The notes under the pieces: generated by a model
Told to the model about the DNA's origin: nothing
Databases searched by the model: none
The model's input: only the letters and a program-made list of their open reading frames with translations
Translations under genes and position numbers: made by a program
In this document: piece after piece, positions 1-64,000 of the stretch
Position numbering within the stretch: the first letter of the stretch is position 1
How the letters are laid out: each line of letters begins with the position of its first letter
Sequence record: NZ_CP019209.1
Length of the DNA: 64,000 nt
Strand: one strand, 5' to 3'
Source: a plasmid

Positions 1-133
1 AATAATCTTAAATCGTTTAATATCAAGATATACAATTAAGAAACAAACATCGACTGTTTATTTTGCTCACAAACTTTGGTCGGGGAGTGAGCGACTTCTT
101 ATTTTTATTTTGTTATTAATATAACACTAACAA

Positions 134-166
134 AAGACTTGGTCTAATTAGATCAAGTCTTTTTTA
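134..166 (+). terminator. Rho-independent terminator-like hairpin (AAGACTTG..CAAGTCTT followed by TTTTTT)
   Basis: 8-bp perfect stem with 12-nt loop followed by a T6 run; the reverse-strand side is also T-rich, so it may act in both directions. Confidence 0.4.
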
Positions 167-605
167 GTACCAAAACTTATTACATAATCAAAACTTAATT
201 CTCTTTAGATAATTTATATTGCTGGTAAGTATAATAAACTATCAATGATTGCACTACTACTTGTGAAAAAGCTAATGATACTCGAATGATTTTCTTCGTT
301 TTCTCACTCATTTTACTCAACTCCTTTCGTTGCTTTATTCCAATTTCCTTATTGGTCGGAACCTACAGGGCTTTATGTGTTGTTGAGTTGGTACTTTCTT
401 GGGATTAATCCCAATTCAAGTCCAACCAACTCGCTAACAAGTTAGCTAACACATAGCCCATTCCAACCAATAAGTTTTCTCGGCATAAAAACGTGTTATA
501 ATACTATTAGTTGTTTTTTCATAAGGAGTTACCCCCTTATTTGCATTTATTTTGCATTTTAAGGGGGTATTTTGCGTATTTAGCCCTTTTTATATATAAA
601 TCTAC

Positions 606-1157
606 CTAAAGGTCATTAAATACTCTAAAAAACAATGCTATGAGCCACAGAATGATAGCGAAGAATACATAGGGTACTGCATAAAGTATCAACATCAAAT
701 ATCGCCATGCACTTTCGTGGTCATCAATAAAACCATTAATAAAGCTATATAAATGTTCAATACCAAAGAAATGACCTATCGGACCTGTCACAAGCATTAC
801 AAGTACAAAAATAATTAGCACAAAAAATATATTTGTAACGCCTTTTGTCATCACTTTTAGCGCTGTATTCGATTTATCAACCACTTTGTTATGGTCTTTT
901 ATTTTACTTTCTAAGATTTCTTTATACTCTTTTGTTTCTTCTCTCGCTTGTTTCGTCACTTCACGTATTTCGTCTTTAGTATCGCTTAATTCATCTTGAA
1001 TAGCTTGTTGAAAATCTAATTTCAAATTATCTTCATCAAGTCGTTTAATATAGTGCTTTGCAGTTGTTTCAAAGTTTAATCTTGCATGCTTAGTCTTTTC
1101 TTCAAAAACATCTAACTTATTATTAAAGTTCGAGGTCGAAGCCTCTAGTCTTTTCAT
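606..1157 (-). CDS. Hypothetical membrane protein: N-terminal charged coiled-coil region, C-terminal ~3 TM helices
   Basis: 183-aa ORF with a K/E-rich helical N-terminus and a hydrophobic C-terminus. The upstream region runs into the IS1216 end at 1197. Confidence 0.5.
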   Translation of the reverse strand: MKRLEASTSNFNNKLDVFEEKTKHARLNFETTAKHYIKRLDEDNLKLDFQQAIQDELSDTKDEIREVTKQAREETKEYKEILESKIKDHNKVVDKSNTALKVMTKGVTNIFFVLIIFVLVMLVTGPIGHFFGIEHLYSFINGFIDDHESAWRYLMLILYAVPYVFFAIILWLIALFFRVFNDL

Positions 1158-1196
1158 GAGTATGTTTGTTCTCTCGTTCCTGTCTTGCTCGCTCTT

Positions 1197-1628
1197 CGGT
1201 TCTGTTGCAAAGTTTTAAATAAAGAATAAAATCCCTTACGGTATCTATGATTTAAGCTGGGATTCCCAATAATACCTTGATTTCAGTACAGACCGAAAAC
1301 CCGAAGAGAGTGCCTTCTTTCCGGGTTTTCTTATATAATCCTCGAATGGCTTCCATGCCTTTAATCGTGGTAGAGGCAGTGCGTAAACTTCGATAGAATT
1401 TATTGCGTCTCTTTACTGGACGATGGTCTTGTTCAATCAAATTATTCAGGTATTTAATGGTACGATGTTCTGTCCCTTGATAAAAGCCGTATTCTTTTAG
1501 TTTCTTAAAGGCACTTGTAATAGAGGGGGCTTTATCTGTGACTACAACCTTCGGTTCATCAAACTGCTTCACTAACCGCTTAAGAAAAGCATAGGCTGCT
1601 TGTGTGTCCCGTTTTTTACGTAACCAAA
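1197..1628 (-). mobile_element. IS1216-type (IS6 family) fragment: right IR plus 3' part of tnp, cut off by the next IS6 element
   Basis: IR GGTTCTGTTGCAAAGTTTTAAAT at 1197. The 129-aa ORF (1252..1641) is identical to the C-terminal half of the full IS1216 transposases at 10535 and 53697. Confidence 0.85.
1252..1628 (-). pseudogene. Truncated IS6-family (IS1216) transposase, C-terminal ~125 aa only
   Basis: Translation matches residues ~102-226 of the intact 226-aa IS1216 Tnp in this window. The N-terminal residues of the track ORF are read from the IR of the neighbouring IS. Confidence 0.85.
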
Positions 1629-2436
1629 GGTTCTGTTGCAAAGTTTTCCAAAAAATCTATTTTAGTGTAAAATTGAGAAAAAAGACAGAGAGGACAGAGT
1701 AATGAATCATTTTAAAGGCAAACAATTCAAAAAAGACGTCATTATTGTCGCTGTTGGTTACTACCTGCGTTACAATCTAAGCTATCGTGAAGTTCAGGAA
1801 TTGTTATATGATCGTGGAATAAATGTTTGTCATACTACGATTTATCGTTGGGTGCAAGAGTACAGCAAAGTCCTCTATTATCTTTGGAAGAAGAAAAATA
1901 GACAATCCTTCTATTCATGGAAAATGGACGAAACCTATATCAAAATTAAGGGACGTTGGCATTATCTTTATCGTGCAATTGATGCGGACGGCTTAACCTT
2001 AGATATCTGGTTACGAAAGAAACGGGATACGCAAGCAGCCTATGCTTTCTTAAAACGACTCCATAAACAGTTTGGTGAGCCGAAAGCAATTGTGACCGAT
2101 AAAGCACCTTCTCTTGGCTCCGCCTTTAGAAAGTTACAGAGTGTGGGTTTATATACTAAGACAGAGCACCGAACTGTGAAGTATCTTAACAATTTAATAG
2201 AACAAGACCATCGACCTATTAAACGACGAAATAAATTTTATCAAAGTCTCCGTACAGCCTCTTCCACGATTAAGGGCATGGAGACCATTCGAGGAATATA
2301 TAAAAAGAACCGAAGAAATGGAACGCTCTTCGGCTTTTCGGTGTCTACTGAAATCAAGGTATTAATGGGAATAACAGCCTAAGATATTTGGAGTTCAGAG
2401 AGGGCGCGTTTGATTTTCAAACTTCGCAACAGAACC
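1629..2436 (+). mobile_element. Second IS6-family element (ISS1/IS1297-like, ~80% aa identity to IS1216 Tnp), 808 bp with both IRs
   Basis: IRL GGTTCTGTTGCAAAGTTTT at 1629 and IRR (rc GGTTCTGTTGCGAAGTTTGAAAATCA) ending at 2436. It is inserted into, and truncates, the IS1216 fragment. Confidence 0.85.
1702..2382 (+). CDS. tnp: IS6-family DDE transposase (226 aa)
   Basis: Full-length ORF, collinear with the IS1216 Tnp but diverged (KKDVII..., HKQFGEPKAIVTDKAP). Confidence 0.9.
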   Translation: MNHFKGKQFKKDVIIVAVGYYLRYNLSYREVQELLYDRGINVCHTTIYRWVQEYSKVLYYLWKKKNRQSFYSWKMDETYIKIKGRWHYLYRAIDADGLTLDIWLRKKRDTQAAYAFLKRLHKQFGEPKAIVTDKAPSLGSAFRKLQSVGLYTKTEHRTVKYLNNLIEQDHRPIKRRNKFYQSLRTASSTIKGMETIRGIYKKNRRNGTLFGFSVSTEIKVLMGITA

Positions 2437-2499
2437 AAAAAATTGGTTTAATTGTTCTGTACTAGGTTCTCCTAAATAAATGCCAAATGCTTTTTTGTT

Positions 2500-2641
2500 A
2501 CTTTTGATTTCATCCATTTAAACCCTCCATGAAGTAAATTTTAAGTCTACATAAAATTTATTTTTAAAAATGCTATGATAGCAGTAAAACTACAAGTAAA
2601 TTTTACATGTAAATTATATCACTTTTAAAAAGGAGTTTTTT
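2500..2641. promoter_or_regulatory. Putative res/operator region upstream of resolvase (AT-rich imperfect palindromes TTTACATGTAAA, AATTTTA-N8-TAAAATT)
   Basis: Palindromic subsites directly 5' of the serine recombinase gene, as is typical for res sites. Confidence 0.35.
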
Positions 2642-3247
2642 ATGGGAAAAATTGGCTATATTCGAGTATCTTCACAAGATCAAAATTTGGATCGACAATT
2701 GGCAATGATGGAAGGACTTAACATTGATAAATTATTCCAAGAAAAAGCCAGTGGTAAAGATACTGAGCGTCCTGAGTTTCAAAAATTACTAAATTATATC
2801 CGTGAAGGTGATTGCGTCATCGTTACATCACTAGATCGTTTAGGAAGAGATTATGAAGATATAAAAAATACAGTTGCTTTTATGAAACAGAAAAAAGTAG
2901 CGTTAAAAATATTAGATGCACAGTTTTTAGATTTTAATACTGGAAATGAACTCCTGGATACCGCTATGTTCGATATGTTTTTATCACTGCTAAGTTATAT
3001 TGCACAAAACGAGCGTGAGAAAATTCGTGAACGTCAGCGGCAAGGAGTATTATTGGCTCAAAAAGCCGGCCGATATAAGGGACGACCAATCGAGTATTCT
3101 ATTAACTCAACAGATCCGCAAAAACGCTTAGTTTTTAAAACCGTGGTGGACATGTTAAAGCAAGGCATTCCAGTTGCAGAGATTGCAAAAGAAAACGGGA
3201 TCTCTCGACCAACTATTTATAAAATAAAGAAAGCGAATGATTTGTAG
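2642..3247 (+). CDS. Serine recombinase / resolvase (201 aa)
   Basis: N-terminal catalytic motif GYIRVSSQDQNLDRQ and a C-terminal HTH; resolvase/invertase family. Confidence 0.9.
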   Translation: MGKIGYIRVSSQDQNLDRQLAMMEGLNIDKLFQEKASGKDTERPEFQKLLNYIREGDCVIVTSLDRLGRDYEDIKNTVAFMKQKKVALKILDAQFLDFNTGNELLDTAMFDMFLSLLSYIAQNEREKIRERQRQGVLLAQKAGRYKGRPIEYSINSTDPQKRLVFKTVVDMLKQGIPVAEIAKENGISRPTIYKIKKANDL

Positions 3248-3291
3248 AAATATACTACATTCATTCGCTTTTCTACCGCACTATTTCGTTT

Positions 3292-3459
3292 CTATGTTCC
3301 ATGTACCCCGTATCGGCGATGGCATTTAGGACAGTAAAAGTAATTTTTTTGATAAACACTTTTTGCTAATTCCCCACAGTCACACTCCACGTGAAAAGCA
3401 ATATTTCGATTAAAACTAGTTATTTCAATGCCCCAACGATCATAAGATTTTCGCTTCAT
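3292..3459 (-). CDS. Small Cys4 zinc-ribbon protein (55 aa; not in the ORF track)
   Basis: ATG at 3459 preceded by AAGGAGG 9 nt upstream. Translation MKRKSYDRWGIEITSFNRNIAFHVECDCGELAKSVYQKNYFYCPKCHRRYGVHGT, with CxC...CxxC. Confidence 0.5.
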   Translation of the reverse strand: MKRKSYDRWGIEITSFNRNIAFHVECDCGELAKSVYQKNYFYCPKCHRRYGVHGT

Positions 3460-3492
3460 AAAAATTTTCCTCCTTGTAAATTTTACTAACGA

Positions 3493-3798
3493 TTATAAAT
3501 ACCGTTGCCATTCTTTCAACTGTTGACTAATTAACGCATAAAATTCGACTTCTGATAAAATGGTAATCTCATGACCTAACGCAATCAAGTCCCGCGCGGT
3601 TTGTTCCTTTTTTGTATAGAGAGAATCATCAAACAACGACTTAGAATACTGACCACAAACCAGGAAATTTGTTTTTGAAGTAACACTTGATTGACAATGG
3701 CCGTTTAAAGAGTGAACCAAACCGATGGCTTGGGTTCGTGTCATTTGCTGCAGCGTTCCAGTAAAAACGACCCTTTGATTCGTTAAGTCCATTTTCAA
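3493..3798 (-). CDS. Stand-alone BRCT-domain protein (101 aa), LigA-BRCT-like
   Basis: VVFTGTLQQMTRTQAIGLVHSLNGHCQSSVTSKTNFLVCGQ follows the BRCT consensus of NAD-ligase C-termini (GKtvVlTGtL..sR.eA......G.kvsgSVSKKTdlvVaG). It lies 35 nt downstream of the resolvase gene on the same strand. Confidence 0.6.
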   Translation of the reverse strand: MKMDLTNQRVVFTGTLQQMTRTQAIGLVHSLNGHCQSSVTSKTNFLVCGQYSKSLFDDSLYTKKEQTARDLIALGHEITILSEVEFYALISQQLKEWQRYL

Positions 3799-3832
3799 AC
3801 TCTCCCTTCCCGTCTAATAGCTGTTATATCTA

Positions 3833-4450
3833 TCAAGAAAAGTGGTGCAAGGTATGTTCATATTCTTTCACCCGTCGATAAAAGGTATTTCGTTTCATGC
3901 CCAATTGATCCATAGCATAGACTGCAGTTATCTTTCCTGCTTTCCAGTCAGAATAGATCGCAGGAAATTCAGGAGGTAAAGCAATTTTCTTTCTGCCGAA
4001 TTTTACACCCTTTTGTTTCGCAGCTTCTACGCCTTCTCTTTGCCGGCTATTAATTCGTTTCCGCTCGTCTTCGGCCATATAGCTGAGTAATTGCAGAATT
4101 AAGTCAGAGATAAGCGTCTCTAACCCATCTAGTTGCTTGTAACTAGCAGTATCTAACAGAGGCATGTCTAACACAGAAATATCAATCTGCTTTTCCTTAG
4201 TTAATTCTCGCCATTCTTCTAAAATCATTTGTTTATTTCTGCCTAGTCTATCTAATGATTGTAGATAGAGTAAATCTCCTTTTCGAAACATCCGTTTCAT
4301 TAATTGATATTCAGGGCGTTTAAAATCTTTGCCGCTGGCTTTTTCTACAAATATATATTCTTCAGGGATTCCTAATTCCTTCGCGGAAATCAGTTGTCGT
4401 TCGATCGATTGATCATAACTACTGACCCGGATATAAAAAAATTTTCTCAT
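3833..4450 (-). CDS. Serine recombinase / resolvase (205 aa)
   Basis: YIRVSSYDQSIERQ catalytic N-terminus and C-terminal HTH; resolvase family, distinct from the 2642 copy. Confidence 0.9.
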   Translation of the reverse strand: MRKFFYIRVSSYDQSIERQLISAKELGIPEEYIFVEKASGKDFKRPEYQLMKRMFRKGDLLYLQSLDRLGRNKQMILEEWRELTKEKQIDISVLDMPLLDTASYKQLDGLETLISDLILQLLSYMAEDERKRINSRQREGVEAAKQKGVKFGRKKIALPPEFPAIYSDWKAGKITAVYAMDQLGMKRNTFYRRVKEYEHTLHHFS

Positions 4451-4545
4451 CGTTTTTATCTACCCTTTTTTCACTAAAATTGTTTCAAAACAATCAGATT
4501 AAATCAGAAACGTTTCAAATTGTATTATGTGGTTATTATGCCATA
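4451..4545. promoter_or_regulatory. Putative res site for the 3833-4450 resolvase (TTGTTT-ca-AAACAA palindrome plus GTTTCAAAT repeat)
   Basis: Palindromic half-sites immediately 5' of the resolvase start. Confidence 0.35.
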
Positions 4546-4774
4546 CATAAACAAAGAAAATCAAGGCATGTCAAAAAGTATACTTTTTGAAACAGTAAGT
4601 TTACACTCCCGCATGATTATATTTATTCCGCTAAAATACATAAAAATGGCAGGCCTTAACGGTCTGCCATTAAATAAACTAGTTATCCAGTTTTTCTTTT
4701 ATGTCTTCCATGGTATATTTTATTTTTCACATCAGAATTTGACTTCTTTAACTTTTACAATTTTTTTAACACTA

Positions 4775-5170
4775 TTATTCTATTACAACACTATATATTT
4801 CTAATTTAGGGTTAAAAATAAATCTTTTTGATACTTTTGCCTTTACAATATAATTGTATTCTTTCTTTTTTTCTTTGAAGTCGCTTGATTCAACTGTAAC
4901 TTCAAACCACATTTCATTTGGAGACTCTTTTAATTTTTTTACTTGAAATGAATTATCTCTTGGATCATAAGGTGGTACTCTTTCAAACTCAGGAAGTTTT
5001 CTCTGTATTTGTTCTTCAGGAGTATTCGCAAAGTAATCTACTATCTTGACAGTTATTAAAAGTACTACTATTCCCAAAACTATAACAAACATAAAGATAA
5101 TTCCACATCCAGAATTATTTTTATTATTTTGAGTCAGATTATTCCATTCTATTTCTTCCATAATCATCAT
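4775..5170 (-). CDS. Small single-pass membrane protein (131 aa); candidate immunity or accessory partner of the upstream large protein
   Basis: One N-terminal TM (GIIFMFVIVLGIVVLLITV) followed by a ~90-aa charged domain. It lies 80 nt downstream of the 783-aa gene on the same strand. Confidence 0.5.
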   Translation of the reverse strand: MMIMEEIEWNNLTQNNKNNSGCGIIFMFVIVLGIVVLLITVKIVDYFANTPEEQIQRKLPEFERVPPYDPRDNSFQVKKLKESPNEMWFEVTVESSDFKEKKKEYNYIVKAKVSKRFIFNPKLEIYSVVIE

Positions 5171-5249
5171 GTCCTTTTACAATTCATATACTTATTTTAT
5201 CGTATATATTTAAAAAGGAAAAGGACACTGTTTAAATAGTAAACGATTC

Positions 5250-7601
5250 TTAATTAAGTTTACTTCTATTTTCTTGAAATTGAATAATTTTTTCAGAAAA
5301 TCCATTTGCAACTTTCCCCTCATCTCCAATAAAATCAAGATAAGTAAAATCTGTCCCAAGTGAATTATTAACTATTTTATCAATGAAAAATGAAATTATC
5401 CCTACACCTAAGATATCAACTGTTTCGTCATTTTCTAATAAACTATTTGTTACTGAAGCGATTTTATCTGAAGAACCAAATCTGTTCTTAACAAATTGAT
5501 TAAATCTATCAATAGCACCCTTATCACAATAGTACGTTTTTAAAGCCGATAAAGCTGTTGAATCAGAATTTCTTTTTGCTAAGGTATAAACATTTACCGC
5601 GTCAACATCTTGGTATAAATCTTCTAGACTAAATGTTCCACCTGCAGCCGTACCTACTAATGCAAATACACCTTGCTCCATTTGTATTCCTAATTTCTTA
5701 ACTTCACCCCAGCAAGTCATTAAATCTCCTAACCAACCTGCAAAGTCAGAAACACTATCATTGATTGTGTCGGCTAGAAACATCTGTGATTGTAACGTCA
5801 CAATTAAGTGAGGCAAACCTATTATTGAACCAGTATTAGGATCTATAAAATAATTATACAGGCCCTCGCTATTAGTTAATTTATTCCTATATTCATCATA
5901 AATTTTTCTATCATGCTCTGTTACAGGAGAAGAAATGATGTCCCATGACAAACCAGAATAATTTACATATCTATAAAATGTCAAATGAGGGTTCCAAGGA
6001 TTATCAAGACCAGCTTGTGATAGATATTGATACGCACGTACCATCTGATTTATAACCTTCTGATTGTATTTGGCAATGTAATTATCATTATTAGTATCAT
6101 TTGATAACTCATTAAATCCGCTATCTCTACCCGATGTAGCGATTAAATCGATACCAACAGCTCCGTTGCCACTTCCTATGGTAAATTCAACAAATTGATC
6201 AAAAGACCATTGTCTAGGCATAGGAAAACCTAAATTCCCACTATAACCAGTCGACATATCTGAAACAAATGCAAACGAAGCATACCCGTTATTGATTATT
6301 TGAGAACAAACATTTCTTGTTCCGTAAACACCCGTTTGATACCCGCTATATGACATTACAGCAGATACCCCCTTAAAATATTCTCCAGCATATGCAAGAA
6401 TTTCTTCCCCTAACATGTCTAGATCAACAGCAAAATAAATAACTGTTGTTAATGGTATATTTAGATTTTTTGCTGCATCTATAGCCTTCTTACCATCTGA
6501 TAAGCCACGATCATAAGTAAAATAAGCTAATGCTGCACCTCCATCTTGATAGATAGGAAACACAGATAAATTTTTAGAAAAAATATTATTCAATTCCTCT
6601 GTAGTTAGATACTTATTTCGTTCATCTTTTCCAATTCCAACAGTACCAGTAAGATATCTACCAACTATTTTTATATCATTATCAACCAATGTTTGGATTT
6701 GAGATCTAGTTAATTGCGTAGAAGTATCTGCGCCATCTGCAGATCTTCTAATATCTCCAGCGCTAGACAATAGTCCTTTTATTACAACAACATCTGCTAT
6801 TTCAGTATATTCAGGCAATACCATAAATTTTCGGAATGCCAGTACTTCTAAACCCATATATTTAGTGAAAATACCATCGAATGTACCGTCTTCAAAATAA
6901 CCATTAACATATAATCCATATTGAATTATTCTTACATAGTTTCCCGAGTTACCTTCAGACACAGGATAAGTTTTACTAGTTGTCCCATTACCATAAGACC
7001 CTGTTGCTTCACTGGGAGAATATCCTAGTTCAGCTTGTAATGCAAAAATTAATGCTTGATTTGAATTTCTTTGATAAATACCATCACAAGGCATTATTCC
7101 CGTGTATTCTAAATAATTTACATTTAACCATTGCTGCATTTTTCTAATTTTACTATCTCCGCCGGGAACAAGAACAAAAGCACTCATATCAAATAACGCT
7201 TTGGCCCATTTCGCATCCAAAACTCCAGTTACAGCGCTTCCATTAAACCCTGCATCAGTCTGCAACTCTTTTACAGCAGTATCTAAATATGGAGTATATA
7301 CCCCATCGAAGCCACCTGGATTAATCCCCTTACACCAAAAGGCACCTTGAATAAGAAATACAATATTTTTAGGTAGATTTTTGCCCCATTTAGGAGTAAC
7401 CTGATTATCGTACATTTTTTCAGTGGTAGGTCCAAAATTAGCTACTAGATTAGTAATACCAAGTTCTACTTGTAGTCCTTCAATAAGTCCATAGATTGTA
7501 GGCCACCCTGTTCGCCCATTTTCTGGAACCTTATCAAACCCTGTAACATTACTGTATTTCTTGTTTAGCCATTTCTGAGTACTTAAAACCATCTCATCCA
7601 T
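5250..7601 (-). CDS. Large peptidoglycan-binding / glycoside-hydrolase-like protein (783 aa), no signal peptide; candidate muralytic bacteriocin-like enzyme
   Basis: 3-4 N-terminal PG_binding_1-like repeats (e.g. VKELQTDAGFNGSAVTGVLDAKWAKAL), a central TIM-barrel glycosidase-like (DUF1906/GH25-like) region (IVGRYLTG...VIYFAVDLD) and a ~300-aa C-terminal region of unknown function. Confidence 0.55.
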   Translation of the reverse strand: MDEMVLSTQKWLNKKYSNVTGFDKVPENGRTGWPTIYGLIEGLQVELGITNLVANFGPTTEKMYDNQVTPKWGKNLPKNIVFLIQGAFWCKGINPGGFDGVYTPYLDTAVKELQTDAGFNGSAVTGVLDAKWAKALFDMSAFVLVPGGDSKIRKMQQWLNVNYLEYTGIMPCDGIYQRNSNQALIFALQAELGYSPSEATGSYGNGTTSKTYPVSEGNSGNYVRIIQYGLYVNGYFEDGTFDGIFTKYMGLEVLAFRKFMVLPEYTEIADVVVIKGLLSSAGDIRRSADGADTSTQLTRSQIQTLVDNDIKIVGRYLTGTVGIGKDERNKYLTTEELNNIFSKNLSVFPIYQDGGAALAYFTYDRGLSDGKKAIDAAKNLNIPLTTVIYFAVDLDMLGEEILAYAGEYFKGVSAVMSYSGYQTGVYGTRNVCSQIINNGYASFAFVSDMSTGYSGNLGFPMPRQWSFDQFVEFTIGSGNGAVGIDLIATSGRDSGFNELSNDTNNDNYIAKYNQKVINQMVRAYQYLSQAGLDNPWNPHLTFYRYVNYSGLSWDIISSPVTEHDRKIYDEYRNKLTNSEGLYNYFIDPNTGSIIGLPHLIVTLQSQMFLADTINDSVSDFAGWLGDLMTCWGEVKKLGIQMEQGVFALVGTAAGGTFSLEDLYQDVDAVNVYTLAKRNSDSTALSALKTYYCDKGAIDRFNQFVKNRFGSSDKIASVTNSLLENDETVDILGVGIISFFIDKIVNNSLGTDFTYLDFIGDEGKVANGFSEKIIQFQENRSKLN

Positions 7602-7690
7602 AAAAATCCCCTGCTTTCTTGCCGAACATACGTTCGTTTATGTGTTGATTATATTTTATATTTTAGTGTTTGTCAACAACTAAAAATAAT

Positions 7691-9204
7691 GGCTCTATAA
7701 TTTATGGGACTGATGAATCAGAATTGATTCTTCAGCCCCATTTTTATTTTAGGTATTAAAAAACATATCGTTCTCTAGTATGATTAAATCACGACAAAAT
7801 AAACAACTGAGAGGACGATATGCTATATGAATGATTCTATCAAAAAAATGCTGCGATTAATAGAGAAAGATTTGATGATTACAGAGGTCTCTTACGAGAC
7901 CTTTCAGAAGAAAAAGACGTTGATCGTCGATGCTGTTTTCTCACCTGCTCCCCATACCTGTAGAAATTGTGGTTCTACTGTGGTAGATGGAAACGGGAAA
8001 GTAATTGTAGTGAAAAATGGGAAGAAGGAAACGATTGTCCGCTTTGAACAATACAATCACATGCCTTTGGTTATGCGCTTAAAAAAGCAGCGCTATACCT
8101 GTAAAAACTGTCGAACCCATTGGACGGCTCAAAGTTATTTTGTTCAACCCAGACATTCAATCGCGAATCATGTCAGATATAAAATTGCTTCTTTACTGAC
8201 TGAAAAAGTATCTTTATCTTTTATTGCGAAAAATTGTCAGGTATCTTTGACCACCGTTATTCGTACGTTGAAAGAGTTTAAAAGCTACTTACCAAAGCAA
8301 TCTAAGAGGATTCTCCCCAGAGTATTGATGGTTGATGAATTTCGTTCGCACGCTTCCATAGAAGATAAAATGAGCTTTATTTGCGCAGATGGCGAAACAG
8401 GACAATTAATTGATGTCTTGCCTACGCGTAAATTGCCTCGATTAACAAGCTATTTCTTAGGCTGCGCTAATCCTGAAGAAGTAAAATTTTTAGTCACAGA
8501 CATGAACGCCGCCTACTTCCAGCTTACCAAACGTATTCTGCCAAATGCGAAAGTAGTGATTGATCGGTTTCATATTATCAAACACATGAATCAAGCCTTT
8601 AATGAGTTGCGTATCCGTGAAATGAATGAACTTCGTAAAGTAGGACAGAAAAGTCAGGCAGAAAAACTGAAAAAGAACTGGCGCTTTTTGCTAAAAAATC
8701 GTGCAAACATCAACCATTATGAATACAAAACATGGAAAAGTTTTCGAGCACCAAAATACCCATTTCTTACGGAAGCGATGATGATTGATCGATTGCTTGG
8801 CTTTTCTACGTCCCTGAAGGAGGCGTATCCCTATTTTCATGAATTAGTTGAAGCCTTTCGAGACAAAGACCCTGACTTATTTTTCTCCTTATTGGCAGAA
8901 CTTCCCGAAACGTTAGATGACGGCTTTCGGGAAAAGCTCCAAAACCTTCTGACCTATGAAGAAGGCATCACCAACGCGATGATCTATCCTTACACCAATG
9001 GAAAAATAGAAGCGAAGAATACCCATATAAAGACAATGAAACGAGTATCCTACGGATTTAAATCATTTGAGAACATGAGAATTAGAATCTTTTTGATCAA
9101 TCAATTAATCAAAGTAAGATAACAAAAAATCTGAGCCAGAATGAGGTTCATTCTGACCCAGATTTGATTTTGTACAACCCATCAGTCCTTATTGACAAAG
9201 AGCC
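7691..9204 (+). mobile_element. ISL3-family IS (IS1251-like), intact, flanked by 8-bp TSD AAAATAAT
   Basis: Terminal IRs GGCTCT...GGACTGATG at both ends. The same 8-mer AAAATAAT sits at 7683-7690 and 9205-9212. Contains a 431-aa ISL3 Tnp. Confidence 0.85.
7827..9122 (+). CDS. tnp: ISL3-family transposase (431 aa)
   Basis: N-terminal zinc-finger CRNCGS...CKNCRTHW and a DDE domain. A near-identical 5'-truncated copy sits at 35260. Confidence 0.9.
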   Translation: MNDSIKKMLRLIEKDLMITEVSYETFQKKKTLIVDAVFSPAPHTCRNCGSTVVDGNGKVIVVKNGKKETIVRFEQYNHMPLVMRLKKQRYTCKNCRTHWTAQSYFVQPRHSIANHVRYKIASLLTEKVSLSFIAKNCQVSLTTVIRTLKEFKSYLPKQSKRILPRVLMVDEFRSHASIEDKMSFICADGETGQLIDVLPTRKLPRLTSYFLGCANPEEVKFLVTDMNAAYFQLTKRILPNAKVVIDRFHIIKHMNQAFNELRIREMNELRKVGQKSQAEKLKKNWRFLLKNRANINHYEYKTWKSFRAPKYPFLTEAMMIDRLLGFSTSLKEAYPYFHELVEAFRDKDPDLFFSLLAELPETLDDGFREKLQNLLTYEEGITNAMIYPYTNGKIEAKNTHIKTMKRVSYGFKSFENMRIRIFLINQLIKVR

Positions 9205-9247
9205 AAAATAATAAAACAGCACAAAGAAATCTCTTTGTGCTGTTTTA

Positions 9248-9938
9248 TTAAATATTTTGAACAACATAATACGTACCTGCAACAGGATTATAAGTGTAAT
9301 AAATACCTATATTCATTGTCCAACCAGGCCCGTTTGGTGCAAAGTATTTGAATCCTTCACGAGCATACAATGCCATTCCTTGAATAGAACCAGATTTAGT
9401 TGCGTTGGCTTGATTTACATTTCCTACTCTTCCATCGTCAATGTAGGATTTCCAACGTAAAAAGTTGCCTGTACCATCAGCTGGTTTTACACCCATACCT
9501 CCAAAACGCCATCCCGCACCACTAAATGGCTGTGATTTATAGCTTCCTCCTCCTGCTAGTACAAGAAGGTGTCCGCTAGTACCAACATCGGGTGGAAATG
9601 CTCCTCGAGGCAAAATTGGAGTAGTTTCAATATCATTTTTGAATTTTTCAGCAACAATTTTTTTTGCTTCTGTCACTGAAACTGAAGCAGGATCAGTTTC
9701 TGAATTATATGAACCTTGAATTATATCTGGATTATCCATAGATACAATTTTAGCTTCCCCTTTTAAAAAACCACCTTCTGGCAATGCAAGTACTTTATCT
9801 TCTTCTTCAAAATCAGCAAAGTATCGTGAGGCGTACTGCTCTGGATCTGAAATAACTTCTTTCTCAGCAGCATATAACTGCATTTCCAAATGTTAACATC
9901 ATAAGTAGCCCAACAGAAACACCAAAAATCTTTTTCAT
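9248..9938 (-). pseudogene. Secreted protein gene with an apparent frameshift between signal peptide and mature domain
   Basis: A strong RBS (AAGGAAG) and ATG at 9938 open MKKIFGVSVGLLMMLTFGNAVICC, which stops at ~9864. The 213-aa body (9248..9889) is in another frame, offset by 1 nt around 9870-9890. Confidence 0.45.
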
Positions 9939-9951
9939 AATGAATCTTCCT

Positions 9952-10413
9952 TTACTCTAATTCCACTGAATTAGTTTCTTTTATCTGCTTTAATTCATTT
10001 CTTTTACTATTTAAAAGCTCTTTTAGATCCTTAATCGAAATAGCGTTGGAATCAGTATTAACATCAATAAACTGTCTGTGATTTTGTTTATAACTAACTA
10101 ATTCGGATTTGCCATCTCCCATTAATTGCCCACCAGCAGACAAGACAACAATTTTATCTGAGTCACTAATTCCTGGAATACTTTCTTCTAACTGTTCCCC
10201 GGATAAATCACCAAATTCTTTATACAATTCTTCATCTGACATAGAATAGATATTTTTGGTCAAACTCATTTTTTTATTATTATGTTCAGCTACTCTTTGA
10301 TCTTTTATTTGAGCGTTTGAATTAACAGAATCTAAATTCAAAAGAAAATAGCCCCCAATTAATATTGTAAATACTGAAAAAATACTTAGTATCGTTTTTT
10401 TCACGATTCTCAC
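9952..10413 (-). CDS. Membrane-anchored hypothetical protein (153 aa)
   Basis: N-terminal TM anchor then a soluble domain; co-directional and adjacent to the frameshifted secreted protein. Confidence 0.5.
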   Translation of the reverse strand: MRIVKKTILSIFSVFTILIGGYFLLNLDSVNSNAQIKDQRVAEHNNKKMSLTKNIYSMSDEELYKEFGDLSGEQLEESIPGISDSDKIVVLSAGGQLMGDGKSELVSYKQNHRQFIDVNTDSNAISIKDLKELLNSKRNELKQIKETNSVELE

Positions 10414-10460
10414 CTCGCTTTCTTATTAAATTTATAATATATATCTACGATAAGATAATT

Positions 10461-11269
10461 GGTTCTGTTGCAAAGTTTTAAATCTACTATCAAATAAGAT
10501 AGAATAATAGAAAAAGATAGCAGGAGGAATAACGATGAATCATTTTAAAGGAAAGCAATTTCAGCAGGATGTGATTATTGTAGCCGTGGGCTACTATCTT
10601 CGTTATAACCTTAGCTATCGTGAAGTTCAAGAAATCTTATATGATCGTGACATTAACGTTTCTCATACGACGATTTATCGTTGGGTGCAAGAATATGGCA
10701 AACTACTCTATCAAATTTGGAAAAAGAAAAATAAAAAATCCTTTTATTCATGGAAAATGGATGAAACGTACATCAAAATTAAAGGAAAATGGCATTATTT
10801 GTATCGAGCCATCGATGCAGATGGTTTAACCTTGGATATTTGGTTACGTAAAAAACGGGACACACAAGCAGCCTATGCTTTTCTTAAGCGGTTAGTGAAG
10901 CAGTTTGATGAACCGAAGGTTGTAGTCACAGATAAAGCCCCCTCTATTACAAGTGCCTTTAAGAAACTAAAAGAATACGGCTTTTATCAAGGGACAGAAC
11001 ATCGTACCATTAAATACCTGAATAATTTGATTGAACAAGACCATCGTCCAGTAAAGAGACGCAATAAATTCTATCGAAGTTTACGCACTGCCTCTACCAC
11101 GATTAAAGGCATGGAAGCCATTCGAGGATTATATAAGAAAACCCGAAAAGAAGGCACTCTCTTCGGGTTTTCGGTCTGTACTGAAATCAAGGTATTATTG
11201 GGAATCCCAGCTTAAATCATAGATACCGTAAGGGATTTTATTCTTTATTTAAAACTTTGCAACAGAACC
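10461..11269 (+). mobile_element. IS1216 (IS6 family), complete with both IRs
   Basis: IRL GGTTCTGTTGCAAAGTTTTAAATC at 10461 and IRR ending at 11269. The flanks show no 8-bp TSD, consistent with IS26-like cointegrate or deletion history. Confidence 0.9.
10535..11215 (+). CDS. tnp: IS1216 transposase (226 aa)
   Basis: Full-length IS6-family Tnp, identical to the copy at 53697 apart from a few residues. Confidence 0.9.
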   Translation: MNHFKGKQFQQDVIIVAVGYYLRYNLSYREVQEILYDRDINVSHTTIYRWVQEYGKLLYQIWKKKNKKSFYSWKMDETYIKIKGKWHYLYRAIDADGLTLDIWLRKKRDTQAAYAFLKRLVKQFDEPKVVVTDKAPSITSAFKKLKEYGFYQGTEHRTIKYLNNLIEQDHRPVKRRNKFYRSLRTASTTIKGMEAIRGLYKKTRKEGTLFGFSVCTEIKVLLGIPA

Positions 11270-11316
11270 ATAATAAGTCTCTATTTTTCAATAACTATTG
11301 CAAAATTATATCTTAA

Positions 11317-12636
11317 TTAAGAAAATATTTTTATTTTAAAGATAAAAAATTCTTCATCCTGCAATACTTTATATTCTATATTGTAATTATTCAGAATATT
11401 ACTTACAATATATAAACCTAATCCATTACTATTTTCCTTATTTAAATCAAATTTAACATCAAATATTTTATCCATATTCGAAATTTTATTGTTACCGTAT
11501 GAATTCTCTATATATAACCAATCATTAACTATCCCAATATTAATTACCCCATTTACATCAGTATATTTTACCGCATTACTAATCAAATTAGATAGAATAA
11601 TCTTTAAAGCTGTTTTTCCTATATAAACATTCTCGTCTAATATATAATTATTGACAGTTATTTTCTTTTGATTTGCTAATATTTCATACTTTTTTAATAT
11701 GTCTTCTAATGTATCATTTATTTTCAAATATTCTTCATCATTATTCAAATTTTCTATAGAATGAACTGATAATATTTGAGAAATATTTTTTGTTAAACTA
11801 TCAACGATTTCAATACATTCATTAATATAAATATCTCTTTCTTTATATTTTCCAATATTGTATTTCATGTTTTCCAGTATTATTTTAAGACTAGCAAGAG
11901 GGGTTTTAAGTTCATGGGATGCACCTTTAAAAAAGTCATATTTTAACTTTTCTAATTTTAAAATTTCTTTATTTTTAAATTCCAAATCGTCAATTGTTCT
12001 TAATAAAGTAGAATACAAATCATTAATTTGTTGTTTTAATTCTCCAACTTCATCATTAGAGCTAACTTTTAAACTCATTTTTTTATCAAGTTTCATCATT
12101 TTATCAGTAACAATTTTTATTTCTTGTATATTATTTTTTATTGATTTTGCATAAATTAAAGAAATAATAGCAGAAAATAAAATTGATATTAATAAAGAAT
12201 ATGGTAAAAATTTAAGGCTTAAATCTTTCGCATCTTTTTGCATATCAGCTGTAGAAACAAATTGTAGATTTGTTTTTTTACCATCATTAAGCTTTATTTC
12301 TCTTTCTTCAATTATCAAAGAATTACTATCACTTTCTAAATTAACATTTATATTATCTTTGATTTGTATTTCATTCTTATTATTTTTTTCTTTTATGAAT
12401 ACTTTTATTTCACTACTCTTGGAATAAAACTCCAAAGTTTGTTCTATATATTTTATTTCTTTTCCATTCATATTACTAGAAATTTCATTTGCCATATTAT
12501 GAATCTTTTCTTTTCTCGTCTCCAAATATGTTTTAGGAAAGATAAAAAAAATTAATGAATGAACTAATATAATTATTATTCCAAGAACAGAAAATATTTG
12601 TATGAACATTTTTGGAAATATCTTTAATTTTTTCAT
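11317..12636 (-). CDS. Sensor histidine kinase (439 aa), 2 TM with an extracytoplasmic loop; extremely AT-rich
   Basis: H-box HELKTPLASLKIILENM, HATPase N/G boxes at the C-terminus, two TM segments. GC is far below neighbouring DNA. Confidence 0.8.
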   Translation of the reverse strand: MKKLKIFPKMFIQIFSVLGIIIILVHSLIFFIFPKTYLETRKEKIHNMANEISSNMNGKEIKYIEQTLEFYSKSSEIKVFIKEKNNKNEIQIKDNINVNLESDSNSLIIEEREIKLNDGKKTNLQFVSTADMQKDAKDLSLKFLPYSLLISILFSAIISLIYAKSIKNNIQEIKIVTDKMMKLDKKMSLKVSSNDEVGELKQQINDLYSTLLRTIDDLEFKNKEILKLEKLKYDFFKGASHELKTPLASLKIILENMKYNIGKYKERDIYINECIEIVDSLTKNISQILSVHSIENLNNDEEYLKINDTLEDILKKYEILANQKKITVNNYILDENVYIGKTALKIILSNLISNAVKYTDVNGVINIGIVNDWLYIENSYGNNKISNMDKIFDVKFDLNKENSNGLGLYIVSNILNNYNIEYKVLQDEEFFIFKIKIFS

Positions 12637-13298
12637 TTTCTCTCCAATTTATATCCTACATTTCTTATAGTAGTTATACAGTCTAATTGTAATTTTTTTC
12701 TAAGTTCTTTTATATATACATCTATTACTCGATCATAAGGAGTTTCTTCGCTATCTTTCCATACATAATCAATAATTTGCATTCTTGTTAACACTTGTCC
12801 ATTATTATCCAATAAACATTTTAATACTTCTAGTTCTTTTGCATTTACATCTATTTCTTCACCATTTATTTTAGCTGTATAGCTATTAAAATTAACCGAT
12901 AGATCCTTATATTCAAACTTCTCTAAATGTCCATAATTCTTCTTAATTAAAGAATCTATTCTAGCTTTTAAGACCGGCAATGAAAATGGCTTTTCTACAT
13001 ATCCGTCTACTAAATTAGTAAATGCATCAATTTTATATTCTTCATCACTAAATGCAGTCAAGATTAGAATTGGTAAATTGCTTTTCTTTCTAATTTCTTT
13101 CAACACTTCTAAACCATTTATAAAAGGTATCTGAATGTCTAAGATAACCAAATTTATATCGCTATTAAATTTTGACAAGGCTTCTCTTCCATCTTTAGCT
13201 TGAATAACAGTATATCCAAATTCTGAAAGATATTCACTTATTCCCTCTCTTATCATATTATCATCTTCAACAGTTAATATTTTCATATATACCTCCAC
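12633..13298 (-). CDS. OmpR-family response regulator (221 aa)
   Basis: Receiver domain (KILTVEDDNMIREG..., D at ~53) and a winged-helix C-terminus; overlaps the HK start by 4 nt. Confidence 0.85.
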   Translation of the reverse strand: MEVYMKILTVEDDNMIREGISEYLSEFGYTVIQAKDGREALSKFNSDINLVILDIQIPFINGLEVLKEIRKKSNLPILILTAFSDEEYKIDAFTNLVDGYVEKPFSLPVLKARIDSLIKKNYGHLEKFEYKDLSVNFNSYTAKINGEEIDVNAKELEVLKCLLDNNGQVLTRMQIIDYVWKDSEETPYDRVIDVYIKELRKKLQLDCITTIRNVGYKLERK

Positions 13299-13434
13299 TT
13301 AAGCCTATACACTAGATATTATACAGCATATTATGGCTCTATAATATCTAGTGTTGGTGACACCTTCTGTTGCCAATACTTTTTCTTTTTTCTAATAAAT
13401 GCAAACAGACACCTTGAAATCCTTTAGAATAAAG

Positions 13435-14934
13435 GGTTCTATAATATTTTGTGTTGTTGGAAAATCGAAGGCGATTTTCTACTAACACTTTTTCTTCGTT
13501 TCAACTCAAAAAGAGACTCACTTTTGGTAAAATTTAGTCGACCAAAACATCACCCTACCAAAGGAGTCGCTCTATGGATAATCATACTAGAAAATTACTC
13601 GGATTAACAGATAAACATTTATTTTTTGATGAAGAATGGCTGATTGAAAAAGAATATAAAGGCGTTCAAGCGCAGTTTATTAAAGGGAGATTGGATGACT
13701 CACCTTCCCATTGTGAACACTGTGGATCGATTCGTATTATCCGCAACGGTTCCTATACGACACGTACTCAGATATTGAAAGTCAAAGAAAAGTTGACTAT
13801 TTTAGAATTAAAACGTACCCGTTTTCTATGCTATGATTGTGGGCAGACCTTTTCTGCGAAAACGGACTTAGTTGATGAACATCATCAACTAACAAAGGAA
13901 CTGAAGCAGGCGATTCTCATAGAACTGTACGAAAATCAATCACGTAAACTAATCGCTAAGAAGTACTTCGTCTCGGATGGGACGGTGACACGGATCTTGC
14001 GTGAAGCAACGAAGCATTACCAGCCACGTATGAACTTCCTTCCGACGGTGTTGTGTATGGATGAGTTCAAATCAATGAAGTCTGTTTCTGGTTCCATGAG
14101 TTTTATTTGTGTTGATGGGACAACCCATCAGCTATTTACGATCCTTGAAGATCGCAGACTTTACAAACTAACTCAATACTTCCTGCGCTTTCCTAGAAAA
14201 GCCCGTTTAAAGGTCAAGTACCTAGTGATGGACATGAATGCCAGCTATTGTCAGTTGCTTAAAACAGTCTTTCCAAATGCGGAGATCGTAACTGACCGCT
14301 TTCATATTGTCCAACACATCAATCGCAGCTTCAATCAATTACGTGTCCAGATCATGAATCGTTTTCGAACCTCACACTCTGAAAATCAGAAGAAGTACCG
14401 TCGGCTCAAGCGATATTGGAAACTCTTACTCAAAGATTCCACGACATTGGAGCCACTCAAACGGCATTATCATCGACTGTTTAAACGACCAATTAGTCAA
14501 ACAGAAATCGTTGATGAGCTGTTAAGCTACAACGAAGAATTGCGAACTGCGTATCATTTTTGTCAATTATTACGCTATTATTTCGTTAAACGAGGTACGG
14601 AAGGCTTTCAAGAAACCCTTAAAACAATTTCATCTACGTTACCTCAGTCGTTTAAAAAGAAATTCACGATCTTCCATCGCTACCAATCGGGTATTTCAAA
14701 TGCCTTTAAGGTGTCCCACTCAAACGGCGTCACTGAGGGGCTGAATAACAAGATCAAGCTGATTAAACGAATTGCGTTTGGTTATCGCAACTTTTATAAC
14801 TTTCGGGCACGGATCTATTTACAACAAGGTCTGATCTTTGAAAACTAAAAAAATATGCGGCGCACAGAACGCGCCGCATATCGGACTAAGTTTTATTCAA
14901 ATTTGTCTTCACCAACACGATTTGACGAAGAGCC
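13435..14934 (+). mobile_element. ISL3-family IS, second type (copy 1)
   Basis: IRL GGTTCTATAATATTTTGTGTTGTTGG, IRR (rc) GGCTCTTCGTCAAATCGTGTTGGTG. No TSD. An extra IR-like sequence GGCTCTATAATATCTAGTGTTGGTG lies 95 bp upstream at 13339. Confidence 0.8.
13574..14848 (+). CDS. tnp: ISL3-family transposase (424 aa)
   Basis: CEHCGS...CYDCGQ zinc finger and a DDE domain; ~97% identical to the inverted copy at 33773..35047. Confidence 0.9.
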   Translation: MDNHTRKLLGLTDKHLFFDEEWLIEKEYKGVQAQFIKGRLDDSPSHCEHCGSIRIIRNGSYTTRTQILKVKEKLTILELKRTRFLCYDCGQTFSAKTDLVDEHHQLTKELKQAILIELYENQSRKLIAKKYFVSDGTVTRILREATKHYQPRMNFLPTVLCMDEFKSMKSVSGSMSFICVDGTTHQLFTILEDRRLYKLTQYFLRFPRKARLKVKYLVMDMNASYCQLLKTVFPNAEIVTDRFHIVQHINRSFNQLRVQIMNRFRTSHSENQKKYRRLKRYWKLLLKDSTTLEPLKRHYHRLFKRPISQTEIVDELLSYNEELRTAYHFCQLLRYYFVKRGTEGFQETLKTISSTLPQSFKKKFTIFHRYQSGISNAFKVSHSNGVTEGLNNKIKLIKRIAFGYRNFYNFRARIYLQQGLIFEN

Positions 14935-16468
14935 AAAAATTATCGTACTTGATTACGGTAGTCAGTATAACCAACTGATCACTCGCCGTATTCGTGAGTT
15001 CGGTGTTTTCTCAGAGTTGATGAGCCACCGCATTACCGCAGAAGAAGTAAAGGCAATGAACCCTAAAGGAATCATCCTTTCTGGCGGACCAAACAGTGTT
15101 TATGATGAGAAGGCCTTTGGTATTGATGAAAAGATTTTTGATTTGGGGATCCCAGTTTTAGGAATCTGTTACGGTATGCAGTTGATTACTTATAAATTAG
15201 GCGGAAAAGTTAAACCAGCCAAAAACCGTGAATACGGAAAAGCAGAATTGGAAATCACTTCTGCAGAAGCGGCCCTTTTCCAAAACACTCCTGAAAAACA
15301 AACCGTTTGGATGAGTCATGGTGACCTAGTTACCCAAGCACCGACTGATTTCGATGTCGTTGCTACCAGCAAAGATTGCCCCATCGCATCGATCCAAAAT
15401 GCAGAACGCAAAATGTACGGAATCCAATTCCATGCAGAAGTTCGCCATTCCGAATATGGAAATGACTTGTTGCGCCATTTTACACTAGATGTCTGCCAAT
15501 GTACTGGTGACTGGACAATGGATAACTTCATCGACATGGAGATCGCAAAAATTCGTGAACAAGTCGGTGACAAAAAAGTTTTATTAGGCCTTTCAGGCGG
15601 AGTAGATTCCTCTGTTGTTGGTGTTCTTTTACAAAAAGCGATCGGCGATCAATTAACATGTATCTTCGTTGATCACGTATTGTTGCGTAAAGGTGAAGCA
15701 GAACAAGTTATGGAAAGTCTTGGCGGAAAATTTGGCTTGAACATTATAAAAGTCGATGCCAAAGAACGTTTCTTATCAAAACTTGCTGGCGTGTCTGATC
15801 CAGAAGAAAAACGTAAAATCATTGGAAATGAATTTGTATATGTCTTCGATGATGAAGCAACCAAACTTGCCGGTGAAGAAGGCGTTTCTTTCCTTGCACA
15901 AGGAACCCTTTATACCGATGTGATCGAATCAGGAACTGAAACTGCCCAAACCATCAAATCACATCACAATGTAGGTGGATTACCTGAAGACATGCAATTC
16001 AAGCTGATCGAGCCATTGAACACATTGTTCAAAGACGAAGTACGTGAATTAGGTACCCAATTAGGCATGCCTGACAGCATCGTTTGGCGCCAACCATTCC
16101 CTGGACCAGGCTTAGGTATTCGTGTCCTTGGTGAATTGACAGAAGAAAAATTAGAAATCGTCCGTGAATCAGACGCTATCTTGCGCGAAGAAATCGCCAA
16201 TGCCGGTTTAGATCGCGACATCTGGCAATACTTCACCGTCCTACCAGGCATTCGCTCTGTTGGGGTTATGGGAGATGGCCGTACGTATGACTACACTGTA
16301 GGTATCCGTGCTGTCACTTCTATTGACGGCATGACCGCTGACTTTGCCCGTATCCCTTGGGAAGTCTTGCAAAAAATCAGTGTCCGTATCGTAAATGAAG
16401 TCGCACACGTTAACCGTATCGTGTATGATATTACCAGCAAACCACCTGCAACAGTGGAGTGGGAATAA
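14855..16468 (+). CDS. guaA: GMP synthase (glutamine-hydrolysing); native N-terminal codons replaced by an in-frame extension encoded by the ISL3 end
   Basis: GATase motif GICYGMQL and HGD, plus the ATP-PPase motif SGGVDSSV. GuaA homology begins ~14935 ([14 protein letters not shown]); the first ~27 codons of the ORF lie inside the IS right end. Confidence 0.9.
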
Positions 16469-16553
16469 GACGTAAATATAATATGGATGGGGAATGCCGA
16501 TAAATCAACGTTTTTCAACGTAAGCGCCCCATAGAACAGTACCTTACTAACAA

Positions 16554-16796
16554 ATGCACCTCAAGATATACTTGAGCTATCAAGAAGTCTGGAGGTTTTC
16601 TATGTATAAATTAAATGAGATTGTTCCTGTCCAATTAGGAAACGAAAAGAGTGCACCAGAAAAAGGTAAACCCGCGGCTGCCAAGTTAGCGATGCGCATC
16701 AAAAGAGAGAATGGTTCTGAAGTTTTGATCTATAACGGTATTAACAATTATATTCTTCAAGCTATTTTGAAAGAACTGTTGTCCAATGCTTTATGA
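16554..16796 (+). CDS. tnpA: IS66-family accessory protein TnpA (Orf1)
   Basis: 80-aa first ORF of the IS66 element. Confidence 0.7.
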   Translation: MHLKIYLSYQEVWRFSMYKLNEIVPVQLGNEKSAPEKGKPAAAKLAMRIKRENGSEVLIYNGINNYILQAILKELLSNAL

Positions 16797-17139
16797 TTTA
16801 CTTCAAACCAAACATATTTATATTGTGTGCGGAAAAACAGATTTGCGAAAAGGAATTGATGGTCTTGCCAGTCTTATTCAACAAGAGTATCAACTCGAGC
16901 TTTACGAAGATGCCGTTTTTTTATTTTGCGGGAACCGTCAAGACCGTTTCAAACTTCTCTATTGGGACGGTGATGGTTTTCTTCTCTGTTATAAGCGGAT
17001 AGAAAACGGCAAGTTAAAATGGCCTCGGACGAAAGACGAAGTTCGAACCTTAACGAACCAACAGGTTCGATGGTTGTTAGAAGGATTAAGTATCGATCAA
17101 CCTCGAGCTATTTTGCCAGGAAAAAAAGGAGTTTTTTAA
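16786..17139 (+). CDS. tnpB: IS66-family TnpB (Orf2)
   Basis: 117 aa with the conserved IS66 Orf2 signature (IYIVCGKTDLRKGIDGLA...FLFCGNRQDRFKLLYWDGDGF). Confidence 0.85.
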   Translation: MLYDLLQTKHIYIVCGKTDLRKGIDGLASLIQQEYQLELYEDAVFLFCGNRQDRFKLLYWDGDGFLLCYKRIENGKLKWPRTKDEVRTLTNQQVRWLLEGLSIDQPRAILPGKKGVF

Positions 17140-17240
17140 GCTGGGGGGTTAACACAAAAAATGTGTTGAACCCCTATTTCTTGTGCGTTTCTTGTGGTAT
17201 TCTGTAACAAAATCAGTTCGATTCAAGGTGGTGAAAAATT

Positions 17241-18788
17241 TTGGAAACTACAGATACGTTGCTTCAGTTGCTTCAAGAAGCCCATAAAACCAATCAAGCA
17301 CAACAACAAACCATTCAGAATCTTACAACTGAAATCCAACTATTGAATGAAAAGGTCAATTATTTAACCAACAAATTATTTGGACGCTCTAAAGAGACTC
17401 TCTTTGAGGAAACGAATGGGCAATTGAATCTTTTTAGTGATGAAGAAATTTCTGTAAGTGTTCCAGAAGCAGCTGCCACCATTATTCCAGTAAAAGGACA
17501 TCAACGAGTTGTAGGAACGAAAGCAGACAAAATCAAACACTTACCTATAACAGAGAAAGAACATCTCCTTCCTTTGGAAGAACAATTTTGTGAACATTGC
17601 GGTTCACAGATGAAAGATATCGGACGGACAAAAGTACGAGAAGAAATTCGTTTCCATCAGGCTATGTTGGATTGTCTCACCCATTATCAACATACCTATT
17701 GTTGTAAAAGCTGCGAAAAAGAAGGACTTTCTTCTTTTAAAAAAGCGATCGTTCCTAAACCTTTGATTTCTAATAGCTTAGGTTCCAATAGTTTAGTGGC
17801 GGAAACGATCCGGATGAAATTTGGTCAGAAAGTTCCTGCCTATCGGCAAGAGAACTATTGGAAACAAACACATGGGTTGGATATTTCGAGAGATAATATC
17901 ACCAATTGGCATATTAAAGCAGTGCAAAACGCGTTAGACCCTTTAGGAGAACGATTAAGAGTCTATCTTAATCAAGAAGAGATTCTACACGGGGATGAAA
18001 CAAGTTATCGTGTGATTGAAAGTGCCAAAACAGATACCTATTACTGGCAGTTTTGTACAGGAAAAGACAGTCAGCATCCCATCGTTTATTATCACCACGA
18101 CGAAAGTCGTGCTGGAGATGTTCCGAAAACTTTTCTCAAGGAGTTTACAGGGTATTTACACTGTGACGGCTATAGCGGGTATAATGCCGTGGAAAGTGTA
18201 CGACTTGTCTATTGTTTCGCGCATGTTCGGCGGAAATTTTTCGAAGCAATTCCAAAAGGAAAGAAAAACACGGATATTCCCGCAGCTCAAGCAGTCAAAC
18301 AATTGGATAAATGGTTTGTCCTAGAAAAGAAATGGAAAGACTTTTCTCCTGAGAAGCGATTAAGCTGTCGGCAACAAGAACTGCGTCCATTATTTATTGC
18401 TTTTTATGAGTGGATGGCAACGATAGATCCTGTTGCAAAATCCAAGTTGGATGCAGCCGTTCAATATGCGTGTAAACTACGAAGTGGTTTTGAACCTATT
18501 TTTGAAGATGGTCGTTTAGAACTCACAAATAATCGTGCGGAGCGAAATATCAAAGAGCTGGTGATAGGACGGAAAAATTGGTTGCATTCCACAAGTCTTG
18601 AAGGAGCACGAACTTCAGGAATCATTCTGAGTGTATATAAAACAGCAGAACTTAACGGATTGAATCCTGTAAAGTATCTAGAGTTTCTATTTGATAAGAT
18701 ACCAAATCTTCCCGTACTTTCAGCAGAAACTTTAGATCAACTGTTGCCTTGGAACAAGGATGTACAACAACATTTTTCTCGTAACTAA
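17241..18788 (+). CDS. tnpC: IS66-family DDE transposase TnpC (515 aa)
   Basis: Leucine-zipper N-terminus, CxxC zinc-finger pair (CEHCGS...CCKSCEK), DDE core. Confidence 0.9.
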   Translation: METTDTLLQLLQEAHKTNQAQQQTIQNLTTEIQLLNEKVNYLTNKLFGRSKETLFEETNGQLNLFSDEEISVSVPEAAATIIPVKGHQRVVGTKADKIKHLPITEKEHLLPLEEQFCEHCGSQMKDIGRTKVREEIRFHQAMLDCLTHYQHTYCCKSCEKEGLSSFKKAIVPKPLISNSLGSNSLVAETIRMKFGQKVPAYRQENYWKQTHGLDISRDNITNWHIKAVQNALDPLGERLRVYLNQEEILHGDETSYRVIESAKTDTYYWQFCTGKDSQHPIVYYHHDESRAGDVPKTFLKEFTGYLHCDGYSGYNAVESVRLVYCFAHVRRKFFEAIPKGKKNTDIPAAQAVKQLDKWFVLEKKWKDFSPEKRLSCRQQELRPLFIAFYEWMATIDPVAKSKLDAAVQYACKLRSGFEPIFEDGRLELTNNRAERNIKELVIGRKNWLHSTSLEGARTSGIILSVYKTAELNGLNPVKYLEFLFDKIPNLPVLSAETLDQLLPWNKDVQQHFSRN

Positions 18789-18967
18789 AAACGCCAAACA
18801 TTCCCGATTCTATTCTATAGGTCGGGTTATTTGACGTACAGGTACTGTTCTATGGGGCGCTTACTTTTCAACTTTTGAAATGCTTGATTTTCATTAAAAA
18901 TGATATGGTTCCCTACCATTTTTCCTACCAAAAAAGGGCACTACAGACATAAGTCCTTGAACAAGCG

Positions 18968-19066
18968 AAATATCCGAACAATAAGAGAATTGCTCCTACG
19001 GTCCAGTTGGTCCTCGTTGCAAAACGATAGTTTTTCTGCTATCCTAGTCTCTTGTTCGGATATTTT
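18968..19066. other. Long-range inverted repeat (AAATATCCGAACAA ... TTGTTCGGATATTT) enclosing ~70 nt; possible structured RNA or remnant
   Basis: 14-bp perfect complementary arms at 18968-18981 and 19053-19066, in the gap between the IS66 TSD and the downstream terminator. Confidence 0.25.
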
Positions 19067-19079
19067 TTGTCTATTTTCA

Positions 19080-19114
19080 CTTCTGTCACAGTCCCTTTTT
19101 TAAAGTGACAGAAG
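19080..19114. terminator. Bidirectional rho-independent terminator (CTTCTGTCAC-N15-GTGACAGAAG, T-rich loop and flank)
   Basis: 10-bp perfect stem. It lies downstream of the minus-strand gene ending at 19180 and downstream of the guaA/IS66 region on the plus strand. Confidence 0.6.
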
Positions 19115-19179
19115 TTAGCTGATATCTCAAGTATGTTCCCACTTAAATAATCAATTTAACCATTTTTTATTTAATTTTG

Positions 19180-20112
19180 TTAGCGATTGATCGAGCGGCT
19201 AACGCAGTTGATGGTATGTCGCATTCCTCTAATTGCAACCGAGGTTTCGAAAATATTTTCTGCTGGTGCCAATCCCCCGTATCCAGCATCTCCAATATGT
19301 TGTAAATCAACACCACAACTTTTATTCATAATGGCTAATTGCCGCAATGTTTCTGGTCGGGCACTTTCCTGACTAGTACCGATTGCAGACATCGTTAACA
19401 AATCATATTTTTTTGCCAACCGAACCGCTTCAATTAGGTCTTGCTCTAAAAAGCCTGGGATAGACCCTACTGAAGGAACTAGTAAAATATCTGCGCCTGC
19501 TTCCGCATAAGAAATAATCGCCTCTTTATTCACAACTGGCTCTTCTGAGCCGGCGCTATGCATTTTCCCAGCAATAATCAATCCCGAAAAATACTTTTTT
19601 GCCATTTTTACGGATTTAGTAATTTCTAAATTGGTTACTCCAGTGCCTGGATTACCGGTAAAGCAAATAAAATCGACTCCTAGTTCTTCTGCTTTTTGTA
19701 TCGTTTCAACAGAGCTTGCTCTTCCTTGGCTGATTTCTACTTTCTCACTCATCATATTTGTTTTAGGGGCAATGGGTTCTAAATTAATTCCCACAGGACG
19801 ACCGACTAGTTCTTTTAATTTAGGAATCGGGTTTTCAATCGTTTGCTGTAGATCAAAAACCTTCTCAATCGTCACATTTGGTAGTCCAAAAACTGCAGGA
19901 CGATAACAATCGAAACCATTTAAAAGAATCAAATCTGCACCAAATGCTGACGCAACTTCTGCATTCGTAATTTCTCCAGATTGTGGAAGAGTATTAGCAA
20001 CCGTTTCACAAACAATCACCCGTCCTTCACTCGCTTTGATGGATTGCTTCAACTCTTTTGACGTCATTTTCTTGACATCACTGTAGTTTGCACTAATTAA
20101 TCTCTTGACCAT
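19180..20112 (-). CDS. Hypothetical protein (310 aa), alternating beta/alpha pattern suggests a TIM-barrel sugar-phosphate enzyme; last gene of the hyl operon
   Basis: Full ORF co-directional with the glycoside hydrolases. I recognise no diagnostic motif. Confidence 0.45.
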   Translation of the reverse strand: MVKRLISANYSDVKKMTSKELKQSIKASEGRVIVCETVANTLPQSGEITNAEVASAFGADLILLNGFDCYRPAVFGLPNVTIEKVFDLQQTIENPIPKLKELVGRPVGINLEPIAPKTNMMSEKVEISQGRASSVETIQKAEELGVDFICFTGNPGTGVTNLEITKSVKMAKKYFSGLIIAGKMHSAGSEEPVVNKEAIISYAEAGADILLVPSVGSIPGFLEQDLIEAVRLAKKYDLLTMSAIGTSQESARPETLRQLAIMNKSCGVDLQHIGDAGYGGLAPAENIFETSVAIRGMRHTINCVSRSINR

Positions 20113-20151
20113 TTTGTTCTCCTTTTTCTTGCTTTTTATTTTTTAAGATAT

Positions 20152-24797
<4,646 letters not shown>

Positions 24798-24918
24798 TCA
24801 CTTCCTACTTTTTTTCTCTTCTTAATAAAAGAGTTAGTGGTAAGCTACTTATGAATAGAAAACGAACCACTTTCCCATTAGATGAGCAAGTGGTCCGTTC
24901 AACGGGAAGATTCCTTCG

Positions 24919-26883
24919 TTAATTGTAGCCTGACACCGAGCTTTGCCGATAATTAAAGCCAGAAATTTCAAGCGGCACTTGATATTGACAAAACGGTAAT
25001 CGTTCTTCCAAAAGCTCCTCTAGGGCATCTTGCCCCTGAAGATGATTTTTAATACGACGCGCAACGGTTTTCAGACGATGAGCTAATGCAGCATATCGTT
25101 GTTCTAATACTTCCCAACCATAGGTTTTGTATGTTTGATACCAAATTATTTCATGAATAGATGCCAATTCATTTACTCGATTGGCTAGTGCTTCACACCG
25201 ATTCGCTAATTCCATTAATCCTGCAAGGTCTTCTACCAGACAGCAGTGTTGTAAATAGATGCCTAGTTCTGCCTTTTGTGCTAAAATTTCAGCTAAAAGT
25301 ATATATCGTTGACGAATAGTTGTTAAAATTGGTTGTTTTGGATTCCAATTTTTATTCATATCTAATTTCTGAGCTAACTCATGATAATAAGTACCAATTG
25401 TTCTAGTGGCAATTTTGTTATGAGCGGCTACATGAAAGTCATATATACCAACTAACGGATCTTGCCAAAGTAGCAGTTTACTCACGGAAGCCATTTGTAA
25501 GTTGTTATTTGTAATGGTATCCACTTCATCGAAATATCGTAATTCGGACATTAATTGATAACTACCTGTTCCTAATAAACGATCGTAGATTTCCTCAAAA
25601 TCATTCCACTCTTCTTCAGAATAGACATAATCTGCTAATTTTAATGCCCCAATTAAGGAATGCCAATGCTCTGTTTCCTGCCCTTCATCTCCCCAAGTAG
25701 TTAACATCACAGAACGTACACCTTTATTTTTAGAAGCTTTTACAGCTGCAGAAACAATTGCTTCTGTTTTCCCATGATTCGGGGCTAGTCTCCCCCAGAT
25801 ATGGGCACCACTAGCTAAAACGTAATGATCAATGTCACAAAATTTCAAATGGTTATCAATTACTTTCTCATAGGAGGAAACTTCATCTGAACCATAGTCC
25901 CAATGAACATAGGTTAATCCTGCTGGTAATCCTTTAGCTGCTAATGCTTTGAGTTTAAAATCAGGATTGTAATACCTATCTTTACCGGTTTCATCTAATA
26001 GCTTATAAATGAAATCACTCCAAATCATTGGTTTCATCTTATATTTATCAACAATTGATAACACACGGTCCATATGTTGAATCATTAAAGTTGTCCGATC
26101 ACAATACCCATACAGGCTTAAATATCGTCCCAGACCTGCTTGATAGGCTTCATCCATTCCCAAATGAATACGCTCTGTCTGATACATTTCTTTGCAGGCA
26201 ATAATCATCTTTTCGATTGCCGCATAAACCTTTTCTTCACCGATCAGTAGAGTATTTTGATCATCCATCAGTTCTTGTTGAGCATACCACTTCAAAAATT
26301 GGGTCAAGTGAGCAAGGGTCTGGATCGATGGAACTACTTCTATGCCAAAACCAGAAGCAAATTCAACAATTTCATTCACTTCTTCTTTTGTATACGCTCC
26401 GCGAAGGTAACCAAAATATGGAAGGTCTTCTACTTCATAGGTATCTTCTGTGTAAATATACAATGTGTTGTACCCCATCAACGCTAAGTAAGAAATGAAT
26501 TTTTTTAGAGTCTCTTTATTCATCACGCCATTACGAGAAGCATCTAATGAATAACTGGTCTCAATGATCGAGGTTTCTTCAATGTATGGCATCTCTCCTC
26601 CTTGAGCTAAAAAACGTGGAAGGCAGATAAACAATCCTCGATACAGCAAGTCTTCATGTGAATAAGACAAGCAAATTCGTTGCTGCTCATTTTTAGTAAT
26701 CTTGATTTGTCGCACATTAGCCTTTGTGTCAGTAAAAATCAAGTCTATTTGTTCTTCATCTTTTTGTGTCAATGGAATCTCAAGTTGCTGGATAAAGGCT
26801 ATATTAGCTACTTGTTTATCAGTTAACTTCATAGAAAGAAATACTCCTTTTTGTGAAAAAATTAGTGCGATTGTATCTGACAA
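24919..26883 (-). CDS. GH20 beta-N-acetylhexosaminidase (654 aa ORF; start may be the internal MKLTDKQ)
   Basis: GH20 catalytic motif HLGMDEA (H-x-G-x-D-E) and a TIM-barrel pattern. Confidence 0.75.
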   Translation of the reverse strand: MSDTIALIFSQKGVFLSMKLTDKQVANIAFIQQLEIPLTQKDEEQIDLIFTDTKANVRQIKITKNEQQRICLSYSHEDLLYRGLFICLPRFLAQGGEMPYIEETSIIETSYSLDASRNGVMNKETLKKFISYLALMGYNTLYIYTEDTYEVEDLPYFGYLRGAYTKEEVNEIVEFASGFGIEVVPSIQTLAHLTQFLKWYAQQELMDDQNTLLIGEEKVYAAIEKMIIACKEMYQTERIHLGMDEAYQAGLGRYLSLYGYCDRTTLMIQHMDRVLSIVDKYKMKPMIWSDFIYKLLDETGKDRYYNPDFKLKALAAKGLPAGLTYVHWDYGSDEVSSYEKVIDNHLKFCDIDHYVLASGAHIWGRLAPNHGKTEAIVSAAVKASKNKGVRSVMLTTWGDEGQETEHWHSLIGALKLADYVYSEEEWNDFEEIYDRLLGTGSYQLMSELRYFDEVDTITNNNLQMASVSKLLLWQDPLVGIYDFHVAAHNKIATRTIGTYYHELAQKLDMNKNWNPKQPILTTIRQRYILLAEILAQKAELGIYLQHCCLVEDLAGLMELANRCEALANRVNELASIHEIIWYQTYKTYGWEVLEQRYAALAHRLKTVARRIKNHLQGQDALEELLEERLPFCQYQVPLEISGFNYRQSSVSGYN

Positions 26884-27473
26884 GGCAACTTTGCTAACGC
26901 TCTTTCAGTTAATTTACTAATCAATATTACCGTTACAGCTGTTCCGCCAAACAGAAAAATCACAGGCAAAATCATCAATATTCGGAAATAAATTCCAAGC
27001 ACCAAGCCTTGCATGACTACCGTTGGCAACATCGTTGCTGTGAAAAGCAAATAGTCAATCAGTCGGTCTCCCATCATCCACAACCCAAGACTTTTGATCA
27101 CGACCCAATTCAACATTGCAAAGACTAGGAACAGTGTAATTACCGATAATAATGTACTTAATAAATAAAACAATGGTGCGCTTTGCTGCCAACAAAGCCA
27201 GATCGTAGTAATATTGCCGGCCAACAACAAAGTTGCTGACCAGCAATATAGATTATATCTAACAAAATTTTTCTTATAGATTTTACTCATGAACTTCACA
27301 GACTCTTGCAAGCCATATTTTTTTCGATTCACAACGCCAGCAATCAAAGCTATCGTAGCAGGGAAAAAACCTAAAATTCCAAATCCTAAACAAATTAGTA
27401 TAAAATAAGTAAAGTTTAGTAACAACAATTGAAAAACCCAATTAAATCCTTTGGTCCATTTGTTTTCGTTCAT
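26862..27473 (-). CDS. YesL-like (DUF624) membrane protein
   Basis: 203 aa with ~6 TM; this family typically accompanies LplABC/YesOPQ-type sugar ABC loci. Confidence 0.6.
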   Translation of the reverse strand: MNENKWTKGFNWVFQLLLLNFTYFILICLGFGILGFFPATIALIAGVVNRKKYGLQESVKFMSKIYKKNFVRYNLYCWSATLLLAGNITTIWLCWQQSAPLFYLLSTLLSVITLFLVFAMLNWVVIKSLGLWMMGDRLIDYLLFTATMLPTVVMQGLVLGIYFRILMILPVIFLFGGTAVTVILISKLTERALAKLPCQIQSH

Positions 27474-27523
27474 TTGAATCCCCCCACTAACTGCTTAGTC
27501 TATTCTTTTCATTTAGTAAAAAA

Positions 27524-28996
27524 TTATTTGTTAGATTTTCGCCATTCATCGTATTGTTCTTGAGCAGATGCCTGAATTTTATCCAATCCAGCTTTTTCTA
27601 GTTTTTCTAACAACTCTGGTACATATTGTTCAGGGTCAACTGTTCCCGAGCTTAAAAGTACTTCATATTGTGACACGATATTTTGTACACTTGCAATTTC
27701 TGTTCGAAAATCAGAAGCGTCAAAAGAGAAACCTAAAATAGGAGACATCGGTGCTTCATTTTGAAACTTTTTACTTTCTTCTTCTAGTTTTTTACTTTCT
27801 TCTGTAATCGGTGAAGTTTTTGAAACTAGATAAGTATTTACCAATGCCCAAGCGCCTTGATAATAATCATCAGAGTTTGTTAAAGTAATCGAACCATCTT
27901 CATTGCGATCATAGTGTTTTCCTTCAATTCCATAAACCATTAAATCCGCTACTTCTTGATTGGTATTCACATAATTCAACAATTTCAAGGCTGCTTCCGG
28001 ATGTTTACTTGAAGCAGATACCGCATGCATTGCCACTCTTGCAAATCCAGTCGTTTTAAAAGCTTTTCCAGCTGGTTTTAAAATTAATCCATGTCCCGCT
28101 AGAGCTTCTAATTTTTTTTGTGCTAATGGTTGATAACCACTTGAGTTACGACCTAAAAACCAGTTTTTACTATCAATTCGAAATGGATCTGTCGTAACAG
28201 TGGCTGCATCTTTCAAAATATATCCTTTTTTATAAAACTCATGCATAGCCTTCAAATAAGTCATCATTTCTGGAGTCTCATAAGTATTAACAACTGTTTG
28301 TGTATCGCCTTCAAATGCAACCGCTAGCGGTACACCACCACCGATAATATTGTCATAAGGAATACAGACACTGGTACGGGTCATACCGATTGGCGTAATA
28401 TTCGTATCAGTATTTTTTTCTGCAAACTTTTCTAATACTGGAGCCAATGTTTCTACACCTTCAACATTCTCTACATCCAATTGGTATTGATCTACCAAAT
28501 CTTTATTAAAGGTCCAATATTCCGTTGTGGCAATATCGTTATTGACTGGCAATCCATAAGTTTCGCCATTAATTGCCCCACCTTCAATAAATCCTTCATT
28601 CAATTCAGCTGCATAATCTTTCAACTCTTTATCCAAATGATCGTTGAGACTAATGAAAGCACCTTTGTTCCCATAATTCACATAATCTGTGCCATTGACG
28701 AAACAAATATCATATTCTTCTCCTGAATTGATCATCACACCAAGCTTTTGCTGATAATCCCCGTCCGGAATCAGCCGCATATCCAACTCTACATTGATTT
28801 CTTCCTTTAATTTTTCGTTGACTTTTGTCATGACCTCATCAAAATCTTTGGGTTCTTCTCCAACCTGATACCAAGTAACTTTTGTGGTTCCTGTTTCATT
28901 ATTTGCTTCGCCATTACTGCTACCACAAGCACCTAATAGGCCAAGGGTTAGTACAGAAGCACCACCAATCAAATATTTCTGCATGTTCTTTTTCAT
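27524..28996 (-). CDS. Extracellular solute-binding lipoprotein of a carbohydrate ABC transporter (LplA/YtcQ-like, 490 aa)
   Basis: Lipoprotein signal LGLLGACGSS and a large family-1 SBP. Confidence 0.8.
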   Translation of the reverse strand: MKKNMQKYLIGGASVLTLGLLGACGSSNGEANNETGTTKVTWYQVGEEPKDFDEVMTKVNEKLKEEINVELDMRLIPDGDYQQKLGVMINSGEEYDICFVNGTDYVNYGNKGAFISLNDHLDKELKDYAAELNEGFIEGGAINGETYGLPVNNDIATTEYWTFNKDLVDQYQLDVENVEGVETLAPVLEKFAEKNTDTNITPIGMTRTSVCIPYDNIIGGGVPLAVAFEGDTQTVVNTYETPEMMTYLKAMHEFYKKGYILKDAATVTTDPFRIDSKNWFLGRNSSGYQPLAQKKLEALAGHGLILKPAGKAFKTTGFARVAMHAVSASSKHPEAALKLLNYVNTNQEVADLMVYGIEGKHYDRNEDGSITLTNSDDYYQGAWALVNTYLVSKTSPITEESKKLEEESKKFQNEAPMSPILGFSFDASDFRTEIASVQNIVSQYEVLLSSGTVDPEQYVPELLEKLEKAGLDKIQASAQEQYDEWRKSNK

Positions 28997-29019
28997 CTTT
29001 TAACATCTCCTATTCTTTT

Positions 29020-29931
29020 TTATTCTTTCACTCCACCGATCGTCAATCCTTGAACAAAGTATTTTTGGAAGAACGGATAAACAATTGCAATCGGTAAAGT
29101 AGCTACTACGACCATTGCCATTCGTGTTGATTCTTGAGGAAGGCTATTTTGAATTGCTTGTTGCTGCGCTAATGTAATGTCATTATTATTTGCTAAGAAT
29201 TCCATTGAATTTTGAATCTTCATTAACAAATATTGCAATGGAATCAATTTGTTGGTGTCAATATACAGCAATGCGTTGAACCAGTCATTCCAATAACCTA
29301 AGCTTGAAAATAAACCTATTGTTGCAACCCCTGGGATCGCTAAAGGCAAAACGATTTGGAAAAAAACTCGAAACTCACTACAGCCATCCATTTTAGCGGA
29401 TTCGATAATCGATTCTGGAATCGACTTCTTAAAGAATGTCCTTAAAATAATGACATTGTATGGGCTAAAAGCAAGAGGTAGAATCAAAGCCCAAATTGTA
29501 TTTTTTAAGCCAAGCATCTTCGTCATCACTAAGTAAGAAGGAACCATCCCTCCCGCAAATAACATGGTAAAAAAAAGATAAAAAGTAAAGAACTTCCGGT
29601 AAGGGAAAGAGGCTCTTGATAAAACATAAGCATAGGTTCCCGTCATAAAAACAGTAATCAACGTTCCAATCACTGTAATCATAATTGTAACGCCTAATGA
29701 CCGAAGTAACTGTCCGCCATCTTGTATTAAGTATTGATATGCATCAGTGCTCCATTGAGCCGGCAATAATTCGTAACCGTTGAGTTGTAATGCTTTTTCA
29801 TCTGTTAATGAAATGACGATTACGAAAATAAAGGGAAAAATACAGCTAAGAGTAAATAAGATTAGTAATATTGTGAAAAACCGTTCGACTGGCAGCGAAA
29901 AGTACATCTGCCGTTTTAATTTTGATATCAT
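29020..29931 (-). CDS. Carbohydrate ABC transporter permease (LplC/YtcP-like)
   Basis: 6-TM MalG-like permease with an EAA loop region. Confidence 0.8.
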   Translation of the reverse strand: MISKLKRQMYFSLPVERFFTILLILFTLSCIFPFIFVIVISLTDEKALQLNGYELLPAQWSTDAYQYLIQDGGQLLRSLGVTIMITVIGTLITVFMTGTYAYVLSRASFPYRKFFTFYLFFTMLFAGGMVPSYLVMTKMLGLKNTIWALILPLAFSPYNVIILRTFFKKSIPESIIESAKMDGCSEFRVFFQIVLPLAIPGVATIGLFSSLGYWNDWFNALLYIDTNKLIPLQYLLMKIQNSMEFLANNNDITLAQQQAIQNSLPQESTRMAMVVVATLPIAIVYPFFQKYFVQGLTIGGVKE

Positions 29932-29942
29932 TTTGATTCCTC

Positions 29943-30881
29943 CTAAAATAGTGCTGAACTAGGATCTAACTTGTTGACTATCTTATTAGTAATCAAAATC
30001 AAGACAAAGCCAACTGATGACTGATATAATCCCGCTGCCGTAGACATTCCGATATCTCCGCTATTCATTAATCCACGGTAGACATAAGTATCTAATACAT
30101 TCGTCACATCATAAAGAGCCCCCGAATTTCTTGGCAATTGATAAAACAATCCAAAATCAGCTCGAAAAATACTACCAACAGACAAAATCAACATAATGAC
30201 AATAATCGATCTTAAATGTGGCAAGACTACATTCCTTATCTGTTGCCATTTACTGGCACCATCAACTAAAGCAGCTTCATAATAACTAGTATCGATCCCC
30301 ATAATTGACGCGTAATAAATGATGGATCCATAACCTACGCCTTTCCATAAACTCGTAAAAACAATAATAAAAGGCCAGTACTTCGGTTCACTATACCAAT
30401 TTATGGGTTCCACACCAAAATTGCTTAGTAAAATATTAATTAATCCTTTATCCGTACTCAAAAATGCGTAAACAAAGTAACTGATGACTACCCATGATAA
30501 AAAATTAGGAAAAATCATAAATGTCTGCATCTTTTTCAATAACCGTTTGTTCGCCATTTGGCTCAGAATGATTGCTAATGACACTGTACAAAAAGTACTT
30601 AGCAAAATACCTACAACGTTATAAACAACCGTATTGCGAGTAATGATCCAAGCATCTTGCGAAGCAAAGAGATATTTGAAATTTTCCCAGCCAACCCAAG
30701 GACTGTTGAACAAACTTGTAAAGAATCCCCTTGATGAAATTCTGAAATCTTTAAAAGCGATTACAACTCCAAACATTGGTATATAGCAAAATATAAATAA
30801 CCATAACGCACCTGGTAAAAGCATAATAAACAATGCTCGGTTTTTTTTTAGATTTCCTAATAACCCTTTCTTTAGCTTCAT
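29943..30881 (-). CDS. Carbohydrate ABC transporter permease (LplB-like)
   Basis: 6-TM MalF-like permease; first gene of the minus-strand transporter operon. Confidence 0.8.
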   Translation of the reverse strand: MKLKKGLLGNLKKNRALFIMLLPGALWLFIFCYIPMFGVVIAFKDFRISSRGFFTSLFNSPWVGWENFKYLFASQDAWIITRNTVVYNVVGILLSTFCTVSLAIILSQMANKRLLKKMQTFMIFPNFLSWVVISYFVYAFLSTDKGLINILLSNFGVEPINWYSEPKYWPFIIVFTSLWKGVGYGSIIYYASIMGIDTSYYEAALVDGASKWQQIRNVVLPHLRSIIVIMLILSVGSIFRADFGLFYQLPRNSGALYDVTNVLDTYVYRGLMNSGDIGMSTAAGLYQSSVGFVLILITNKIVNKLDPSSALF

Positions 30882-31109
30882 TTTGTCTCTCCTCTCTCAG
30901 CGTTTCCTTGATTATACCCACTTGGTTAATCGCTTACATTAATTTTTTATACATTATTTTTAGTTTATTAAACCTCTACAATAGAATAGTTTTTAAACGG
31001 AAACTGTATTCACAATCATAAGTAGCCCTGTTTGCAAAGCGTTTACATCACTTGTAATATGTGCTATAATGATTCATAAAATTAGAGATTATCAAAATGA
31101 GGACTTTGA

Positions 31110-32684
31110 ATGAAAAACGATTTATCAAAAGTTATTATGCGTTTTACATACATATTGATTTTTTTTATTACTTTACTTGCCTGTTTCACATTGTTCTTTT
31201 CCTATATCAATGTGATTGAAAAAGAAAAAAATCAAAACCTGCAAAACATTCAGCAAATCACCCACTATATGGAAACATATAATCGTATTCTCTCCGGTAT
31301 CGTGACAGAGATCTATCAAAATTATGATTTCCAAGAAAACCTTAATGACTACTACCTCTCATCACCTGCTGAATACATGGAAGATATTTTGTCAAAGGAT
31401 CGCTCCCCTACCTATTTAGTAGATAACTTAAAAAAACTTGTGCAAGATGATGAAGTTAAAAATATATCTATCTCATTAGATTACGAAAAATACTTAAGTG
31501 CCTACGCACCTACAAAAAACGAAAAAATTTCTTTTATTCGTTCATTAAGTTTCATTAGTGAGGACATGCCCGATGCTACATTGATTCTAGACGTTTCGAT
31601 CAACGCGCTAAAAAAGAGTCTCTTTCCAACACATTACAATTATTCTTTGTCTAATGGTATTGATTCCGTCAATTTATCTGAAGACATCTCGCCTTCTAAA
31701 TGGAAAAAAACGCAACAGATAGCTATCGGTAACCACACATTACAAGTATATGAAAATCCAAATTATTCGTCACAAACCTTATTAGGTCTGGCAATCATGA
31801 TTTTCTTATTAATGAGTTTGTTTATTCTTGCTATTCATCAATTATTAAATAGAAGTTTTCGTAACTATATCCAGCAGTATCAGGAAATCATTACTTCCTT
31901 AAATCATTCATCTACAGGAGACTACAAGTCAATCAATATCGAAAACAAAGTCGGTGATTTGAAAGAAATCGCTATGCATATCAATCAGTTTTATTTAGAT
32001 AATGCTACATATCAAAAAACACTTTATGAAAATAATTGGTTGAAGCAAGAAGCAAAGTATGCAGCACTTCAATATCAAATCGAGCCTCATTTTCTATTTA
32101 ATAATTTGGAATTTATTCGAATGACTGCCATATTGAATGATGACGAAGAAATCAGCGACAGTATATATTTATTGAGCAAGTTGTATCGCAATAATACATA
32201 TCAGCCCGACATAATTGATTTGAAAGAGGAATTAATTAATATCGACCTCTCCTTGCAACTACATCAACGTCGTTATCGACATAACTTTGACTATCAGCTG
32301 ATTGATCATATTGATCAATTAATGTTACCAAAACTTTCTTTACAGCCATTTGTTGAAAATTATATTAAACACGGCTTCGATTCATCAAAAAAGGAAAATC
32401 GTTTGACTGTCTATGCAACTGAAACAACCAACCATTATGTGTTAAAAATCGTTGAAAATGGGAAAGGAATGGACCAAGACAAGCTGGAGCATATTCAACA
32501 AAAACTTAATGATGATATTCCTTATAGTGAGAATATCGGCATCTCAAATTCTTTTCGACGTATAAAGCATCTCTATCCTGGAGATACACGTTTTGTTATA
32601 GAAAGCCAACTACACGTCGGAACAACGATTACTATCAAAATACAAAAAGGGGGGAATATGCATGTTGAGAATTGCAATTGTTGA
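31110..32684 (+). CDS. YesM-like sensor histidine kinase (524 aa)
   Basis: Two TM flanking a ~200-aa extracytoplasmic domain, His_kinase (LFNNLEFIR) and HATPase_c domains; divergent from the ABC operon. Confidence 0.8.
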   Translation: MKNDLSKVIMRFTYILIFFITLLACFTLFFSYINVIEKEKNQNLQNIQQITHYMETYNRILSGIVTEIYQNYDFQENLNDYYLSSPAEYMEDILSKDRSPTYLVDNLKKLVQDDEVKNISISLDYEKYLSAYAPTKNEKISFIRSLSFISEDMPDATLILDVSINALKKSLFPTHYNYSLSNGIDSVNLSEDISPSKWKKTQQIAIGNHTLQVYENPNYSSQTLLGLAIMIFLLMSLFILAIHQLLNRSFRNYIQQYQEIITSLNHSSTGDYKSINIENKVGDLKEIAMHINQFYLDNATYQKTLYENNWLKQEAKYAALQYQIEPHFLFNNLEFIRMTAILNDDEEISDSIYLLSKLYRNNTYQPDIIDLKEELINIDLSLQLHQRRYRHNFDYQLIDHIDQLMLPKLSLQPFVENYIKHGFDSSKKENRLTVYATETTNHYVLKIVENGKGMDQDKLEHIQQKLNDDIPYSENIGISNSFRRIKHLYPGDTRFVIESQLHVGTTITIKIQKGGNMHVENCNC

Positions 32685-33390
32685 CGATGATTGTACAATT
32701 GTAGAAGGCATAAGGCATTATCTTTTGAAGAAAGTCCCCGACATCATTATCGATCACTGCTACACAGACGGAGACGAAGCATTTAAAAACCTGCAAAACC
32801 AGCGCTTTGATTTACTTATCACAGATATTACGATGGGGAAAATTTCTGGACTCGAATTAATCGAATCTTTGCAACAAACATCCAATCGCTACTTTACTAG
32901 TATTGTCATTAGTGCCCACCAAAATTTTCAGTATGCAAAAAAGGGGATTGATTTATCTATTAAAAGTTACATAACGAAACCCATTGATTTTCCTTATTTA
33001 GTTAAGTTAGTACAAGAAGAAAAAATGCGTAAATCAGCAGCTAATCAAAACTCTCTAACTGATGATTCTTTTAATGAGTCAATTCAACAAGTGATTGATT
33101 ACGTTCAAAACAATTATAGTGAAAAGCTTACGCTCAAAGATGTAGCTACACAATTCCATTACCATCCCGCTTATTTAGGACGGGCCTTCAAAAAAGAAAC
33201 AGGTTATTCCTTTCATGATTACTTGCTAGACTTTCGAATCAAAAGAGCAAGTGCTCTACTGAAAGACACATTCTTATCTATTGATGAAATTAGTCAAAAA
33301 GTAGGAATAGATCACGTGAGCTATTTTTCTGTTCTCTTCAAAAAAACTACTGGACACAGCCCCAGTAATTACCGTAAAAAGCTTCTATAA
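32662..33390 (+). CDS. YesN-like response regulator with an AraC-type HTH output (242 aa)
   Basis: Receiver domain (IAIVDDD...DLLITDITM) plus a C-terminal AraC HTH; overlaps the HK gene. Confidence 0.85.
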   Translation: MLRIAIVDDDCTIVEGIRHYLLKKVPDIIIDHCYTDGDEAFKNLQNQRFDLLITDITMGKISGLELIESLQQTSNRYFTSIVISAHQNFQYAKKGIDLSIKSYITKPIDFPYLVKLVQEEKMRKSAANQNSLTDDSFNESIQQVIDYVQNNYSEKLTLKDVATQFHYHPAYLGRAFKKETGYSFHDYLLDFRIKRASALLKDTFLSIDEISQKVGIDHVSYFSVLFKKTTGHSPSNYRKKLL

Positions 33391-33685
33391 TTTCTCAGAC
33401 GTGTTCATCTTCTAGTTATACTTATACAACAAGGAGCCATTGAAAAGTGGTGATTTTTGGCTATTAACCATTTAATGATGGTAGAGAAAAATACATTAGA
33501 ATATTTAATCAGATCCAGTTGAGCATAACGCATAGGATTTTCCTTATGTCTTCAACCCCCGCTGAGGTTGAGGAATATGGAAAAAACTACTATGCAAGTC
33601 GAGTGCAAAAATGGCGCTGAACTATTTAACTGAAATGAAAAAGGCTATTTTAGAAGATAGAATAAATGGATGTAGTTATTTAAAT

Positions 33686-35186
33686 AGGCTCTTCGTCAAA
33701 TCGTGTTGGTGAAGACAAATTTGAATAAAACTTAGTCCGATATGCGGCGCGTTCTGTGCGCCGCATATTTTTTTAGTTTTCAAAGATCAGACCTTGTTGT
33801 AAATAGATCCGTGCCCGAAAGTTATAAAAGTTGCGATAACCAAACGCAATTCGTTTAATCAGCTTGATCTTGTTATTCAGCCCCTCAGTGACGCCGTTTG
33901 AGTGGGACACCTTAAAGGCATTTGAAATACCCGATTGGTAGCAATGGAAGATCGTGAATTTCTTTTTAAACGACTGAGGTAACGTAGATGAAATTGTTTT
34001 AAGGGTTTCTTGAAAGCCTTCCGTACCTCGTTTAACGAAATAATAGCGTAATAATTGACAAAAATGATACGCAGTTCGCAATTCTTCGTTGTAGCTTAAC
34101 AGCTCATCAACGATTTCTGTTTGACTAATTGGTCGTTTAAACAGTCGATGATAATGCCGTTTGAGTGGCTCCCATGTCGTGGAATCTTTGAGTAAGAGTT
34201 TCCAATATCGCTTGAGCCGACGGTACTTCTTCTGATTTTCAGAGTGTGAGGTTCGAAAACGATTCATGATCTGGACACGTAATTGATTGAAGCTGCGATT
34301 GATGTGTTGGACAATATGAAAGCGGTCAGTTACGATCTCCGCATTTGGAAAGACTGTTTTAAGCAACTGACAATAGCTGGCATTCATGTCCATCACTAGG
34401 TACTTGACCTTTAAACGGGCTTTTCTAGGAAAGTGCAGGAAGTATTGAGTTAGTTTGTAAAGTCTGCGATCTTCAAGGATCGTAAATAGCTGATGGGTTG
34501 TCCCATCAACACAAATAAAACTCATGGAACCAGAAACAGACTTCATTGATTTGAACTCATCCATACACAACACCGTCGGAAGGAAGTTCATACGTGACTG
34601 GTAATGCTTCGTTGCTTCACGCAAGATCCGTGTCACCGTCCCATCCGAGACGAAGTACTTCTTAGCGATTAGTTTACGTGATTGATTTTCGTACAGTTCC
34701 ATGAGAATTGCCTGCTTCAGTTCCTTTGTTAGTTGATGATGTTCATCAACTAAGTCCGTTTTCGCAGAAAAGGTCCTTCCACAATCATGGCAGAGAAAAC
34801 GGGTACGTTTTAATTCTAAAATAGTTAACTTTTCTTTGACTTTCAATATCTGAGTGCGTGTCGTATAGGAACCGTTGCGGATAATACGAACCGATCGACA
34901 GTGTTCACAATAGGAAGGAGAGTCATCCAATTTTCCTTTAATAAACTGCGCTTGAACGCCTTTATATTCTTTTTCAATCAGCCATTCTTCATCAAAAAAT
35001 AAATGTTTATCTGTTAATCCGAGTAATTTTCTAGTATGATTATCCATTGAGAGACTCCTTTGGTAGGATGACGTTTTGGTCGACTAAATTTTACCAAAAG
35101 TGAGTCTCTTTTTGAGTTGAAACGAAGAAAAAGTGTTAGTAGAAAATCGCCTTCGATTTTCCACCAACACAAAATATTATAGAAGC
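33686..35186 (-). mobile_element. ISL3-family IS, second type (copy 2), inverted relative to the copy at 13435
   Basis: Same IRs as copy 1. Together the two copies bracket 14935..33685. Confidence 0.8.
33773..35047 (-). CDS. tnp: ISL3-family transposase (424 aa)
   Basis: Near-identical to the 13574..14848 ORF (a handful of substitutions). Confidence 0.9.
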   Translation of the reverse strand: MDNHTRKLLGLTDKHLFFDEEWLIEKEYKGVQAQFIKGKLDDSPSYCEHCRSVRIIRNGSYTTRTQILKVKEKLTILELKRTRFLCHDCGRTFSAKTDLVDEHHQLTKELKQAILMELYENQSRKLIAKKYFVSDGTVTRILREATKHYQSRMNFLPTVLCMDEFKSMKSVSGSMSFICVDGTTHQLFTILEDRRLYKLTQYFLHFPRKARLKVKYLVMDMNASYCQLLKTVFPNAEIVTDRFHIVQHINRSFNQLRVQIMNRFRTSHSENQKKYRRLKRYWKLLLKDSTTWEPLKRHYHRLFKRPISQTEIVDELLSYNEELRTAYHFCQLLRYYFVKRGTEGFQETLKTISSTLPQSFKKKFTIFHCYQSGISNAFKVSHSNGVTEGLNNKIKLIKRIAFGYRNFYNFRARIYLQQGLIFEN

Positions 35187-35259
35187 AAAATCAATTCTAC
35201 CTTAGATGTTCTTATATCACTCTATCAGTCCTATTTGACAAAGAGCCAAGAAAAAGACG

Positions 35260-36462
35260 TTGGTCGTCGATGCTGTTCTCTCGCCTACTCCTCGTGCTTG
35301 TAGAAGTTGTGGTTCTACTGTGGTAGATGGAAACGGGAAAGCAATTATAGTGAAAAATGGGAAGAAGGAAACGATTGTCCGTTTTGAACAATACAATCAT
35401 ATGCCTTTGGTTACGCGCCTAAAAAAGCAACGCTATACCTGTAAAAACTGTCGTACCCATTGGACGGCTCAAAGTTATTTTGTCCGACTCAGCCATTCAA
35501 TCGCAGATCATGTTCGATATAAAATTGCTTCTTTACTGACTGAAAAAGTATCTTTGTCTTTTATTGCGAAAAGTTGTCAGGTATCTTTGACTACCGTTAC
35601 TCGTACATTGAAAGAGTTTAAAAGCTATTTACCAAAGCCTTCTAAGAAGATTCTCCCCAGAGTATTGATGGTTGATGAATTTCGTTCGCACGCTTCCATA
35701 GAAGATAAAATGAGCTTTATTTGCGCAGATGGTGAAACAGGAAACTTAATTGCTGTCTTGCCTACGCGTAAATTACCTCGATTAACAAGCTATTTCTTAG
35801 GCTGCACCAATCCAGAAGAAGTAGAATTCTTAGTCACAGACATGAACGCCGCTTACTTCCAGCTTACCAAACGTGTTCTGCCAAATGCGAAAGTAGTGAT
35901 TGATCGGTTTCATATTGTCAAACACATGAATCAGGCACTCAATGAGTTGCGTATCCGTGAAATGAATGAGCTTCGTAAAGCAGGACAGAAAAGTCAGGCA
36001 GAAAAACTGAAAAAGAACTGGCGCTTTCTGCTAAAAAATCGTGCAAGCATCAACCATTATGAGTACAAAACATGGAAAAGTTTCCGAGCACCAAAATACC
36101 CATTTCTCACTGAAGCAATGATGATTGATCGATTGCTTGAGTTTTCTGCGCCTCTAAAGGAGGCGTATCCCTTTTTTCATGAATTAGTCGAAGCCTTTCG
36201 AGACAAAGACCCTGACTTATTTTTCTCCTTATTGGCAGAACTTCCCGAAACGTTAGATGACGGCTTTCGGGAGAAGCTTCAAAACCTTCTGACCTATGAA
36301 GAAGGTATCACCAGCGCAATGATCTATCCTTATTCCAATGGAAAAATTGAAGCGAAGAATACCCACATAAAGACAATGAAACGAGTATCCTACGGATTTA
36401 AATCATTCGAGAACATGAGAATTAGAATCTTTTTGATCAATCAATTAATCAATGTAAGATAA
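35260..36462 (+). pseudogene. 5'-truncated ISL3 (IS1251-like) transposase, 400 aa remaining
   Basis: ~95% identical to residues 32-431 of the 7827 ORF; lacks the N-terminus and the left IR. Confidence 0.8.
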
Positions 36463-36624
36463 CAAAAAATCTGAACCAGAATGTGGTTCATTCTGACCCG
36501 GATTTGATTTTGCACAACTCATCAGTCCTTATTGACAAAGAGCCAAAAATCTGAGCCAGAATGAGGTTCATTCTGACCCAGATTTGATTTTGTACAACCC
36601 ATCAGTCCTTATTGACAAAGAGCC
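36463..36624. repeat. Tandem duplication of the IS1251-like right terminus (2 x ~81 bp)
   Basis: Second unit is identical to 9125-9204; first unit differs by ~6 substitutions. Confidence 0.85.
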
Positions 36625-36640
36625 CTTCTTTTTAGTATTA

Positions 36641-36991
36641 TTATAATTCTTCCATGCGTTCTTCCAGTCGCTGTAAATCGCTTGGACTTAATTCCCCAAT
36701 TTTTTTCCATTTGACCTTTTTGTTGTTTTTGGGTAATTCGTTTAGAGTTCCTACGTCAATCCAAGATTCTTTTTTTAGTCCTGCCTGTTTCCAATCCCTT
36801 ATTTCAACGTATTTCAGCTTTATTTTATCGGATTTAGTATGATATTTTGAAGTAATTGACAGAAACGAAATTGTGTCCAGTCCATTTTTTAGAATATAGA
36901 CAGGCCGGCGTTTACCGCCCTCTGCAGCTGTGAAAGCAACGTAGACGGTTGCTATATCATTAGTATTCATCTTCATTGAACCATTCTTCAA
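36641..36991 (-). CDS. Type II toxin, MazF/PemK family (116 aa)
   Basis: DIATVYVAFTAAEGGKRRPVYIL...SITS...SWIDVGTLNEL...KIGELS follows the MazF/PemK pattern. Confidence 0.65.
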   Translation of the reverse strand: MKNGSMKMNTNDIATVYVAFTAAEGGKRRPVYILKNGLDTISFLSITSKYHTKSDKIKLKYVEIRDWKQAGLKKESWIDVGTLNELPKNNKKVKWKKIGELSPSDLQRLEERMEEL

Positions 36992-37232
36992 TTTTTTCGT
37001 CAGTGTCTAGTTTTTGGACAGGCAATTTTTCCGCTAATCTTTGAATATTATGGATTCGTTTACTTTTTTCCGACAATTCAATAGAAAATGGGATTTTTCC
37101 TTGCTCAACAATTTGCTTATAAAAAACGGTGACGGCTGTTTTGGGGCTCATGCCTAGTTCATCAATAATGCTTTCTGCTTCATTTTTCAATTTTTCGTCC
37201 ATAGAAATTTGTAACTTAGCCATTTTCTCCAC
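36960..37232 (-). CDS. Type II antitoxin, RelB/DinJ family (90 aa)
   Basis: RHH N-terminus LQISMDEKLKNEAESIIDELGMSPKTAVTVFYKQIVEQGKIPF; overlaps the toxin gene by 32 nt. Confidence 0.7.
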   Translation of the reverse strand: MEKMAKLQISMDEKLKNEAESIIDELGMSPKTAVTVFYKQIVEQGKIPFSIELSEKSKRIHNIQRLAEKLPVQKLDTDEKIEEWFNEDEY

Positions 37233-37682
37233 CTCTTTCTGACAAACACATTATATCACGGAAAGAGTTCAAATGGAATTAATACAACTACTTTTGAACT
37301 CCTTGAAATGCAGTGTATTTATCTAAATATAAGGAAAGGATATAGTGCTAAATGGCCTTGATAGATAGAAAAGTTTCAAAATCCGCCACAGCGATAATTG
37401 AAGCGAACACTCAACGACACACAGAACAGGAAAAGACTCCTAAAAGAACCAAATTAACTAGGACGTGTCTGAAAACTCCACAAAGATGTGGTATGCTCTG
37501 GTAAAAAACGAATGGCACAACCACGAAGACCGATATGGTTCTTGGAAAACTTTCTCCACCCTTTTTGTAATTGGAGGGATAGTGGTTTATTGATAGCGAT
37601 TTTCCAAGTTCTTCAAGTGGAACCAGACATTGAGCACCACGGCTAAAAAGTGAATGAAGTCTTTATTTTTAATCAATAATTT

Positions 37683-38507
37683 TTAATGATTACCAGTAAT
37701 TGGTTTTTTCATGCGCCCTATTTCTATTTGATGTGGAGTTAAATAATGCTGATAAGTAAAAATTTTTCCGTCAATTAAACTGCCACTAGTGAATCCTGTT
37801 CTATTGGTAAAAAGAGAATAGTCTGGGTATTCATCTACACCAAATGATAAAGATTCAGCCATAAACTGTTTTTTACCAGCAAATTCAGCACTGCTACCTT
37901 GATGGATATGTCCTACAAAAATACCTAAAATATCACTTTCGGCAATCAATTCAGCAAAACCTTCCGGAACTTCAGTTACAATAGATGGATCTTCCCACGA
38001 CAATGGATGATGAACCAATAAAATCGTTCCCTTTTCAGCAGGTGTACCCAACCACTCTTGTAATTGAATCATCTGTCCTATCGATATTTTTCCTTCGTGC
38101 TGGGTATCTTGAGCAGAATCCAAGGAAATAATTCGTAACCCATTTTGATTCGTACAATGGATATACTCTCCCGTTTCATTGCTTTCAACACTCATTCCTT
38201 CAAAGAAAACACTGCGACGATCATGATTCCCACGACAAAAATAGTAAGGTGTGGTTGGGAAATATTGATCCAACATTTTCCGTAAGACTTGATAATCAGA
38301 AATCCCCCCTTCATGTACTAAATCACCTGTTAATAGAATAAAATCGTACACTGTTAACGAGAGTTCTTGTAACAATTTTTCCAATGCCAACTGTGGATTT
38401 TTAATTGTTGGAAATAGTTCAGCAGTAAACAAGTTAGTTTGATAGTTTTCTCTAAAATGGATATCAGAGAGATGCAAAAAGCGCATGGCTATTCCCTCTT
38501 TCTTCAA
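37683..38507 (-). CDS. Calcineurin-like metallophosphoesterase (274 aa)
   Basis: Motifs LSDIHF, GDLVHEG and GNHD; last gene of the Ugp-like operon. Confidence 0.75.
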   Translation of the reverse strand: MKKEGIAMRFLHLSDIHFRENYQTNLFTAELFPTIKNPQLALEKLLQELSLTVYDFILLTGDLVHEGGISDYQVLRKMLDQYFPTTPYYFCRGNHDRRSVFFEGMSVESNETGEYIHCTNQNGLRIISLDSAQDTQHEGKISIGQMIQLQEWLGTPAEKGTILLVHHPLSWEDPSIVTEVPEGFAELIAESDILGIFVGHIHQGSSAEFAGKKQFMAESLSFGVDEYPDYSLFTNRTGFTSGSLIDGKIFTYQHYLTPHQIEIGRMKKPITGNH

Positions 38508-39588
38508 TAAAATAATCAGGATATCCTAAATTTTCTTGCGTCTGATAATCAAAAAAATGCATTCTTTCAGGTTCTATGCGGAGATTGACTGCATCACCAA
38601 TCTGCCAAGTAGGTTTTTCATTAAGGACAATCATTTCTATACCATCGACTTTAACGGTGTACGCATAACTTTGACCTAATAGCTCACGATACTTCACTTG
38701 ACCGTGTAAATCGCTTGTTTCTTTTGAAAAGGTTACGTGTTCTGGTCTTATGCCTAAATACAATGAGCCACTAACCTGAAGAAGTTGTTTTTGCCAAGCT
38801 GGATTCAATGTTAAAAATTGACTGGCTACCTTTAATGTTCCTTGATCATAAGTAACTGGCATAATATTCATGCCTGGCGAACCAATAAAATTTGCAGTAA
38901 AAGTATTTTTAGGTTTCGTATAAACATTTTTCGGCGTATCAATCATCTGAATTCTACCTTCATTCAATAAAACAATCCGGTCAGCTAACGTCATCGCTTC
39001 AATTTGATCATGAGTGACGTAGACAAAAGTTTGTTTATAACGTTGATGAATTTTTACCAATTCTTTTCGTGCATCCAATCGTAAACGCACATCCAAATTT
39101 GATAACGGTTCATCTAATAAAAAATAATTACTCCGTTTAACCACCGCACGAGCCAATGCTACACGCTGCCGTTGCCCTCCTGACAAATCTTTAGGAAGTC
39201 GATCTTGGTATGGCGTTAAACCTAACATCTTCAAAGCTTCTTCCAAACGGTGCTGAATGTCAGCTGTCTTAATTTTATTCGCCCTTAATGCAAAAATAAT
39301 ATTCTCCTTTACAGTCATGTGAGGATATAAAGCATAATTTTGAAAAACCATTGCGATCTCTCGTTCTCCACAAGGTAGCTTATTTGCTAGTTGTGTACCT
39401 AAAAAAAGCTCTCCACTCGTAATTTTTTCCAAACCAGCAATCATTCTCAGCAAAGTAGATTTTCCTGAACCAGATGGTCCCAGTAACACAATTCGTTCTC
39501 CAGCGGCCACAGCTAAATCAATTTCTTTTAAAATGGTATGTTCTCCATATTTTTTTCCGATATTTCTTAATTCAAGCGTTTCTCCCAT
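38464..39588 (-). CDS. ABC transporter ATP-binding protein, UgpC/MalK-type (374 aa)
   Basis: Walker A GPSGSGKST, signature LSGGQRQR, and a C-terminal TOBE-like domain. Confidence 0.9.
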   Translation of the reverse strand: MGETLELRNIGKKYGEHTILKEIDLAVAAGERIVLLGPSGSGKSTLLRMIAGLEKITSGELFLGTQLANKLPCGEREIAMVFQNYALYPHMTVKENIIFALRANKIKTADIQHRLEEALKMLGLTPYQDRLPKDLSGGQRQRVALARAVVKRSNYFLLDEPLSNLDVRLRLDARKELVKIHQRYKQTFVYVTHDQIEAMTLADRIVLLNEGRIQMIDTPKNVYTKPKNTFTANFIGSPGMNIMPVTYDQGTLKVASQFLTLNPAWQKQLLQVSGSLYLGIRPEHVTFSKETSDLHGQVKYRELLGQSYAYTVKVDGIEMIVLNEKPTWQIGDAVNLRIEPERMHFFDYQTQENLGYPDYFIEERGNSHALFASL

Positions 39589-39603
39589 GATTTGTCCTCC
39601 AAT

Positions 39604-40440
39604 TTATTTAATACCTGCAGAAACAAAAGTCCCGATAATATATTTTTGAAAAATTGCATACAAGACTAACGGTACAAACATTGTAATTAAACTAATCGCC
39701 ATTGCTACGGTAAAATTTGTCCCACCTTCAGAACTAATATAGGTCTGCATCGCCAACGGCAAAGTATAATTATCTACTGTCCGTAAAATTAATACCGGCC
39801 AAACATACTCATTCCAAGAGGTAATAAAAAACCAAATACCGGTAGAAGTAATCGCATGTCTAGTAAGAGGAAAAACAATTTTACTCATGACGGTTGTTTG
39901 TTTGATGTTATCCAATGCCGCCACATCTAGAAGGCTCACTGGAATTTCCCGCATTGTTTGCGTCAATAAAAAAATGCCCATCGCATCAGCAAATTGTGGT
40001 ATTATCACACCCCAAGTAGTATCAATTAAATTAAGTTTTGCAATCAACAAATAATTAGGAATCATCGCAACAGTAAAAGGAATGAACATCGTACCAATGA
40101 TGATAAAGTACCAGATTTTCTTCCCTTTGATTCGGCAATAAGTAAAACTATATGCCGCAAAAAAAGCTACGCCTAACTTAACAACCGTTATAATTGTAGC
40201 AATAAAAAAAGTATTTCTCGTAATTTTGATAATTGGAAGATTTTCGAACAAATAGCAAAAATTTTCCAAGGTAAACGGCTGTGGTATCAAACTAGTAATC
40301 GTCTGATAGGCATCTTTCAATGGCTTAAAAGAATTGGCCATAATAAACAATAATGGATAGATAATAATGATTATGATGAACATAAATAAGAGATGTGGCA
40401 ACCAGCGTTTAATTTTCATAGTAAACCCCCTTTTCCACAA
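39604..40440 (-). CDS. ABC transporter permease (UgpE-like)
   Basis: 6-TM permease of the MalG type. Confidence 0.8.
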   Translation of the reverse strand: MWKRGFTMKIKRWLPHLLFMFIIIIIIYPLLFIMANSFKPLKDAYQTITSLIPQPFTLENFCYLFENLPIIKITRNTFFIATIITVVKLGVAFFAAYSFTYCRIKGKKIWYFIIIGTMFIPFTVAMIPNYLLIAKLNLIDTTWGVIIPQFADAMGIFLLTQTMREIPVSLLDVAALDNIKQTTVMSKIVFPLTRHAITSTGIWFFITSWNEYVWPVLILRTVDNYTLPLAMQTYISSEGGTNFTVAMAISLITMFVPLVLYAIFQKYIIGTFVSAGIK

Positions 40441-41299
40441 ATTTAAATATTACCCCTAAGAAAACAGCAAATATTAATAAAGTTAAAACTGAAATTGCTG
40501 AAGATTCTCCGACTTTATACATTTCAAAAGCCTTTTGATAAGCATAATAGATCACGTTTGCACTACCATTATTCGGTCCACCACGAGTGATGATCTTAAT
40601 CGGAGTAAACACATACTGCAGACCTTGAACAATGGTCATCACCAATAAATATAGTCCTGTCGAACTACTCATAGGCAACACAATTGTAAAAAAAATGCGC
40701 CAGATGGGTACACGATCCAACTTAGCTGCTTCGATCATCTCTTGATCAATTCCCACAATTGCTGCAAAAATGACAATGAAATTATAACCAAAAACTTTCC
40801 AAGCAGTAATACCTGCAATCACAGCAATTACCCAACCTTGTAAATTCATCCACATAGGCAGTCTTAAACCAAAATTTCCCAACAAGACAGCAATTGGTCC
40901 CGATACCGGATTTAATATCCATGTAAAAACCATCCCCGCCACTACCAAAGAAATCACAGCTGGAATAAAAAATAATGGTTTATACAAATTCTGCCCTTTT
41001 TCTATAACTATTCCTAATAAAAAGGATGTAATATATGGGAACACACAGCTCAGCAAGACAAATAGAACGGTATAGGACAAAGTATTCTTCAACACTTTAT
41101 GAAAGACTGGATCAGTCAGCACCTTTACATAGTTGGCAAAGCCAACAAATTCTTTAGTGGGGGCCACCATATTCCAGTCAAAAAAACTCAAATAGATCGT
41201 ATAAATCAATGGATAAAAAACAAACACGCCCAACAAAATAATTGCTGGCGCCAGATACAAATAACCTACATAGCGCTTCATTTCCGACAGCCTCCTCAT
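40409..41299 (-). CDS. ABC transporter permease (UgpA-like)
   Basis: 6-TM permease of the MalF type. Confidence 0.8.
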   Translation of the reverse strand: MRRLSEMKRYVGYLYLAPAIILLGVFVFYPLIYTIYLSFFDWNMVAPTKEFVGFANYVKVLTDPVFHKVLKNTLSYTVLFVLLSCVFPYITSFLLGIVIEKGQNLYKPLFFIPAVISLVVAGMVFTWILNPVSGPIAVLLGNFGLRLPMWMNLQGWVIAVIAGITAWKVFGYNFIVIFAAIVGIDQEMIEAAKLDRVPIWRIFFTIVLPMSSSTGLYLLVMTIVQGLQYVFTPIKIITRGGPNNGSANVIYYAYQKAFEMYKVGESSAISVLTLLIFAVFLGVIFKFVEKGVYYEN

Positions 41300-41365
41300 C
41301 CTTATGTCAAAAGCAGACGACCTTGTTTTTCCTTTCTTACAGGCGCTGTCGTCTGCTTGCTTTGC

Positions 41366-42655
41366 TTATTTGAGTAACTCATTAATTTCCTTTTGAGTAG
41401 CTTTCATCGTTTCATTGACGGAATTACCTGATAAAATTTTATCCCGCATATCCAACAATTTTTGTTCAGCTTCTAATCCAGCATCTCCAGGAAATGAACT
41501 CCAACTGACCATCTTATCCATCTGATCAATTGCTGGTATCATCATCTGATTTTCAGCTAAGAAAGCTTTTAATCCATTTTGGGCGTCTGCAACATCTTTA
41601 CGTGGTGGTAAATAACCAGTACCTTCTGTCCATTTAGCTAAAGATTCAACACTATAAAGATATTTTAAGAAATCCCAAGTTGCTTCCTTTTTCTTATCCG
41701 TTTGTGATGTAACAGCTAACATTGCGCCACCAGCAGGTAGTTTAACTTTTTTCCCTTCCCAACTTGGTGACTCAACTGCTTTAGCAGTAAAAGTACTATT
41801 TTTTTGAATGTTGTCCCTTTGAGCAATAGTGGTATAGACCATCGCGACGTTACCATCAATAAAGCTTTGCACACCTTGTTCCCACGTAGTGTGTAATGCC
41901 GTCTGGTCTTTTACCATCCTTTGATATAATTCATAAGCAGCGATACCATCTTTAGAAGCAAAGGTAGCTTTGCCATCTTTTATTACACTTGCCCCATTAC
42001 TTTCTAAAATTGCTTGTTGTGCCCAATTATCAGCAGGTTCTTGAATATACACGCCATACTTTCCAGTTTTTTCTTTTATTATCTTAGAAAAAGTTTGAAC
42101 TTCTTCCCAAGTTTTTGGACCATTTTCATCCAAGCCCGCTGCTTTTAATATATCTTGATTTAAATATAAAACCGGATTACTAATGGAGTAAGGAATACCC
42201 ACTTGTTTACCATCTTTTTCAGACAGTGCCATGATATTGTCTAAAAAATGATCTTTAAAATAATCAGCATTATCCGGATCCACTTCTTCTACTAAAGATT
42301 GAGGATTAGTATATTTGAAATTTTCTGCAAAATAATCTTTAAAAGCCCATCCCACTTGTACTACGTCCGGTATTTCTTTGGAGGCAACAGAAGCTTGTAA
42401 ATTTTGCATCAAGCCTTTATACATATCAGGATTATATTTTGCTACAACCTTCACTTTGTCTTGAGATTGATTGTATTTATCTACTAATTCATTCACTGTT
42501 TTTCCACCTAGGGTATCCGCATTAACATGCCAATACTCTATCGTTACACGACCCTCCGATTTTTTTGTTGTCTTGGTATTCCCACTACCACAAGCTGCCA
42601 AAGAGATGACACTTAAAACAGACACAACCCCTATAACAAGATTTTTCTTTAACAT
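41366..42655 (-). CDS. Solute-binding lipoprotein (UgpB-like, 429 aa)
   Basis: Lipobox LAACGSG; family-1 SBP. Confidence 0.8.
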   Translation of the reverse strand: MLKKNLVIGVVSVLSVISLAACGSGNTKTTKKSEGRVTIEYWHVNADTLGGKTVNELVDKYNQSQDKVKVVAKYNPDMYKGLMQNLQASVASKEIPDVVQVGWAFKDYFAENFKYTNPQSLVEEVDPDNADYFKDHFLDNIMALSEKDGKQVGIPYSISNPVLYLNQDILKAAGLDENGPKTWEEVQTFSKIIKEKTGKYGVYIQEPADNWAQQAILESNGASVIKDGKATFASKDGIAAYELYQRMVKDQTALHTTWEQGVQSFIDGNVAMVYTTIAQRDNIQKNSTFTAKAVESPSWEGKKVKLPAGGAMLAVTSQTDKKKEATWDFLKYLYSVESLAKWTEGTGYLPPRKDVADAQNGLKAFLAENQMMIPAIDQMDKMVSWSSFPGDAGLEAEQKLLDMRDKILSGNSVNETMKATQKEINELLK

Positions 42656-42798
42656 AACATTAACTTCCTCCTAATTTCTTTATGGCCATTTTTCTAATCA
42701 AGAAATATTATGAACTACCAATGTAAATTTCTAGTTAATTTTCTGTAAATAATTCGAAATTTGTGCATTTCGGGGTACAGGGTCACTGGACATATCCA

Positions 42799-43563
42799 TC
42801 AAGCTAAGAATAAAGCCCCCATATGGTCATGTATCCCATCTCCAAATCTCTTAACTCCTCTGTTTTGATTATAAAATAGTTTATTCTGTGCTCCTTTCTT
42901 CCATAAATAGGCCCATGCACAACGTGAGGTTATATTATAAACACCACAGCGCGCAAGGTACTCAATCGTTTCTAGTTCATTGACTGTCCATACAGAAAAT
43001 GTCAATCCTAGCTGCTGCCCCACTTCACGGGCCAACTTAGTTAACCATCCTTCATGAATATTGACGATTTGAACGCTTTGATAGGCTAATTTCTGTAAGG
43101 TATCGATCAAATCTGCTTCGGTAATATCCCCAAGTTTTTTCCCTTCGAACTGATTTTCAATATTATAAAATATATGCTTTCCCCAAATCGCAGCCCAAGA
43201 TAATTGTACATAGCCACTAAGAACAATTTGTGGCCAGATTTGATAGGTTTGTGCCAGCGAAAAAACGGCCATTTCCAATCCCTCTTCTTTTAAATCACAG
43301 TTAATGGTCATGGTTGCCTTCTCATTGGCCACTGCTTGAAACACCTGCTCAAGGGTTACCGAATCTGGGACAACTTCTTACCTGTCATGGGCTAGTATTA
43401 GCGTACCATCTGTTTGCTGACGCACATCTACTTCAAAACAAAGCTGGCGATCCAAACAAAAGCGAAGAAATGCCCAGCTATTCTCCTCCGTATTGTCACT
43501 ACCAGAGTGTGCAGTGATCATGGTCATTTTGACCCCTCCTTTAATTCCGTGATTTTCTCCCAC
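42799..43563 (-). pseudogene. Glycerophosphodiester phosphodiesterase (GDPD) gene interrupted by one in-frame TAA
   Basis: The 61-aa ORF (GDPD N-terminal motifs ITAHSG...FEVDV..T.DG..ILAHD) and the 181-aa ORF are in the same frame, 36 nt apart, separated only by a TAA at 43378-43380. Confidence 0.7.
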
Positions 43564-44003
43564 ACGTCCACTATACCGATGAAGCGTTAATTTCTTGTTA
43601 ATTTCTTGTAAATTCCCTGCGTTTTTTCAGTAAACTAGTTGTAAATCTTGCATGCTCCTTCCTACGAACTCATGAATCGTCGATTTTGCCCTTCTAGCTA
43701 GTTTCACCAATTAAGTAGTTCTACATTCCCCGCTTTTAACCTACTACACCTTTTTTTGTTTTCAGCTATTCCTTCTTCTTGCTGAAAGTCCTTGAGGTTC
43801 TTTCTTACAGGATACCATCAAGGTGTTCAATGGCTTATTCCCATTGAATGACCGAGACTTACTATCAGATTTCTGCTCGTTGAACCAAGTCTTTGATACA
43901 GGATTTCTTCCGTCATCTTCTCACAAATACCACCTTGCGTTTCTCTAGCGATTGGTCGATGTGCACCCTCCCAGTGGACTGTCACTACCCCTTTTTGCTA
44001 TGC

Positions 44004-45500
44004 CTAGCCCACAAAAAAAGCTGTCCTCACAGACAGCCAGACTGTAGACAAAAGCTGTTCCAAACTCGTAACTCGAGCTTGGAACAGCTTTTTATCTACT
44101 TCGTTTCGAATTTTTGAACAAAAAAATAAAGGCTCCTTGCCTTTCCATAGCCAGGTGGCTAATTTCTTTAAATTCATTGCAGCAAACACTAGCATCGTAT
44201 GCGTCGCGACTTTTTCCAAGCCTCGATACTTGGTCCAACGCATCCCATGCTTTTCTTTTGCATCCGCAAATATTCGTTCAATCGTTTGTTTCCGTTTTTT
44301 GTAAATTGATTTATTCAGATCTGTTAGGCGAAGATGTTCCACTTCATCCATCAGATCTCCCCAAACATGTCTCGTGATGACTCGTTGATGATTTTTACTT
44401 ATGGTACATTGGTTTAGCAGAGGACAGTTCACACATTCTTTTGGATTGGATTTGTATTCTCGGTACCCTTCTCGAGTAACCGTTGAAAAAGCGAGCATTT
44501 GATCTTGCGGACAAATATAACAATCAAAATACTCGTCATAGAGAAACTCATTTTTTGATAATAGCCCCTTTTTCCCTTTGGGCCTTGAATAAGGCAAACA
44601 AGGTCGAAGGTTCAAATGAGTCAAAAAGTGAACAAACTTAGGTGTCTTATACCCAGCATCAGCGACAACACAATTGATTTCAGGAAAAAGTCTCTTCGAT
44701 TGTTTGACGAGCTGAAAGGCGACTTGACTGTCATGAATATTTCCAGGAGTGATGATTGTGCTAAGAATAAATCCATTGTCGTCGCATGAAGTATGGGCAG
44801 AATAAGCAAATTGTTTTTCTCGTTCGCCTTTGACGTAGTAGCCGCTTTCCGGATCAGCTTTACTTATTTTTCTTTCTTTCAGCTTCACTTCCTTTTCTAA
44901 GTCCAAAGTAAAAGGGCGTTTTCCAGCCTCTATTCGTTGACGATTGATCTCATCTTCTAATTCATCCTGATAGGCTTTCGCTTCATCATGGGTCATTTCT
45001 TTCGTAAACTTATGTTTATTGGCGTTAGCTTTGATGTGGGTAGAATCCAGATACAAATTATCCTCTGTTACAAAACCTGCTTTAACTGCTTGTTCTAAAA
45101 TATAGGCAAAAATATCCTCAAACACCGTCGTTTCTCTAAATCGGCGAACATAATTCTTTCCAAAAGTTGAGAAATGGGGGATTTTCTCCTCGAAGGAGTA
45201 GCCTAAGAACCAGCGGTAAGCGACATTGGTATCGACTTCCTTAATGGTTTGTCGCATGGAACGGATACCGAATAAATACTGAATAAACACCAATTTGATC
45301 AGAATCACTGGATCGATACTTGGGCGACCTAAATCGGAGTAAGTGGCTTCGACGATTGGATAAATAAATTCAAAATCAAGCGCGGCATCAATCTTTCGAA
45401 CGAGATGATCTTGAGGAACTAGATCATCAATCGTAAGCATCGCAAATTGATTTCTACCATTCGTATTGTTTTTAGACATCATAGCTATCACTCCTTGCAT
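44004..45500 (-). CDS. tnp: IS1182-family transposase (498-aa ORF; the last ~11 codons read past the IR into flank)
   Basis: DUF772-like N-terminus (LVPQDHLVRKIDAALDF) and a DDE_Tnp_1-type C-terminus. Confidence 0.85.
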   Translation of the reverse strand: MQGVIAMMSKNNTNGRNQFAMLTIDDLVPQDHLVRKIDAALDFEFIYPIVEATYSDLGRPSIDPVILIKLVFIQYLFGIRSMRQTIKEVDTNVAYRWFLGYSFEEKIPHFSTFGKNYVRRFRETTVFEDIFAYILEQAVKAGFVTEDNLYLDSTHIKANANKHKFTKEMTHDEAKAYQDELEDEINRQRIEAGKRPFTLDLEKEVKLKERKISKADPESGYYVKGEREKQFAYSAHTSCDDNGFILSTIITPGNIHDSQVAFQLVKQSKRLFPEINCVVADAGYKTPKFVHFLTHLNLRPCLPYSRPKGKKGLLSKNEFLYDEYFDCYICPQDQMLAFSTVTREGYREYKSNPKECVNCPLLNQCTISKNHQRVITRHVWGDLMDEVEHLRLTDLNKSIYKKRKQTIERIFADAKEKHGMRWTKYRGLEKVATHTMLVFAAMNLKKLATWLWKGKEPLFFCSKIRNEVDKKLFQARVTSLEQLLSTVWLSVRTAFFVG

Positions 45501-45574
45501 TCGTTTTCATAAATCTATTATAAAAGAAAAGACTGTAGACATCATCCATAAAATGGACTTTGTCTACAGTCTGC
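44036..45574 (-). mobile_element. IS1182-family IS inserted into the 3' end of an IS256-family element
   Basis: Terminal IRs CAGACTGTAGACAAAG at 44036 and its rc at 45556-45574. The IS256 Tnp ORF reads through from IS256 sequence into this element's terminus (…TVDKVHFMDDVYS is encoded by the IR). Confidence 0.7.
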
Positions 45575-46671
45575 GCATTCTCATTAGAGAACACTCCCTT
45601 TTTTGTGACTTTTCTGAAGCTAGAGTGAATACTTTCAACTGCATTAGTAGTGTACATGATTTTTCTAATGGCGCTGCCATAATCAAAGAGTTGTTCAACA
45701 TGAGAAAAGTTTCGTTTGCATACATCTACTGCACCAGAATAATGAGACCACCGATTTTGAAAACTGTCGAAGGCAGCGTGTGCAGCGTTTAAAGAAGAAG
45801 CACTGTAGAATTTTTTCATGTCTCGACAGACTTCCTTATAATCCTTACTTGGGAGGTATCGTAACGCATTTCGAACAAGATGAACAATACAGCGCTGCAC
45901 AATGACAGAAGGAAAAATTGCTTTTGCGCCTTCTTTGAGACCGGAAACACCGTCCATCGAAATGAAAAAAACATCTTCTACACCACCTACTTTCAGTTCA
46001 TCAAATACTTGCATCCAGCGATTTTTAGATTCTGTTTGATTGAGCCATAGGCCTAAAATCTCCTTGTTTCCTTTAAGATCATAGCCAAGAATGGTGTACA
46101 CAGCATATTCTTTAGCTTCATAGTTTTCGCGTAAAGTGACGTACATACAATCAACGAATAGAAATGCATAACACTTGGCTAATGGCCGAGCTTGCCATTC
46201 TTCCAATTCAGGAAGGACGGCATCCGTGATATCAGAAATCATTTCGTGGGAAATATCAAAGCCGTAAATATCTTCAACGGTTGCGGCGATATCGCATTGA
46301 CTCATTCCTCGTGCATACATGGAAAGAACCTTACCTTCGATGTCGGAGACATCTCGTTTTCTATTAGGAATCAACTCAGGTTCAAAAGAAGCCTCCCGGT
46401 CTCTGGGAACATCAATGTTTACTTTACCAAAGCTCGTTTTAAGCGTCTTATTGCCATAACCGTTTCGTCGATTGTCATGTTTCTTTGGCTCTTTAGAATG
46501 GGCGTCATACCCTAAATGGTTATTCAATTCTCCTTGAAGCATTTTTTCAAATAAGGGACCAAACACATCTTTTAAAACATCTTGCATATCCTCTACAGAT
46601 TCGGGTTGATAAGTATTCAAAATGGATTCAGCTAACTTCTCAGCATCAGGATTTCTTTTCTTTCTAGCCAT
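45575..46671 (-). pseudogene. IS256-family transposase, C-terminally truncated (probable start MARKKRNPD)
   Basis: The mutator-type DDE transposase body is intact up to KKGVFSNENAQ; after that the ORF continues into IS1182-derived sequence. Confidence 0.8.
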
Positions 46672-46786
46672 CGTGTAATCACCTCTTGATCTTATTTTAG
46701 AAAAATAAAAACCGTGAAGCAACCACCCGCCTAGGATTGATGGTTACTTACACGGTTTATATTACACTCTCATTTTTGGTGCTAAA
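45575..46786 (-). mobile_element. IS256-family IS (IS16/IS1542-like), 3'-truncated by the IS1182 insertion
   Basis: IS256-type left end (rc GAGAGTGTAATATAAACCGTGTAAGTAACC) near 46757-46786. The transposase loses its last ~40 aa at 45575. Confidence 0.7.
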
Positions 46787-46800
46787 AAGCACCGAAAATT

Positions 46801-48177
46801 TTAATTATTGTCAATTAATAATTCTTTTGGATTCCTTCTTAATATATTGAATGAAGAAATAATCAATGATACAAGAAGTACTAAACTCATAAATATAACT
46901 ACATAAATCATGAATTTAGGTAATACATTGATATCTAAACTTGATAATGTCTTGTTAAATCCTTCAGCTTCTGCCCCACCACCTAATTGGCTAGATGCAG
47001 ATTGTTTAGCTATTTGTTTAGCTATATCACCAGTAACCTTATTCAATATATTATTCCCAAGCTTGTCAGCTGTATATTGAGCTAAGAAATAGGAACCAAC
47101 GAATGCGGGGATTGATATAAATACCATCTCAATTAGGAATTGACCAAAAATTTCTAATTTTGATATACCTAATGATAGTAATACTGCTATTTCTTTCTTT
47201 CTAGCATTCATCCATAAGAATAATAATAATGAAACTACAACTCCTGCAAATATTAATGAGCCAAAAAATAATTTATTTGAAATTGAGTAAATACCTGATA
47301 TAGATTGTTGTAATGCAGGGTAATTTGATGAACTTTTAATCAAATTATATTCTCTCCAATTTATATCTAATTTCCCAAGATCTTTTATTACACTATCAAG
47401 ATTCTTATCACCTTTTACAAAGAATGTTGCATCTTGGTATACAGCTGTATCTTCGGTATTACCATAAACTTTAGCAGCTGTATGAATATCAGTGATTAAT
47501 GTATTTTCGTATAGTTCTTGTGCTGCACTTACTCCACCGCTATTATGCCCATCGAATAGACCTTTAATTTCTACTTCTACTGTTTCATCTGCACCTTTCT
47601 CATTATCAGCATCAAATAAATTAGATTTTATTTTTATCTTATCTCCAACTTTAAGGTTATTTTTTTCAGCTAAATCTTTATGCATTAAGATTTTATTTTT
47701 ATCTTCATTTTCTAAATGCTTTCCTTCTACTAATTTATATGCTTCTGATACAAATTTTGTTTCTTTTGTTGAGTCGTTAACCCCAGTTAACATAACTGTT
47801 CTTTTAAAATTCTTTGCTCTTTCAGGTGATTGATTCGCAAGAGTCTCTTGAGTTTCAATAATATCATAATCAACTAAATCTGCAACACTGTTTATTCTTT
47901 TTACATAGGAGTCTATACTATCTGTTTGAGATATCTTTTTAATATCTTCACCTTTTACATTTCCCCCACCTCTAGGTGTTCCTGGATTTACTTGTCTATT
48001 TATCTCCATAGAAAAACTATTTGTTATATTAGCAAATGTTTCTTTTGAAGCTCTGTCCGTAGCATCTTTAATAGATAAACTAATGAGACTTAAAGTTGAC
48101 ATAGATAAAATAACTAATATGATAATTAATGATTTTAAACTTTTTCTAGTTACATAAGCAAATGCATTTTTTATCAT
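46801..48177 (-). CDS. FtsX-like ABC permease (MacB/LolE-type; 458 aa), AT-rich
   Basis: N-terminal TM, ~270-aa extracytoplasmic domain, 3 C-terminal TM. Confidence 0.8.
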   Translation of the reverse strand: MIKNAFAYVTRKSLKSLIIILVILSMSTLSLISLSIKDATDRASKETFANITNSFSMEINRQVNPGTPRGGGNVKGEDIKKISQTDSIDSYVKRINSVADLVDYDIIETQETLANQSPERAKNFKRTVMLTGVNDSTKETKFVSEAYKLVEGKHLENEDKNKILMHKDLAEKNNLKVGDKIKIKSNLFDADNEKGADETVEVEIKGLFDGHNSGGVSAAQELYENTLITDIHTAAKVYGNTEDTAVYQDATFFVKGDKNLDSVIKDLGKLDINWREYNLIKSSSNYPALQQSISGIYSISNKLFFGSLIFAGVVVSLLLFLWMNARKKEIAVLLSLGISKLEIFGQFLIEMVFISIPAFVGSYFLAQYTADKLGNNILNKVTGDIAKQIAKQSASSQLGGGAEAEGFNKTLSSLDINVLPKFMIYVVIFMSLVLLVSLIISSFNILRRNPKELLIDNN

Positions 48178-48833
48178 TATTCAACCTCCAAATTCATTTT
48201 ATTTACTTTTTTCAACTTTTTACCACTTAGTTCTAAAATGATATCCGCAGAATCTGCTACTTCCTTACTATGTGTTACAACTATTACACATTTATTTCTA
48301 TCTTTAGCTAATGTCTTTAATATATTAATTATTTCTCCAGCAGTAACACTGTCTAGATTACCAGTAGGCTCATCAGCTAGTATTATTGGAGCATCTGATA
48401 CCAATGCTCTAGCAATAGCTACTCTTTGTTGCTGTCCACCAGATAATTTCATAACATTTCTTTTTATTTGTTTTTTATCTAAACCTAGTTCAAACAAGAT
48501 ACTTTCATCTGCTGATTTATTTACTAATCTAATATTTTCAATTGGTGATAAATAATCTATTAAATTATAGTTTTGAAATACTAAAGATATATTATTTTTT
48601 CTATGATTACTATATCCTTTATTTTGTATATCTTCATTCTTAAACAATATTTTTCCTGTTTGAGGTTTATCAAGTCCAGCAAGTAAGGAAAGAAGTGTAG
48701 ATTTTCCTGTTCCTGACTTTCCTACTATCGCATAAAACTTCCCAAGTTCAAATTTTTGATTTACTCCTGACAAAACTTTTTCTTTAGAATTTGCATAACT
48801 ATATGCTACATTCTTTATTTCTAATATATCCAT
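48177..48833 (-). CDS. ABC transporter ATP-binding protein (LolD/MacB-type; 218 aa)
   Basis: Walker A GKSGTGKSTLL, signature LSGGQQQRVAIARAL, Walker B ILADEPTGNLD. Confidence 0.9.
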   Translation of the reverse strand: MDILEIKNVAYSYANSKEKVLSGVNQKFELGKFYAIVGKSGTGKSTLLSLLAGLDKPQTGKILFKNEDIQNKGYSNHRKNNISLVFQNYNLIDYLSPIENIRLVNKSADESILFELGLDKKQIKRNVMKLSGGQQQRVAIARALVSDAPIILADEPTGNLDSVTAGEIINILKTLAKDRNKCVIVVTHSKEVADSADIILELSGKKLKKVNKMNLEVE

Positions 48834-48842
48834 TATTTTCTC

Positions 48843-50120
48843 CTAACTTATTTTTGATAAGATTTCTTTAGGCTTCTTGATTAACATTAATGAAGAAGCA
48901 AATACAACTGATAAAACAATAATACTTATTAATATTAAATAACTTTGTCCAAGTGTTGTTATATTTGACATAAAACTACTATTATTTATTAAACTTCCAC
49001 CGGAAATCATTGAATCCTCTGAGTTAATGAATCCATCTACAATTACTTTTAGTAATACATTTCCTAAAAATAAGGAAGATATTATACTTGGTATCGATAT
49101 GAATATTAACTCGAATATAAATTGCATTATAATTTGTATCTTAGATGTTCCAATAGATAAGAATATACCTATTTCATAAATTCTTTCCCTTAACCATAGA
49201 ATCAAGATTAATGAAAGAACAACCATCCCACCTAACATAATAGAATAAGTCATTACTTTTATTATATATTTTATTCCACTCACTGACTCTAAAGACTCTT
49301 CAAACGCATTAGAATCTTTTTCAACAAAATACTTTGACTCATCAATTTTAAGCTCTTTCAATTTGTTTAAGGCTAAGTCTGTAGATTCTGCACTACCAGA
49401 ATACATTAAAATTTTATTTGCAATTTCATTATTTTCTGAATTATTTAATATCTCTTGGCTTGTTGAATAATCTACAAACACCATATTTTCACTAAAATCA
49501 GAAGATAATCCTGTATATGTTTCCTGTTTTTTACCAGAAAAGATCCCTATAATTTTAAATTTATGACTTTTTATTTTTCCACTTTTTTCAATATCTAGTA
49601 ATTCAAGATCAACTTCATCACCTAATTTTAGATTGTTTTGTTTAGCAAATTCTTCATGAACAATAATTGAATTCTTATCATTTTCTTCTATATTTTTACC
49701 TTCTTTAATTGTAAATACTCCACTACTAAATAAAATATTTCTTTTAGTATTATTTGTAGCTTCGAGTGAAACAACATTCTTAAATTCGTCAGATAAATCT
49801 TCTCTATTTATTCTTTGTTCTCCGCTAACTACTTTAGCATCTTTTAGTTTTGCTAATCCATCATATTGAATTATTTTTTCTTCAATTTCTTTTAATTTTT
49901 CAATATCTTTAAATTGATTAACATTAAAATATTTACCATCTTTTTTTGTTATTGATATTGAAGAATTAGAACTTTCATATAAAGCCTTTTCTATTTCATT
50001 GCTTGATTTCATTATTGTTAAACAAGAATACAAGCAAGAAAGAACTATAGTTAATATGATAAAAATTATTAAAGTTCTATTTTTCTTTCTTGTAATATAT
50101 GCTATAGCATTTTTTATCAC
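48843..50120 (-). CDS. FtsX-like ABC permease (LolC-type; 425 aa), AT-rich
   Basis: Same 1+3 TM topology with a large extracytoplasmic domain. With 46801..48833 it forms a permease-ATPase-permease triplet. Confidence 0.8.
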   Translation of the reverse strand: MIKNAIAYITRKKNRTLIIFIILTIVLSCLYSCLTIMKSSNEIEKALYESSNSSISITKKDGKYFNVNQFKDIEKLKEIEEKIIQYDGLAKLKDAKVVSGEQRINREDLSDEFKNVVSLEATNNTKRNILFSSGVFTIKEGKNIEENDKNSIIVHEEFAKQNNLKLGDEVDLELLDIEKSGKIKSHKFKIIGIFSGKKQETYTGLSSDFSENMVFVDYSTSQEILNNSENNEIANKILMYSGSAESTDLALNKLKELKIDESKYFVEKDSNAFEESLESVSGIKYIIKVMTYSIMLGGMVVLSLILILWLRERIYEIGIFLSIGTSKIQIIMQFIFELIFISIPSIISSLFLGNVLLKVIVDGFINSEDSMISGGSLINNSSFMSNITTLGQSYLILISIIVLSVVFASSLMLIKKPKEILSKIS

Positions 50121-50138
50121 TTTCCTAACTACTCCTCT

Positions 50139-50295
50139 CTATTTTCTTACTCCATAACTAATTGCATCCACTGGACAAGCATTTTTACATCGTCCACATC
50201 TGATACACTCCAGATGATTGCAATTCTCAACTGAATCTTTATTCATTTGGCAAACTTTTTTACATTTTCCACAATTAATACACTTATCCTTATCC
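50139..50295 (-). pseudogene. C-terminal fragment of a 2x[4Fe-4S] ferredoxin-domain protein, 5'-truncated by IS3
   Basis: Minus-strand translation ...DKDKCINCGKCKKVCQMNKDSVENCNHLECIRCGRCKNACPVDAISYGVRK* shows two CxxCxxCxxxC(P) clusters. It begins exactly at the IS3 left end. Confidence 0.55.
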
Positions 50296-50369
50296 TGAAT
50301 CGGCTACACTAGACTAGACAGAAAAAATAAGGTGTGTAGAATAATAAAAAACACACTGGAGGATTTTTC

Positions 50370-50660
50370 ATGCCAAGACGTCAACGAAGAACCTATTCAA
50401 AAGAATTCAAACAACAAATCGTCGATCTCTATCTCGCTGGTAAGCCTCGCGCAGAAATTATTCGAGAGTATGAGCTTACGCCTTCTTCTTTCGATAAATG
50501 GATGAAGCAAGCACAATCAACGGGCTCATTCAAAGAAAGAGACAACTTAACACCAGAACAAGCAGAATTGATCGCACTAAGAAAGAAAAATAAGCAACTC
50601 GAAATGGAGAATGATATTTTAAAGCAAGCGGCGCTGATATTCGGACGAAAAGACAAGTAA
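50370..50660 (+). CDS. IS3-family OrfA (HTH, leucine zipper; 96 aa)
   Basis: Typical IS3 OrfA (RRTYSKEFKQQIVDLYLAGK...LKKQLEMENDILKQA). Confidence 0.85.
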   Translation: MPRRQRRTYSKEFKQQIVDLYLAGKPRAEIIREYELTPSSFDKWMKQAQSTGSFKERDNLTPEQAELIALRKKNKQLEMENDILKQAALIFGRKDK

Positions 50661-50695
50661 TTGATGCCAACAAGCATAAATATTCCATATCAGCG

Positions 50696-51532
50696 ATGTG
50701 CAAAATTCTAAATATTTCTCGTCAGACCTACTATTATCAAGCGAAACCGATCGAAAATGAGTCCGACTTAGAAGAGATCGTTCAGGAAGAGTTTATTCGA
50801 AACCGAAAGGCTTACGGTACCCGAAAATTGAAGAAGTGTTTAGCAAAGCGTGGGCTTCAACTCAGTCGGCGCCGAATCGGTCGAATCATGAAACGCCGCG
50901 GATTGACATCTACCTATACGATCGCTCATTTTAAAGGGCAACGAACAGCTTGTAATGAAGCGAAAACAGCGAATGTATTAGATCGGACCTTTACACAAGA
51001 ACAGCCATTGGAAGCCATCGTTACGGATCTTACTTATGTTCGCGTGGGGAAAAAGTGGCATTATATCTGCTTAATACTTGATTTGTTTAATCGAGAAATT
51101 ATTGGTTATTCCTGTGGTGAGAAGAAAGATGCCTCATTGGTAAAAGAAGCCTTTGGACGGATACCGTATTCTTTAACAGACGTCAAGCTTTTTCATACAG
51201 ACCGGGGAAAGGAATTTGATAACCAAACCATTCATGAGATTCTGAATGGTTTTGGAATTACTCGTTCATTGAGTAGGAAGGGTTGTCCGTATGATAATGC
51301 CGTTGTGGAATCAACCTATAAATCTGTCAAAGTAGAATTCGTGCATCAATACCAATTTGAGACACTGGCACAGCTACGTCTAGAATTGTTTGATTATGTG
51401 CATTGGTGGAACTATCTACGCTTACATGGCACGTTGGCGTATGAAACACCGATCCAAATTCGACAACAGAGATTGGCGAAGCGAATCCTTGATAATGAGC
51501 GCGGATCTGATACCTCTGGAGAGGCAGCGTAA
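50696..51532 (+). CDS. IS3-family OrfB integrase-core (278 aa from the ATG; the frame opens upstream for OrfAB fusion)
   Basis: rve-type DDE region (...TDLTYV...HTDRGKEF...); the -1 frame is open from ~50641. Confidence 0.85.
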   Translation: MCKILNISRQTYYYQAKPIENESDLEEIVQEEFIRNRKAYGTRKLKKCLAKRGLQLSRRRIGRIMKRRGLTSTYTIAHFKGQRTACNEAKTANVLDRTFTQEQPLEAIVTDLTYVRVGKKWHYICLILDLFNREIIGYSCGEKKDASLVKEAFGRIPYSLTDVKLFHTDRGKEFDNQTIHEILNGFGITRSLSRKGCPYDNAVVESTYKSVKVEFVHQYQFETLAQLRLELFDYVHWWNYLRLHGTLAYETPIQIRQQRLAKRILDNERGSDTSGEAA

Positions 51533-51561
51533 TTGAATGATTGTGCTTCTGCCGGAGAAAA

Positions 51562-52011
51562 TCAGATCCGAGGATGCTCATTGTCAAGGGCAATCGTAGC
51601 CATAACACCGCAGCATTCACAACACCTTATAATTTTTGTCAAAAAAAGTGTTGCCATTCCATCTGGCATTAAGAAAGGATATGAAGCCTTTGTCTTTTCA
51701 TGTATTAACTTTGACTTTTCAATTGCTTCCTTGTTTTCACCGTTATCATCAACAGGATCTGTAACAACTCCAACGATATTTACACCCTTGCTTTTCATTT
51801 CATTCTGAACCTCAACCAAATCAGGAATTTCCTTTACACAAGCTGTACACCAAGTTGCAAATACATTTACCATAGTAAGATCATACTTCTCAAAATCTTT
51901 ACTTGTAAAATCCTTGCCATTTATGTCCTTTGTTGGTAGTTTACGTAAATCTTTAACCGATTCTTTGTTAAATGCTTCTGTATTTTCTAAATCAGTTTTT
52001 TCTGATAGCAC
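51562..52011 (-). CDS. TlpA/ResA-like thiol-disulfide oxidoreductase (thioredoxin fold, WCTAC), C-terminus fused to the IS3 end
   Basis: ATWCTACVKEIPDLVEVQNE...VNIVGV. The last ~25 residues (RCCECCGVMATIALDNEHPRI) are encoded by IS3 terminal sequence. Probable GTG start. Confidence 0.65.
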   Translation of the reverse strand: MLSEKTDLENTEAFNKESVKDLRKLPTKDINGKDFTSKDFEKYDLTMVNVFATWCTACVKEIPDLVEVQNEMKSKGVNIVGVVTDPVDDNGENKEAIEKSKLIHEKTKASYPFLMPDGMATLFLTKIIRCCECCGVMATIALDNEHPRI

Positions 52012-52166
52012 AAAACCATTTTTAGGACGTTCTTTTTTATCTATAATTTGAATCTCAGTTCTTTTTAATTCATCCAGAAGATTACTTTCAGCTCCGCTAT
52101 TTGTGCTTAAATAGCAATCGTATTTTCCATCACTTGAAACTCCTATTTTAGTATGAGTATCACATT

Positions 52167-52718
52167 TTATAATTTTAGATTTTTTTCTTCTGATGTATTT
52201 TTTTCAAATATACCAATAGTCCCAATTCTTTCAAGCTCATTTTGCCAATTTTTATATCCATCGCCCATCTTTTCTATAACTGCATTCTTTTGTTCTTCTG
52301 TCATTTTCTCAAATGTCAAAATAGCATACTTTAGTTCTTTATCTATAGGACTTTGATCATCTAACATCGCTATCTTTTTATCAGCTATATAATTTCTAAA
52401 TTTGTCTGAGAGTTTAAATTTAAGCCCTAAATATTCATAAACATATTCTTTCTTTGCCTCCAATGTATAATCTGATGGCTTAAAAGTTTCATTTTTGCCA
52501 TTTGCATTAATTGACATGCCTTCCTCTTCAGAACTTATGGATTGTCCTTCTTTTATTTTATTGTTTTCATTACTTTTTTGACACCCAACTGCGCTTAAGC
52601 TCAAACATAATGCAAGTAATAGGCATGCTCCTCTTGGTACTATTTTTTCATAAATTATTCCTCCTTTATTTTTTACACAATAGCATTTTATAGCTACTTT
52701 CAATAACATTCTACACAC
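52167..52718 (-). CDS. Lipoprotein of unknown function (183-aa ORF; lipobox LSAVGC)
   Basis: Signal and lipobox ...LLLALCLSLSAVGC, then a K/E-rich mature domain; upstream of and co-directional with the TlpA-like gene. Confidence 0.55.
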   Translation of the reverse strand: MCRMLLKVAIKCYCVKNKGGIIYEKIVPRGACLLLALCLSLSAVGCQKSNENNKIKEGQSISSEEEGMSINANGKNETFKPSDYTLEAKKEYVYEYLGLKFKLSDKFRNYIADKKIAMLDDQSPIDKELKYAILTFEKMTEEQKNAVIEKMGDGYKNWQNELERIGTIGIFEKNTSEEKNLKL

Positions 52719-52874
52719 CTTTTATGAAACGTTGATGAAATATAATTTTTTATTTTTCCAAACTATGGTATAACAATATAAGTATTATGCTTAAAGTTGT
52801 TCTTACACGATTAGTATATGATCGATTAATATATGAGCAAGCACAGTAAGTGTACGGACACTTACGAAAAAATT

Positions 52875-52906
52875 GATGAAGCAGCCCTTTGGGATCTGCT
52901 TCATCA
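52875..52906 (-). terminator. Rho-independent terminator (GATGAAGCAG-N11-CTGCTTCATC with a T-run on the minus strand)
   Basis: 10-bp perfect stem; on the minus strand it is followed by AATTTTTTCG. Confidence 0.5.
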
Positions 52907-52983
52907 ATTTGAATCGGCTACACTAGACTAGACAGAAAAAATAAGGTGTGTAGAATAATAAAAAACACACTGGAGGATTTTTC

Positions 52984-53274
52984 ATGTCAAGACGTCAACG
53001 AAGAACCTATTCAAAAGAATTCAAACAACAAATCGTCGATCTCTATCTCGCTGGTAAGCCTCGCGCAGAAATTATTCGAGAGTATGAGCTTACGCCTTCT
53101 TCTTTCGATAAATGGATGAAGCAAGCACAATCAACGGGCTCATTCAAAGAAAGAGACAACTTAACACCAGAACAAGCAGAATTGATCGCACTAAGAAAGA
53201 AAAATAAGCAACTCGAAATGGAGAATGATATTTTAAAGCAAGCGGCGCTGATATTCGGACGAAAAGACAAGTAA
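52984..53274 (+). CDS. IS3-family OrfA (copy 2)
   Basis: Identical to 50370..50660 except for residue 2. Confidence 0.85.
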   Translation: MSRRQRRTYSKEFKQQIVDLYLAGKPRAEIIREYELTPSSFDKWMKQAQSTGSFKERDNLTPEQAELIALRKKNKQLEMENDILKQAALIFGRKDK

Positions 53275-53309
53275 TTGATGCCAACAAGCATAAATATTCC
53301 ATATCAGCG

Positions 53310-53628
53310 ATGTGCAAAATTCTAAATATTTCTCGTCAAACCTACTATTATCAAGCGAAACCGATCGAAAATGAGTCCGACTTAGAAGAGATCGTTCAGG
53401 AAGAGTTTATTCGAAACCGAAAGGCTTACGGTACCCGAAAATTGAAGAAGTGTTTAGCAAAGTGTGGGCTTCAATTCAGTCGGCGCCGGATCGGTCGAAT
53501 CATGAAACGCCGCGGATTGACATCTACCTATACGATCGCTCATTTTAAAGGGCAACGAACAGCTTGTAATGAAGCGAAAACAGCGAATGTATTAGATCGG
53601 ACCTTTACACAAGAACAGCCATTGGAAG
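53310..53628 (+). pseudogene. IS3-family OrfB, truncated after ~106 aa
   Basis: Collinear with copy 1 up to ...TFTQEQPLE, then IS1216 IR sequence. Confidence 0.85.
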
Positions 53629-54437
53629 GGTTCTGTTGCAAAGTTTTAAATCTACTATCAGATAAGGTAGAATAATAGAAAAAGATAGCAGGAGGAATGA
53701 CGATGAGTCATTTTAAAGGAAAGCAATTTCAGCAGGATGTGATTATTGTAGCCGTGGGCTACTATCTTCGTTATAACCTTAGCTATCGTGAAGTTCAAGA
53801 AATCTTATATGATCGTGGCATTAACGTTTCTCATACGACGATTTATCGTTGGGTGCAAGAATATGGCAAACTACTCTATCAAATTTGGAAAAAGAAAAAT
53901 AAAAAATCCTTTTATTCATGGAAAATGGATGAAACGTACATCAAAATTAAAGGAAAATGGCATTATTTGTATCGAGCCATCGATGCAGATGGTTTAACCT
54001 TGGATATTTGGTTACGTAAAAAACGGGACACACAAGCAGCCTATGCTTTTCTTAAACGGTTAGTGAAGCAGTTTGATGAACCGAAGGTTGTAGTCACAGA
54101 TAAAGCCCCCTCTATTACAAGTGCCTTTAAGAAACTAAAAGAATACGGCTTTTATCAAGGGACAGAACATCGTACCATTAAATACCTGAATAATTTGATT
54201 GAACAAGACCATCGTCCAGTAAAGAGACGCAATAAATTCTATCGAAGTTTACGCACTGCCTCTACCACGATTAAAGGCATGGAAGCCATTCGAGGATTAT
54301 ATAAGAAAACCCGAAAAGAAGGCACTCTCTTCGGGTTTTCGGTCTGTACTGAAATCAAGGTATTATTGGGAATCCCAGCTTAAATCATAGATACCGTAAG
54401 GGATTTTATTCTTTATTTAAAACTTTGCAACAGAACC
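53629..54437 (+). mobile_element. IS1216 (IS6 family), complete; direct orientation relative to the 10461 copy
   Basis: IRL at 53629, IRR ending at 54437, and a 226-aa Tnp. Confidence 0.9.
53697..54383 (+). CDS. tnp: IS1216 transposase
   Basis: 228-aa ORF (possible start 2 codons upstream of the usual MNHF). Confidence 0.9.
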   Translation: MTMSHFKGKQFQQDVIIVAVGYYLRYNLSYREVQEILYDRGINVSHTTIYRWVQEYGKLLYQIWKKKNKKSFYSWKMDETYIKIKGKWHYLYRAIDADGLTLDIWLRKKRDTQAAYAFLKRLVKQFDEPKVVVTDKAPSITSAFKKLKEYGFYQGTEHRTIKYLNNLIEQDHRPVKRRNKFYRSLRTASTTIKGMEAIRGLYKKTRKEGTLFGFSVCTEIKVLLGIPA

Positions 54438-54794
54438 ATTAAATGTTCTTACTGCCTCTTCCACACTAATTTCTTCGTTCAATTTCACTAATAATACTTG
54501 ATCTCGCTTATTATAATCGCTTTCATTTATCCTAAGAGTCAAATCTTTTTCCACCATAACTTTTACACCCAATAAATTTTGCGGTTTATTTTTCTCTGTT
54601 GAAATTCTTTGTGTAGCCTTTAAACTGACAATTAGCTCATTGGGTACATACTCTATTTGAGAGTCATCTAATTGGCTCATAATCCTTTCTTTTTGGTTAG
54701 TATCTGCAGTTACTTGTTTAGTATGAGCCATGAACCCAAACATACTCACCCCAACAACCAATCCTAAATATATTTTCTTTTTAAACTTTTTCAT
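54438..54794 (-). pseudogene. N-terminal fragment of a secreted protein (signal peptide plus a subtilase-propeptide-like region), 3'-truncated by IS1216
   Basis: MKKFKKKIYLGLVVGVSMFGFMAHT signal; the ORF ends inside the IS1216 IRR. Confidence 0.5.
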
Positions 54795-54993
54795 CTACAT
54801 CTCCTCCTAATAGTTTTATTTTAGAGTTAGCTCTATTACTTATTTACTAACTCAACAACAGATTATCATACACTTGTTAATGAAATCACAATATCTCATT
54901 AAAACACACCCTAAAATCATAACCGTTCCTATGCTCATTTTTTGGATTTTTTAATCACGTAACCAGAAAAATAAATCCCCTCTATTTCACGCA

Positions 54994-55052
54994 AATCAAA
55001 GAAGAACTAAGTAACTACCGTTTAAAGGTAGTTACTTAGTTCTTCTTTGATT
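54994..55052. repeat. Perfect 26-bp-arm palindrome containing GTAACTACC / GGTAGTTAC, abutting the parB-like stop codon
   Basis: AATCAAAGAAGAACTAAGTAACTACC-gtttaaa-GGTAGTTACTTAGTTCTTCTTTGATT. It shares the GTA(A)CTACC motif with the repeats upstream of parA. Confidence 0.8.
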
Positions 55053-55053
55053 A

Positions 55054-55602
55054 TTATCTAACTTTATTATTCATTCCCCACCCTTTGCGCAGTGAGTCTT
55101 CGGTATCTTGTTTTATCTGACTGGTAGTTCTTATTATTTCTCCACGATCATCTAATTCTGGAACAATTGGATATTTTTCTCTGAACAAGTCTAGTTCTTT
55201 CACCACGTCATTAAACAAATCTTGCTTATCTTCTTGCGTAAGATTCTGTTTAATATACTCATCTAAAGCTTTTCTAAGCAATTCATCTCTTGTCATATTA
55301 GTCTCATACTTTTCTACTAAAACTCTGGAAGTCGCATTTAACAAAGTCGACAGTTTTAAAGGATGCTTGGTGGAATAAACCTTATCAAACTTTCTGATTG
55401 GTGCGCCAACTTTTTTTGTTCTTCCTCTACTCTGTCTTTCAACATTGGAGGAAGTTTTTATTTCTTGAACTTGGTGCACTTCTAATTGCTTATTTTCAGA
55501 TGGTGTAATTGCTTGCTGCTTTTTCTTTGCTTCTGCTTCTTTTTTTATTTTGGCGAGTCCTTTGTTGTTCCCAAAAATATCAAGTCCTTTGATGTCAGCC
55601 AA
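55054..55602 (-). CDS. Plasmid partition centromere-binding protein (ParB/ParR-like, 182 aa)
   Basis: Immediately downstream of parA, K/E-rich, helical C-terminus; the position and size fit a type Ib partner. Confidence 0.55.
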   Translation of the reverse strand: MADIKGLDIFGNNKGLAKIKKEAEAKKKQQAITPSENKQLEVHQVQEIKTSSNVERQSRGRTKKVGAPIRKFDKVYSTKHPLKLSTLLNATSRVLVEKYETNMTRDELLRKALDEYIKQNLTQEDKQDLFNDVVKELDLFREKYPIVPELDDRGEIIRTTSQIKQDTEDSLRKGWGMNNKVR

Positions 55603-56460
55603 TTACTCCACCTCCGCATACCAATTCTCGTGTTCTTCCAATTCTTTCAAAATACTGATAAATAATTCGTGGCTTTTGCGATCCCATTGTTTTAAGAGAC
55701 CTTTCTTTGTCTTCTCCATCGTAATACCTGATCCGTCGTATCGTTTTAAGCGCGCATTTTTGAGTACAACATTTTTAATCAAATGTTCCCCATAAATCTC
55801 TTGGGCTTGTTTATACATTTCCTGATCTACTGCGTCACCGCTTTCCAACATGAAAGGAATAACACCAGCAACATATAAATTTGTATCAAATTCTTTCACA
55901 AAAAAGTCCATATACTCAAGATATTGCATCGCATTTCTCATCGATTTTACTTGGGTCTGTAAGACGACGATTGCCCAATCCGCAATGTACATCGCGGATT
56001 TACTATATACAGAAATAGAAGGTGGGACATCTAAATAGATGACGTCAAACTCATCAAATAATGGTTCTAGCTTTTCTTTCATATATTTGAATTGGGATAA
56101 TGAATCATTATATTGGTCTTTGATCCAATCATCATACATTTCAAAGGACATGTCTGCTGGAAGTATATAGAGGTTATTGATTACTTTATAGACAGCCTCT
56201 TTAGGTGGAAGATTGTTTATCAACACGTCAGTCACAGTATTTTCGTAAACAATCGGTTCACCTTCTCCGCCTCCTTCTTCGTTAGTGAAGTTCATATGCG
56301 TTAAGTTCATCACATCAGAAGTATTTCCTTGCATATCCAAGTCAATTATCAAGGTTCTTTTTCCTTCATTAACTGCTGATTCAAACCCTAACATTTGCGC
56401 GCACGTACTTTTACCTACGCCACCTTTAAAATTACCGATTACATATTTCTTCGCTACCAC
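55603..56460 (-). CDS. parA: ParA/Soj-family partition ATPase (285 aa)
   Basis: Deviant Walker A KGGVGKST and ParA motifs. Confidence 0.85.
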   Translation of the reverse strand: MVAKKYVIGNFKGGVGKSTCAQMLGFESAVNEGKRTLIIDLDMQGNTSDVMNLTHMNFTNEEGGGEGEPIVYENTVTDVLINNLPPKEAVYKVINNLYILPADMSFEMYDDWIKDQYNDSLSQFKYMKEKLEPLFDEFDVIYLDVPPSISVYSKSAMYIADWAIVVLQTQVKSMRNAMQYLEYMDFFVKEFDTNLYVAGVIPFMLESGDAVDQEMYKQAQEIYGEHLIKNVVLKNARLKRYDGSGITMEKTKKGLLKQWDRKSHELFISILKELEEHENWYAEVE

Positions 56461-56514
56461 GTTCCTACCTCTTTTCTTTTAGCAATATTCATTTGATACT
56501 ATTATAACATATTT

Positions 56515-56590
56515 ATTTTTAGTTACTACCAAAAAAAAGATATATATGTACTACCTTATAATTAATAAGTAAAAGGTAGTACATAAATAA
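56515..56590. promoter_or_regulatory. Centromere/operator-like repeats upstream of parA (AGTTACTACC; inverted repeat ATGTACTACCTT-N16-AAGGTAGTACAT)
   Basis: 12-bp perfect inverted repeat at 56546-56583 plus an extra GTAACTACC-type copy at 56521. Confidence 0.55.
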
Positions 56591-56702
56591 GGAAAAGCTG
56601 AAATATATTGATTTATAGCTTTCCTCAAAGTAATGACGTTATTTAATTTATCGAGAAGCAGAGAATACTCGCGACTTTAGTCATGTAGACGAATCAGATT
56701 TT

Positions 56703-56727
56703 CGATAAAAAAGAAGCCGTCCTTCTT
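56703..56727 (-). terminator. Rho-independent terminator downstream of the RelE gene
   Basis: AAGAAG-ccgtc-CTTCTT followed on the minus strand by TTTTTT. Confidence 0.55.
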
Positions 56728-56745
56728 AAGAACGACAACAAATCA

Positions 56746-57032
56746 CTAGATTAATTTTTTCAACTGTTCATAAAAGTTTTCATGCGTTCCACATAACAAT
56801 ACTGGAATAACCTTGTTTTCTATAATCTCGTAAGCTACTCTATATGTTGTGCCCGCATATTTGAACCCACTAGACCAAATACCTGATAAATCCCCAGTTT
56901 TTTGTTCACCCTTATATGGATCAATCGCAATTTCATCATAAATTAAATTCAAAAATTTTTCTTTCAATGGCTTCTCTTTTAGCTTTTTAAATACTTAATG
57001 ACATGTTTTGAAGGAACGATTTCATAAGCCAA
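56746..57032 (-). pseudogene. RelE/StbE-family toxin gene disrupted by a 1-nt frameshift in a homopolymer (T5 at 56985-56989)
   Basis: Frame B encodes (L)AYEIVPSKHVIKYLKS*. The body is the 73-aa ORF ...GDLSGIWSSGFKYAGTTYRVAYEIIENKVIPVLLCGTHE. Adding one A restores a ~92-aa RelE collinear with E. coli RelE. Confidence 0.6.
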
Positions 57033-57351
57033 TTTCTGTTGCCAACTCCTCTTTAGTCATTACTTTAGAATTAGTAAGTGTATCTTCAGCAATATCTCTA
57101 AAGGAAGAATGCATTTTGTTTTTTCTATTCTTAAATTCTACAAGAATCTCATCTTTATCGTAGCCTTCTGCAATTATATCAGACAAAATATCTTCGCTAA
57201 AATCATAAAATTCTTTTTGTGGTTCAACAAATTCATAAAGAATACCATTCTCTACCAACTTTGCTTCAACTTCGACTCCATTAGGAACATTAAAATCTTT
57301 AGGTACTGTCAACATGATTGAATTGCCTTGTTTTCTTGTTTTTGTAATCAT
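57022..57351 (-). CDS. AbrB/MazE-fold antitoxin (109 aa)
   Basis: N-terminal swapped-hairpin motif ITKTRKQGNSIMLTVPKDF; overlaps the toxin's 5' end. Confidence 0.55.
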   Translation of the reverse strand: MITKTRKQGNSIMLTVPKDFNVPNGVEVEAKLVENGILYEFVEPQKEFYDFSEDILSDIIAEGYDKDEILVEFKNRKNKMHSSFRDIAEDTLTNSKVMTKEELATEIGL

Positions 57352-57427
57352 TTAAATCCCTCATTTCTAACAGTATGTAATTACTTAGTAAATACATTAT
57401 ACCACGAGATAATGTATTTACAAGTAA

Positions 57428-57700
57428 TTACTGTGACTCGTAATGCGTCCTTGCTGAATAAATTTCAACCACGTGTTCATCTTCATCTACCTTATAAACA
57501 ACCCGGTGTTGTCTATTCAATCTTCTAGAATACCTACCTTCATGTGTAGGTTTTAACTTCTCAAATGATTGGGTAGGGAGATAGGGATCTTCCTTTAAAG
57601 TCTGAATAACCTTCTCAAATTGAGGTTTCAAATTAGACTGTTTGATTTTCTTTAAATCAGCTTTAGCCGAGTTTTTAATCATCACAGAATAGTTATTCAT
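57428..57700 (-). CDS. YoeB/Txe-family toxin (90 aa)
   Basis: PTHEGRYSRRLNRQHRVVYKVDEDEHVVEIYSARTHY matches the YoeB/Txe C-terminal catalytic region. Confidence 0.7.
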   Translation of the reverse strand: MNNYSVMIKNSAKADLKKIKQSNLKPQFEKVIQTLKEDPYLPTQSFEKLKPTHEGRYSRRLNRQHRVVYKVDEDEHVVEIYSARTHYESQ

Positions 57701-57963
57701 TATAAGTTATCCCAATCAATTTCATCAACATTAGTAAATCCACTATCATCTTTTTCTCGCTTACGAACAACACCCAAAGTGCCTATTTGCTCAAGTAATA
57801 GCGTTTCTTTGATTGCTTTCCAATCATCCAAACCAATAAGCACCGCATTATTTTCACTGCGCTCACTAATGATTTCAATTTCCGTATGATTCTCATTTAC
57901 ATCTTTCAACAACTTATAAAAATTTTTCCGTGCTGAGCTAGGATTTAAGACTGTTTTTGCCAT
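57700..57963 (-). CDS. Phd/YefM/Axe-family antitoxin (87 aa)
   Basis: MAKTVLNPSSARKNFYKLLKDVNENHTEIEIISERSENNAVLIGLDDWKAIKETL; 1-nt overlap with the toxin. Confidence 0.7.
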   Translation of the reverse strand: MAKTVLNPSSARKNFYKLLKDVNENHTEIEIISERSENNAVLIGLDDWKAIKETLLLEQIGTLGVVRKREKDDSGFTNVDEIDWDNL

Positions 57964-57997
57964 ATCTACTCCCCCTCTAATTTATATCTCCATTCTA

Positions 57998-58017
57998 ACG
58001 TACTTAATTAAGTACGT
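57998..58017. promoter_or_regulatory. 20-bp perfect palindrome ACGTACTTAATTAAGTACGT, a likely operator of the axe/txe-like operon
   Basis: Located 35 nt upstream of the antitoxin start codon. Confidence 0.5.
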
Positions 58018-58085
58018 AAATTCGATTGTTTTGTTTAAATTGGAGTACCAAAACAGCATTGTAAAGTGTTATCCGTTTCCTTTAT

Positions 58086-59125
58086 ACCCGTGGTGCTAGT
58101 TAATTTTTTCCTAGAGGAAAATGTCTAAACATGTTGGTAAATCAACAAAAAAACGCATAGAGTAGTCTCAAAACTCCCAAGAAATGAGGACTACATATGC
58201 GTTCATCAAAATATACTGAACATTATACAGATACTTTTATAACATTCAAGGAAATTATGAGAACTGTTTCTAACATATACCACAATTGTGTACCAGATAA
58301 GATTAAAAACCGAAGAAATACTGATCAACTGAAGTAACGCGATACAGTGATTATTGCTTGTGTTATATGGGGCATAATTAATGGCTATACTAGCCAAAGA
58401 GCCACGTATAGAGCGGTTTGTTCCGTCTTATTTCCTAATGGTGACTTTCCTAGTAGGAGTCGATTCACTCGCTTAAGTTCAAACTTAGCTTACACTATCA
58501 AGATTATTCGATACTTTTTCATCAAGAAGCTCACCAAAGGTGAACTAGTCGGAATTATAGATAGTTTTCCTAGTCCATTATGTAAACCAGTTAGAAATAG
58601 ACAAGCAAAACTATTGAATCAAATAGCCAAAGTTGGCTATAACTCAACAAAAAAATCTTATTTTTATGGTCTTAAAATTCATATGATCGTTACTAAGACT
58701 GGCTTTCCGATTACTTACTCAATCACGAATCCAGGTGTCCATGACGTGAAAGTGTTAGAGACTTTATCGGAAGAAGCGAATCTTCCCAATATCCTAGGGG
58801 ACAAAGGATATATTAGCCATAAAATCCATGAAAAGCTTGCCCTTATGGGCATTACTATATCCGTTCCGCCACGTAAAAACATGGATAAATCAGAAAAACT
58901 AGACCACAGCTTACTTGGAAAACAAAGAAAAACAGTTGAGACTGTTTTTTCTTCCTTAGAAAAATTAGGTTGTCAAAATTTCAACTCACGTTCTGTTAAA
59001 GGGCTAGAGAGTAGATTTGAAAGCATATTACTGGCTTACAGTGTTCTATTAAGTCGAGCACAACGACGTTTTGAAGGAACTTTGAGATATTCTTTAGGAT
59101 ATTAAAATTAACTAGCACCACGGGT
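58086..59125 (+). mobile_element. IS982-family IS, copy 1 (1040 bp); its transposase carries an in-frame TAA
   Basis: 18-bp IRs ACCCGTGGTGCTAGTTAA at both ends. The tnp frame 58257..59105 is interrupted by TAA at 58335-58337. Confidence 0.8.
58257..59105 (+). pseudogene. IS982-family transposase with a premature in-frame stop after codon 26
   Basis: MRTVSNIYHNCVPDKIKNRRNTDQLK-TAA-RDTVIIACVIWG..., then an intact DDE region. The track ORF starts at GTG 58347. Confidence 0.65.
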
Positions 59126-60283
59126 TACTCTAGTATTTTTTTTATTTGTCGCAAAAAATGTTACAAATAGGATCACAATAAATATTCCTGCGAATACAAA
59201 AAATGGAGCAGTCAAATTTGTACTTCTTGTTAGAAATTGTGCTAATTGCATAGCAATAGGAGCTATAAAATTACCAATATTACAGCCAATAAAAATCAAT
59301 GAAGTAGCAAAATTAATTGTATTCTTTGTAGTGACTTTATCTAAGTTACTAAAGATAAATGGGAAGCACCATGATCCTGTTATACTTGATAAAAATAAAC
59401 CCGTTAGCAGGAACGTCATATTACCGTTTGACACAGCAATTAACAAATTTGAAATTATAAAGAATATAATTCCCAAGTATAGGGTTCCTTTTCCTATCCA
59501 CTTATTTATTGGTCCAAACATAAATCCTGCTAGTATTCCTAAGATAGGCATTAGAGCTAAATAGTTACTAGCATTAAAGTTTACCCCTTTAATTTCAGTT
59601 GCAATTGATGCAAATCGTACAGAAATAGCAATACTATTCATTACGAGTAAGATTGCAAATAGAACTAGGGCAAAAACCATTGGATTCATCTTTTCTTTTA
59701 CATGATTTTCAGGTATGTCACTATTTTCATCTCTAATTTCAGGAACTTTTAGCGCGAATAAGAGAGCTACAGGAAACGCAATTGCATAGACTAAAAACGA
59801 AGCCGTCCAATTAATGTTCACTAAAACTCCAGCAAGAAAAATAAGGATTGTCTGACCTAAAGCTTCCATTGAATTTCTAATACCTAATAGCGTTGCTCTA
59901 GTATTGCCAGAGTATAAAGAGCTGATATATGTCACAGCCAATGAATTATATACTCCTAAACCGGCACCTAATATTACTCGACTAATAAGAACGGTTTGGA
60001 AGGTAGCTGTAAATACTGGAATAATTCCTCCTATACCAGCTAATAATAAACCTAAAATTATTGTCTTTTTCATTCCTATTCTTTTGGCAAAGTAACTAGA
60101 TAATAAGATAAACAAAATAACAGTTATACTTGGTGCAGTTCCTAAAAGTTCACTTTGACTTTGTGATATCCCCAAAGACTGTTTCATTTGTGGAATAACA
60201 CCATTAATTGCTTGAGAGCTTGTTAACATTAGTGAAATACTTAAGATTGCTCCTTTTTGAAGTAAGCTTTTTTGGTTATTCAT
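59108..60283 (-). CDS. MFS transporter (~391 aa from MNNQKS); its 3' end overlaps the IS982 IR
   Basis: ~12 predicted TM. The last 6 codons plus the stop (VTRGAS*) are encoded by the IS982 inverted repeat. Confidence 0.7.
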   Translation of the reverse strand: MNNQKSLLQKGAILSISLMLTSSQAINGVIPQMKQSLGISQSQSELLGTAPSITVILFILLSSYFAKRIGMKKTIILGLLLAGIGGIIPVFTATFQTVLISRVILGAGLGVYNSLAVTYISSLYSGNTRATLLGIRNSMEALGQTILIFLAGVLVNINWTASFLVYAIAFPVALLFALKVPEIRDENSDIPENHVKEKMNPMVFALVLFAILLVMNSIAISVRFASIATEIKGVNFNASNYLALMPILGILAGFMFGPINKWIGKGTLYLGIIFFIISNLLIAVSNGNMTFLLTGLFLSSITGSWCFPFIFSNLDKVTTKNTINFATSLIFIGCNIGNFIAPIAMQLAQFLTRSTNLTAPFFVFAGIFIVILFVTFFATNKKNTRVTRGAS

Positions 60284-60285
60284 CT

Positions 60286-62535
60286 CTACTTTTCCTCCTG
60301 TGTTATAACCCAAATCTTGGAATCAAAATCAAATGTTTCTGGGCGTCGATTCTGATCATTTATTTGTCCACTAGATGCATCTGAACAGACTAGTCCTGCT
60401 CTCATCAATTCCATTCCAGATCGCAAACTATTTTGTCCTACATTATAAAGTCCGTCATTATCTAACCCTTTTAATTTCAGTCGGCGGTAAGGAGCATTTA
60501 CCTCATTTAATGTTTTATAATGAGCAACAATAGCCGTTTTCTTATCATGACTAACAACCATCCACGCGGTTTGATTATCATCATCGAATGGTGATAATAG
60601 TCTATAAAAAGTACCATTATGAATTATGGTTCTATATTTTTTATAAAAGGCAATTTGTTCTTTTACAATCCTCAAATCGCCTTCACTTAATTCATTTAAG
60701 TCAAGCTCATATCCAAATGCACCAAAAAAAGCTACATTTCCTCTAGTTTTTATAGGTGTTATACGGTTTGTTTGATGATTTGGAACAATTGATACATGAG
60801 CACCAATAGACGAAAGAGGATACAGCATACTAGTTCCATATTGAATTTTTAACCTTTCAATTGCATCTGAATCATCACTAGCCCAAGCTTGAGGTGCATA
60901 GTGAAGCATTCCAGGATCAAAGCGCCCACCACCTGATGAACAAGACTCAAATAGTATGTTAGGATATTTTGTTATAAGTTTTTCATATAAGCGATATACG
61001 CCTAGTACATATCTGTGGAATACTTCTCCTTGTTGATCTGCTGACAAGTGACTGTCAAATACATCAGTCAATGGACGATTCATATCCCACTTAATGTAAT
61101 CTAAGTTTGATTCATCAATGATTTTACACATTTGATCGAAAATATTTTCAACAACCTCATCTAACCCAAAATTTAATACATATTGGTTCCTACCATGATT
61201 AGGTTTTCGATTAGGTGTAGAAATAATCCAATTCGGATGTGTGCGATATAACTCACTATCCTTATTCACCATTTCAGGTTCAAACCATAAACCAAATTTC
61301 ATACCAAAACTACGAATTTTTTCTGAAAGGCTGCCGATTCCTCTAGGTAGTCTTTTAGGATTTACATGCCAATCTCCTAATCCTGCACAATCGTTTTCTC
61401 TTTCTCCAAACCAGCCATCATCTAATACAAATAATTCAATACCAACATCAAATGCTTTTTTAGCAATATTTACCAACTTTTCTTCGTCAAAATCAAAATA
61501 TGTTGCTTCCCAATTATTAATTAAGACAGGACGGTCTTTTTCTCGCCACTTACCACGAGCTAAGCGTTTTCTAAATAGTTGATGAAAAGTTTGACTCATG
61601 GCATTTAAACCCTTACTTGAATAAACCAGAATCGCTTCTGGTGCTGTAAATATTTCTCCTGGATTGAGTTTCCAATTAAATCCAAATGGATTGATGCCAA
61701 CTTGTAGTCTAGTAACATCCCATGTATCTACTTCTGCTTGAATTAAGAAGTTTCCTGAGTAAACTAGTGCTGCACCAATAGCTTCTCCTTGATTTTCATC
61801 AGTATTTTTTCTTTTTAAAGTAACAAATGGGTTATGCTGATGGCTTGAAATACCTCGAGTAGATTCGATTGATTGAATTCCTTGTTGTAAAGTACGCGAC
61901 TTAATAGTTCTTTCTCTACCCCAAGCACCAGATAATTGTTGCCATTCATAATTTGCATCGGGTAAATCCAATGATAAACTGCTAATATTCTCGATTATTT
62001 GAATATCTTTTCCTTTATTCATAACTCGCGCGCTACGAGTAATAACAGGATAATCTCTATAAATTGTATATAATAATTCTACTTGAACATTTGTAACTGA
62101 ATCTAAAATATAAACTTTCAATGTTTTGCTTTCATCATTATTATCAACATAGGTAGCAGGTAAACCTTCTAGTTTAGGTTTTCCTTCTTCCACTTCGTAC
62201 CCTTGATAGACAAAATCTGATAAGCGAGAGCCATTTTTCTGTAGTAATGAAATAGCAGGATGTCTAAAATCTGTTGTACCATATTCAGGAAATTCTTGTT
62301 TTAAGTGCTCTAACGAATATAGCAAATCGTTTTCATTTCTATAGGTTGTCATAGGCCGATGATGCATCTCAATTAGATGACTATAGTCATTATCTGGTAA
62401 GTTCTCACCATAATATAAATGCAATAATTTACCATCTTCCGATATCTTAAAAATGTAACTTATCTCCTGATTAAACAAATGAAATTGTTGGTTTTCTGAT
62501 CGATAAATAATATTCATTTCATTATCCTTATACAT
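60286..62535 (-). CDS. GH36 alpha-galactosidase (749-aa ORF)
   Basis: GH36 motifs KWDMNR, the CSSGGGR nucleophile region, and YGLWFEPEMV. Confidence 0.85.
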   Translation of the reverse strand: MYKDNEMNIIYRSENQQFHLFNQEISYIFKISEDGKLLHLYYGENLPDNDYSHLIEMHHRPMTTYRNENDLLYSLEHLKQEFPEYGTTDFRHPAISLLQKNGSRLSDFVYQGYEVEEGKPKLEGLPATYVDNNDESKTLKVYILDSVTNVQVELLYTIYRDYPVITRSARVMNKGKDIQIIENISSLSLDLPDANYEWQQLSGAWGRERTIKSRTLQQGIQSIESTRGISSHQHNPFVTLKRKNTDENQGEAIGAALVYSGNFLIQAEVDTWDVTRLQVGINPFGFNWKLNPGEIFTAPEAILVYSSKGLNAMSQTFHQLFRKRLARGKWREKDRPVLINNWEATYFDFDEEKLVNIAKKAFDVGIELFVLDDGWFGERENDCAGLGDWHVNPKRLPRGIGSLSEKIRSFGMKFGLWFEPEMVNKDSELYRTHPNWIISTPNRKPNHGRNQYVLNFGLDEVVENIFDQMCKIIDESNLDYIKWDMNRPLTDVFDSHLSADQQGEVFHRYVLGVYRLYEKLITKYPNILFESCSSGGGRFDPGMLHYAPQAWASDDSDAIERLKIQYGTSMLYPLSSIGAHVSIVPNHQTNRITPIKTRGNVAFFGAFGYELDLNELSEGDLRIVKEQIAFYKKYRTIIHNGTFYRLLSPFDDDNQTAWMVVSHDKKTAIVAHYKTLNEVNAPYRRLKLKGLDNDGLYNVGQNSLRSGMELMRAGLVCSDASSGQINDQNRRPETFDFDSKIWVITQEEK

Positions 62536-62631
62536 AAGCTCTCCTCCGTTTCTTTATTGCATTATAAAAAACGCTCACATAAATAGTAAGCGTTTAAAGT
62601 AACGAATATTTATCAAAATCAAATGTTTAGT

Positions 62632-63492
62632 TTATTCACCATTAATGATTCCTAGACCTAATCTACGTTTTCGATATACTCCCGGTGAAACACCATTTGC
62701 TTTCTTAAAGGCTTTAGAAAAAGATTGTACTGTTGAGAATCCTATCTTGTCACTGATTTGCTGGATTGAATATTCAGTTGATGATAACAGATCGTTTGCA
62801 ATAGAAATTTTGATTTCACTAATATACTCTTTTATTGATATTCCCATATCATTCTTAAACAATCGTGATAAATAATTTTCGTGTATCGATAGACTGACAG
62901 CAATATCTTTAACAGATAATTTTTGATACGCATTCTCACGTATTATTTCAATTGTTTGACGAACAAAAGGATTCATCTTTTTAGTAATTATCCCTTCGTT
63001 CAGATAACTAGCTGAATTTAAGAGGAGTTCTAAAAATTTATAAACTTGTTTTTGTCTGGACAATTCACTGACTAGATTGTCCTGATCATACGATAAAGTT
63101 TCAAAAATTAATCCTTTAAATGAATTTAAATTTTCGACTTTAAAGGTAAGATGATTCTTTCCAACACCAATTTCTTTTAGATAGTATTCTACAAGATTGC
63201 CACTTAAACCCAACCATACATATGACCACGGATTTTTTTCATCTGCTTGATAAAAAGTAGATACTCCTGGTGGGATAACAAATCCTTGGCCTTTCTTCAG
63301 AAAATATTTTTGATCATTAATTGAATAATAGCCTTCACCTTCTAGCACTATGTGTATTAAGTATTGTTCTCGAATAGCTGGTCCAAAACTATGTCTAGGT
63401 TCTGTTTTTGAATACCCACAAAAATTAAAGTAACAATCTTTCAGCTGAGTGTTAGGTTCTGTTACTAAATATATAGAATTTTCCATATCCAC
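62632..63492 (-). CDS. AraC-family transcriptional regulator (286 aa), MsmR/RafR-like
   Basis: N-terminal cupin-like sugar-binding domain and C-terminal double HTH (AraC signature region). Confidence 0.85.
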   Translation of the reverse strand: MDMENSIYLVTEPNTQLKDCYFNFCGYSKTEPRHSFGPAIREQYLIHIVLEGEGYYSINDQKYFLKKGQGFVIPPGVSTFYQADEKNPWSYVWLGLSGNLVEYYLKEIGVGKNHLTFKVENLNSFKGLIFETLSYDQDNLVSELSRQKQVYKFLELLLNSASYLNEGIITKKMNPFVRQTIEIIRENAYQKLSVKDIAVSLSIHENYLSRLFKNDMGISIKEYISEIKISIANDLLSSTEYSIQQISDKIGFSTVQSFSKAFKKANGVSPGVYRKRRLGLGIINGE

Positions 63493-63547
63493 CCTCCTAT
63501 GTTAGATTTGGATAATTTTTGTTTTATTATGTTTATATTATTACATA

Positions 63548-64000
63548 ACCCGTGGTGCTAGTTAATTTTAATATCCTAAAGAATATCTCAAAGTTCCTTC
63601 AAAACGTCGTTGTGCTCGACTTAATAGAACACTGTAAGCCAGTAATATGCTTTCAAATCTACTCTCTAGCCCTTTAACAGAACGTGAGTTGAAATTTTGA
63701 CAACCTAATTTTTCTAAGGAAGAAAAAACAGTCTCAACTGTTTTTCTTTGTTTTCCAAGTAAGCTGTGGTCTAGTTTTTCTGATTTATCCATGTTTTTAC
63801 GTGGCGGAACGGATATAGTAATGCCCTTAAGGGCAAGCTTTTCATGGATTTTATGGCTAATATATCCTTTGTCCCCTAGGATATTGGGAAGATTCGCTTC
63901 TTCCGATAAAGTCTCTAACACTTTCACGTCATGGACACCTGGATTCGTGATTGAGTAAGTAATCGGAAAGCCAGTCTTAGTAACGATCATATGAATTTTA
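63548..64000 (-). mobile_element. IS982-family IS, copy 2 (partial, runs off the window), inverted relative to copy 1
   Basis: IR ACCCGTGGTGCTAGTTAA at 63548. The 140-aa C-terminal Tnp fragment is nearly identical to copy 1 (K/M difference). Confidence 0.8.

Follow-up and report, generated by a model that had tools for sequence, protein, structure and literature searches.

Comparisons of its sequence indicate that the region at positions 1629-4594 of the window (the whole 64,000-nt stretch of plasmid DNA that was analyzed) is the junction of two unrelated elements, the end of a Tn3-family transposon and a plasmid-backbone operon. We favor, with moderate confidence, an explanation in which this transposon-end junction adjoins a resB-BRCT cassette, with the BRCT protein serving as a DNA-binding accessory. 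What enters into this explanation as anatomy, homology or recurrent synteny was observed directly and is described below.

A transposon end joined to a plasmid operon

We checked the open reading frames of the window and found the four named in the first-pass annotation (resA, the Zn-ribbon ORF, the BRCT ORF and resB), each in its place. The features are:

1629-2436, + strand: IS6-family insertion sequence (IS1216/ISS1N-like), with its transposase at 1702-2382; truncates the Tn3-family transposase gene
2437-2517, – strand: tnpA remnant, first 27 codons, matching the beginning of the Tn3-family transposase gene in locus L050 with 100% identity
2518-2641, no strand: res site and divergent promoter region between tnpR and tnpA, with the same sequence as the tnpR-tnpA intergenic region in L050
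2642-3247, + strand: resA, the transposon resolvase gene (tnpR), 201 aa, outside the BRCT cassette
3273-3309, – strand: transposon terminal inverted repeat, 37 nt, GGGGTACATGGAACATAGAAACGAAATAGTGCGGTAG, inside the 3' end of the Zn-ribbon ORF
3292-3459, – strand: truncated UvrC-like Cys4 Zn-ribbon gene, 55 aa, CDCG...CPKC
3492-3519, – strand: promoter-like site, TTGAAA-16 nt-TATAAT, 11/12 matches (consensus scan, a pattern match only)
3493-3798, – strand: stand-alone BRCT protein, 101 aa from TTG 3798 or 99 aa from ATG 3792 (PGAP)
3833-4450, – strand: resB, small serine recombinase, 205 aa, first gene of the resB-BRCT-(uvrC-like) cassette
4451-4594, no strand: putative res site and promoter of resB, with repeats or palindromes and a promoter-like site

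The first element (2437-3309) is the left end of a Tn3-family transposon of ~3.95 kb, made up of a terminal repeat, tnpR (resA), a res site and a tnpA stub cut by the IS6 element. The resA product matched PF00239 (E 1.2e-32) and HTH_7 (E 6.8e-9) in Pfam. Tn3-family elements have inverted repeats of ~38 bp around tnpA and a 5-bp target duplication. Both L050 and L051 have the repeats (perfect, 38-40 nt, ~3.9 kb apart, enclosing the resA gene and a divergent Tn3-family transposase gene), and the L051 copy has the duplication (TAAAA). The window is identical to the L050 transposon from 3309 to 2437, and identity with that intact transposon stops at 2436/2437, at the inverted repeat of the IS6 element (GGTTCTGTTGCAAAGTTT, at 1629-1646 on the + strand and 2419-2436 on the – strand). 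PGAP names the transposase of this element 'IS6-like element ISS1N family transposase', and a listed 40-aa ORF (2395-2517) is the tnpA remnant reading on into the IS6 repeat. The sequence beginning GGGGTACATGG is the transposon-end repeat, and at its outer end, 3309, it meets the truncated Zn-ribbon gene. The repeat sequence of 3273-3309 makes both transposon ends in L050 and L051, and it had one exact match in the window and none in shuffled sequences. resA, the res repeats, the tnpA stub and the 37-nt GGGG... repeat all match the complete L050 and L051 copies of the Tn3-family module (IR-tnpR-res-tnpA-IR). However, the window keeps only the tnpR end (one inverted repeat, tnpR, res and 27 tnpA codons), with tnpA cut by the IS6 element and a junction that lacks a target duplication.

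The second element (3310-4594) is the promoter-proximal part of a plasmid-backbone operon, in which a three-dyad res site and promoter are followed by resB, the BRCT gene and the uvrC-like Zn-ribbon gene. In intact plasmids, the operon runs on into DUF6440 and the Y-family polymerase gene uvrA, which is preceded by a LexA box; here, everything past codon 50 of the Zn-ribbon gene has been replaced by the transposon end. The order resB-BRCT-Zn was found again in L050, L051 and L052. L051 has MazF-resB-BRCT-uvrC-like-DUF6440-Y-family polymerase, with a full-length uvrC-like gene upstream of uvrA and a polymerase 99% identical to pAD1-type UvrA. L052 has resB-BRCT-uvrC-like-DUF6440 beside prgP/ParA and a rep gene, without uvrA. 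The window Zn-ribbon gene equals the 65-aa gene of L051 and L052 through ...CHRRY and then reads GVHGT* instead of KQKQGEYVAITIIKE*; codons 1-50 (3310-3459) are native, and the transposon repeat supplies codons 51-55 and the stop. An Rfam scan of window positions 1-12000 had no match in this region.

The junction has GATAC on one side and GTAAT on the other, without a target duplication, and is therefore a secondary rearrangement. In PLSDB, the junction allele was in 237 plasmids and the intact allele in 33. With resA identified as a transposon tnpR, and with the terminal repeat of that transposon cutting into the Zn-ribbon gene, the convergent gene arrangement is a rearrangement scar.

The first-pass annotation had taken the four genes for one compact unit, a reading in which the BRCT and Zn-ribbon proteins would serve both opposed recombinases. 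The genes are contiguous and jointly 100% conserved in >200 Enterococcus plasmids, but such joint conservation is the spread of one nearly identical segment. Moreover, resA is bounded by the transposon inverted repeats along with tnpA, the same transposon is placed 2.6 kb further off, after uvrA, in L051, and the junction, with no target duplication, interrupts the Zn-ribbon gene at codon 50. The single unit is ruled out by the intact loci L051 and L052, unless resA should prove to act on the resB res site, and we give it almost no credence.

The BRCT protein and the truncated uvrC-like gene

The BRCT protein is, as judged from profile and structure-database matches, of the RFC1/LigA type. This class of BRCT domains includes the 5'-phosphate DNA-binding BRCT domain of RFC1 p140. 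BRCT domains are best known from eukaryotic DNA-damage signaling, and we know of no bacterial stand-alone BRCT protein to which a role has been assigned. Residues 5-89 matched PF00533 in Pfam with 28.9 bits (gathering score 21.3; E 1.3e-6). In NCBIfam, the protein matched two kinds of model at their C-terminal BRCT ends: PRK06195 (exonuclease-BRCT), over positions 220-307 of 309 (E 1.6e-20), and LigA (E 1e-8 to 1e-9). The closest sequences with solved structures were the RFC1 p140 BRCT (2K6G, 2K7F, 2EBU) and the LigA BRCT (E 2e-6 and 7e-5). The profile search of the 101-aa protein thus found a BRCT family above its gathering score and only the C-terminal parts of LigA and exonuclease-BRCT models, in agreement with the LigA-type BRCT without a ligase body that the first-pass annotation had described.

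The BRCT ORF was neither a LigA nor an exonuclease-BRCT protein. As LigA, it matched only model positions ~585-641 (36 bits; cut-off 444) and had no adenylation, OB, Zn-finger or HhH domains. As PRK06195, it scored 73.8 bits (cut-off 373) and lacked the N-terminal DEDDh/RNase_T domain. There is no room for an exonuclease remnant because resB ends 34-40 nt upstream. The gene had been placed 35 nt after a resolvase gene; it does adjoin resB, and the gap we measured was 34 nt to the TTG and 40 nt to the ATG.

The residues of the phosphate pocket were conserved. Across 30 stand-alone homologues, RFC1 and LigA, T13, G14, R21, T43 and G49 were invariant or nearly so (T13 and R21 in 32/32, G14 in 31/32), and most sequences had K at position 41 or 42. 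These residues align with ITG...R...SKKT of RFC1 and LTG...R...SKKT of LigA. Kobayashi et al. are said to have described, in 2006 and 2010, the roles of the phosphate-pocket residues (T-G, R, K) in RFC1 p140. The window protein resembles its best solved-structure matches in keeping the aligned TG...R...SKKT...G motif and differs from them in being a stand-alone protein of ~100 aa, without a clamp-loader, ligase or exonuclease body. A single-sequence AlphaFold model had the order beta-alpha-beta-beta-alpha-beta-alpha, but its mean pLDDT was only 52.9. Word-indexed protein searches with the BRCT and Zn-ribbon proteins returned near-identical fragments only.

The Zn-ribbon ORF, previously taken for a micro-ORF of unknown kind, is homologous to pAD1 uvrC but truncated, and the DUF6440-uvrA segment that would follow it downstream is deleted. 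Its product is 47% identical to pAD1-type UvrC ('UvrA repressor UvrC'; E 1e-16) and has the four conserved Cys (CDCG...CxxC) of the UvrC-type regulator of pAD1. The strong AAGGAGG RBS that had been reported is present at 3469-3475 on the – strand, 9 nt ahead of the ATG. The gene had also been listed as missed by the ORF track; PGAP calls it (WP_000824191.1, 'hypothetical protein', in some records 'transcriptional regulator'), and both small genes were already annotated by PGAP. The promoter-like site at 3492-3519, inside the 3' end of the BRCT gene, is placed where it could drive the Zn-ribbon gene.

The Zn-ribbon protein would be a small UvrC-type regulator, and in the window it is probably a relic, because its target locus and its C-terminal strand are lost. 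There is no Y-family polymerase gene in the 64-kb window, and the uvrC-like allele there is not upstream of uvrA. In a model (pLDDT 67) of P0013, a full-length relative with 80% identity to the window ORF, strands are at residues 49-53 and 56-60; going by this model, the window protein would lack the second strand and have a shortened first one. A Foldseek search of the PDB with the P0013 model gave no match better than E ~1, generic zinc ribbons only. The Zn-ribbon partner was confined to Enterococcus. Separately, a distant homologue was found in a topB-AbiE-ssb cluster.

The pAD1 uvr locus had the same synteny as the intact loci, consisting of a recombinase, a ~100-aa gene, uvrC, DUF6440, and uvrA preceded by a Cheo box (LexA box). 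This locus (uvrA, uvrB, uvrC) was reportedly described by Ozawa et al. in 1997, with UvrC as a repressor of uvrA transcription. The PGAP product name also marks pAD1 UvrC as the repressor of the Y-family polymerase gene uvrA. However, the recombinases are only 28% identical, the ~100-aa gene encodes the BRCT protein here and an unrelated protein of 95-104 aa in pAD1-type plasmids, and the window has lost uvrA and DUF6440 and retains a truncated uvrC-like gene. We considered the 95-104-aa protein as a cryptic BRCT and rejected this (no BLASTP alignment; hhalign probability 0.4%). We likewise rejected LexA control of the cassette: the Cheo box is ahead of uvrA only, and there was none near resB, the BRCT gene or the Zn-ribbon gene.

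BRCT genes and serine recombinases on other plasmids

Both recombinase genes of the region have a putative res site with multiple dyad subsites overlapping a promoter (2532-2631 for resA, 4476-4594 for resB). The res-like palindromes of the first-pass annotation are real on both sides, upstream of resA and of resB. The resA repeats are two related 38-nt units (2532-2569 and 2594-2631) with 62-nt spacing and an internal dyad each. Upstream of resB are three dyads carrying GTTTCAAA, at about 4476-4492, 4500-4522 and 4570-4593 (GTATAC is at the center of the last one), and a consensus scan placed a promoter-like site at 4535-4564 (TTGATT-18 nt-CATAAT with TG). Upstream of resB, the window, L051 and L052 stay homologous as far as 4593/4594; this module boundary coincides with the outer edge of the first dyad. 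The resB product matched PF00239 (E 4.4e-24) and, weakly, HTH_8 (E 0.014) in Pfam. Together, resB and its res site would make up a plasmid multimer-resolution system.

Stand-alone BRCT genes were linked to serine recombinase genes well beyond the window. A co-directional PF00239 gene was directly beside the BRCT gene in 10 of 15 assessable lineages, with the recombinase gene first in five lineages and the BRCT gene first in the other five. The tight pairs ranged from an 8-nt overlap to a 54-nt gap. In Lactococcus, the spacing was 175-600 nt or one gene lay between, and one sub-lineage was convergent. The partner recombinases belonged to diverse lineages and were mostly <45% identical to one another. 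In every metagenomic locus with a resolvase, the resolvase was the immediate neighbor of BRCT, among 11-18 called genes. The first-pass annotation had staked its accessory-factor proposal on a BRCT-family match and on recombinase linkage in other contexts, and we found both. It had also proposed a check of whether the resolvase-BRCT-Zn-ribbon neighborhood is conserved; the resolvase-BRCT pairing was conserved, and the Zn-ribbon partner was a feature of Enterococcus only.

The BRCT gene could be placed within the recombination module itself. Four cassettes with BRCT first (L067, L003, L009 and L059) had a crossover-like palindrome, GTTCAATAGGGTA|TACCCTATTGAAC, a -10 box and direct GTTCAA repeats upstream of BRCT, and homology among L067, L003 and L009 breaks at the center of the palindrome. 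Therefore, the BRCT gene in these cassettes lies between res and the resolvase gene.

A nearby resolvase was absent in 5 of the 15 stand-alone BRCT lineages. The BRCT gene of a Lactobacillaceae clade is about 850 nt from divergent parA-parB, that of P0037 has ArdC/DarA, AbiE, a nuclease, orphan methylases and SSB around it in a cluster that resembles a leading region, and those of P0042, P0066 and P0076 are in contexts other than resolvase. The divergences of BRCT proteins and resolvases were uncorrelated in a mirror-tree comparison (Mantel r 0.04, p 0.33), a result that speaks against co-evolution of the two proteins as a pair. The 10 longer relatives (160-300 aa) were RNase_T-BRCT or BRCT-only proteins, and none was a resolvase-BRCT fusion. 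We also considered BRCT as the 'ORF alpha' of pSM19035-type Inc18 plasmids and rejected this identification; there was no Streptococcus plasmid among the tblastn matches.

Possible roles of the BRCT protein

We infer co-transcription with the resolvase gene, DNA binding and a role in recombination for the BRCT protein. Its gene appears to be co-transcribed with that of the resolvase from the promoter embedded in res, and the protein, as a likely DNA-binding accessory of a plasmid resolution or maintenance cassette, would help or regulate the recombinase at the DNA level or connect it with intermediates of replication or repair. For this, a protein interface specific to one lineage is probably not required. 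Against an accessory role, Tn3-type three-site res systems are known to work without an accessory protein. The beta recombinase/six and Sin/res systems are accessory-factor-dependent and use host HU/Hbsu or IHF. These systems resemble the BRCT cassettes in being small serine recombinases of Firmicutes plasmids with a res site in their own promoter, and the arrangement in cassettes of the L067/L003 type, an inverted-repeat site followed by direct repeats, is similar as well. They differ in that their known accessory factors are host nucleoid proteins, whereas the BRCT protein is plasmid-encoded.

A more specific version of this idea is that the serine-resolvase cassettes of Firmicutes plasmids have an unrecognized third component, a stand-alone BRCT of the RFC1/LigA class, which acts directly in site-specific recombination. 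We consider this version less likely than not. The protein might recognize the phosphoseryl-DNA or broken-end intermediate, be a plasmid-encoded architectural factor at res, or gate resolution to the state of replication or repair.

We think it unlikely that BRCT is part of a UV-resistance or SOS translesion module (uvrC, DUF6440, uvrA) and is next to resB incidentally. Such a protein could, for example, bring the Y-family polymerase to gap junctions with a 5' phosphate, in the manner of the BRCT domains of Rev1 and RFC1. Intact loci of the window BRCT lineage do have BRCT directly upstream of the uvrC-like gene, DUF6440 and uvrA, the phosphate-pocket residues of the DNA-end-binding class are kept, and other BRCT lineages are near RecA or SSB. 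However, no Y-family polymerase was near BRCT in about 60 other loci or in the 64-kb window, L052 carries BRCT in the absence of uvrA, pAD1-type uvr loci have an unrelated protein at the BRCT position, and the LexA box precedes uvrA and not the cassette.

An establishment or anti-defense function seems equally improbable. BRCT would then be beside resolvases only since both are in early-expressed backbone regions. The protein could act as a decoy for BRCT proteins of the host (LigA, exonuclease-BRCT) or, by capping 5' ends, could block RecFOR loading or host nucleases. The company of P0037, the positions of P0051 and P0066 after relaxase genes, the Zn-ribbon homologue in the topB-AbiE-ssb cluster, and the fact that the nearest relatives that are not stand-alone are exonuclease-BRCT proteins all fit this reading. 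On the other hand, immediate and often overlapping adjacency to the resolvase gene in both orders, and a BRCT gene between res and the resolvase gene, are more specific than a shared backbone region, and there was no match to an anti-defense family.

The proposal in the first-pass annotation that BRCT and the Zn-ribbon protein are the sensor module of a defense-like element traveling with the recombinases is very improbable. GapS2 (E 0.0075) and PADLOC PDC-S48 (E 0.0025) align weakly with the BRCT region, over the generic BRCT domain only and far below family thresholds. An effector gene is absent, the Zn-ribbon partner is a uvrC homologue found in Enterococcus only, and the contexts are plasmid rep/par/res backbones. 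PDC-S48 was the sole PADLOC match, to the BRCT part, with none for the Zn-ribbon protein or resB, and the PHROGs and PADLOC matches were to generic BRCT or ligase models only.

The reading of the region as a junction accounts for a segment present on >200 clinical E. faecium and E. faecalis plasmids. The scar took out a plasmid-borne error-prone polymerase locus and left the resolvase-BRCT cassette. Small serine resolvases are textbook systems whose known helpers are host nucleoid proteins. Our literature search found no description of a role for BRCT in resolution systems, as the first-pass annotation had supposed, or of a plasmid-encoded BRCT partner of resolvases. Judging from the loci compared here, small BRCT and resolvase genes are paired repeatedly on many plasmids of Firmicutes. 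The BRCT gene is inside cassettes of res, promoter and resolvase in many plasmid lineages of the Lactobacillales, and we believe that the occurrence of both gene orders and of unrelated resolvase lineages points to an unstudied plasmid-encoded helper or regulator.

The four genes and the transposon junction

The four-gene stretch is part of a segment of an Enterococcus faecium megaplasmid. The first-pass annotation had located all four ORFs correctly.

2642-3247, + strand: resA, serine recombinase (PF00239)
3292-3459, - strand: Zn-ribbon ORF, 55 aa, CDCG...CPKC
3493-3798, - strand: BRCT ORF, 101 aa; PGAP start is the ATG at 3792
3833-4450, - strand: resB, serine recombinase (PF00239)
3273-3309, - strand: Tn3-family transposon terminal repeat GGGGTACATGGAACATAGAAACGAAA..., single occurrence in the window
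1198-1215, 1629-1646, 2419-2436, 10461-10478, 11252-11269, 53629-53646 and 54420-54437: IS6-family terminal repeats GGTTCTGTTGCAAAGTTT (n = 7)
5250-7601, - strand: 783-aa gene with PG_binding_1 and Rv2525c-like glycoside-hydrolase domains

Both recombinases were clear PF00239 proteins in a Pfam profile search, res-like repeats were present upstream of both genes, and the AAGGAGG RBS of the 55-aa ORF was confirmed. The 2.2-kb stretch with the four genes is 100% identical in >200 PLSDB plasmids. PGAP names the products 'recombinase family protein' (twice), 'BRCT domain-containing protein' and 'hypothetical protein' (the 55-aa ORF); both small genes were thus annotated before this analysis, and all the elements are of known kinds. 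The BRCT gene has been named briefly within a 7-kb shared region bounded by IS1216/Tn3, without analysis of its function (PMC9484755).

The proposed compact four-gene unit was an artefact of a transposon junction, and three other plasmids carry its parts separately. The order in E. faecalis pEfVSI19_03 (locus L051) is MazF toxin, resB, BRCT, a 65-aa Zn-ribbon gene, DUF6440, a Y-family DNA polymerase and a small ORF, and only beyond that ORF are there a resA-type gene and a divergent Tn3-family transposase. In L051 and a second plasmid locus, L050, perfect 38-40-nt inverted repeats ~3.9 kb apart flank resA and tnpA, and the L051 copy has the 5-bp duplication TAAAA on both sides, a signature of Tn3-family transposition. 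In alignment, the window matches the 65-aa gene without a difference up to codon 50 (...CPKCHRRY) and then enters the transposon repeat, so that GVHGT-stop replaces KQKQGEYVAITIIKE-stop. Identity to the transposon covers resA, the res region and 27 tnpA codons, and ends at 2436/2437, the boundary with an IS6-family inverted repeat. There was no target duplication at the window-type junction (flanks GATAC versus GTAAT), indicating that it arose by secondary deletion or recombination, in which DUF6440 and the polymerase gene were lost. In PLSDB, 237 plasmids have the window-type junction and 33 have an intact Zn-ribbon 3' end. We have high confidence in this anatomy, a transposon end joined to a resB-BRCT-Zn-ribbon segment.

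The seven IS6-family repeats indicate several copies of the IS1216/ISS1 type, and the entire window is an IS-mediated mosaic. A match to Rfam ctRNA_pT181 (RF00242) at 30-114 (+), barely over the gathering score (59.5 versus 56 bits), adjoins a DUF334 gene and IS6 copies.

The Zn-ribbon ORF and the uvr locus

The Zn-ribbon ORF was 47% identical to pAD1-type UvrC (E 1e-16). Relatives were found by tblastn on 1,115 Enterococcus plasmids, several of them named 'ultraviolet resistance protein UvrA repressor UvrC'. UvrC is reportedly the repressor of uvrA, as the PGAP product name also states. Plasmids of the pAD1 type carry a recombinase, a 95-aa ORF, uvrC, a 69-aa ORF, DUF6440 and uvrA in that order, and the L051 polymerase is 99% identical to their UvrA. 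A GAAC-N4-GTTC box lies 34-45 nt ahead of uvrA in L051 and the pAD1-type plasmid; none was found upstream of the resB cassette.

The family keeps the motif RK.YD.WG.E...CDCG.LA...Y.F.C..C..Y. P0013, a full-length relative, was all-beta in a predicted model (pLDDT 67), compared to which the window allele has a shortened strand 49-53 and no strand 56-60; a fold search with the model was uninformative. Based on the uvrC homology, the truncation and the lost uvrA segment, we conclude that the 55-aa ORF is most likely a remnant small regulator that has lost its target gene by deletion. The Cys4 ORF and its RBS are real; the ORF is a uvrC-like gene cut at codon 50.

Pheromone-type plasmids hold two or three UvrC-like Zn-ribbon paralogues each (L046 7859-8071; L049 5364-5558 and 7370-7585; L051 14121-14303). 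The L051 paralogue is labelled 'excinuclease ABC subunit C', apparently by confusion with the chromosomal UvrC. On another E. faecalis plasmid (L047 4290-6431), a resA-like resolvase (65% identity) has a 67-aa UvrC-like gene directly behind it, and parA, parB and a RepA_N rep gene come next. This indicates that the Zn-ribbon family itself is repeatedly downstream of resolvases, in some cases with a ~100-aa gene between the two and in others without one. Separately, a perfect Cheo/LexA box, GAACATACGTTC (7624-7635), 23 nt ahead of the start of the 783-aa gene at 7601, is conserved in L001, L050 and L052, suggesting that this gene may encode a plasmid-borne cell-wall hydrolase under SOS control.

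The BRCT protein and its linkage to serine recombinases

The 101-aa ORF was correctly called a BRCT protein (Pfam, 28.9 bits; gathering score 21.3). It matched the C-terminal BRCT of the NCBIfam exonuclease-BRCT (E 1.6e-20) and LigA (E about 1e-9) models, with no exonuclease or ligase body. The closest solved structures to the family profile were the BRCT of human RFC1 p140 (2K6G, 2K7F, 2EBU; E 2e-6) and LigA BRCT domains. T415, G416, R423 and K458 mediate binding of the RFC1 domain to 5'-phosphorylated DNA ends. The equivalent residues were well conserved when 30 stand-alone homologues were aligned with RFC1 and LigA: T13 and R21 in 32/32, G14 in 31/32, and a lysine at 41 or 42 in most; T43 and G49 were conserved too. 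A HMMER scan of 1.84 billion representatives gave 851 clusters with E ≤ 1e-3; about 30 among the best 150 were stand-alone proteins of 90-115 aa, and the longer relatives checked were mostly RNase_T exonuclease-BRCT proteins. The gene clearly encodes a protein that is under selection and falls in the DNA-binding BRCT class.

The pairing of BRCT with a recombinase was the only part of the unit idea to survive. Among the 15 BRCT lineages with sufficient flanking DNA (from PLSDB, one-genome-per-species contigs and metagenome contigs), 10 had an adjoining co-directional small serine recombinase, five in each gene order.

Recombinase-linked BRCT lineages (order, lineage, spacing)
Res>BRCT, window type: gap 34-40 nt
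Res>BRCT, P0041: 8-nt overlap
Res>BRCT, P0049: 8 nt
Res>BRCT, P0054: 54 nt
Res>BRCT, P0089: 61 nt
BRCT>Res, L002/L019: 4-nt overlap
BRCT>Res, P0035: 12 nt
BRCT>Res, P0044: 2 nt
BRCT>Res, P0051: 14 nt
BRCT>Res, Lactococcus clade: 175-600 nt or one gene between; one sub-lineage convergent

The metagenomic recombinase loci had a single PF00239 gene per 11-18 called genes, always touching BRCT. Pairwise identity of the recombinases was mostly <45%, and BRCT and recombinase divergence were not correlated (Mantel r 0.04, p 0.33); in Lactococcus, BRCTs 72-79% identical lie beside recombinases 33-40% identical. These results indicate that the pairing was re-formed many times, not inherited once. We found no description of a stand-alone BRCT gene recurrently embedded in serine-resolvase cassettes in the literature searched.

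In the P0044 context (L059/L060), BRCT comes first, followed by the resolvase gene and one for a 501-aa DUF2325 protein; a full-length recA gene lies about 2 kb downstream, and the locus looks like part of a mobile element. Short 'NPDC' contigs with Lactococcus-type BRCT and resolvase genes (L010-L017, L020, L021, L023), assigned to Streptomyces, Kitasatospora, Microbispora, Amycolatopsis and Nonomuraea, are most likely Lactococcus plasmid contamination.

Position in the cassette and possible function

Cassettes whose recombinases are beta-like (L067, L003, L009, L059) have three features upstream of BRCT: a palindrome, perfect or nearly so (GTTCAATAGGGTA|TACCCTATTGAAC), a -10 box and GTTCAA direct repeats. 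Similarity among L067, L003 and L009 stops at the centre of the palindrome, as expected of a crossover site, so that BRCT has res on one side and the recombinase gene on the other. The region ahead of resB in the window type holds three GTTTCAAA dyads and a promoter-like site, and homology to L051 extends as far as the outermost dyad and stops at its edge.

We propose with moderate confidence that resB and its res site are a multimer-resolution system and, with low to moderate confidence, that BRCT may be a DNA-binding accessory expressed together with the resolvase. The absence of co-divergence suggests that BRCT would act through DNA or through a conserved surface of the recombinase. It could act on res DNA by bending or bridging it, the part that host HU or IHF plays for the beta and Sin recombinases, and may also couple resolution to replication or repair intermediates that are nicked or gapped. 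A role in a uvr translesion module agrees with the intact loci of the window's BRCT lineage, but with that one lineage only. The BRCT protein might instead be a plasmid establishment or anti-defence factor; P0037, a lineage that has no nearby recombinase, lies in a cluster that resembles a leading region and encodes ArdC/DarA, AbiE, a nuclease, orphan methylases and SSB. The earlier suggestion of a defence sensor had no support.

P0042, P0066 and P0076 were in other contexts, without an adjoining recombinase. A Lactobacillaceae clade (32% identity) had no nearby recombinase in any copy; a divergent parA-parB operon, with at least four ParA types, always lay ~850 nt away from its BRCT gene (L005, L026, L028, L030, L033, L034, L036, L037, L040-L042). 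Translation of the spacer gives repetitive peptide motifs, which hints that the DNA there may be repetitive, perhaps as a centromere or iterons. Genes for ParA and RepA_N also adjoin many recombinase-linked copies. What the BRCT genes have in common is a location in the plasmid maintenance backbone, where they are found by preference in the resolvase cassette, and their recurrent embedding in such cassettes is a concrete lead, open to test.

What the first reader, a model, noticed from the sequence alone, without database searches (positions are those of the whole stretch)
13339..35186. Inverted copies of an ISL3-family element bracket ~18.7 kb (guaA, IS66, hylEfm glycan locus): composite-transposon-like structure without TSDs
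Two ~97%-identical ISL3 copies in opposite orientation flank the whole hyl/glycan region. There are no matching 8-bp flanks, and an extra IR-like sequence sits 95 bp outside copy 1 at 13339-13365. This suggests movement by homologous or replicative events rather than one clean transposition. It gives a concrete mechanism for how the hylEfm region moves between megaplasmids.
Basis: seen in the sequence. Interest (0 to 1): 0.6.

Follow-up and report, generated by a model that had tools for sequence, protein, structure and literature searches.

The report
IS1476-bracketed hylEfm region, fixed in megaplasmid
Two inverted copies of the insertion sequence IS1476 do bracket the hylEfm sugar-utilisation region, but they look like scars of an old capture into one plasmid family, and nothing shows that the region still moves as a unit.

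Summary
IS1476-like (ISL3-family) copies lie at 13435-14934 (+) and 33687-35186 (-). Each is 1500 bp, they are 98.4% identical, and they enclose 18,752 bp. No 8-bp target duplication exists in any flank pairing.

The "extra IR" is the first 100 bp of a different ISL3 element, X (13335-13434), which copy 1 interrupts. Copy 2 interrupts the last 61 bp of another ISL3 element, Y (35187-35247).

In PLSDB, all 66 hyl-positive plasmids carry the block at this one site:
- None has it inverted or in another context.
- The left outer junction also occurs in 168 hyl-negative plasmids.
- The right outer junction occurs only in hyl-positive plasmids.
- Element Y is intact at that site in the two hyl-negative relatives I examined.

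Copy 1 is a mosaic. Its 5' ~600 bp match the resident backbone IS, and its 3' ~700 bp match copy 2.

The best reading is a single capture. An IS1476-bounded chromosomal fragment (5'-truncated guaA plus the glycan locus) inserted into Y. Homologous recombination with the resident IS1476 then erased the left duplication.

The structure has since been inherited with the plasmid. It is already present in the E. faecium DO plasmid 3 reference. This is ordinary IS mosaicism.

The parts
11317..13298 (-). Backbone two-component system (histidine kinase 11317-12636, response regulator 12633-13298). It forms the constant left flank of copy 1.
   Evidence: Pfam assignments. The same flank occurs in 234 PLSDB records.
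13335..13434 (+). Remnant of ISL3 element 'X': its IRL plus leader, the first 100 bp.
   Evidence: 96% identical to the start of an intact ISL3 element (446-aa transposase, TSD TATATTTT) in CP132227. IR pattern match, coordinates.
13435..14934 (+). IS1476-like copy 1 (IRL at 13435-13459, transposase 13574-14848, IRR ending at 14934). It is a mosaic: positions 1-600 match the resident backbone copy, and positions 801-1500 match copy 2.
14935..16468 (+). 5'-truncated guaA (GMP synthase). Eleven native codons and the promoter are missing. The annotated ORF (14855-16468) starts inside copy 1.
   Evidence: Pfam. Native N-terminus MTNVDNMPNVEK in relatives P0001 and P0002. Junction alignment.
16520..18864 (+). 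IS66-family element (TnpB-like accessory protein 16786-17139, transposase 17241-18788). It is a later insertion with 8-bp duplication TTTTCAAC and is absent from DO and E745.
19180..30881 (-). hyl operon: DUF7916, GH84 (hylEfm), GH2, GH20, DUF624, ABC solute-binding protein and two permeases.
31110..33390 (+). Histidine kinase and AraC-type response regulator of the glycan locus. These are the last cargo genes before copy 2.
   Evidence: In every long contig that carries this exact regulator, copy 2 follows it.
33687..35186 (-). IS1476-like copy 2 (transposase 33773-35047). IRR faces the cargo and IRL faces outward.
35187..35247 (+). Remnant of ISL3 element 'Y': the last 61 bp including its IRR. 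Copy 2 sits in the loop of Y's terminator hairpin at target AAAATCAA.
   Evidence: Y is intact at the same backbone site in the hyl-negative plasmids LN999988 and CP027518. Coordinates.
35248..36544 (+). 5'-truncated ISEfa11/ISEfa5-like ISL3 element 'Z', interrupted by Y.
36545..36624 (+). Last 80 bp of an ISEfa5-like element, into which Z inserted.
   Evidence: 80/80 identical to 9125-9204.

Best explanation
The two IS1476 copies are junction scars of a single old capture event, not the ends of a currently mobile transposon.

The cargo is a chromosomal-type fragment from an unidentified Enterococcus-like donor. It is cut inside codon 11-12 of guaA on one side and about 300 bp past the AraC-type regulator on the other. 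It was bounded by two inverted copies of one IS1476 allele.

Its right end (IRL of copy 2) was joined by transposition to the 8-bp target AAAATCAA in the tail of a resident ISL3 element, Y. Its left IS copy then recombined homologously with an IS1476 already resident 100 bp inside another ISL3 element, X.

That crossover, between IS positions ~600 and ~800, did two things. It deleted the rest of X, the intervening ~2.4 kb and the left part of Y. It also removed the left target duplication.

The result is a block with no duplications, flanked by an X head and a Y tail, with a hybrid copy 1. Since then the block has been inherited as part of the rep_cluster_893 (pDO3/pLG1-type) megaplasmid. Later changes were internal insertions (IS66, and a guaA-targeting integrative element in most relatives), gene conversion between the copies, and rearrangement beyond Y's end.

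Shown: the junction anatomy, the distribution across plasmids, and the mosaic. Inferred: the order of events, and whether the entry step was a true composite transposition.
For: - No target duplication in any pairing, while a control IS1476 copy makes a clean 8-bp one.
- The outer left 100 bp are the head of ISL3-X and the outer right 61 bp are the tail of ISL3-Y. Both elements exist intact elsewhere with their own duplications.
- The left junction is found in 234 PLSDB records, of which only 66 carry hyl.
- Y is intact at the same site, with AAAATCAA present once, in the two hyl-negative relatives examined. Other hyl-negative records match the Y tail and its ABC-cluster flank but not the copy 2 part of the junction query.
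- The copy 2-to-Y junction is found in 59 + 7 = 66 records, exactly the hyl-positive set and no hyl-negative one.
- Copy 1 against the backbone IS: 1/597 differences in positions 1-600, but 10/281 in positions 801-1083. Copy 1 against copy 2: 21/597 in positions 1-600, but 2/701 in positions 801-1500.
- The hyl locus is at least 99% identical in all 66 records.
- The exact copy 1 and copy 2 transposase alleles occur only at this locus.
- guaA relatives with native N-termini place the IS junction at GTTGA|AAAAATTA|TCG.
Against: - No plasmid preserves an intermediate: neither Y-left joined to IS1476, nor IS1476 joined to the rest of X.
- The mosaic of copy 1 could equally come from later gene conversion by copy 2, as clearly happened in the other direction in DO.
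- Chicken plasmid CP040850 has a single IS1476 in the opposite orientation at exactly the same AAAATCAA target. The model does not derive this and needs a second, independent insertion at a hot spot.
- The donor locus without IS elements was not found, so the two inner 8-bp targets cannot be checked on both sides.
Confidence: 0.62

Rival explanations
1. Double homologous exchange. The recipient plasmid already carried two resident IS1476 copies, one in X and one inverted in Y. A donor molecule carrying the IS1476-bounded guaA-hyl segment replaced the interval by two crossovers, with no transposition of the cargo.
For: It also explains the missing duplications, the backbone-type outer junctions and the hybrid copy 1.
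Against: None of the 168 hyl-negative plasmids sharing the left junction has the inverted IS1476-to-Y junction. That junction is found only in the 66 hyl-positive records. The 5' allele of copy 2 is unique to this locus.
Confidence: 0.2
2. An active composite transposon (IS1476-cargo-IS1476) that still moves hylEfm between plasmids by transposition from its two outer IRL ends.
For: Both IS copies have intact ends and full-length transposase ORFs. ISL3 elements are reported to form circular intermediates (PMC3812183).
Against: There is no duplication around the unit. There is one insertion context in 66 plasmids and in all long contigs read. Chromosome-size records carry the same outer flanks, so more than the block moved in those cases.
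Confidence: 0.05
3. Intramolecular replicative transposition of the resident IS1476 into Y. This would have inverted the intervening DNA and created copy 2 as an inverted duplicate.
For: It predicts inverted IS copies without direct duplications, and an IRL joined to the AAAATCAA target, both of which are seen.
Against: It also predicts the reverse complement of AAAATCAA next to copy 1's IRR, and of GAATAAAG next to copy 2's IRR. Neither is present. Copy 2 differs from the resident IS at 22 of 597 positions in the 5' part, so it is not a fresh copy of it. The cargo is foreign DNA, absent from hyl-negative backbones.
Confidence: 0.03
4. Two independent simple insertions on either side of a pre-existing plasmid segment, followed by inversion through recombination between the copies. 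This would swap the duplications.
For: Inverted copies do recombine, as shown by the gene-conversion tract in DO.
Against: The swapped-flank prediction fails: the left flank against the reverse complement of copy 2's inner flank shares at most 5 nt. No plasmid has the opposite orientation. The outer flanks are IS heads and tails whose other halves are missing.
Confidence: 0.05

Closest known systems
hylEfm region of pHylEfmTX16 / E. faecium DO plasmid 3 (NC_017963), and the 'hylEfm genomic island' of pLG1 (Laverde Gomez et al. 2011; cited in PMC3039558 and PMC3433357, paper itself not readable here)
   Same: Same locus. The order two-component system, IS1476, guaA, hyl operon, inverted IS1476 has identical junction nucleotides on all four sides.
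   Different: The window has an extra IS66-family insertion after guaA. Copy 2 in the window is not gene-converted, whereas in DO positions 251-600 are identical to copy 1. I could not check whether the IS1476 bracket and its missing duplications were described in the 2011 paper.
Classical compound transposons with inverted terminal IS copies (Tn5, Tn10 type; general knowledge)
   Same: Two intact, inverted copies of one IS enclose unrelated cargo, with the same IS end (IRL) facing outward on both sides.
   Different: There is no target duplication around the unit. It has a single genomic location. One terminal IS is a hybrid with a resident copy. There is no evidence of movement.
IS-mediated capture by recombination at resident IS copies, as described for IS26 pseudo-compound structures and plasmid mosaics (general knowledge)
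   Same: The IS copies mark junctions between DNA of different origin, lack duplications, and share one flank with cargo-free relatives.
   Different: The IS family is ISL3, not IS6. The copies are inverted, so simple recombination cannot excise the block. At least one junction (copy 2 to Y) looks like a true transposition end-join.
IS1476 (ISL3 family), first described in Tn1546 of E. faecium (MacKinnon et al. 1997; cited in PMC4438569)
   Same: A 1.5-kb element with GG-initiated imperfect terminal repeats and a 424-aa ISL3 DDE transposase. An independent copy shows an 8-bp duplication.
   Different: The two copies here are locus-specific alleles without duplications.

Membership tests
ISL3-family insertion sequence (IS1476-like) | DDE transposase of the ISL3 type with an N-terminal zinc ribbon / HTH | tested here: met
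   PF01610 E=3e-56 and PF14690 above their curated cut-offs; PF13542 (HTH_Tnp_ISL3) matches at 25.7 bits, just below its 27.4 cut-off, for copy 1. The copy 2 transposase is the same length and is annotated 'IS1476 family'.
ISL3-family insertion sequence (IS1476-like) | Imperfect terminal inverted repeats of about 25 bp beginning GG | tested here: met
   IRL is GGTTCTATAATATTTTGTGTTGTTG. IRR (reverse complement) is GGCTCTTCGTCAAATCGTGTTGGTG.
ISL3-family insertion sequence (IS1476-like) | 8-bp direct target duplication flanking each copy | tested here: not met
   Neither copy 1 nor copy 2 has one. A control copy in LR135318 does (GAAGTTCA), so the family feature holds but has been lost at this locus.
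Compound (composite) transposon | Two copies of the same IS with intact outer ends flanking cargo | tested here: met
Compound (composite) transposon | Target duplication flanking the whole unit | tested here: not met
   Outer flanks are GAATAAAG and AAAATCAA.
Compound (composite) transposon | The unit is found at more than one site, or an empty site exists that differs only by the unit plus the duplication | tested here: not met
   66 of 66 plasmids have the same context. Hyl-negative relatives differ by a replacement, not a simple empty site.
Compound (composite) transposon | Demonstrated transposition of the unit | not testable with these tools
   Needs mating-out or transposition assays, or detection of circular forms.
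Inversion product of intramolecular replicative transposition | Reverse-complement 8-bp sequences on diagonal flanks, and IS copies identical at birth | tested here: not met
   At most 4-5 nt shared. The 5' halves are 3.5% divergent.
IS-junction mosaic formed by homologous recombination | A hybrid IS whose two parts match different parental copies | tested here: met
   Copy 1: 1/597 differences from the backbone IS in the 5' part, and 2/701 from copy 2 in the 3' part. Later gene conversion cannot be excluded as the cause.
IS-junction mosaic formed by homologous recombination | An outer flank shared with relatives that lack the cargo | tested here: met
   The left junction is in 234 records, 168 of them without hyl. 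The Y target site is intact in the two hyl-negative plasmids examined, and other hyl-negative records match the Y tail and its flank without copy 2.

The most novel reading that the evidence does not exclude
ISL3-family elements of E. faecium may preferentially insert into the short non-coding heads and tails of other ISL3 elements, perhaps because their transposases recognise the related terminal repeats.

In and around this locus I count six such events:
- IS1476 100 bp inside the head of X.
- IS1476 twice at the identical 8-bp site 61 bp from Y's end, in opposite orientations and as different alleles.
- Y inside Z.
- Z 80 bp from the end of an ISEfa5-like element.
- ISEfa5 about 80 bp from the end of copy 2 in CP112412.

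Such nesting would create arrays of IS ends that seed the kind of capture seen here.
Probability: 0.25. Interest if true: 0.4.

Novelty: already known. Interest (0 to 1): 0.2.

Why it matters
hylEfm is a widely used marker of hospital-adapted E. faecium. The analysis indicates that the marker spread by one capture event followed by plasmid inheritance and plasmid-level recombination, not by repeated hopping of an IS1476-bounded transposon.

In practice, the 16-19 kb contigs that short-read assemblies give for this region end at the two IS1476 copies. They always belong between the same two backbone landmarks. The reconstruction adds detail to a known locus but does not change how ISL3 elements or these plasmids are understood.

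Tried and rejected
- **Target duplications.** I tested direct, composite, inner and reverse-complement pairings. None matched.
- **Inverted arrangement.** A chimeric query for it gave 0 of 297 records.
- **Reciprocal junctions.** I searched for Y-left plus AAAATCAA joined to IS1476 in either orientation, and for the IS1476 IRR plus GAATAAAG plus the rest of X. No record had them. Two partial hits were (i) the same copy 2 locus matched through Y's hairpin symmetry and (ii) an unrelated IS1476 copy.
- **One large ISL3 transposon.** I asked whether the outer X head and Y tail are the two ends of a single element enclosing everything. This is rejected. X and Y are different IS species, each with its own intact copies and repeats, and their outer flanks CATATTAT and AAGAAAAA do not match.
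- **Donor of the cargo.** GTDB species representatives have GH84 relatives at only 41-48% amino-acid identity, with no guaA linkage. JGI metagenomes returned only one contig identical to the block interior. The nearest native guaA is 97% identical in protein but ~88% in DNA, so it is not the donor.
- **Literature.** The papers I could read do not describe the IS1476 bracket. The 2011 pLG1 paper and Freitas 2010 are not held.


Full report
**Observation**

The window holds one long inverted repeat, 13437-14934 / 33687-35184. Reading the ends directly, and comparing with E. faecium DO and E745, shows that both copies are 1500 bp and begin GG. They run 13435-14934 (+) and 33687-35186 (-). They differ at 24 positions (98.4% identity), 21 of them in the first 600 bp. 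Each encodes a 424-aa ISL3-type DDE transposase. PGAP names the copy 2 transposase 'ISL3-like element IS1476 family' and the copy 1 transposase only 'ISL3 family'.

The 18,752 bp between the copies hold, in order:
- guaA
- an IS66-family element (16520-18864, duplication TTTTCAAC)
- the hyl operon: DUF7916, GH84 (hylEfm), GH2, GH20, DUF624 and an ABC importer
- a histidine kinase and an AraC-type response regulator

**Target duplications**

The 8-bp flanks on the + strand are GAATAAAG | copy 1 | AAAAATTA and TTTAAATA | copy 2 | AAAATCAA. I compared them in eight ways: direct for each copy, outer-outer, inner-inner, and the reverse-complement pairings expected after inversion or replicative inversion. 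No pairing shares more than 5 nt in these AT-rich flanks. As a control, an unrelated IS1476 copy in LR135318 is flanked by a perfect GAAGTTCA duplication. An ISEfa5 copy in the window (7691-9204) has AAAATAAT.

**What lies just outside the copies**

The 100 bp from 13335 to 13434 are 96% identical to the first 100 bp of an intact ISL3 element with a 446-aa transposase and its own duplication TATATTTT in CP132227. Copy 1 therefore interrupts another ISL3 element, X, upstream of its transposase gene. The rest of X is missing.

On the other side, 35187-35247 (61 bp) is the IRR end of a third ISL3 element, Y. Copy 2 sits in the loop of Y's terminator hairpin. Y in turn interrupts a 5'-truncated ISEfa11/ISEfa5-like element, Z (35248-36544). 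Z is followed by the last 80 bp of an ISEfa5-like element (36545-36624, 80/80 identical to 9125-9204). X and Y are different IS species with different repeats, so they are not the two ends of one larger element.

**Comparison with other plasmids (PLSDB)**

| Feature searched | Records |
|---|---|
| hyl locus without IS elements (19000-33686), all E. faecium, all at least 99% identical | 66 |
| Two-component system, copy 1 and guaA contiguous | 65 |
| Copy 2-to-Y junction with the window-type right flank | 59 |
| Copy 2-to-Y junction with the E745-type right flank | 7 |
| Left junction (two-component system, X head, IS1476 IRL) | 234 |
| Chimeric query for the inverted arrangement | 0 |

For the contiguous left structure, one further record is split by the record end. 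The two right-junction types sum to 66, so every hyl plasmid has both copies at the same nucleotides.

The left junction occurs in 168 plasmids without hyl. In two of these (LN999988, CP027518), the IS1476 is truncated at position 1083 and Y is intact at the same backbone site. There it reads ...CATCTAAAGCAG AAAATCAA TTCTACC..., upstream of an ABC-transporter cluster. By contrast, no hyl-negative plasmid has the inverted IS1476 joined to Y.

The exact transposase proteins of copy 1 and copy 2, and the exact AraC-type regulator, were found only in this context in all long contigs read. That includes three chromosome-size records, which carry the same outer flanks.

The interior of the block varies:
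- DO and E745 lack the IS66.
- About 43 plasmids carry a ~12-kb integrase-bearing element at the 3' end of guaA, between guaA and the IS66.

**Mosaic structure of the copies**

I aligned 14 IS1476 copies.

| Comparison | Positions 1-600 | Positions 801-1083 | Positions 801-1500 |
|---|---|---|---|
| Copy 1 vs resident backbone IS (hyl-negative EFE11651) | 1/597 differences | 10/281 differences | not available (backbone IS truncated at 1083) |
| Copy 1 vs copy 2 | 21/597 differences | 1/283 differences | 2/701 differences |

Copy 1 is therefore a hybrid: a backbone 5' part and a copy-2-type 3' part. In DO and BMT-1-1-10, positions 251-600 of copy 2 have been converted to the copy 1 sequence. 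The two copies do recombine, yet no crossover product (an inversion) is seen among finished plasmids.

**Origin of the cargo**

The annotated guaA ORF starts at 14855, inside copy 1's terminator hairpin. Native sequence begins at 14935/14936. Relatives with an intact N-terminus ([19 protein letters not shown]...) place the junction in GTTGA|AAAAATTA|TCG. Eleven codons and the promoter are missing. These relatives are 97% identical in protein but only ~88% in DNA. They lie on chromosome-like contigs. E. faecium's own chromosomal GuaA is 90% identical in protein.

About 130 bp downstream of guaA is also homologous to the chromosomal guaA region. The nearest GH84 relatives in species representatives are 41-48% identical in protein and are not linked to guaA. 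Metagenomes add nothing. The cargo thus looks like a chromosomal fragment from an unsampled Enterococcus-like donor.

**Most likely history**

The fragment entered bounded by two inverted copies of one IS1476 allele. Its right IRL end was joined by transposition to AAAATCAA in Y. This is supported because that junction exists only together with hyl, while Y is intact in the hyl-negative relatives examined. Its left copy then recombined with the IS1476 already resident in X. That crossover deleted the rest of X, about 2.4 kb and the left part of Y, along with the left target duplication. It also produced the hybrid copy 1.

The seven E745-type plasmids keep the backbone sequence right of Y. The 59 window-type plasmids have a further rearrangement exactly at Y's end.

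I give this about 0.6. A variant with two resident IS copies and a double crossover gets about 0.2. It is weakened by the lack of any hyl-negative plasmid with the inverted copy in Y.

Three other readings are each contradicted by tested predictions: an active composite transposon, replicative inversion, and two simple insertions followed by inversion.

**What remains unexplained**

Chicken plasmid CP040850 has a single, full-length IS1476 of a third allele in the + orientation. Its IRR abuts AAAATCAA and the Y tail at exactly the nucleotide where copy 2's IRL does. Homologous recombination cannot derive this from the copy 1 / copy 2 pair. It implies either a second insertion at the same 8-bp site or a transposase-mediated adjacent deletion. 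Together with the other nested ISL3 insertions here, and ISEfa5 inside copy 2 in CP112412 (duplication AAAAAATA), it hints at a preference of ISL3 elements for each other's non-coding ends. I did not test this genome-wide.

**Comparison with what is known**

The same structure, nucleotide for nucleotide at all four junctions, is in E. faecium DO plasmid 3, published in 2012 (PMC3433357). The region is cited as the 'hylEfm genomic island' of pLG1 (cited in PMC3039558), a paper I could not read. ISL3 elements are reported to transpose through circular intermediates (PMC3812183).

The locus resembles a compound transposon in layout but fails that family's tests for a flanking duplication and for more than one location. 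It fits the general class of IS-junction mosaics made by recombination at resident IS copies.

**Verdict**

The feature is real and correctly located. It is an already sequenced, ordinary IS-mediated mosaic. The claim that it explains how hylEfm moves between plasmids is not supported.

Noticed in passing
window 14855-14934 / 14935-16468: The annotated guaA ORF begins inside copy 1. Its ATG at 14855 lies in the IS terminator hairpin ATGCGGCGC...GCGCCGCAT, and other gene callers use a TTG at 14903. The gene therefore has no native promoter or first 11 codons, and any expression must come from within or through the IS.
   Followed up: partly
window 13309-13324 and 13340-13354: A 15-nt perfect inverted copy of the core of X's IRL (ACACTAGATATTATA / TATAATATCTAGTGT) lies between X and the response-regulator start codon. 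It could be a second, outward-facing ISL3 end remnant that supplies the TATAAT box of the two-component operon.
   Followed up: partly
L003 (CP027498) 1-10000, and about 43 other hyl plasmids; absent from the window: A ~12-kb element sits between guaA and the IS66 at the 3' end of guaA (shared core GAGTGGGAATAA). It carries a tyrosine integrase, DUF3173, a rep protein, a LacI-family regulator, a GH32 enzyme and a sugar ABC transporter. A different integrase element occupies the same guaA end in a chromosomal relative (L078).
   Followed up: partly
L068 (CP112412) 3782-5296: An ISEfa5 copy has inserted inside copy 2, about 80 bp from its IRR between the transposase stop and the terminator hairpin, with a clean duplication AAAAAATA.
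   Followed up: yes
L002 (DO) and L010 (CP063556), copy 2: Positions 251-600 of copy 2 are identical to copy 1 in these plasmids, while the first 250 bp keep the copy 2 allele. This is a gene-conversion tract between the inverted copies.
   Followed up: yes
L060/L073 (CP142725), L062 (CP175444), L074 (CP131067): The hyl block and its usual outer flanks occur on records 2.8-3.0 Mb long. This suggests integration of a larger megaplasmid segment into the chromosome, or a cointegrate or assembly join.
   Followed up: no
window 35187-36624: A four-deep nest of ISL3 elements lies right of copy 2: copy 2 in Y (61-bp tail), Y in the 5'-truncated Z (35248-36544), and Z in the last 80 bp of an ISEfa5-like element (36545-36624). 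A PemK/MazF-RelB toxin-antitoxin pair follows; the PemK/MazF toxin ORF is at 36641-36991.
   Followed up: yes
window 7691-9204: An intact ISEfa5 copy (1514 bp) with 8-bp duplication AAAATAAT. It is 99.9% identical to the copy in E745 pl1.
   Followed up: yes
window 1198-1628, 10461-11269, 53629-54437; 50296-50595 / 52910-53209; 58673-59127 / 63546-64000: Other repeats in the window: several IS1216 (IS6-family) copies in both orientations; a 100% identical direct repeat 2614 bp apart; and a 455-bp perfect inverted repeat that runs off the window end and matches an IS982-like ISEfm1.
   Followed up: no
window 11938-13296: The backbone two-component system left of copy 1 is ~84% identical in DNA to genes on about 22 Clostridium perfringens plasmids.
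   Followed up: no

Follow-up and report, generated by a model that had tools for sequence, protein, structure and literature searches.

A putative alpha-galactoside module bracketed by inverted ISEfm1 copies on pLG1-type megaplasmids of Enterococcus faecium

Organisation of the unit

We identified a unit of ~6.5 kb at the end of a 64,000-nucleotide stretch of plasmid DNA (record NZ_CP019209.1; hereafter, the window). We consider it likely that this unit is a composite (compound) transposon with an alpha-galactoside module as its cargo, which entered a pLG1-type (RepA_N) megaplasmid of Enterococcus faecium as one block in a single event and then spread with this plasmid family. The order is ISEfm1 - MFS - GH36 - araC - ISEfm1 with the IS copies inverted, and positions 58086-64000 of the window recur with 100% identity in many pLG1-type megaplasmids of E. 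faecium. Between the IS copies lie 4,422 bp of cargo with exactly three intact ORFs, all on the minus strand, in agreement with the first-pass annotation of this DNA, which had described two inverted IS982 copies enclosing just an AraC regulator, a GH36 alpha-galactosidase and an MFS permease. That annotation had also called the cassette self-contained, which holds for regulation, uptake and hydrolysis, but genes for galactose and sucrose catabolism are absent from the unit. The hyl-type glycosidase cluster that it had placed on the same plasmid segment was located in the window, at about 19.2-30.9 kb. An Rfam scan of positions 57900-64000 gave no matches.

Insertion site and distribution

An 8-bp direct repeat, TCCTTTAT, brackets the entire unit, with its left copy at 58078-58085 (no strand assigned) and its right copy just past the window, directly after the second IS copy (14503-14510 of locus L002, an identical plasmid). 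ISfinder lists ISEfm1 with 1,041 bp, 22/22 inverted repeats and a 7 bp target duplication; the repeat found here can also be taken as 7 bp with an additional ambiguous T, a reading that reconciles the 1,040 bp that we measured with the ISfinder length. Sixty-one related plasmids carry an uninterrupted 800-nt target, with a single copy of TCCTTTAT in the empty site of NZ_LR135182.1. In such plasmids the outer flanks are joined through this one copy, and we found neither IS nor cargo, rather than the IS982 copies without cargo that had been named beforehand as evidence against the cassette. In addition, we identified IS-free araC-GH36-MFS modules, 99.1% identical to the cargo, in varied contexts on other enterococcal plasmids. 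Thus, the 8-bp repeat around the whole unit, the uninterrupted targets and the IS-free modules elsewhere together show what we read as the en-bloc entry of a composite transposon.

It is hardly credible that the three genes were instead resident on the plasmid, and became bracketed by coincidence through two independent ISEfm1 insertions, with nothing moved as a block. Neither IS copy has a flanking duplication of its own, so that single insertions are not datable, and ISEfm1 is common in E. faecium (536 plasmids match), both of which leave some room for independent insertions; however, the duplication surrounds the unit as a whole, the single TCCTTTAT joins flanks that lack ISs and cargo alike, and the cargo is also found in unrelated contexts. 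Among 33 loci we found no solitary ISEfm1 copy from which its duplication length could be read. Entry by homologous recombination into a resident solitary IS was also considered and rejected, as inverted donor copies cannot resolve in this manner and the empty sites contain no IS.

In PLSDB, the cargo was identified in 126 plasmids, the IS-MFS junction in 123, the araC-IS junction in 116 and the outer-left junction in 114. The same outer junction is therefore found in 114 of the 126 cargo-bearing plasmids, with ~90% of carriers holding the unit at one site. A search of other replicons, as had been proposed from the sequence, thus recovered the unit in more than 100 plasmids, but essentially at one site and in one plasmid family. 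We could not find a second insertion site with another duplication, either in further plasmids or in the longest contigs with the exact MFS gene (some >1 Mb); the long contigs examined have the same flanks throughout, and the exceptions among plasmids are an inversion or local rearrangement. LC799795.1 is a cargo-inversion variant. Only a one-IS form, an intermediate represented by pF39_1, is located elsewhere. The evidence for mobility consequently rests on a single event, and would not imply ongoing mobility.

The ISEfm1 copies

Copy 1 of ISEfm1, an IS982 family element (58086-59125, plus strand), is 1,040 bp long and ends in perfect terminal inverted repeats of 22 nt, ACCCGTGGTGCTAGTTAATTTT, at 58086-58107 and 59104-59125; the repeat has three matches in the window, with zero expected by chance. 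The element is annotated as 'IS982-like element ISEfm1' in AP031256.1, and its length agrees with the size of about 1 kb, and its termini with the 22/22 repeats, expected of ISEfm1. Copy 2 (63548-64000, minus strand) is inverted relative to copy 1 and continues for 587 bp past the window end. It equals copy 1 over all of the 455 nt left before that end, and at full length, as seen in identical plasmids, differs from it at three of 1,040 positions (99.7% identity), placing the same IS twice around non-IS cargo, as in composite transposons.

The transposase frame of copy 1 (58197-59105, plus strand) has 302 codons, and the reference ISEfm1 transposase is likewise 302 aa long (PMC7335449). The frame of copy 1 matches the NCBIfam model NF033520 (IS982 transposase; E = 5e-75) and also Pfam DDE_Tnp_1, and is broken by an in-frame TAA at 58335-58337. 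The first-pass annotation had correctly seen this stop, but placed it after codon 26, counting from an internal ATG at 58257; in the 302-codon reference ORF it is codon 47. The transposase frame of copy 2, which is co-directional with araC, also has TAA at codon 47, where intact ISEfm1 copies have CAA. CAA was found in both IS copies of E4457 and HY07, and a mix of TAA and CAA in E. lactis and food strains. Sister lineages keep one or two intact transposase copies, and the window lineage none. Programmed read-through or frameshifting at the TAA was ruled out, as the sister copies differ just by CAA versus TAA, a simple C-to-T nonsense change.

The same nonsense codon in both transposase genes would thus make the unit non-autonomous: both transposases are by their sequence defective, and the copy present here is predicted to be unable to move alone. 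The transposase is an IS982 member by descent and apparently not a functional gene. To move, the unit would need transposase supplied in trans by an intact ISEfm1. The inverted IS copies do still recombine, flipping the cargo. Like ISEfm1/IS19, the copies have 22/22 inverted repeats, a single 302-codon DDE transposase frame and a target duplication of 7-8 bp (at 1,040 bp here against 1,041 bp in ISfinder), but differ in the CAA-to-TAA change at codon 47 of both copies. In contrast to the published roles of ISEfm1, which concern gene disruption (ddl in vanD strains), the element here brackets cargo.

Origin of the cargo and the 3' end of the MFS gene

The IS-free modules share ~315 bp upstream and ~300 bp downstream of the three genes, both of which are missing in the window unit. 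The cargo would stem from a conserved three-gene alpha-galactoside module of Lactobacillales, tightly clipped by the ISEfm1 copies. One copy would have landed ~60 nt upstream of araC, with loss of the native upstream region, and the other within the MFS gene, 10 nt short of its end, where it would have replaced three codons and removed the native terminator.

The MFS_1 permease, a putative alpha-galactoside importer (59108-60283, minus strand; 391 aa; Pfam MFS_1, E = 1.7e-44), bears the mark of this second junction. As had been noted from the sequence, its 3' end is supplied by the IS inverted repeat, which encodes codons 387-391 (TRGAS) and the stop. The native allele has 389 aa and ends in ...TRVITN, so that the IS has swapped the last three codons (ITN) for five. 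The swapped tail is located after the last transmembrane (hydrophobic) segment. Much longer homologues, which the first-pass annotation had thought might point to an inactive remnant, were not found: the homologues are 388-391 aa long, and judged by this length the MFS is evidently not a remnant.

Predicted function of the enzyme and the permease

The GH36 alpha-galactosidase (60286-62535, minus strand; 749 aa; WP_002314387.1) has N-terminal, catalytic and C-terminal domains, with a Pfam Melibiase match at E = 1.9e-161 and matches to GH36N and GH36C, all three far above cut-offs. It aligns with PDB 8k1a (E = 3e-265) and with Geobacillus AgaA, 4fnr (E = 2e-251), and its D484 and D554 correspond in the alignment to AgaA D478 and D548, the catalytic Asp positions. 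Following the AgaA and LaMel36A structure papers, we take D484 (in a KWDMN motif) to be the nucleophile and D554 (in a W-x-S-D motif) to be the acid/base.

Raffinose/melibiose specificity, and alpha-galactoside uptake and hydrolysis in general, are proposed from homology and from the GH36-MFS-AraC synteny across genera. The AraC-type regulator would sense an alpha-galactoside and activate the GH36-MFS bicistron, the MFS would import melibiose or raffinose-family sugars, and the cytoplasmic GH36 would release galactose, with further catabolism via genes elsewhere in the genome. Three full-length ORFs and the conserved GH36 catalytic Asp residues support this functional reading.

The assignment of the transporter is less direct. 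Its best family is MFS_1; MFS_2 scored 22.3 bits, below the cut-off of 27, and there was no LacY match. Neither by family nor by length (389-391 aa against a typical 420-640 aa) does it belong to the GPH (MelB/RafP; MFS_2) or LacY (RafB/MelY) permeases. It matches NCBIfam models at the superfamily level only, the best being models of drug/siderophore exporters and of anion symporters, with scores far below the cut-off in every case. We therefore considered an exporter or a carrier of another solute, in which case GH36 would use substrate from other systems or a non-raffinose galactoside. These sub-threshold matches, and the fact that we found no characterised homologue, speak for such a carrier, but we hold it to be improbable: the GH36 stop lies 3 nt ahead of the MFS start codon, the pair overlaps in Streptococcus, the pair with its AraC regulator is conserved across at least six genera, and the unit has no other transporter. 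We identified the GH36-MFS(-AraC) linkage in E. asini, Amphibacillus, Aerococcus, Jeotgalibaca and Streptococcus pasteurianus. A scan of genome contigs with the MFS returned two loci only, in E. asini and Amphibacillus. The locus points to a probable alpha-galactoside-specific transporter of the MFS_1 family; if this is true, the ~390-aa MFS_1 proteins adjoining GH36 across Lactobacillales would form an uncharacterised family of alpha-galactoside permeases, unlike the GPH, LacY and ABC systems.

The regulator and the IS-cargo junction

The AraC-family regulator (62632-63486, minus strand; 284 aa) combines a cupin-type ligand-binding domain (Pfam AraC_binding, E = 9e-24) with HTH_18 (E = 2e-19) and also matches HTH_AraC, in keeping with the architecture of AraC/XylS sugar-responsive regulators, in which the cupin-type domain is N-terminal and a double helix-turn-helix C-terminal. 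The araC-GH36 intergenic region (62536-62631, minus strand) contains a hairpin (62595-62569) followed by TATAAT (62566-62561) and by GGAGG before the GH36 start, and is by these consensus matches a candidate araC terminator or operator with a regulated promoter.

Upstream of araC, a hybrid promoter-like site (63537-63565, minus strand) spans the junction, with a -35 hexamer TTAACT in the IS inverted repeat, separated by a 17-nt spacer from TG-n-AATAAT on the cargo side. Two forms of the araC-proximal junction occur, offset by 5 nt, and it is only in the form seen in the window that TTAACT lies exactly 17 nt from the TG-extended -10. In a promoter and terminator scan, counts were not above the shuffled expectation, and the hybrid site is suggestive by position only. 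As with the IS982-family hybrid promoters of ISAba825 and ISAba4 upstream of blaOXA and of IS1187 upstream of cfiA, an IS end lies directly against the 5' region of a gene, with an IS-borne -35-like hexamer at consensus spacing from a flanking -10; here the likeness is one of sequence match alone. Speculatively, araC would probably be expressed from the IS end, either through the hybrid promoter or by transcription continuing out of the co-directional transposase frame. That ISEfm1 has rewired the module is a possibility that we treat as doubtful; the hybrid promoter might then be a selected feature that switches on a foreign alpha-galactoside operon in E. faecium. The same doubt applies to the permease family suggested above.

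A further reading is that hospital E. faecium carries the module as a passenger that is inactive or expressed only poorly, its native araC promoter and operon terminator having been lost to the IS; it would then travel along with the plasmid and confer no sugar use. The native araC upstream region with the extended -10 element TGATATAAT is indeed absent here, and roughly one-fifth of carrier plasmids have an ISEfa4 insertion in araC, at about 63424. This disruption would point to regulated expression being only weakly selected in hospital lineages. Moreover, melibiose fermentation is already a trait of the E. faecium type strain, and raffinose use has been linked to another cluster. We nonetheless regard a silent module as unlikely, as each of the three ORFs is intact and varies hardly at all among more than 100 plasmids, the MFS has lost tail residues only, a promoter-like site lies across the IS-cargo junction and the unit is kept in food, animal and clinical lineages.

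Relation to known systems

As a composite transposon the unit is tidy but ordinary, and more than 100 sequenced plasmids already have it. Like transposons of the Tn10, Tn5 and enterococcal Tn5281/Tn1547 types, it has an inverted bracket of the same IS, a duplication around the unit and an empty site; it differs from them in its catabolic rather than resistance cargo, in the lack of a functional transposase in either flanking IS of the window lineage, and in having one documented insertion site. In the literature on ISEfm1, on IS982 composite transposons and on E. faecium alpha-galactosidase, MFS and AraC genes, we found neither a description of the unit nor a Tn designation. It provides a clean example of an IS982-family composite transposon with a catabolic trait, for which the empty site, one-IS intermediate, intact-IS form, decayed form and inverted form are all documented. 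The plasmid family typifies hospital-adapted E. faecium, and the unit adds a second alpha-galactoside locus to the set of plasmid genes for glycan use that are believed to favour gut colonisation. Current concepts are unchanged, and the chief use of these findings is in annotation and plasmid-evolution bookkeeping.

AraC-regulated GH36 alpha-galactoside operons of Firmicutes include msm of Streptococcus mutans (MsmR), raf of S. pneumoniae (RafR) and melA-rafP of Lactobacillus plantarum. As in these operons, the unit combines an AraC regulator with a cupin sensor, a subgroup-I GH36 and a dedicated transporter. Their transporters are, however, ABC systems (MsmEFGK, RafEFG) or GPH symporters (RafP, MelB) rather than a ~390-aa MFS_1, and the window unit, unlike them, has no sucrose phosphorylase or hydrolase.

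Finally, we compared the unit with the megaplasmid raffinose element (agaA/agaB) of Zhang et al. 2011, which the available portion of its description presents as encoding two alpha-galactosidases. There is little chance that the two are the same. They have the pLG1-type megaplasmid family and the enzyme class of alpha-galactoside catabolism in common, but only one alpha-galactosidase is encoded in the unit and in its best-matching plasmid. The source records name the window GH36 generically, as they do the GH36 and GH4 of a second cluster, and give no link to the agaA/agaB names. This second cluster, on other pLG1-type plasmids (L016-type), fits the published element, to the extent that it is described, with LacI regulators, an ABC transporter, GH4, GH36, GH13 and gtfA, including two alpha-galactosidases. 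The unit therefore appears distinct from the agaA/agaB element, which appears to be this separate locus; the L016-type GH36 (WP_002290367.1) is only 48% identical to the window GH36.

Structure and insertion of the ISEfm1 composite

We identified two inverted copies of ISEfm1, an IS982-family element by public annotation and NCBIfam, enclosing exactly three genes at 58086-64000. The composite reading made in the first-pass annotation was correct: the feature is a composite transposon of an ordinary kind, which a widespread plasmid family carries at one fixed site. Annotation of its genes already exists in public records; no description of the ISEfm1-flanked unit was found in the literature searched. 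Copy 1 (58086-59125) is 1,040 bp long and bounded by perfect 22-nt inverted repeats, ACCCGTGGTGCTAGTTAATTTT, a sequence with three matches in the window, where chance predicts none. Copy 2 lies in inverted orientation from 63548 and is truncated where the window stops. Its 455 nt inside the window match copy 1, and the full-length copy, seen in identical plasmids, has 3 differences from copy 1 in 1,040 positions. In ISfinder, ISEfm1 is entered as a 1,041-bp element with 22/22 inverted repeats, a transposase of 302 aa and a direct repeat of 7 bp (PMC7335449).

The 8 bp directly left of copy 1 (58078-58085), TCCTTTAT, recur directly right of copy 2 in identical plasmids. For an 800-nt empty-site query, both outer flanks were joined around one copy of TCCTTTAT. 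This target was found uninterrupted in 61 E. faecium, E. durans and E. hirae plasmids (99.1-99.7% identity), as in E1774 plasmid 2, which reads CCGTT TCCTTTAT TTTTATT, with a single repeat copy and no IS. Inspection of the composite's flanks and junctions found no duplication belonging to either ISEfm1 copy alone. Together, the flanking repeat, the empty sites and the lack of a duplication for each IS are the signature of a whole IS-cargo-IS unit transposing as one block. Counting the repeat instead as 7 bp and one ambiguous T, which is also possible, reconciles the 1,040/1,041-bp and 7/8-bp figures.

On its outer side, just past the window end, the composite entered a DUF5839-like ORF (locus L002 14485-15420, NZ_CP023424.1) 6 nt short of its stop codon, so that the product ends in NKNKGNG in the empty-site allele (308 aa) and in NKNKG plus TRGAS in the occupied allele (311 aa). 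On the other side, the insertion lies 122 nt upstream of a Phd/YefM-Txe/YoeB (axe-txe-like) toxin-antitoxin operon (57428-57963, minus strand). A further pair (AbrB-like and RelE/ParE) and parA come next, at 55603-57351.

The transposase of copy 1 contains the in-frame TAA noted previously, at 58335-58337; the stop is codon 47 of the 302-codon frame, and not codon 26, a count made from an internal ATG. In the E4457 and HY07 plasmids, which carry the unit at the same site, both transposases are intact, with CAA at codon 47. In E. lactis and food strains only copy 1 carries the TAA; in the clinical lineage of the window both copies do, implying gene conversion between them. Thus, both transposases of this composite are now defective.

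Distribution and later changes

In PLSDB, at least 80% of 58086-64000 was covered in 126 plasmids. The cargo was found in 126 plasmids, the IS-MFS junction in 123, the araC-IS junction in 116 and the outer-left junction in 114, placing the unit at one site in approximately 90% of carriers. Assembly blocks indexed with the exact MFS protein number more than 2,000, and every long contig examined, including some above 1 Mb, had the same flanks. No second insertion site was found among the PLSDB carriers and long contigs examined. The comparison thus shows a single transposition in the past and later spread with the plasmid.

We additionally identified later rearrangements. In LC799795.1 (pJARB-OU2599; locus L020 2961-9462), the cargo has the opposite orientation relative to the backbone and the outer flanks have changed places, as would be expected of homologous recombination between the inverted ISEfm1 copies. 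Mosaic cargo alleles occur in E4457 and HY07 (NZ_LR135259.1, NZ_CP032307.1), which diverge by approximately 10% from the window's cargo (59126-63547) over araC and the 5' part of GH36, and are identical elsewhere. The araC-side junction exists in two forms 5 nt apart, GGGT/TATGTAA in the window and GGGT/GATAT-TATGTAA in E4457, HY07 and pF39_1, which suggests either that ISEfm1 inserted twice, independently and 5 nt apart, or that 5 bp were deleted. In approximately one fifth of the cargo-bearing plasmids sampled (for example L025, NZ_CP020485.1 and NZ_LR135352.1), araC is split at about codon 21 (window ~63424/63425) by ISEfa4, an IS200/IS605 element of ~1.9 kb with tnpA and tnpB; GH36 and MFS are still intact in these plasmids.

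Origin of the cargo

Many contigs encode an exact 389-aa MFS variant ending in TRVITN, within an araC-GH36-MFS module that has no ISEfm1 flanks. The contexts of these modules include Inc18-like plasmids with omega-epsilon-zeta, and IS30 or IS6 surroundings. They are 99.1% identical to the window at the nucleotide level, with homology ending exactly at both IS junctions, and share ~315 bp more upstream (a 53-aa ORF and a TGATATAAT element) and ~300 bp more downstream (a terminator-like hairpin), all absent from the window. These limits and lost flanks indicate that ISEfm1 clipped the module tightly, and would have removed the native araC upstream region and operon terminator. A plausible intermediate is found in pF39_1, where ISEfm1 lies upstream of araC only, in another context, and the MFS retains a native end, TRVMTNL.

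The MFS 3' end has been rebuilt by the IS, as previously suspected: after NTRV, the last codons and stop (TRGAS) are read from the inverted repeat, five codons replacing the native three (ITN). The DUF5839-like ORF has gained an identical TRGAS tail, encoded by the inverted repeat. The possibility that the MFS is a truncated remnant was ruled out, since its length of 391 aa matches the 388-391 aa of all homologues from Carnobacterium, Aerococcus, Jeotgalibaca, Streptococcus and Amphibacillus, and the exchanged residues fall beyond the last hydrophobic segment (approximately residues 361-379).

Predicted function of the cargo

The cargo is a conserved, putative alpha-galactoside module. All three genes are on the minus strand, and encode an MFS_1 permease (59108-60283, 391 aa), a GH36 alpha-galactosidase (60286-62535, 749 aa) and an AraC-family regulator (62632-63486, 284 aa) with a cupin sensor domain and a double helix-turn-helix. 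The GH36 protein contains all three family domains and can be aligned over its whole length with tetrameric subgroup-I alpha-galactosidases of solved structure (8k1a, E = 3e-265; Geobacillus AgaA/AgaB, E ~1e-251). Its D484 and D554 pair with the catalytic D478 and D548 of AgaA, and W342 and A361 with AgaA W336 and A355, the latter a residue that favours raffinose.

Comparison of the MFS with family models found no close characterised relative, with a GPH family score below threshold and no LacY match. GH36 and MFS are tightly coupled, and six other taxa retain them along with an AraC gene. These taxa include E. asini (95-96% amino-acid identity), Amphibacillus (60-75%), Aerococcus urinaeequi, where the pair adjoins galT and a gene of the epimerase family (likely galE), Jeotgalibaca ciconiae and Streptococcus pasteurianus (chromosomal). 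This conserved coupling supports a putative role for the MFS as a dedicated alpha-galactoside importer. The unit contains no galactose or sucrose catabolic genes, so its earlier description as a self-contained catabolic cassette extends to predicted sensing, uptake and hydrolysis only.

The spacer between araC and GH36 contains a hairpin and, after it, TATAAT and GGAGG. Upstream of araC, a promoter-like site straddles the boundary of IS and cargo: its -35 TTAACT lies in the inverted repeat and is separated by 17 nt from TG-n-AATAAT. Hybrid promoters are on record for the IS982-family elements ISAba825, ISAba4 and IS1187 (PMC7335449). As the signal count in the scan as a whole was not above chance, this candidate hybrid promoter is a lead and not a finding.

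Plasmid setting and other glycan loci

More than 40 complete Enterococcus faecium plasmids of the pLG1/RepA_N type (rep_cluster_893), for example pTT39_p1 (NZ_CP023424.1), match 58086-64000 from end to end at 100% identity. The window is collinear with NZ_CP023424.1 from ~16.5 to 50 kb (99.99% identity), and this stretch bears out the report of a second glycan module, a hyl(Efm)-type cluster at ~19,180-30,880. The cluster encodes a GH84 "protein O-GlcNAcase", GH2, a GH20 beta-N-acetylhexosaminidase, a sugar ABC transporter and a two-component system, and is 99.99% identical to the annotated NZ_CP023424.1 locus; its solute-binding protein gene is possibly split, since the annotation gives it as two CDSs, of 693 and 783 nt. 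The first ~16 kb (1-16,500) is not collinear with NZ_CP023424.1, the best-matching plasmid, indicating that the plasmid of the window is arranged differently ahead of the hyl region; 12148-16518 corresponds to NZ_CP023424.1 124877-129247. The composite also occupies this site in CP064340.1, a 240-kb plasmid with a rep_cluster_893 backbone that was deposited as Lactococcus lactis; either transfer between genera has taken place or the record is enterococcal and mislabelled.

The megaplasmid raffinose element of Zhang et al. (2011) has, by description, two alpha-galactosidases, AgaA and AgaB. A two-enzyme cluster on other pLG1-type plasmids (e.g. locus L016 172-14931, NZ_CP027498.1), with LacI regulators, ABC transporters, a GH4 alpha-galactosidase, GH36, GH13 and the sucrose phosphorylase gtfA, fits that description. 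Its GH36 is only 48% identical to that of the window. As this agaA/agaB-like cluster sits elsewhere, the present module appears to be a different locus, distinct from the element as described. Some plasmids carry both.
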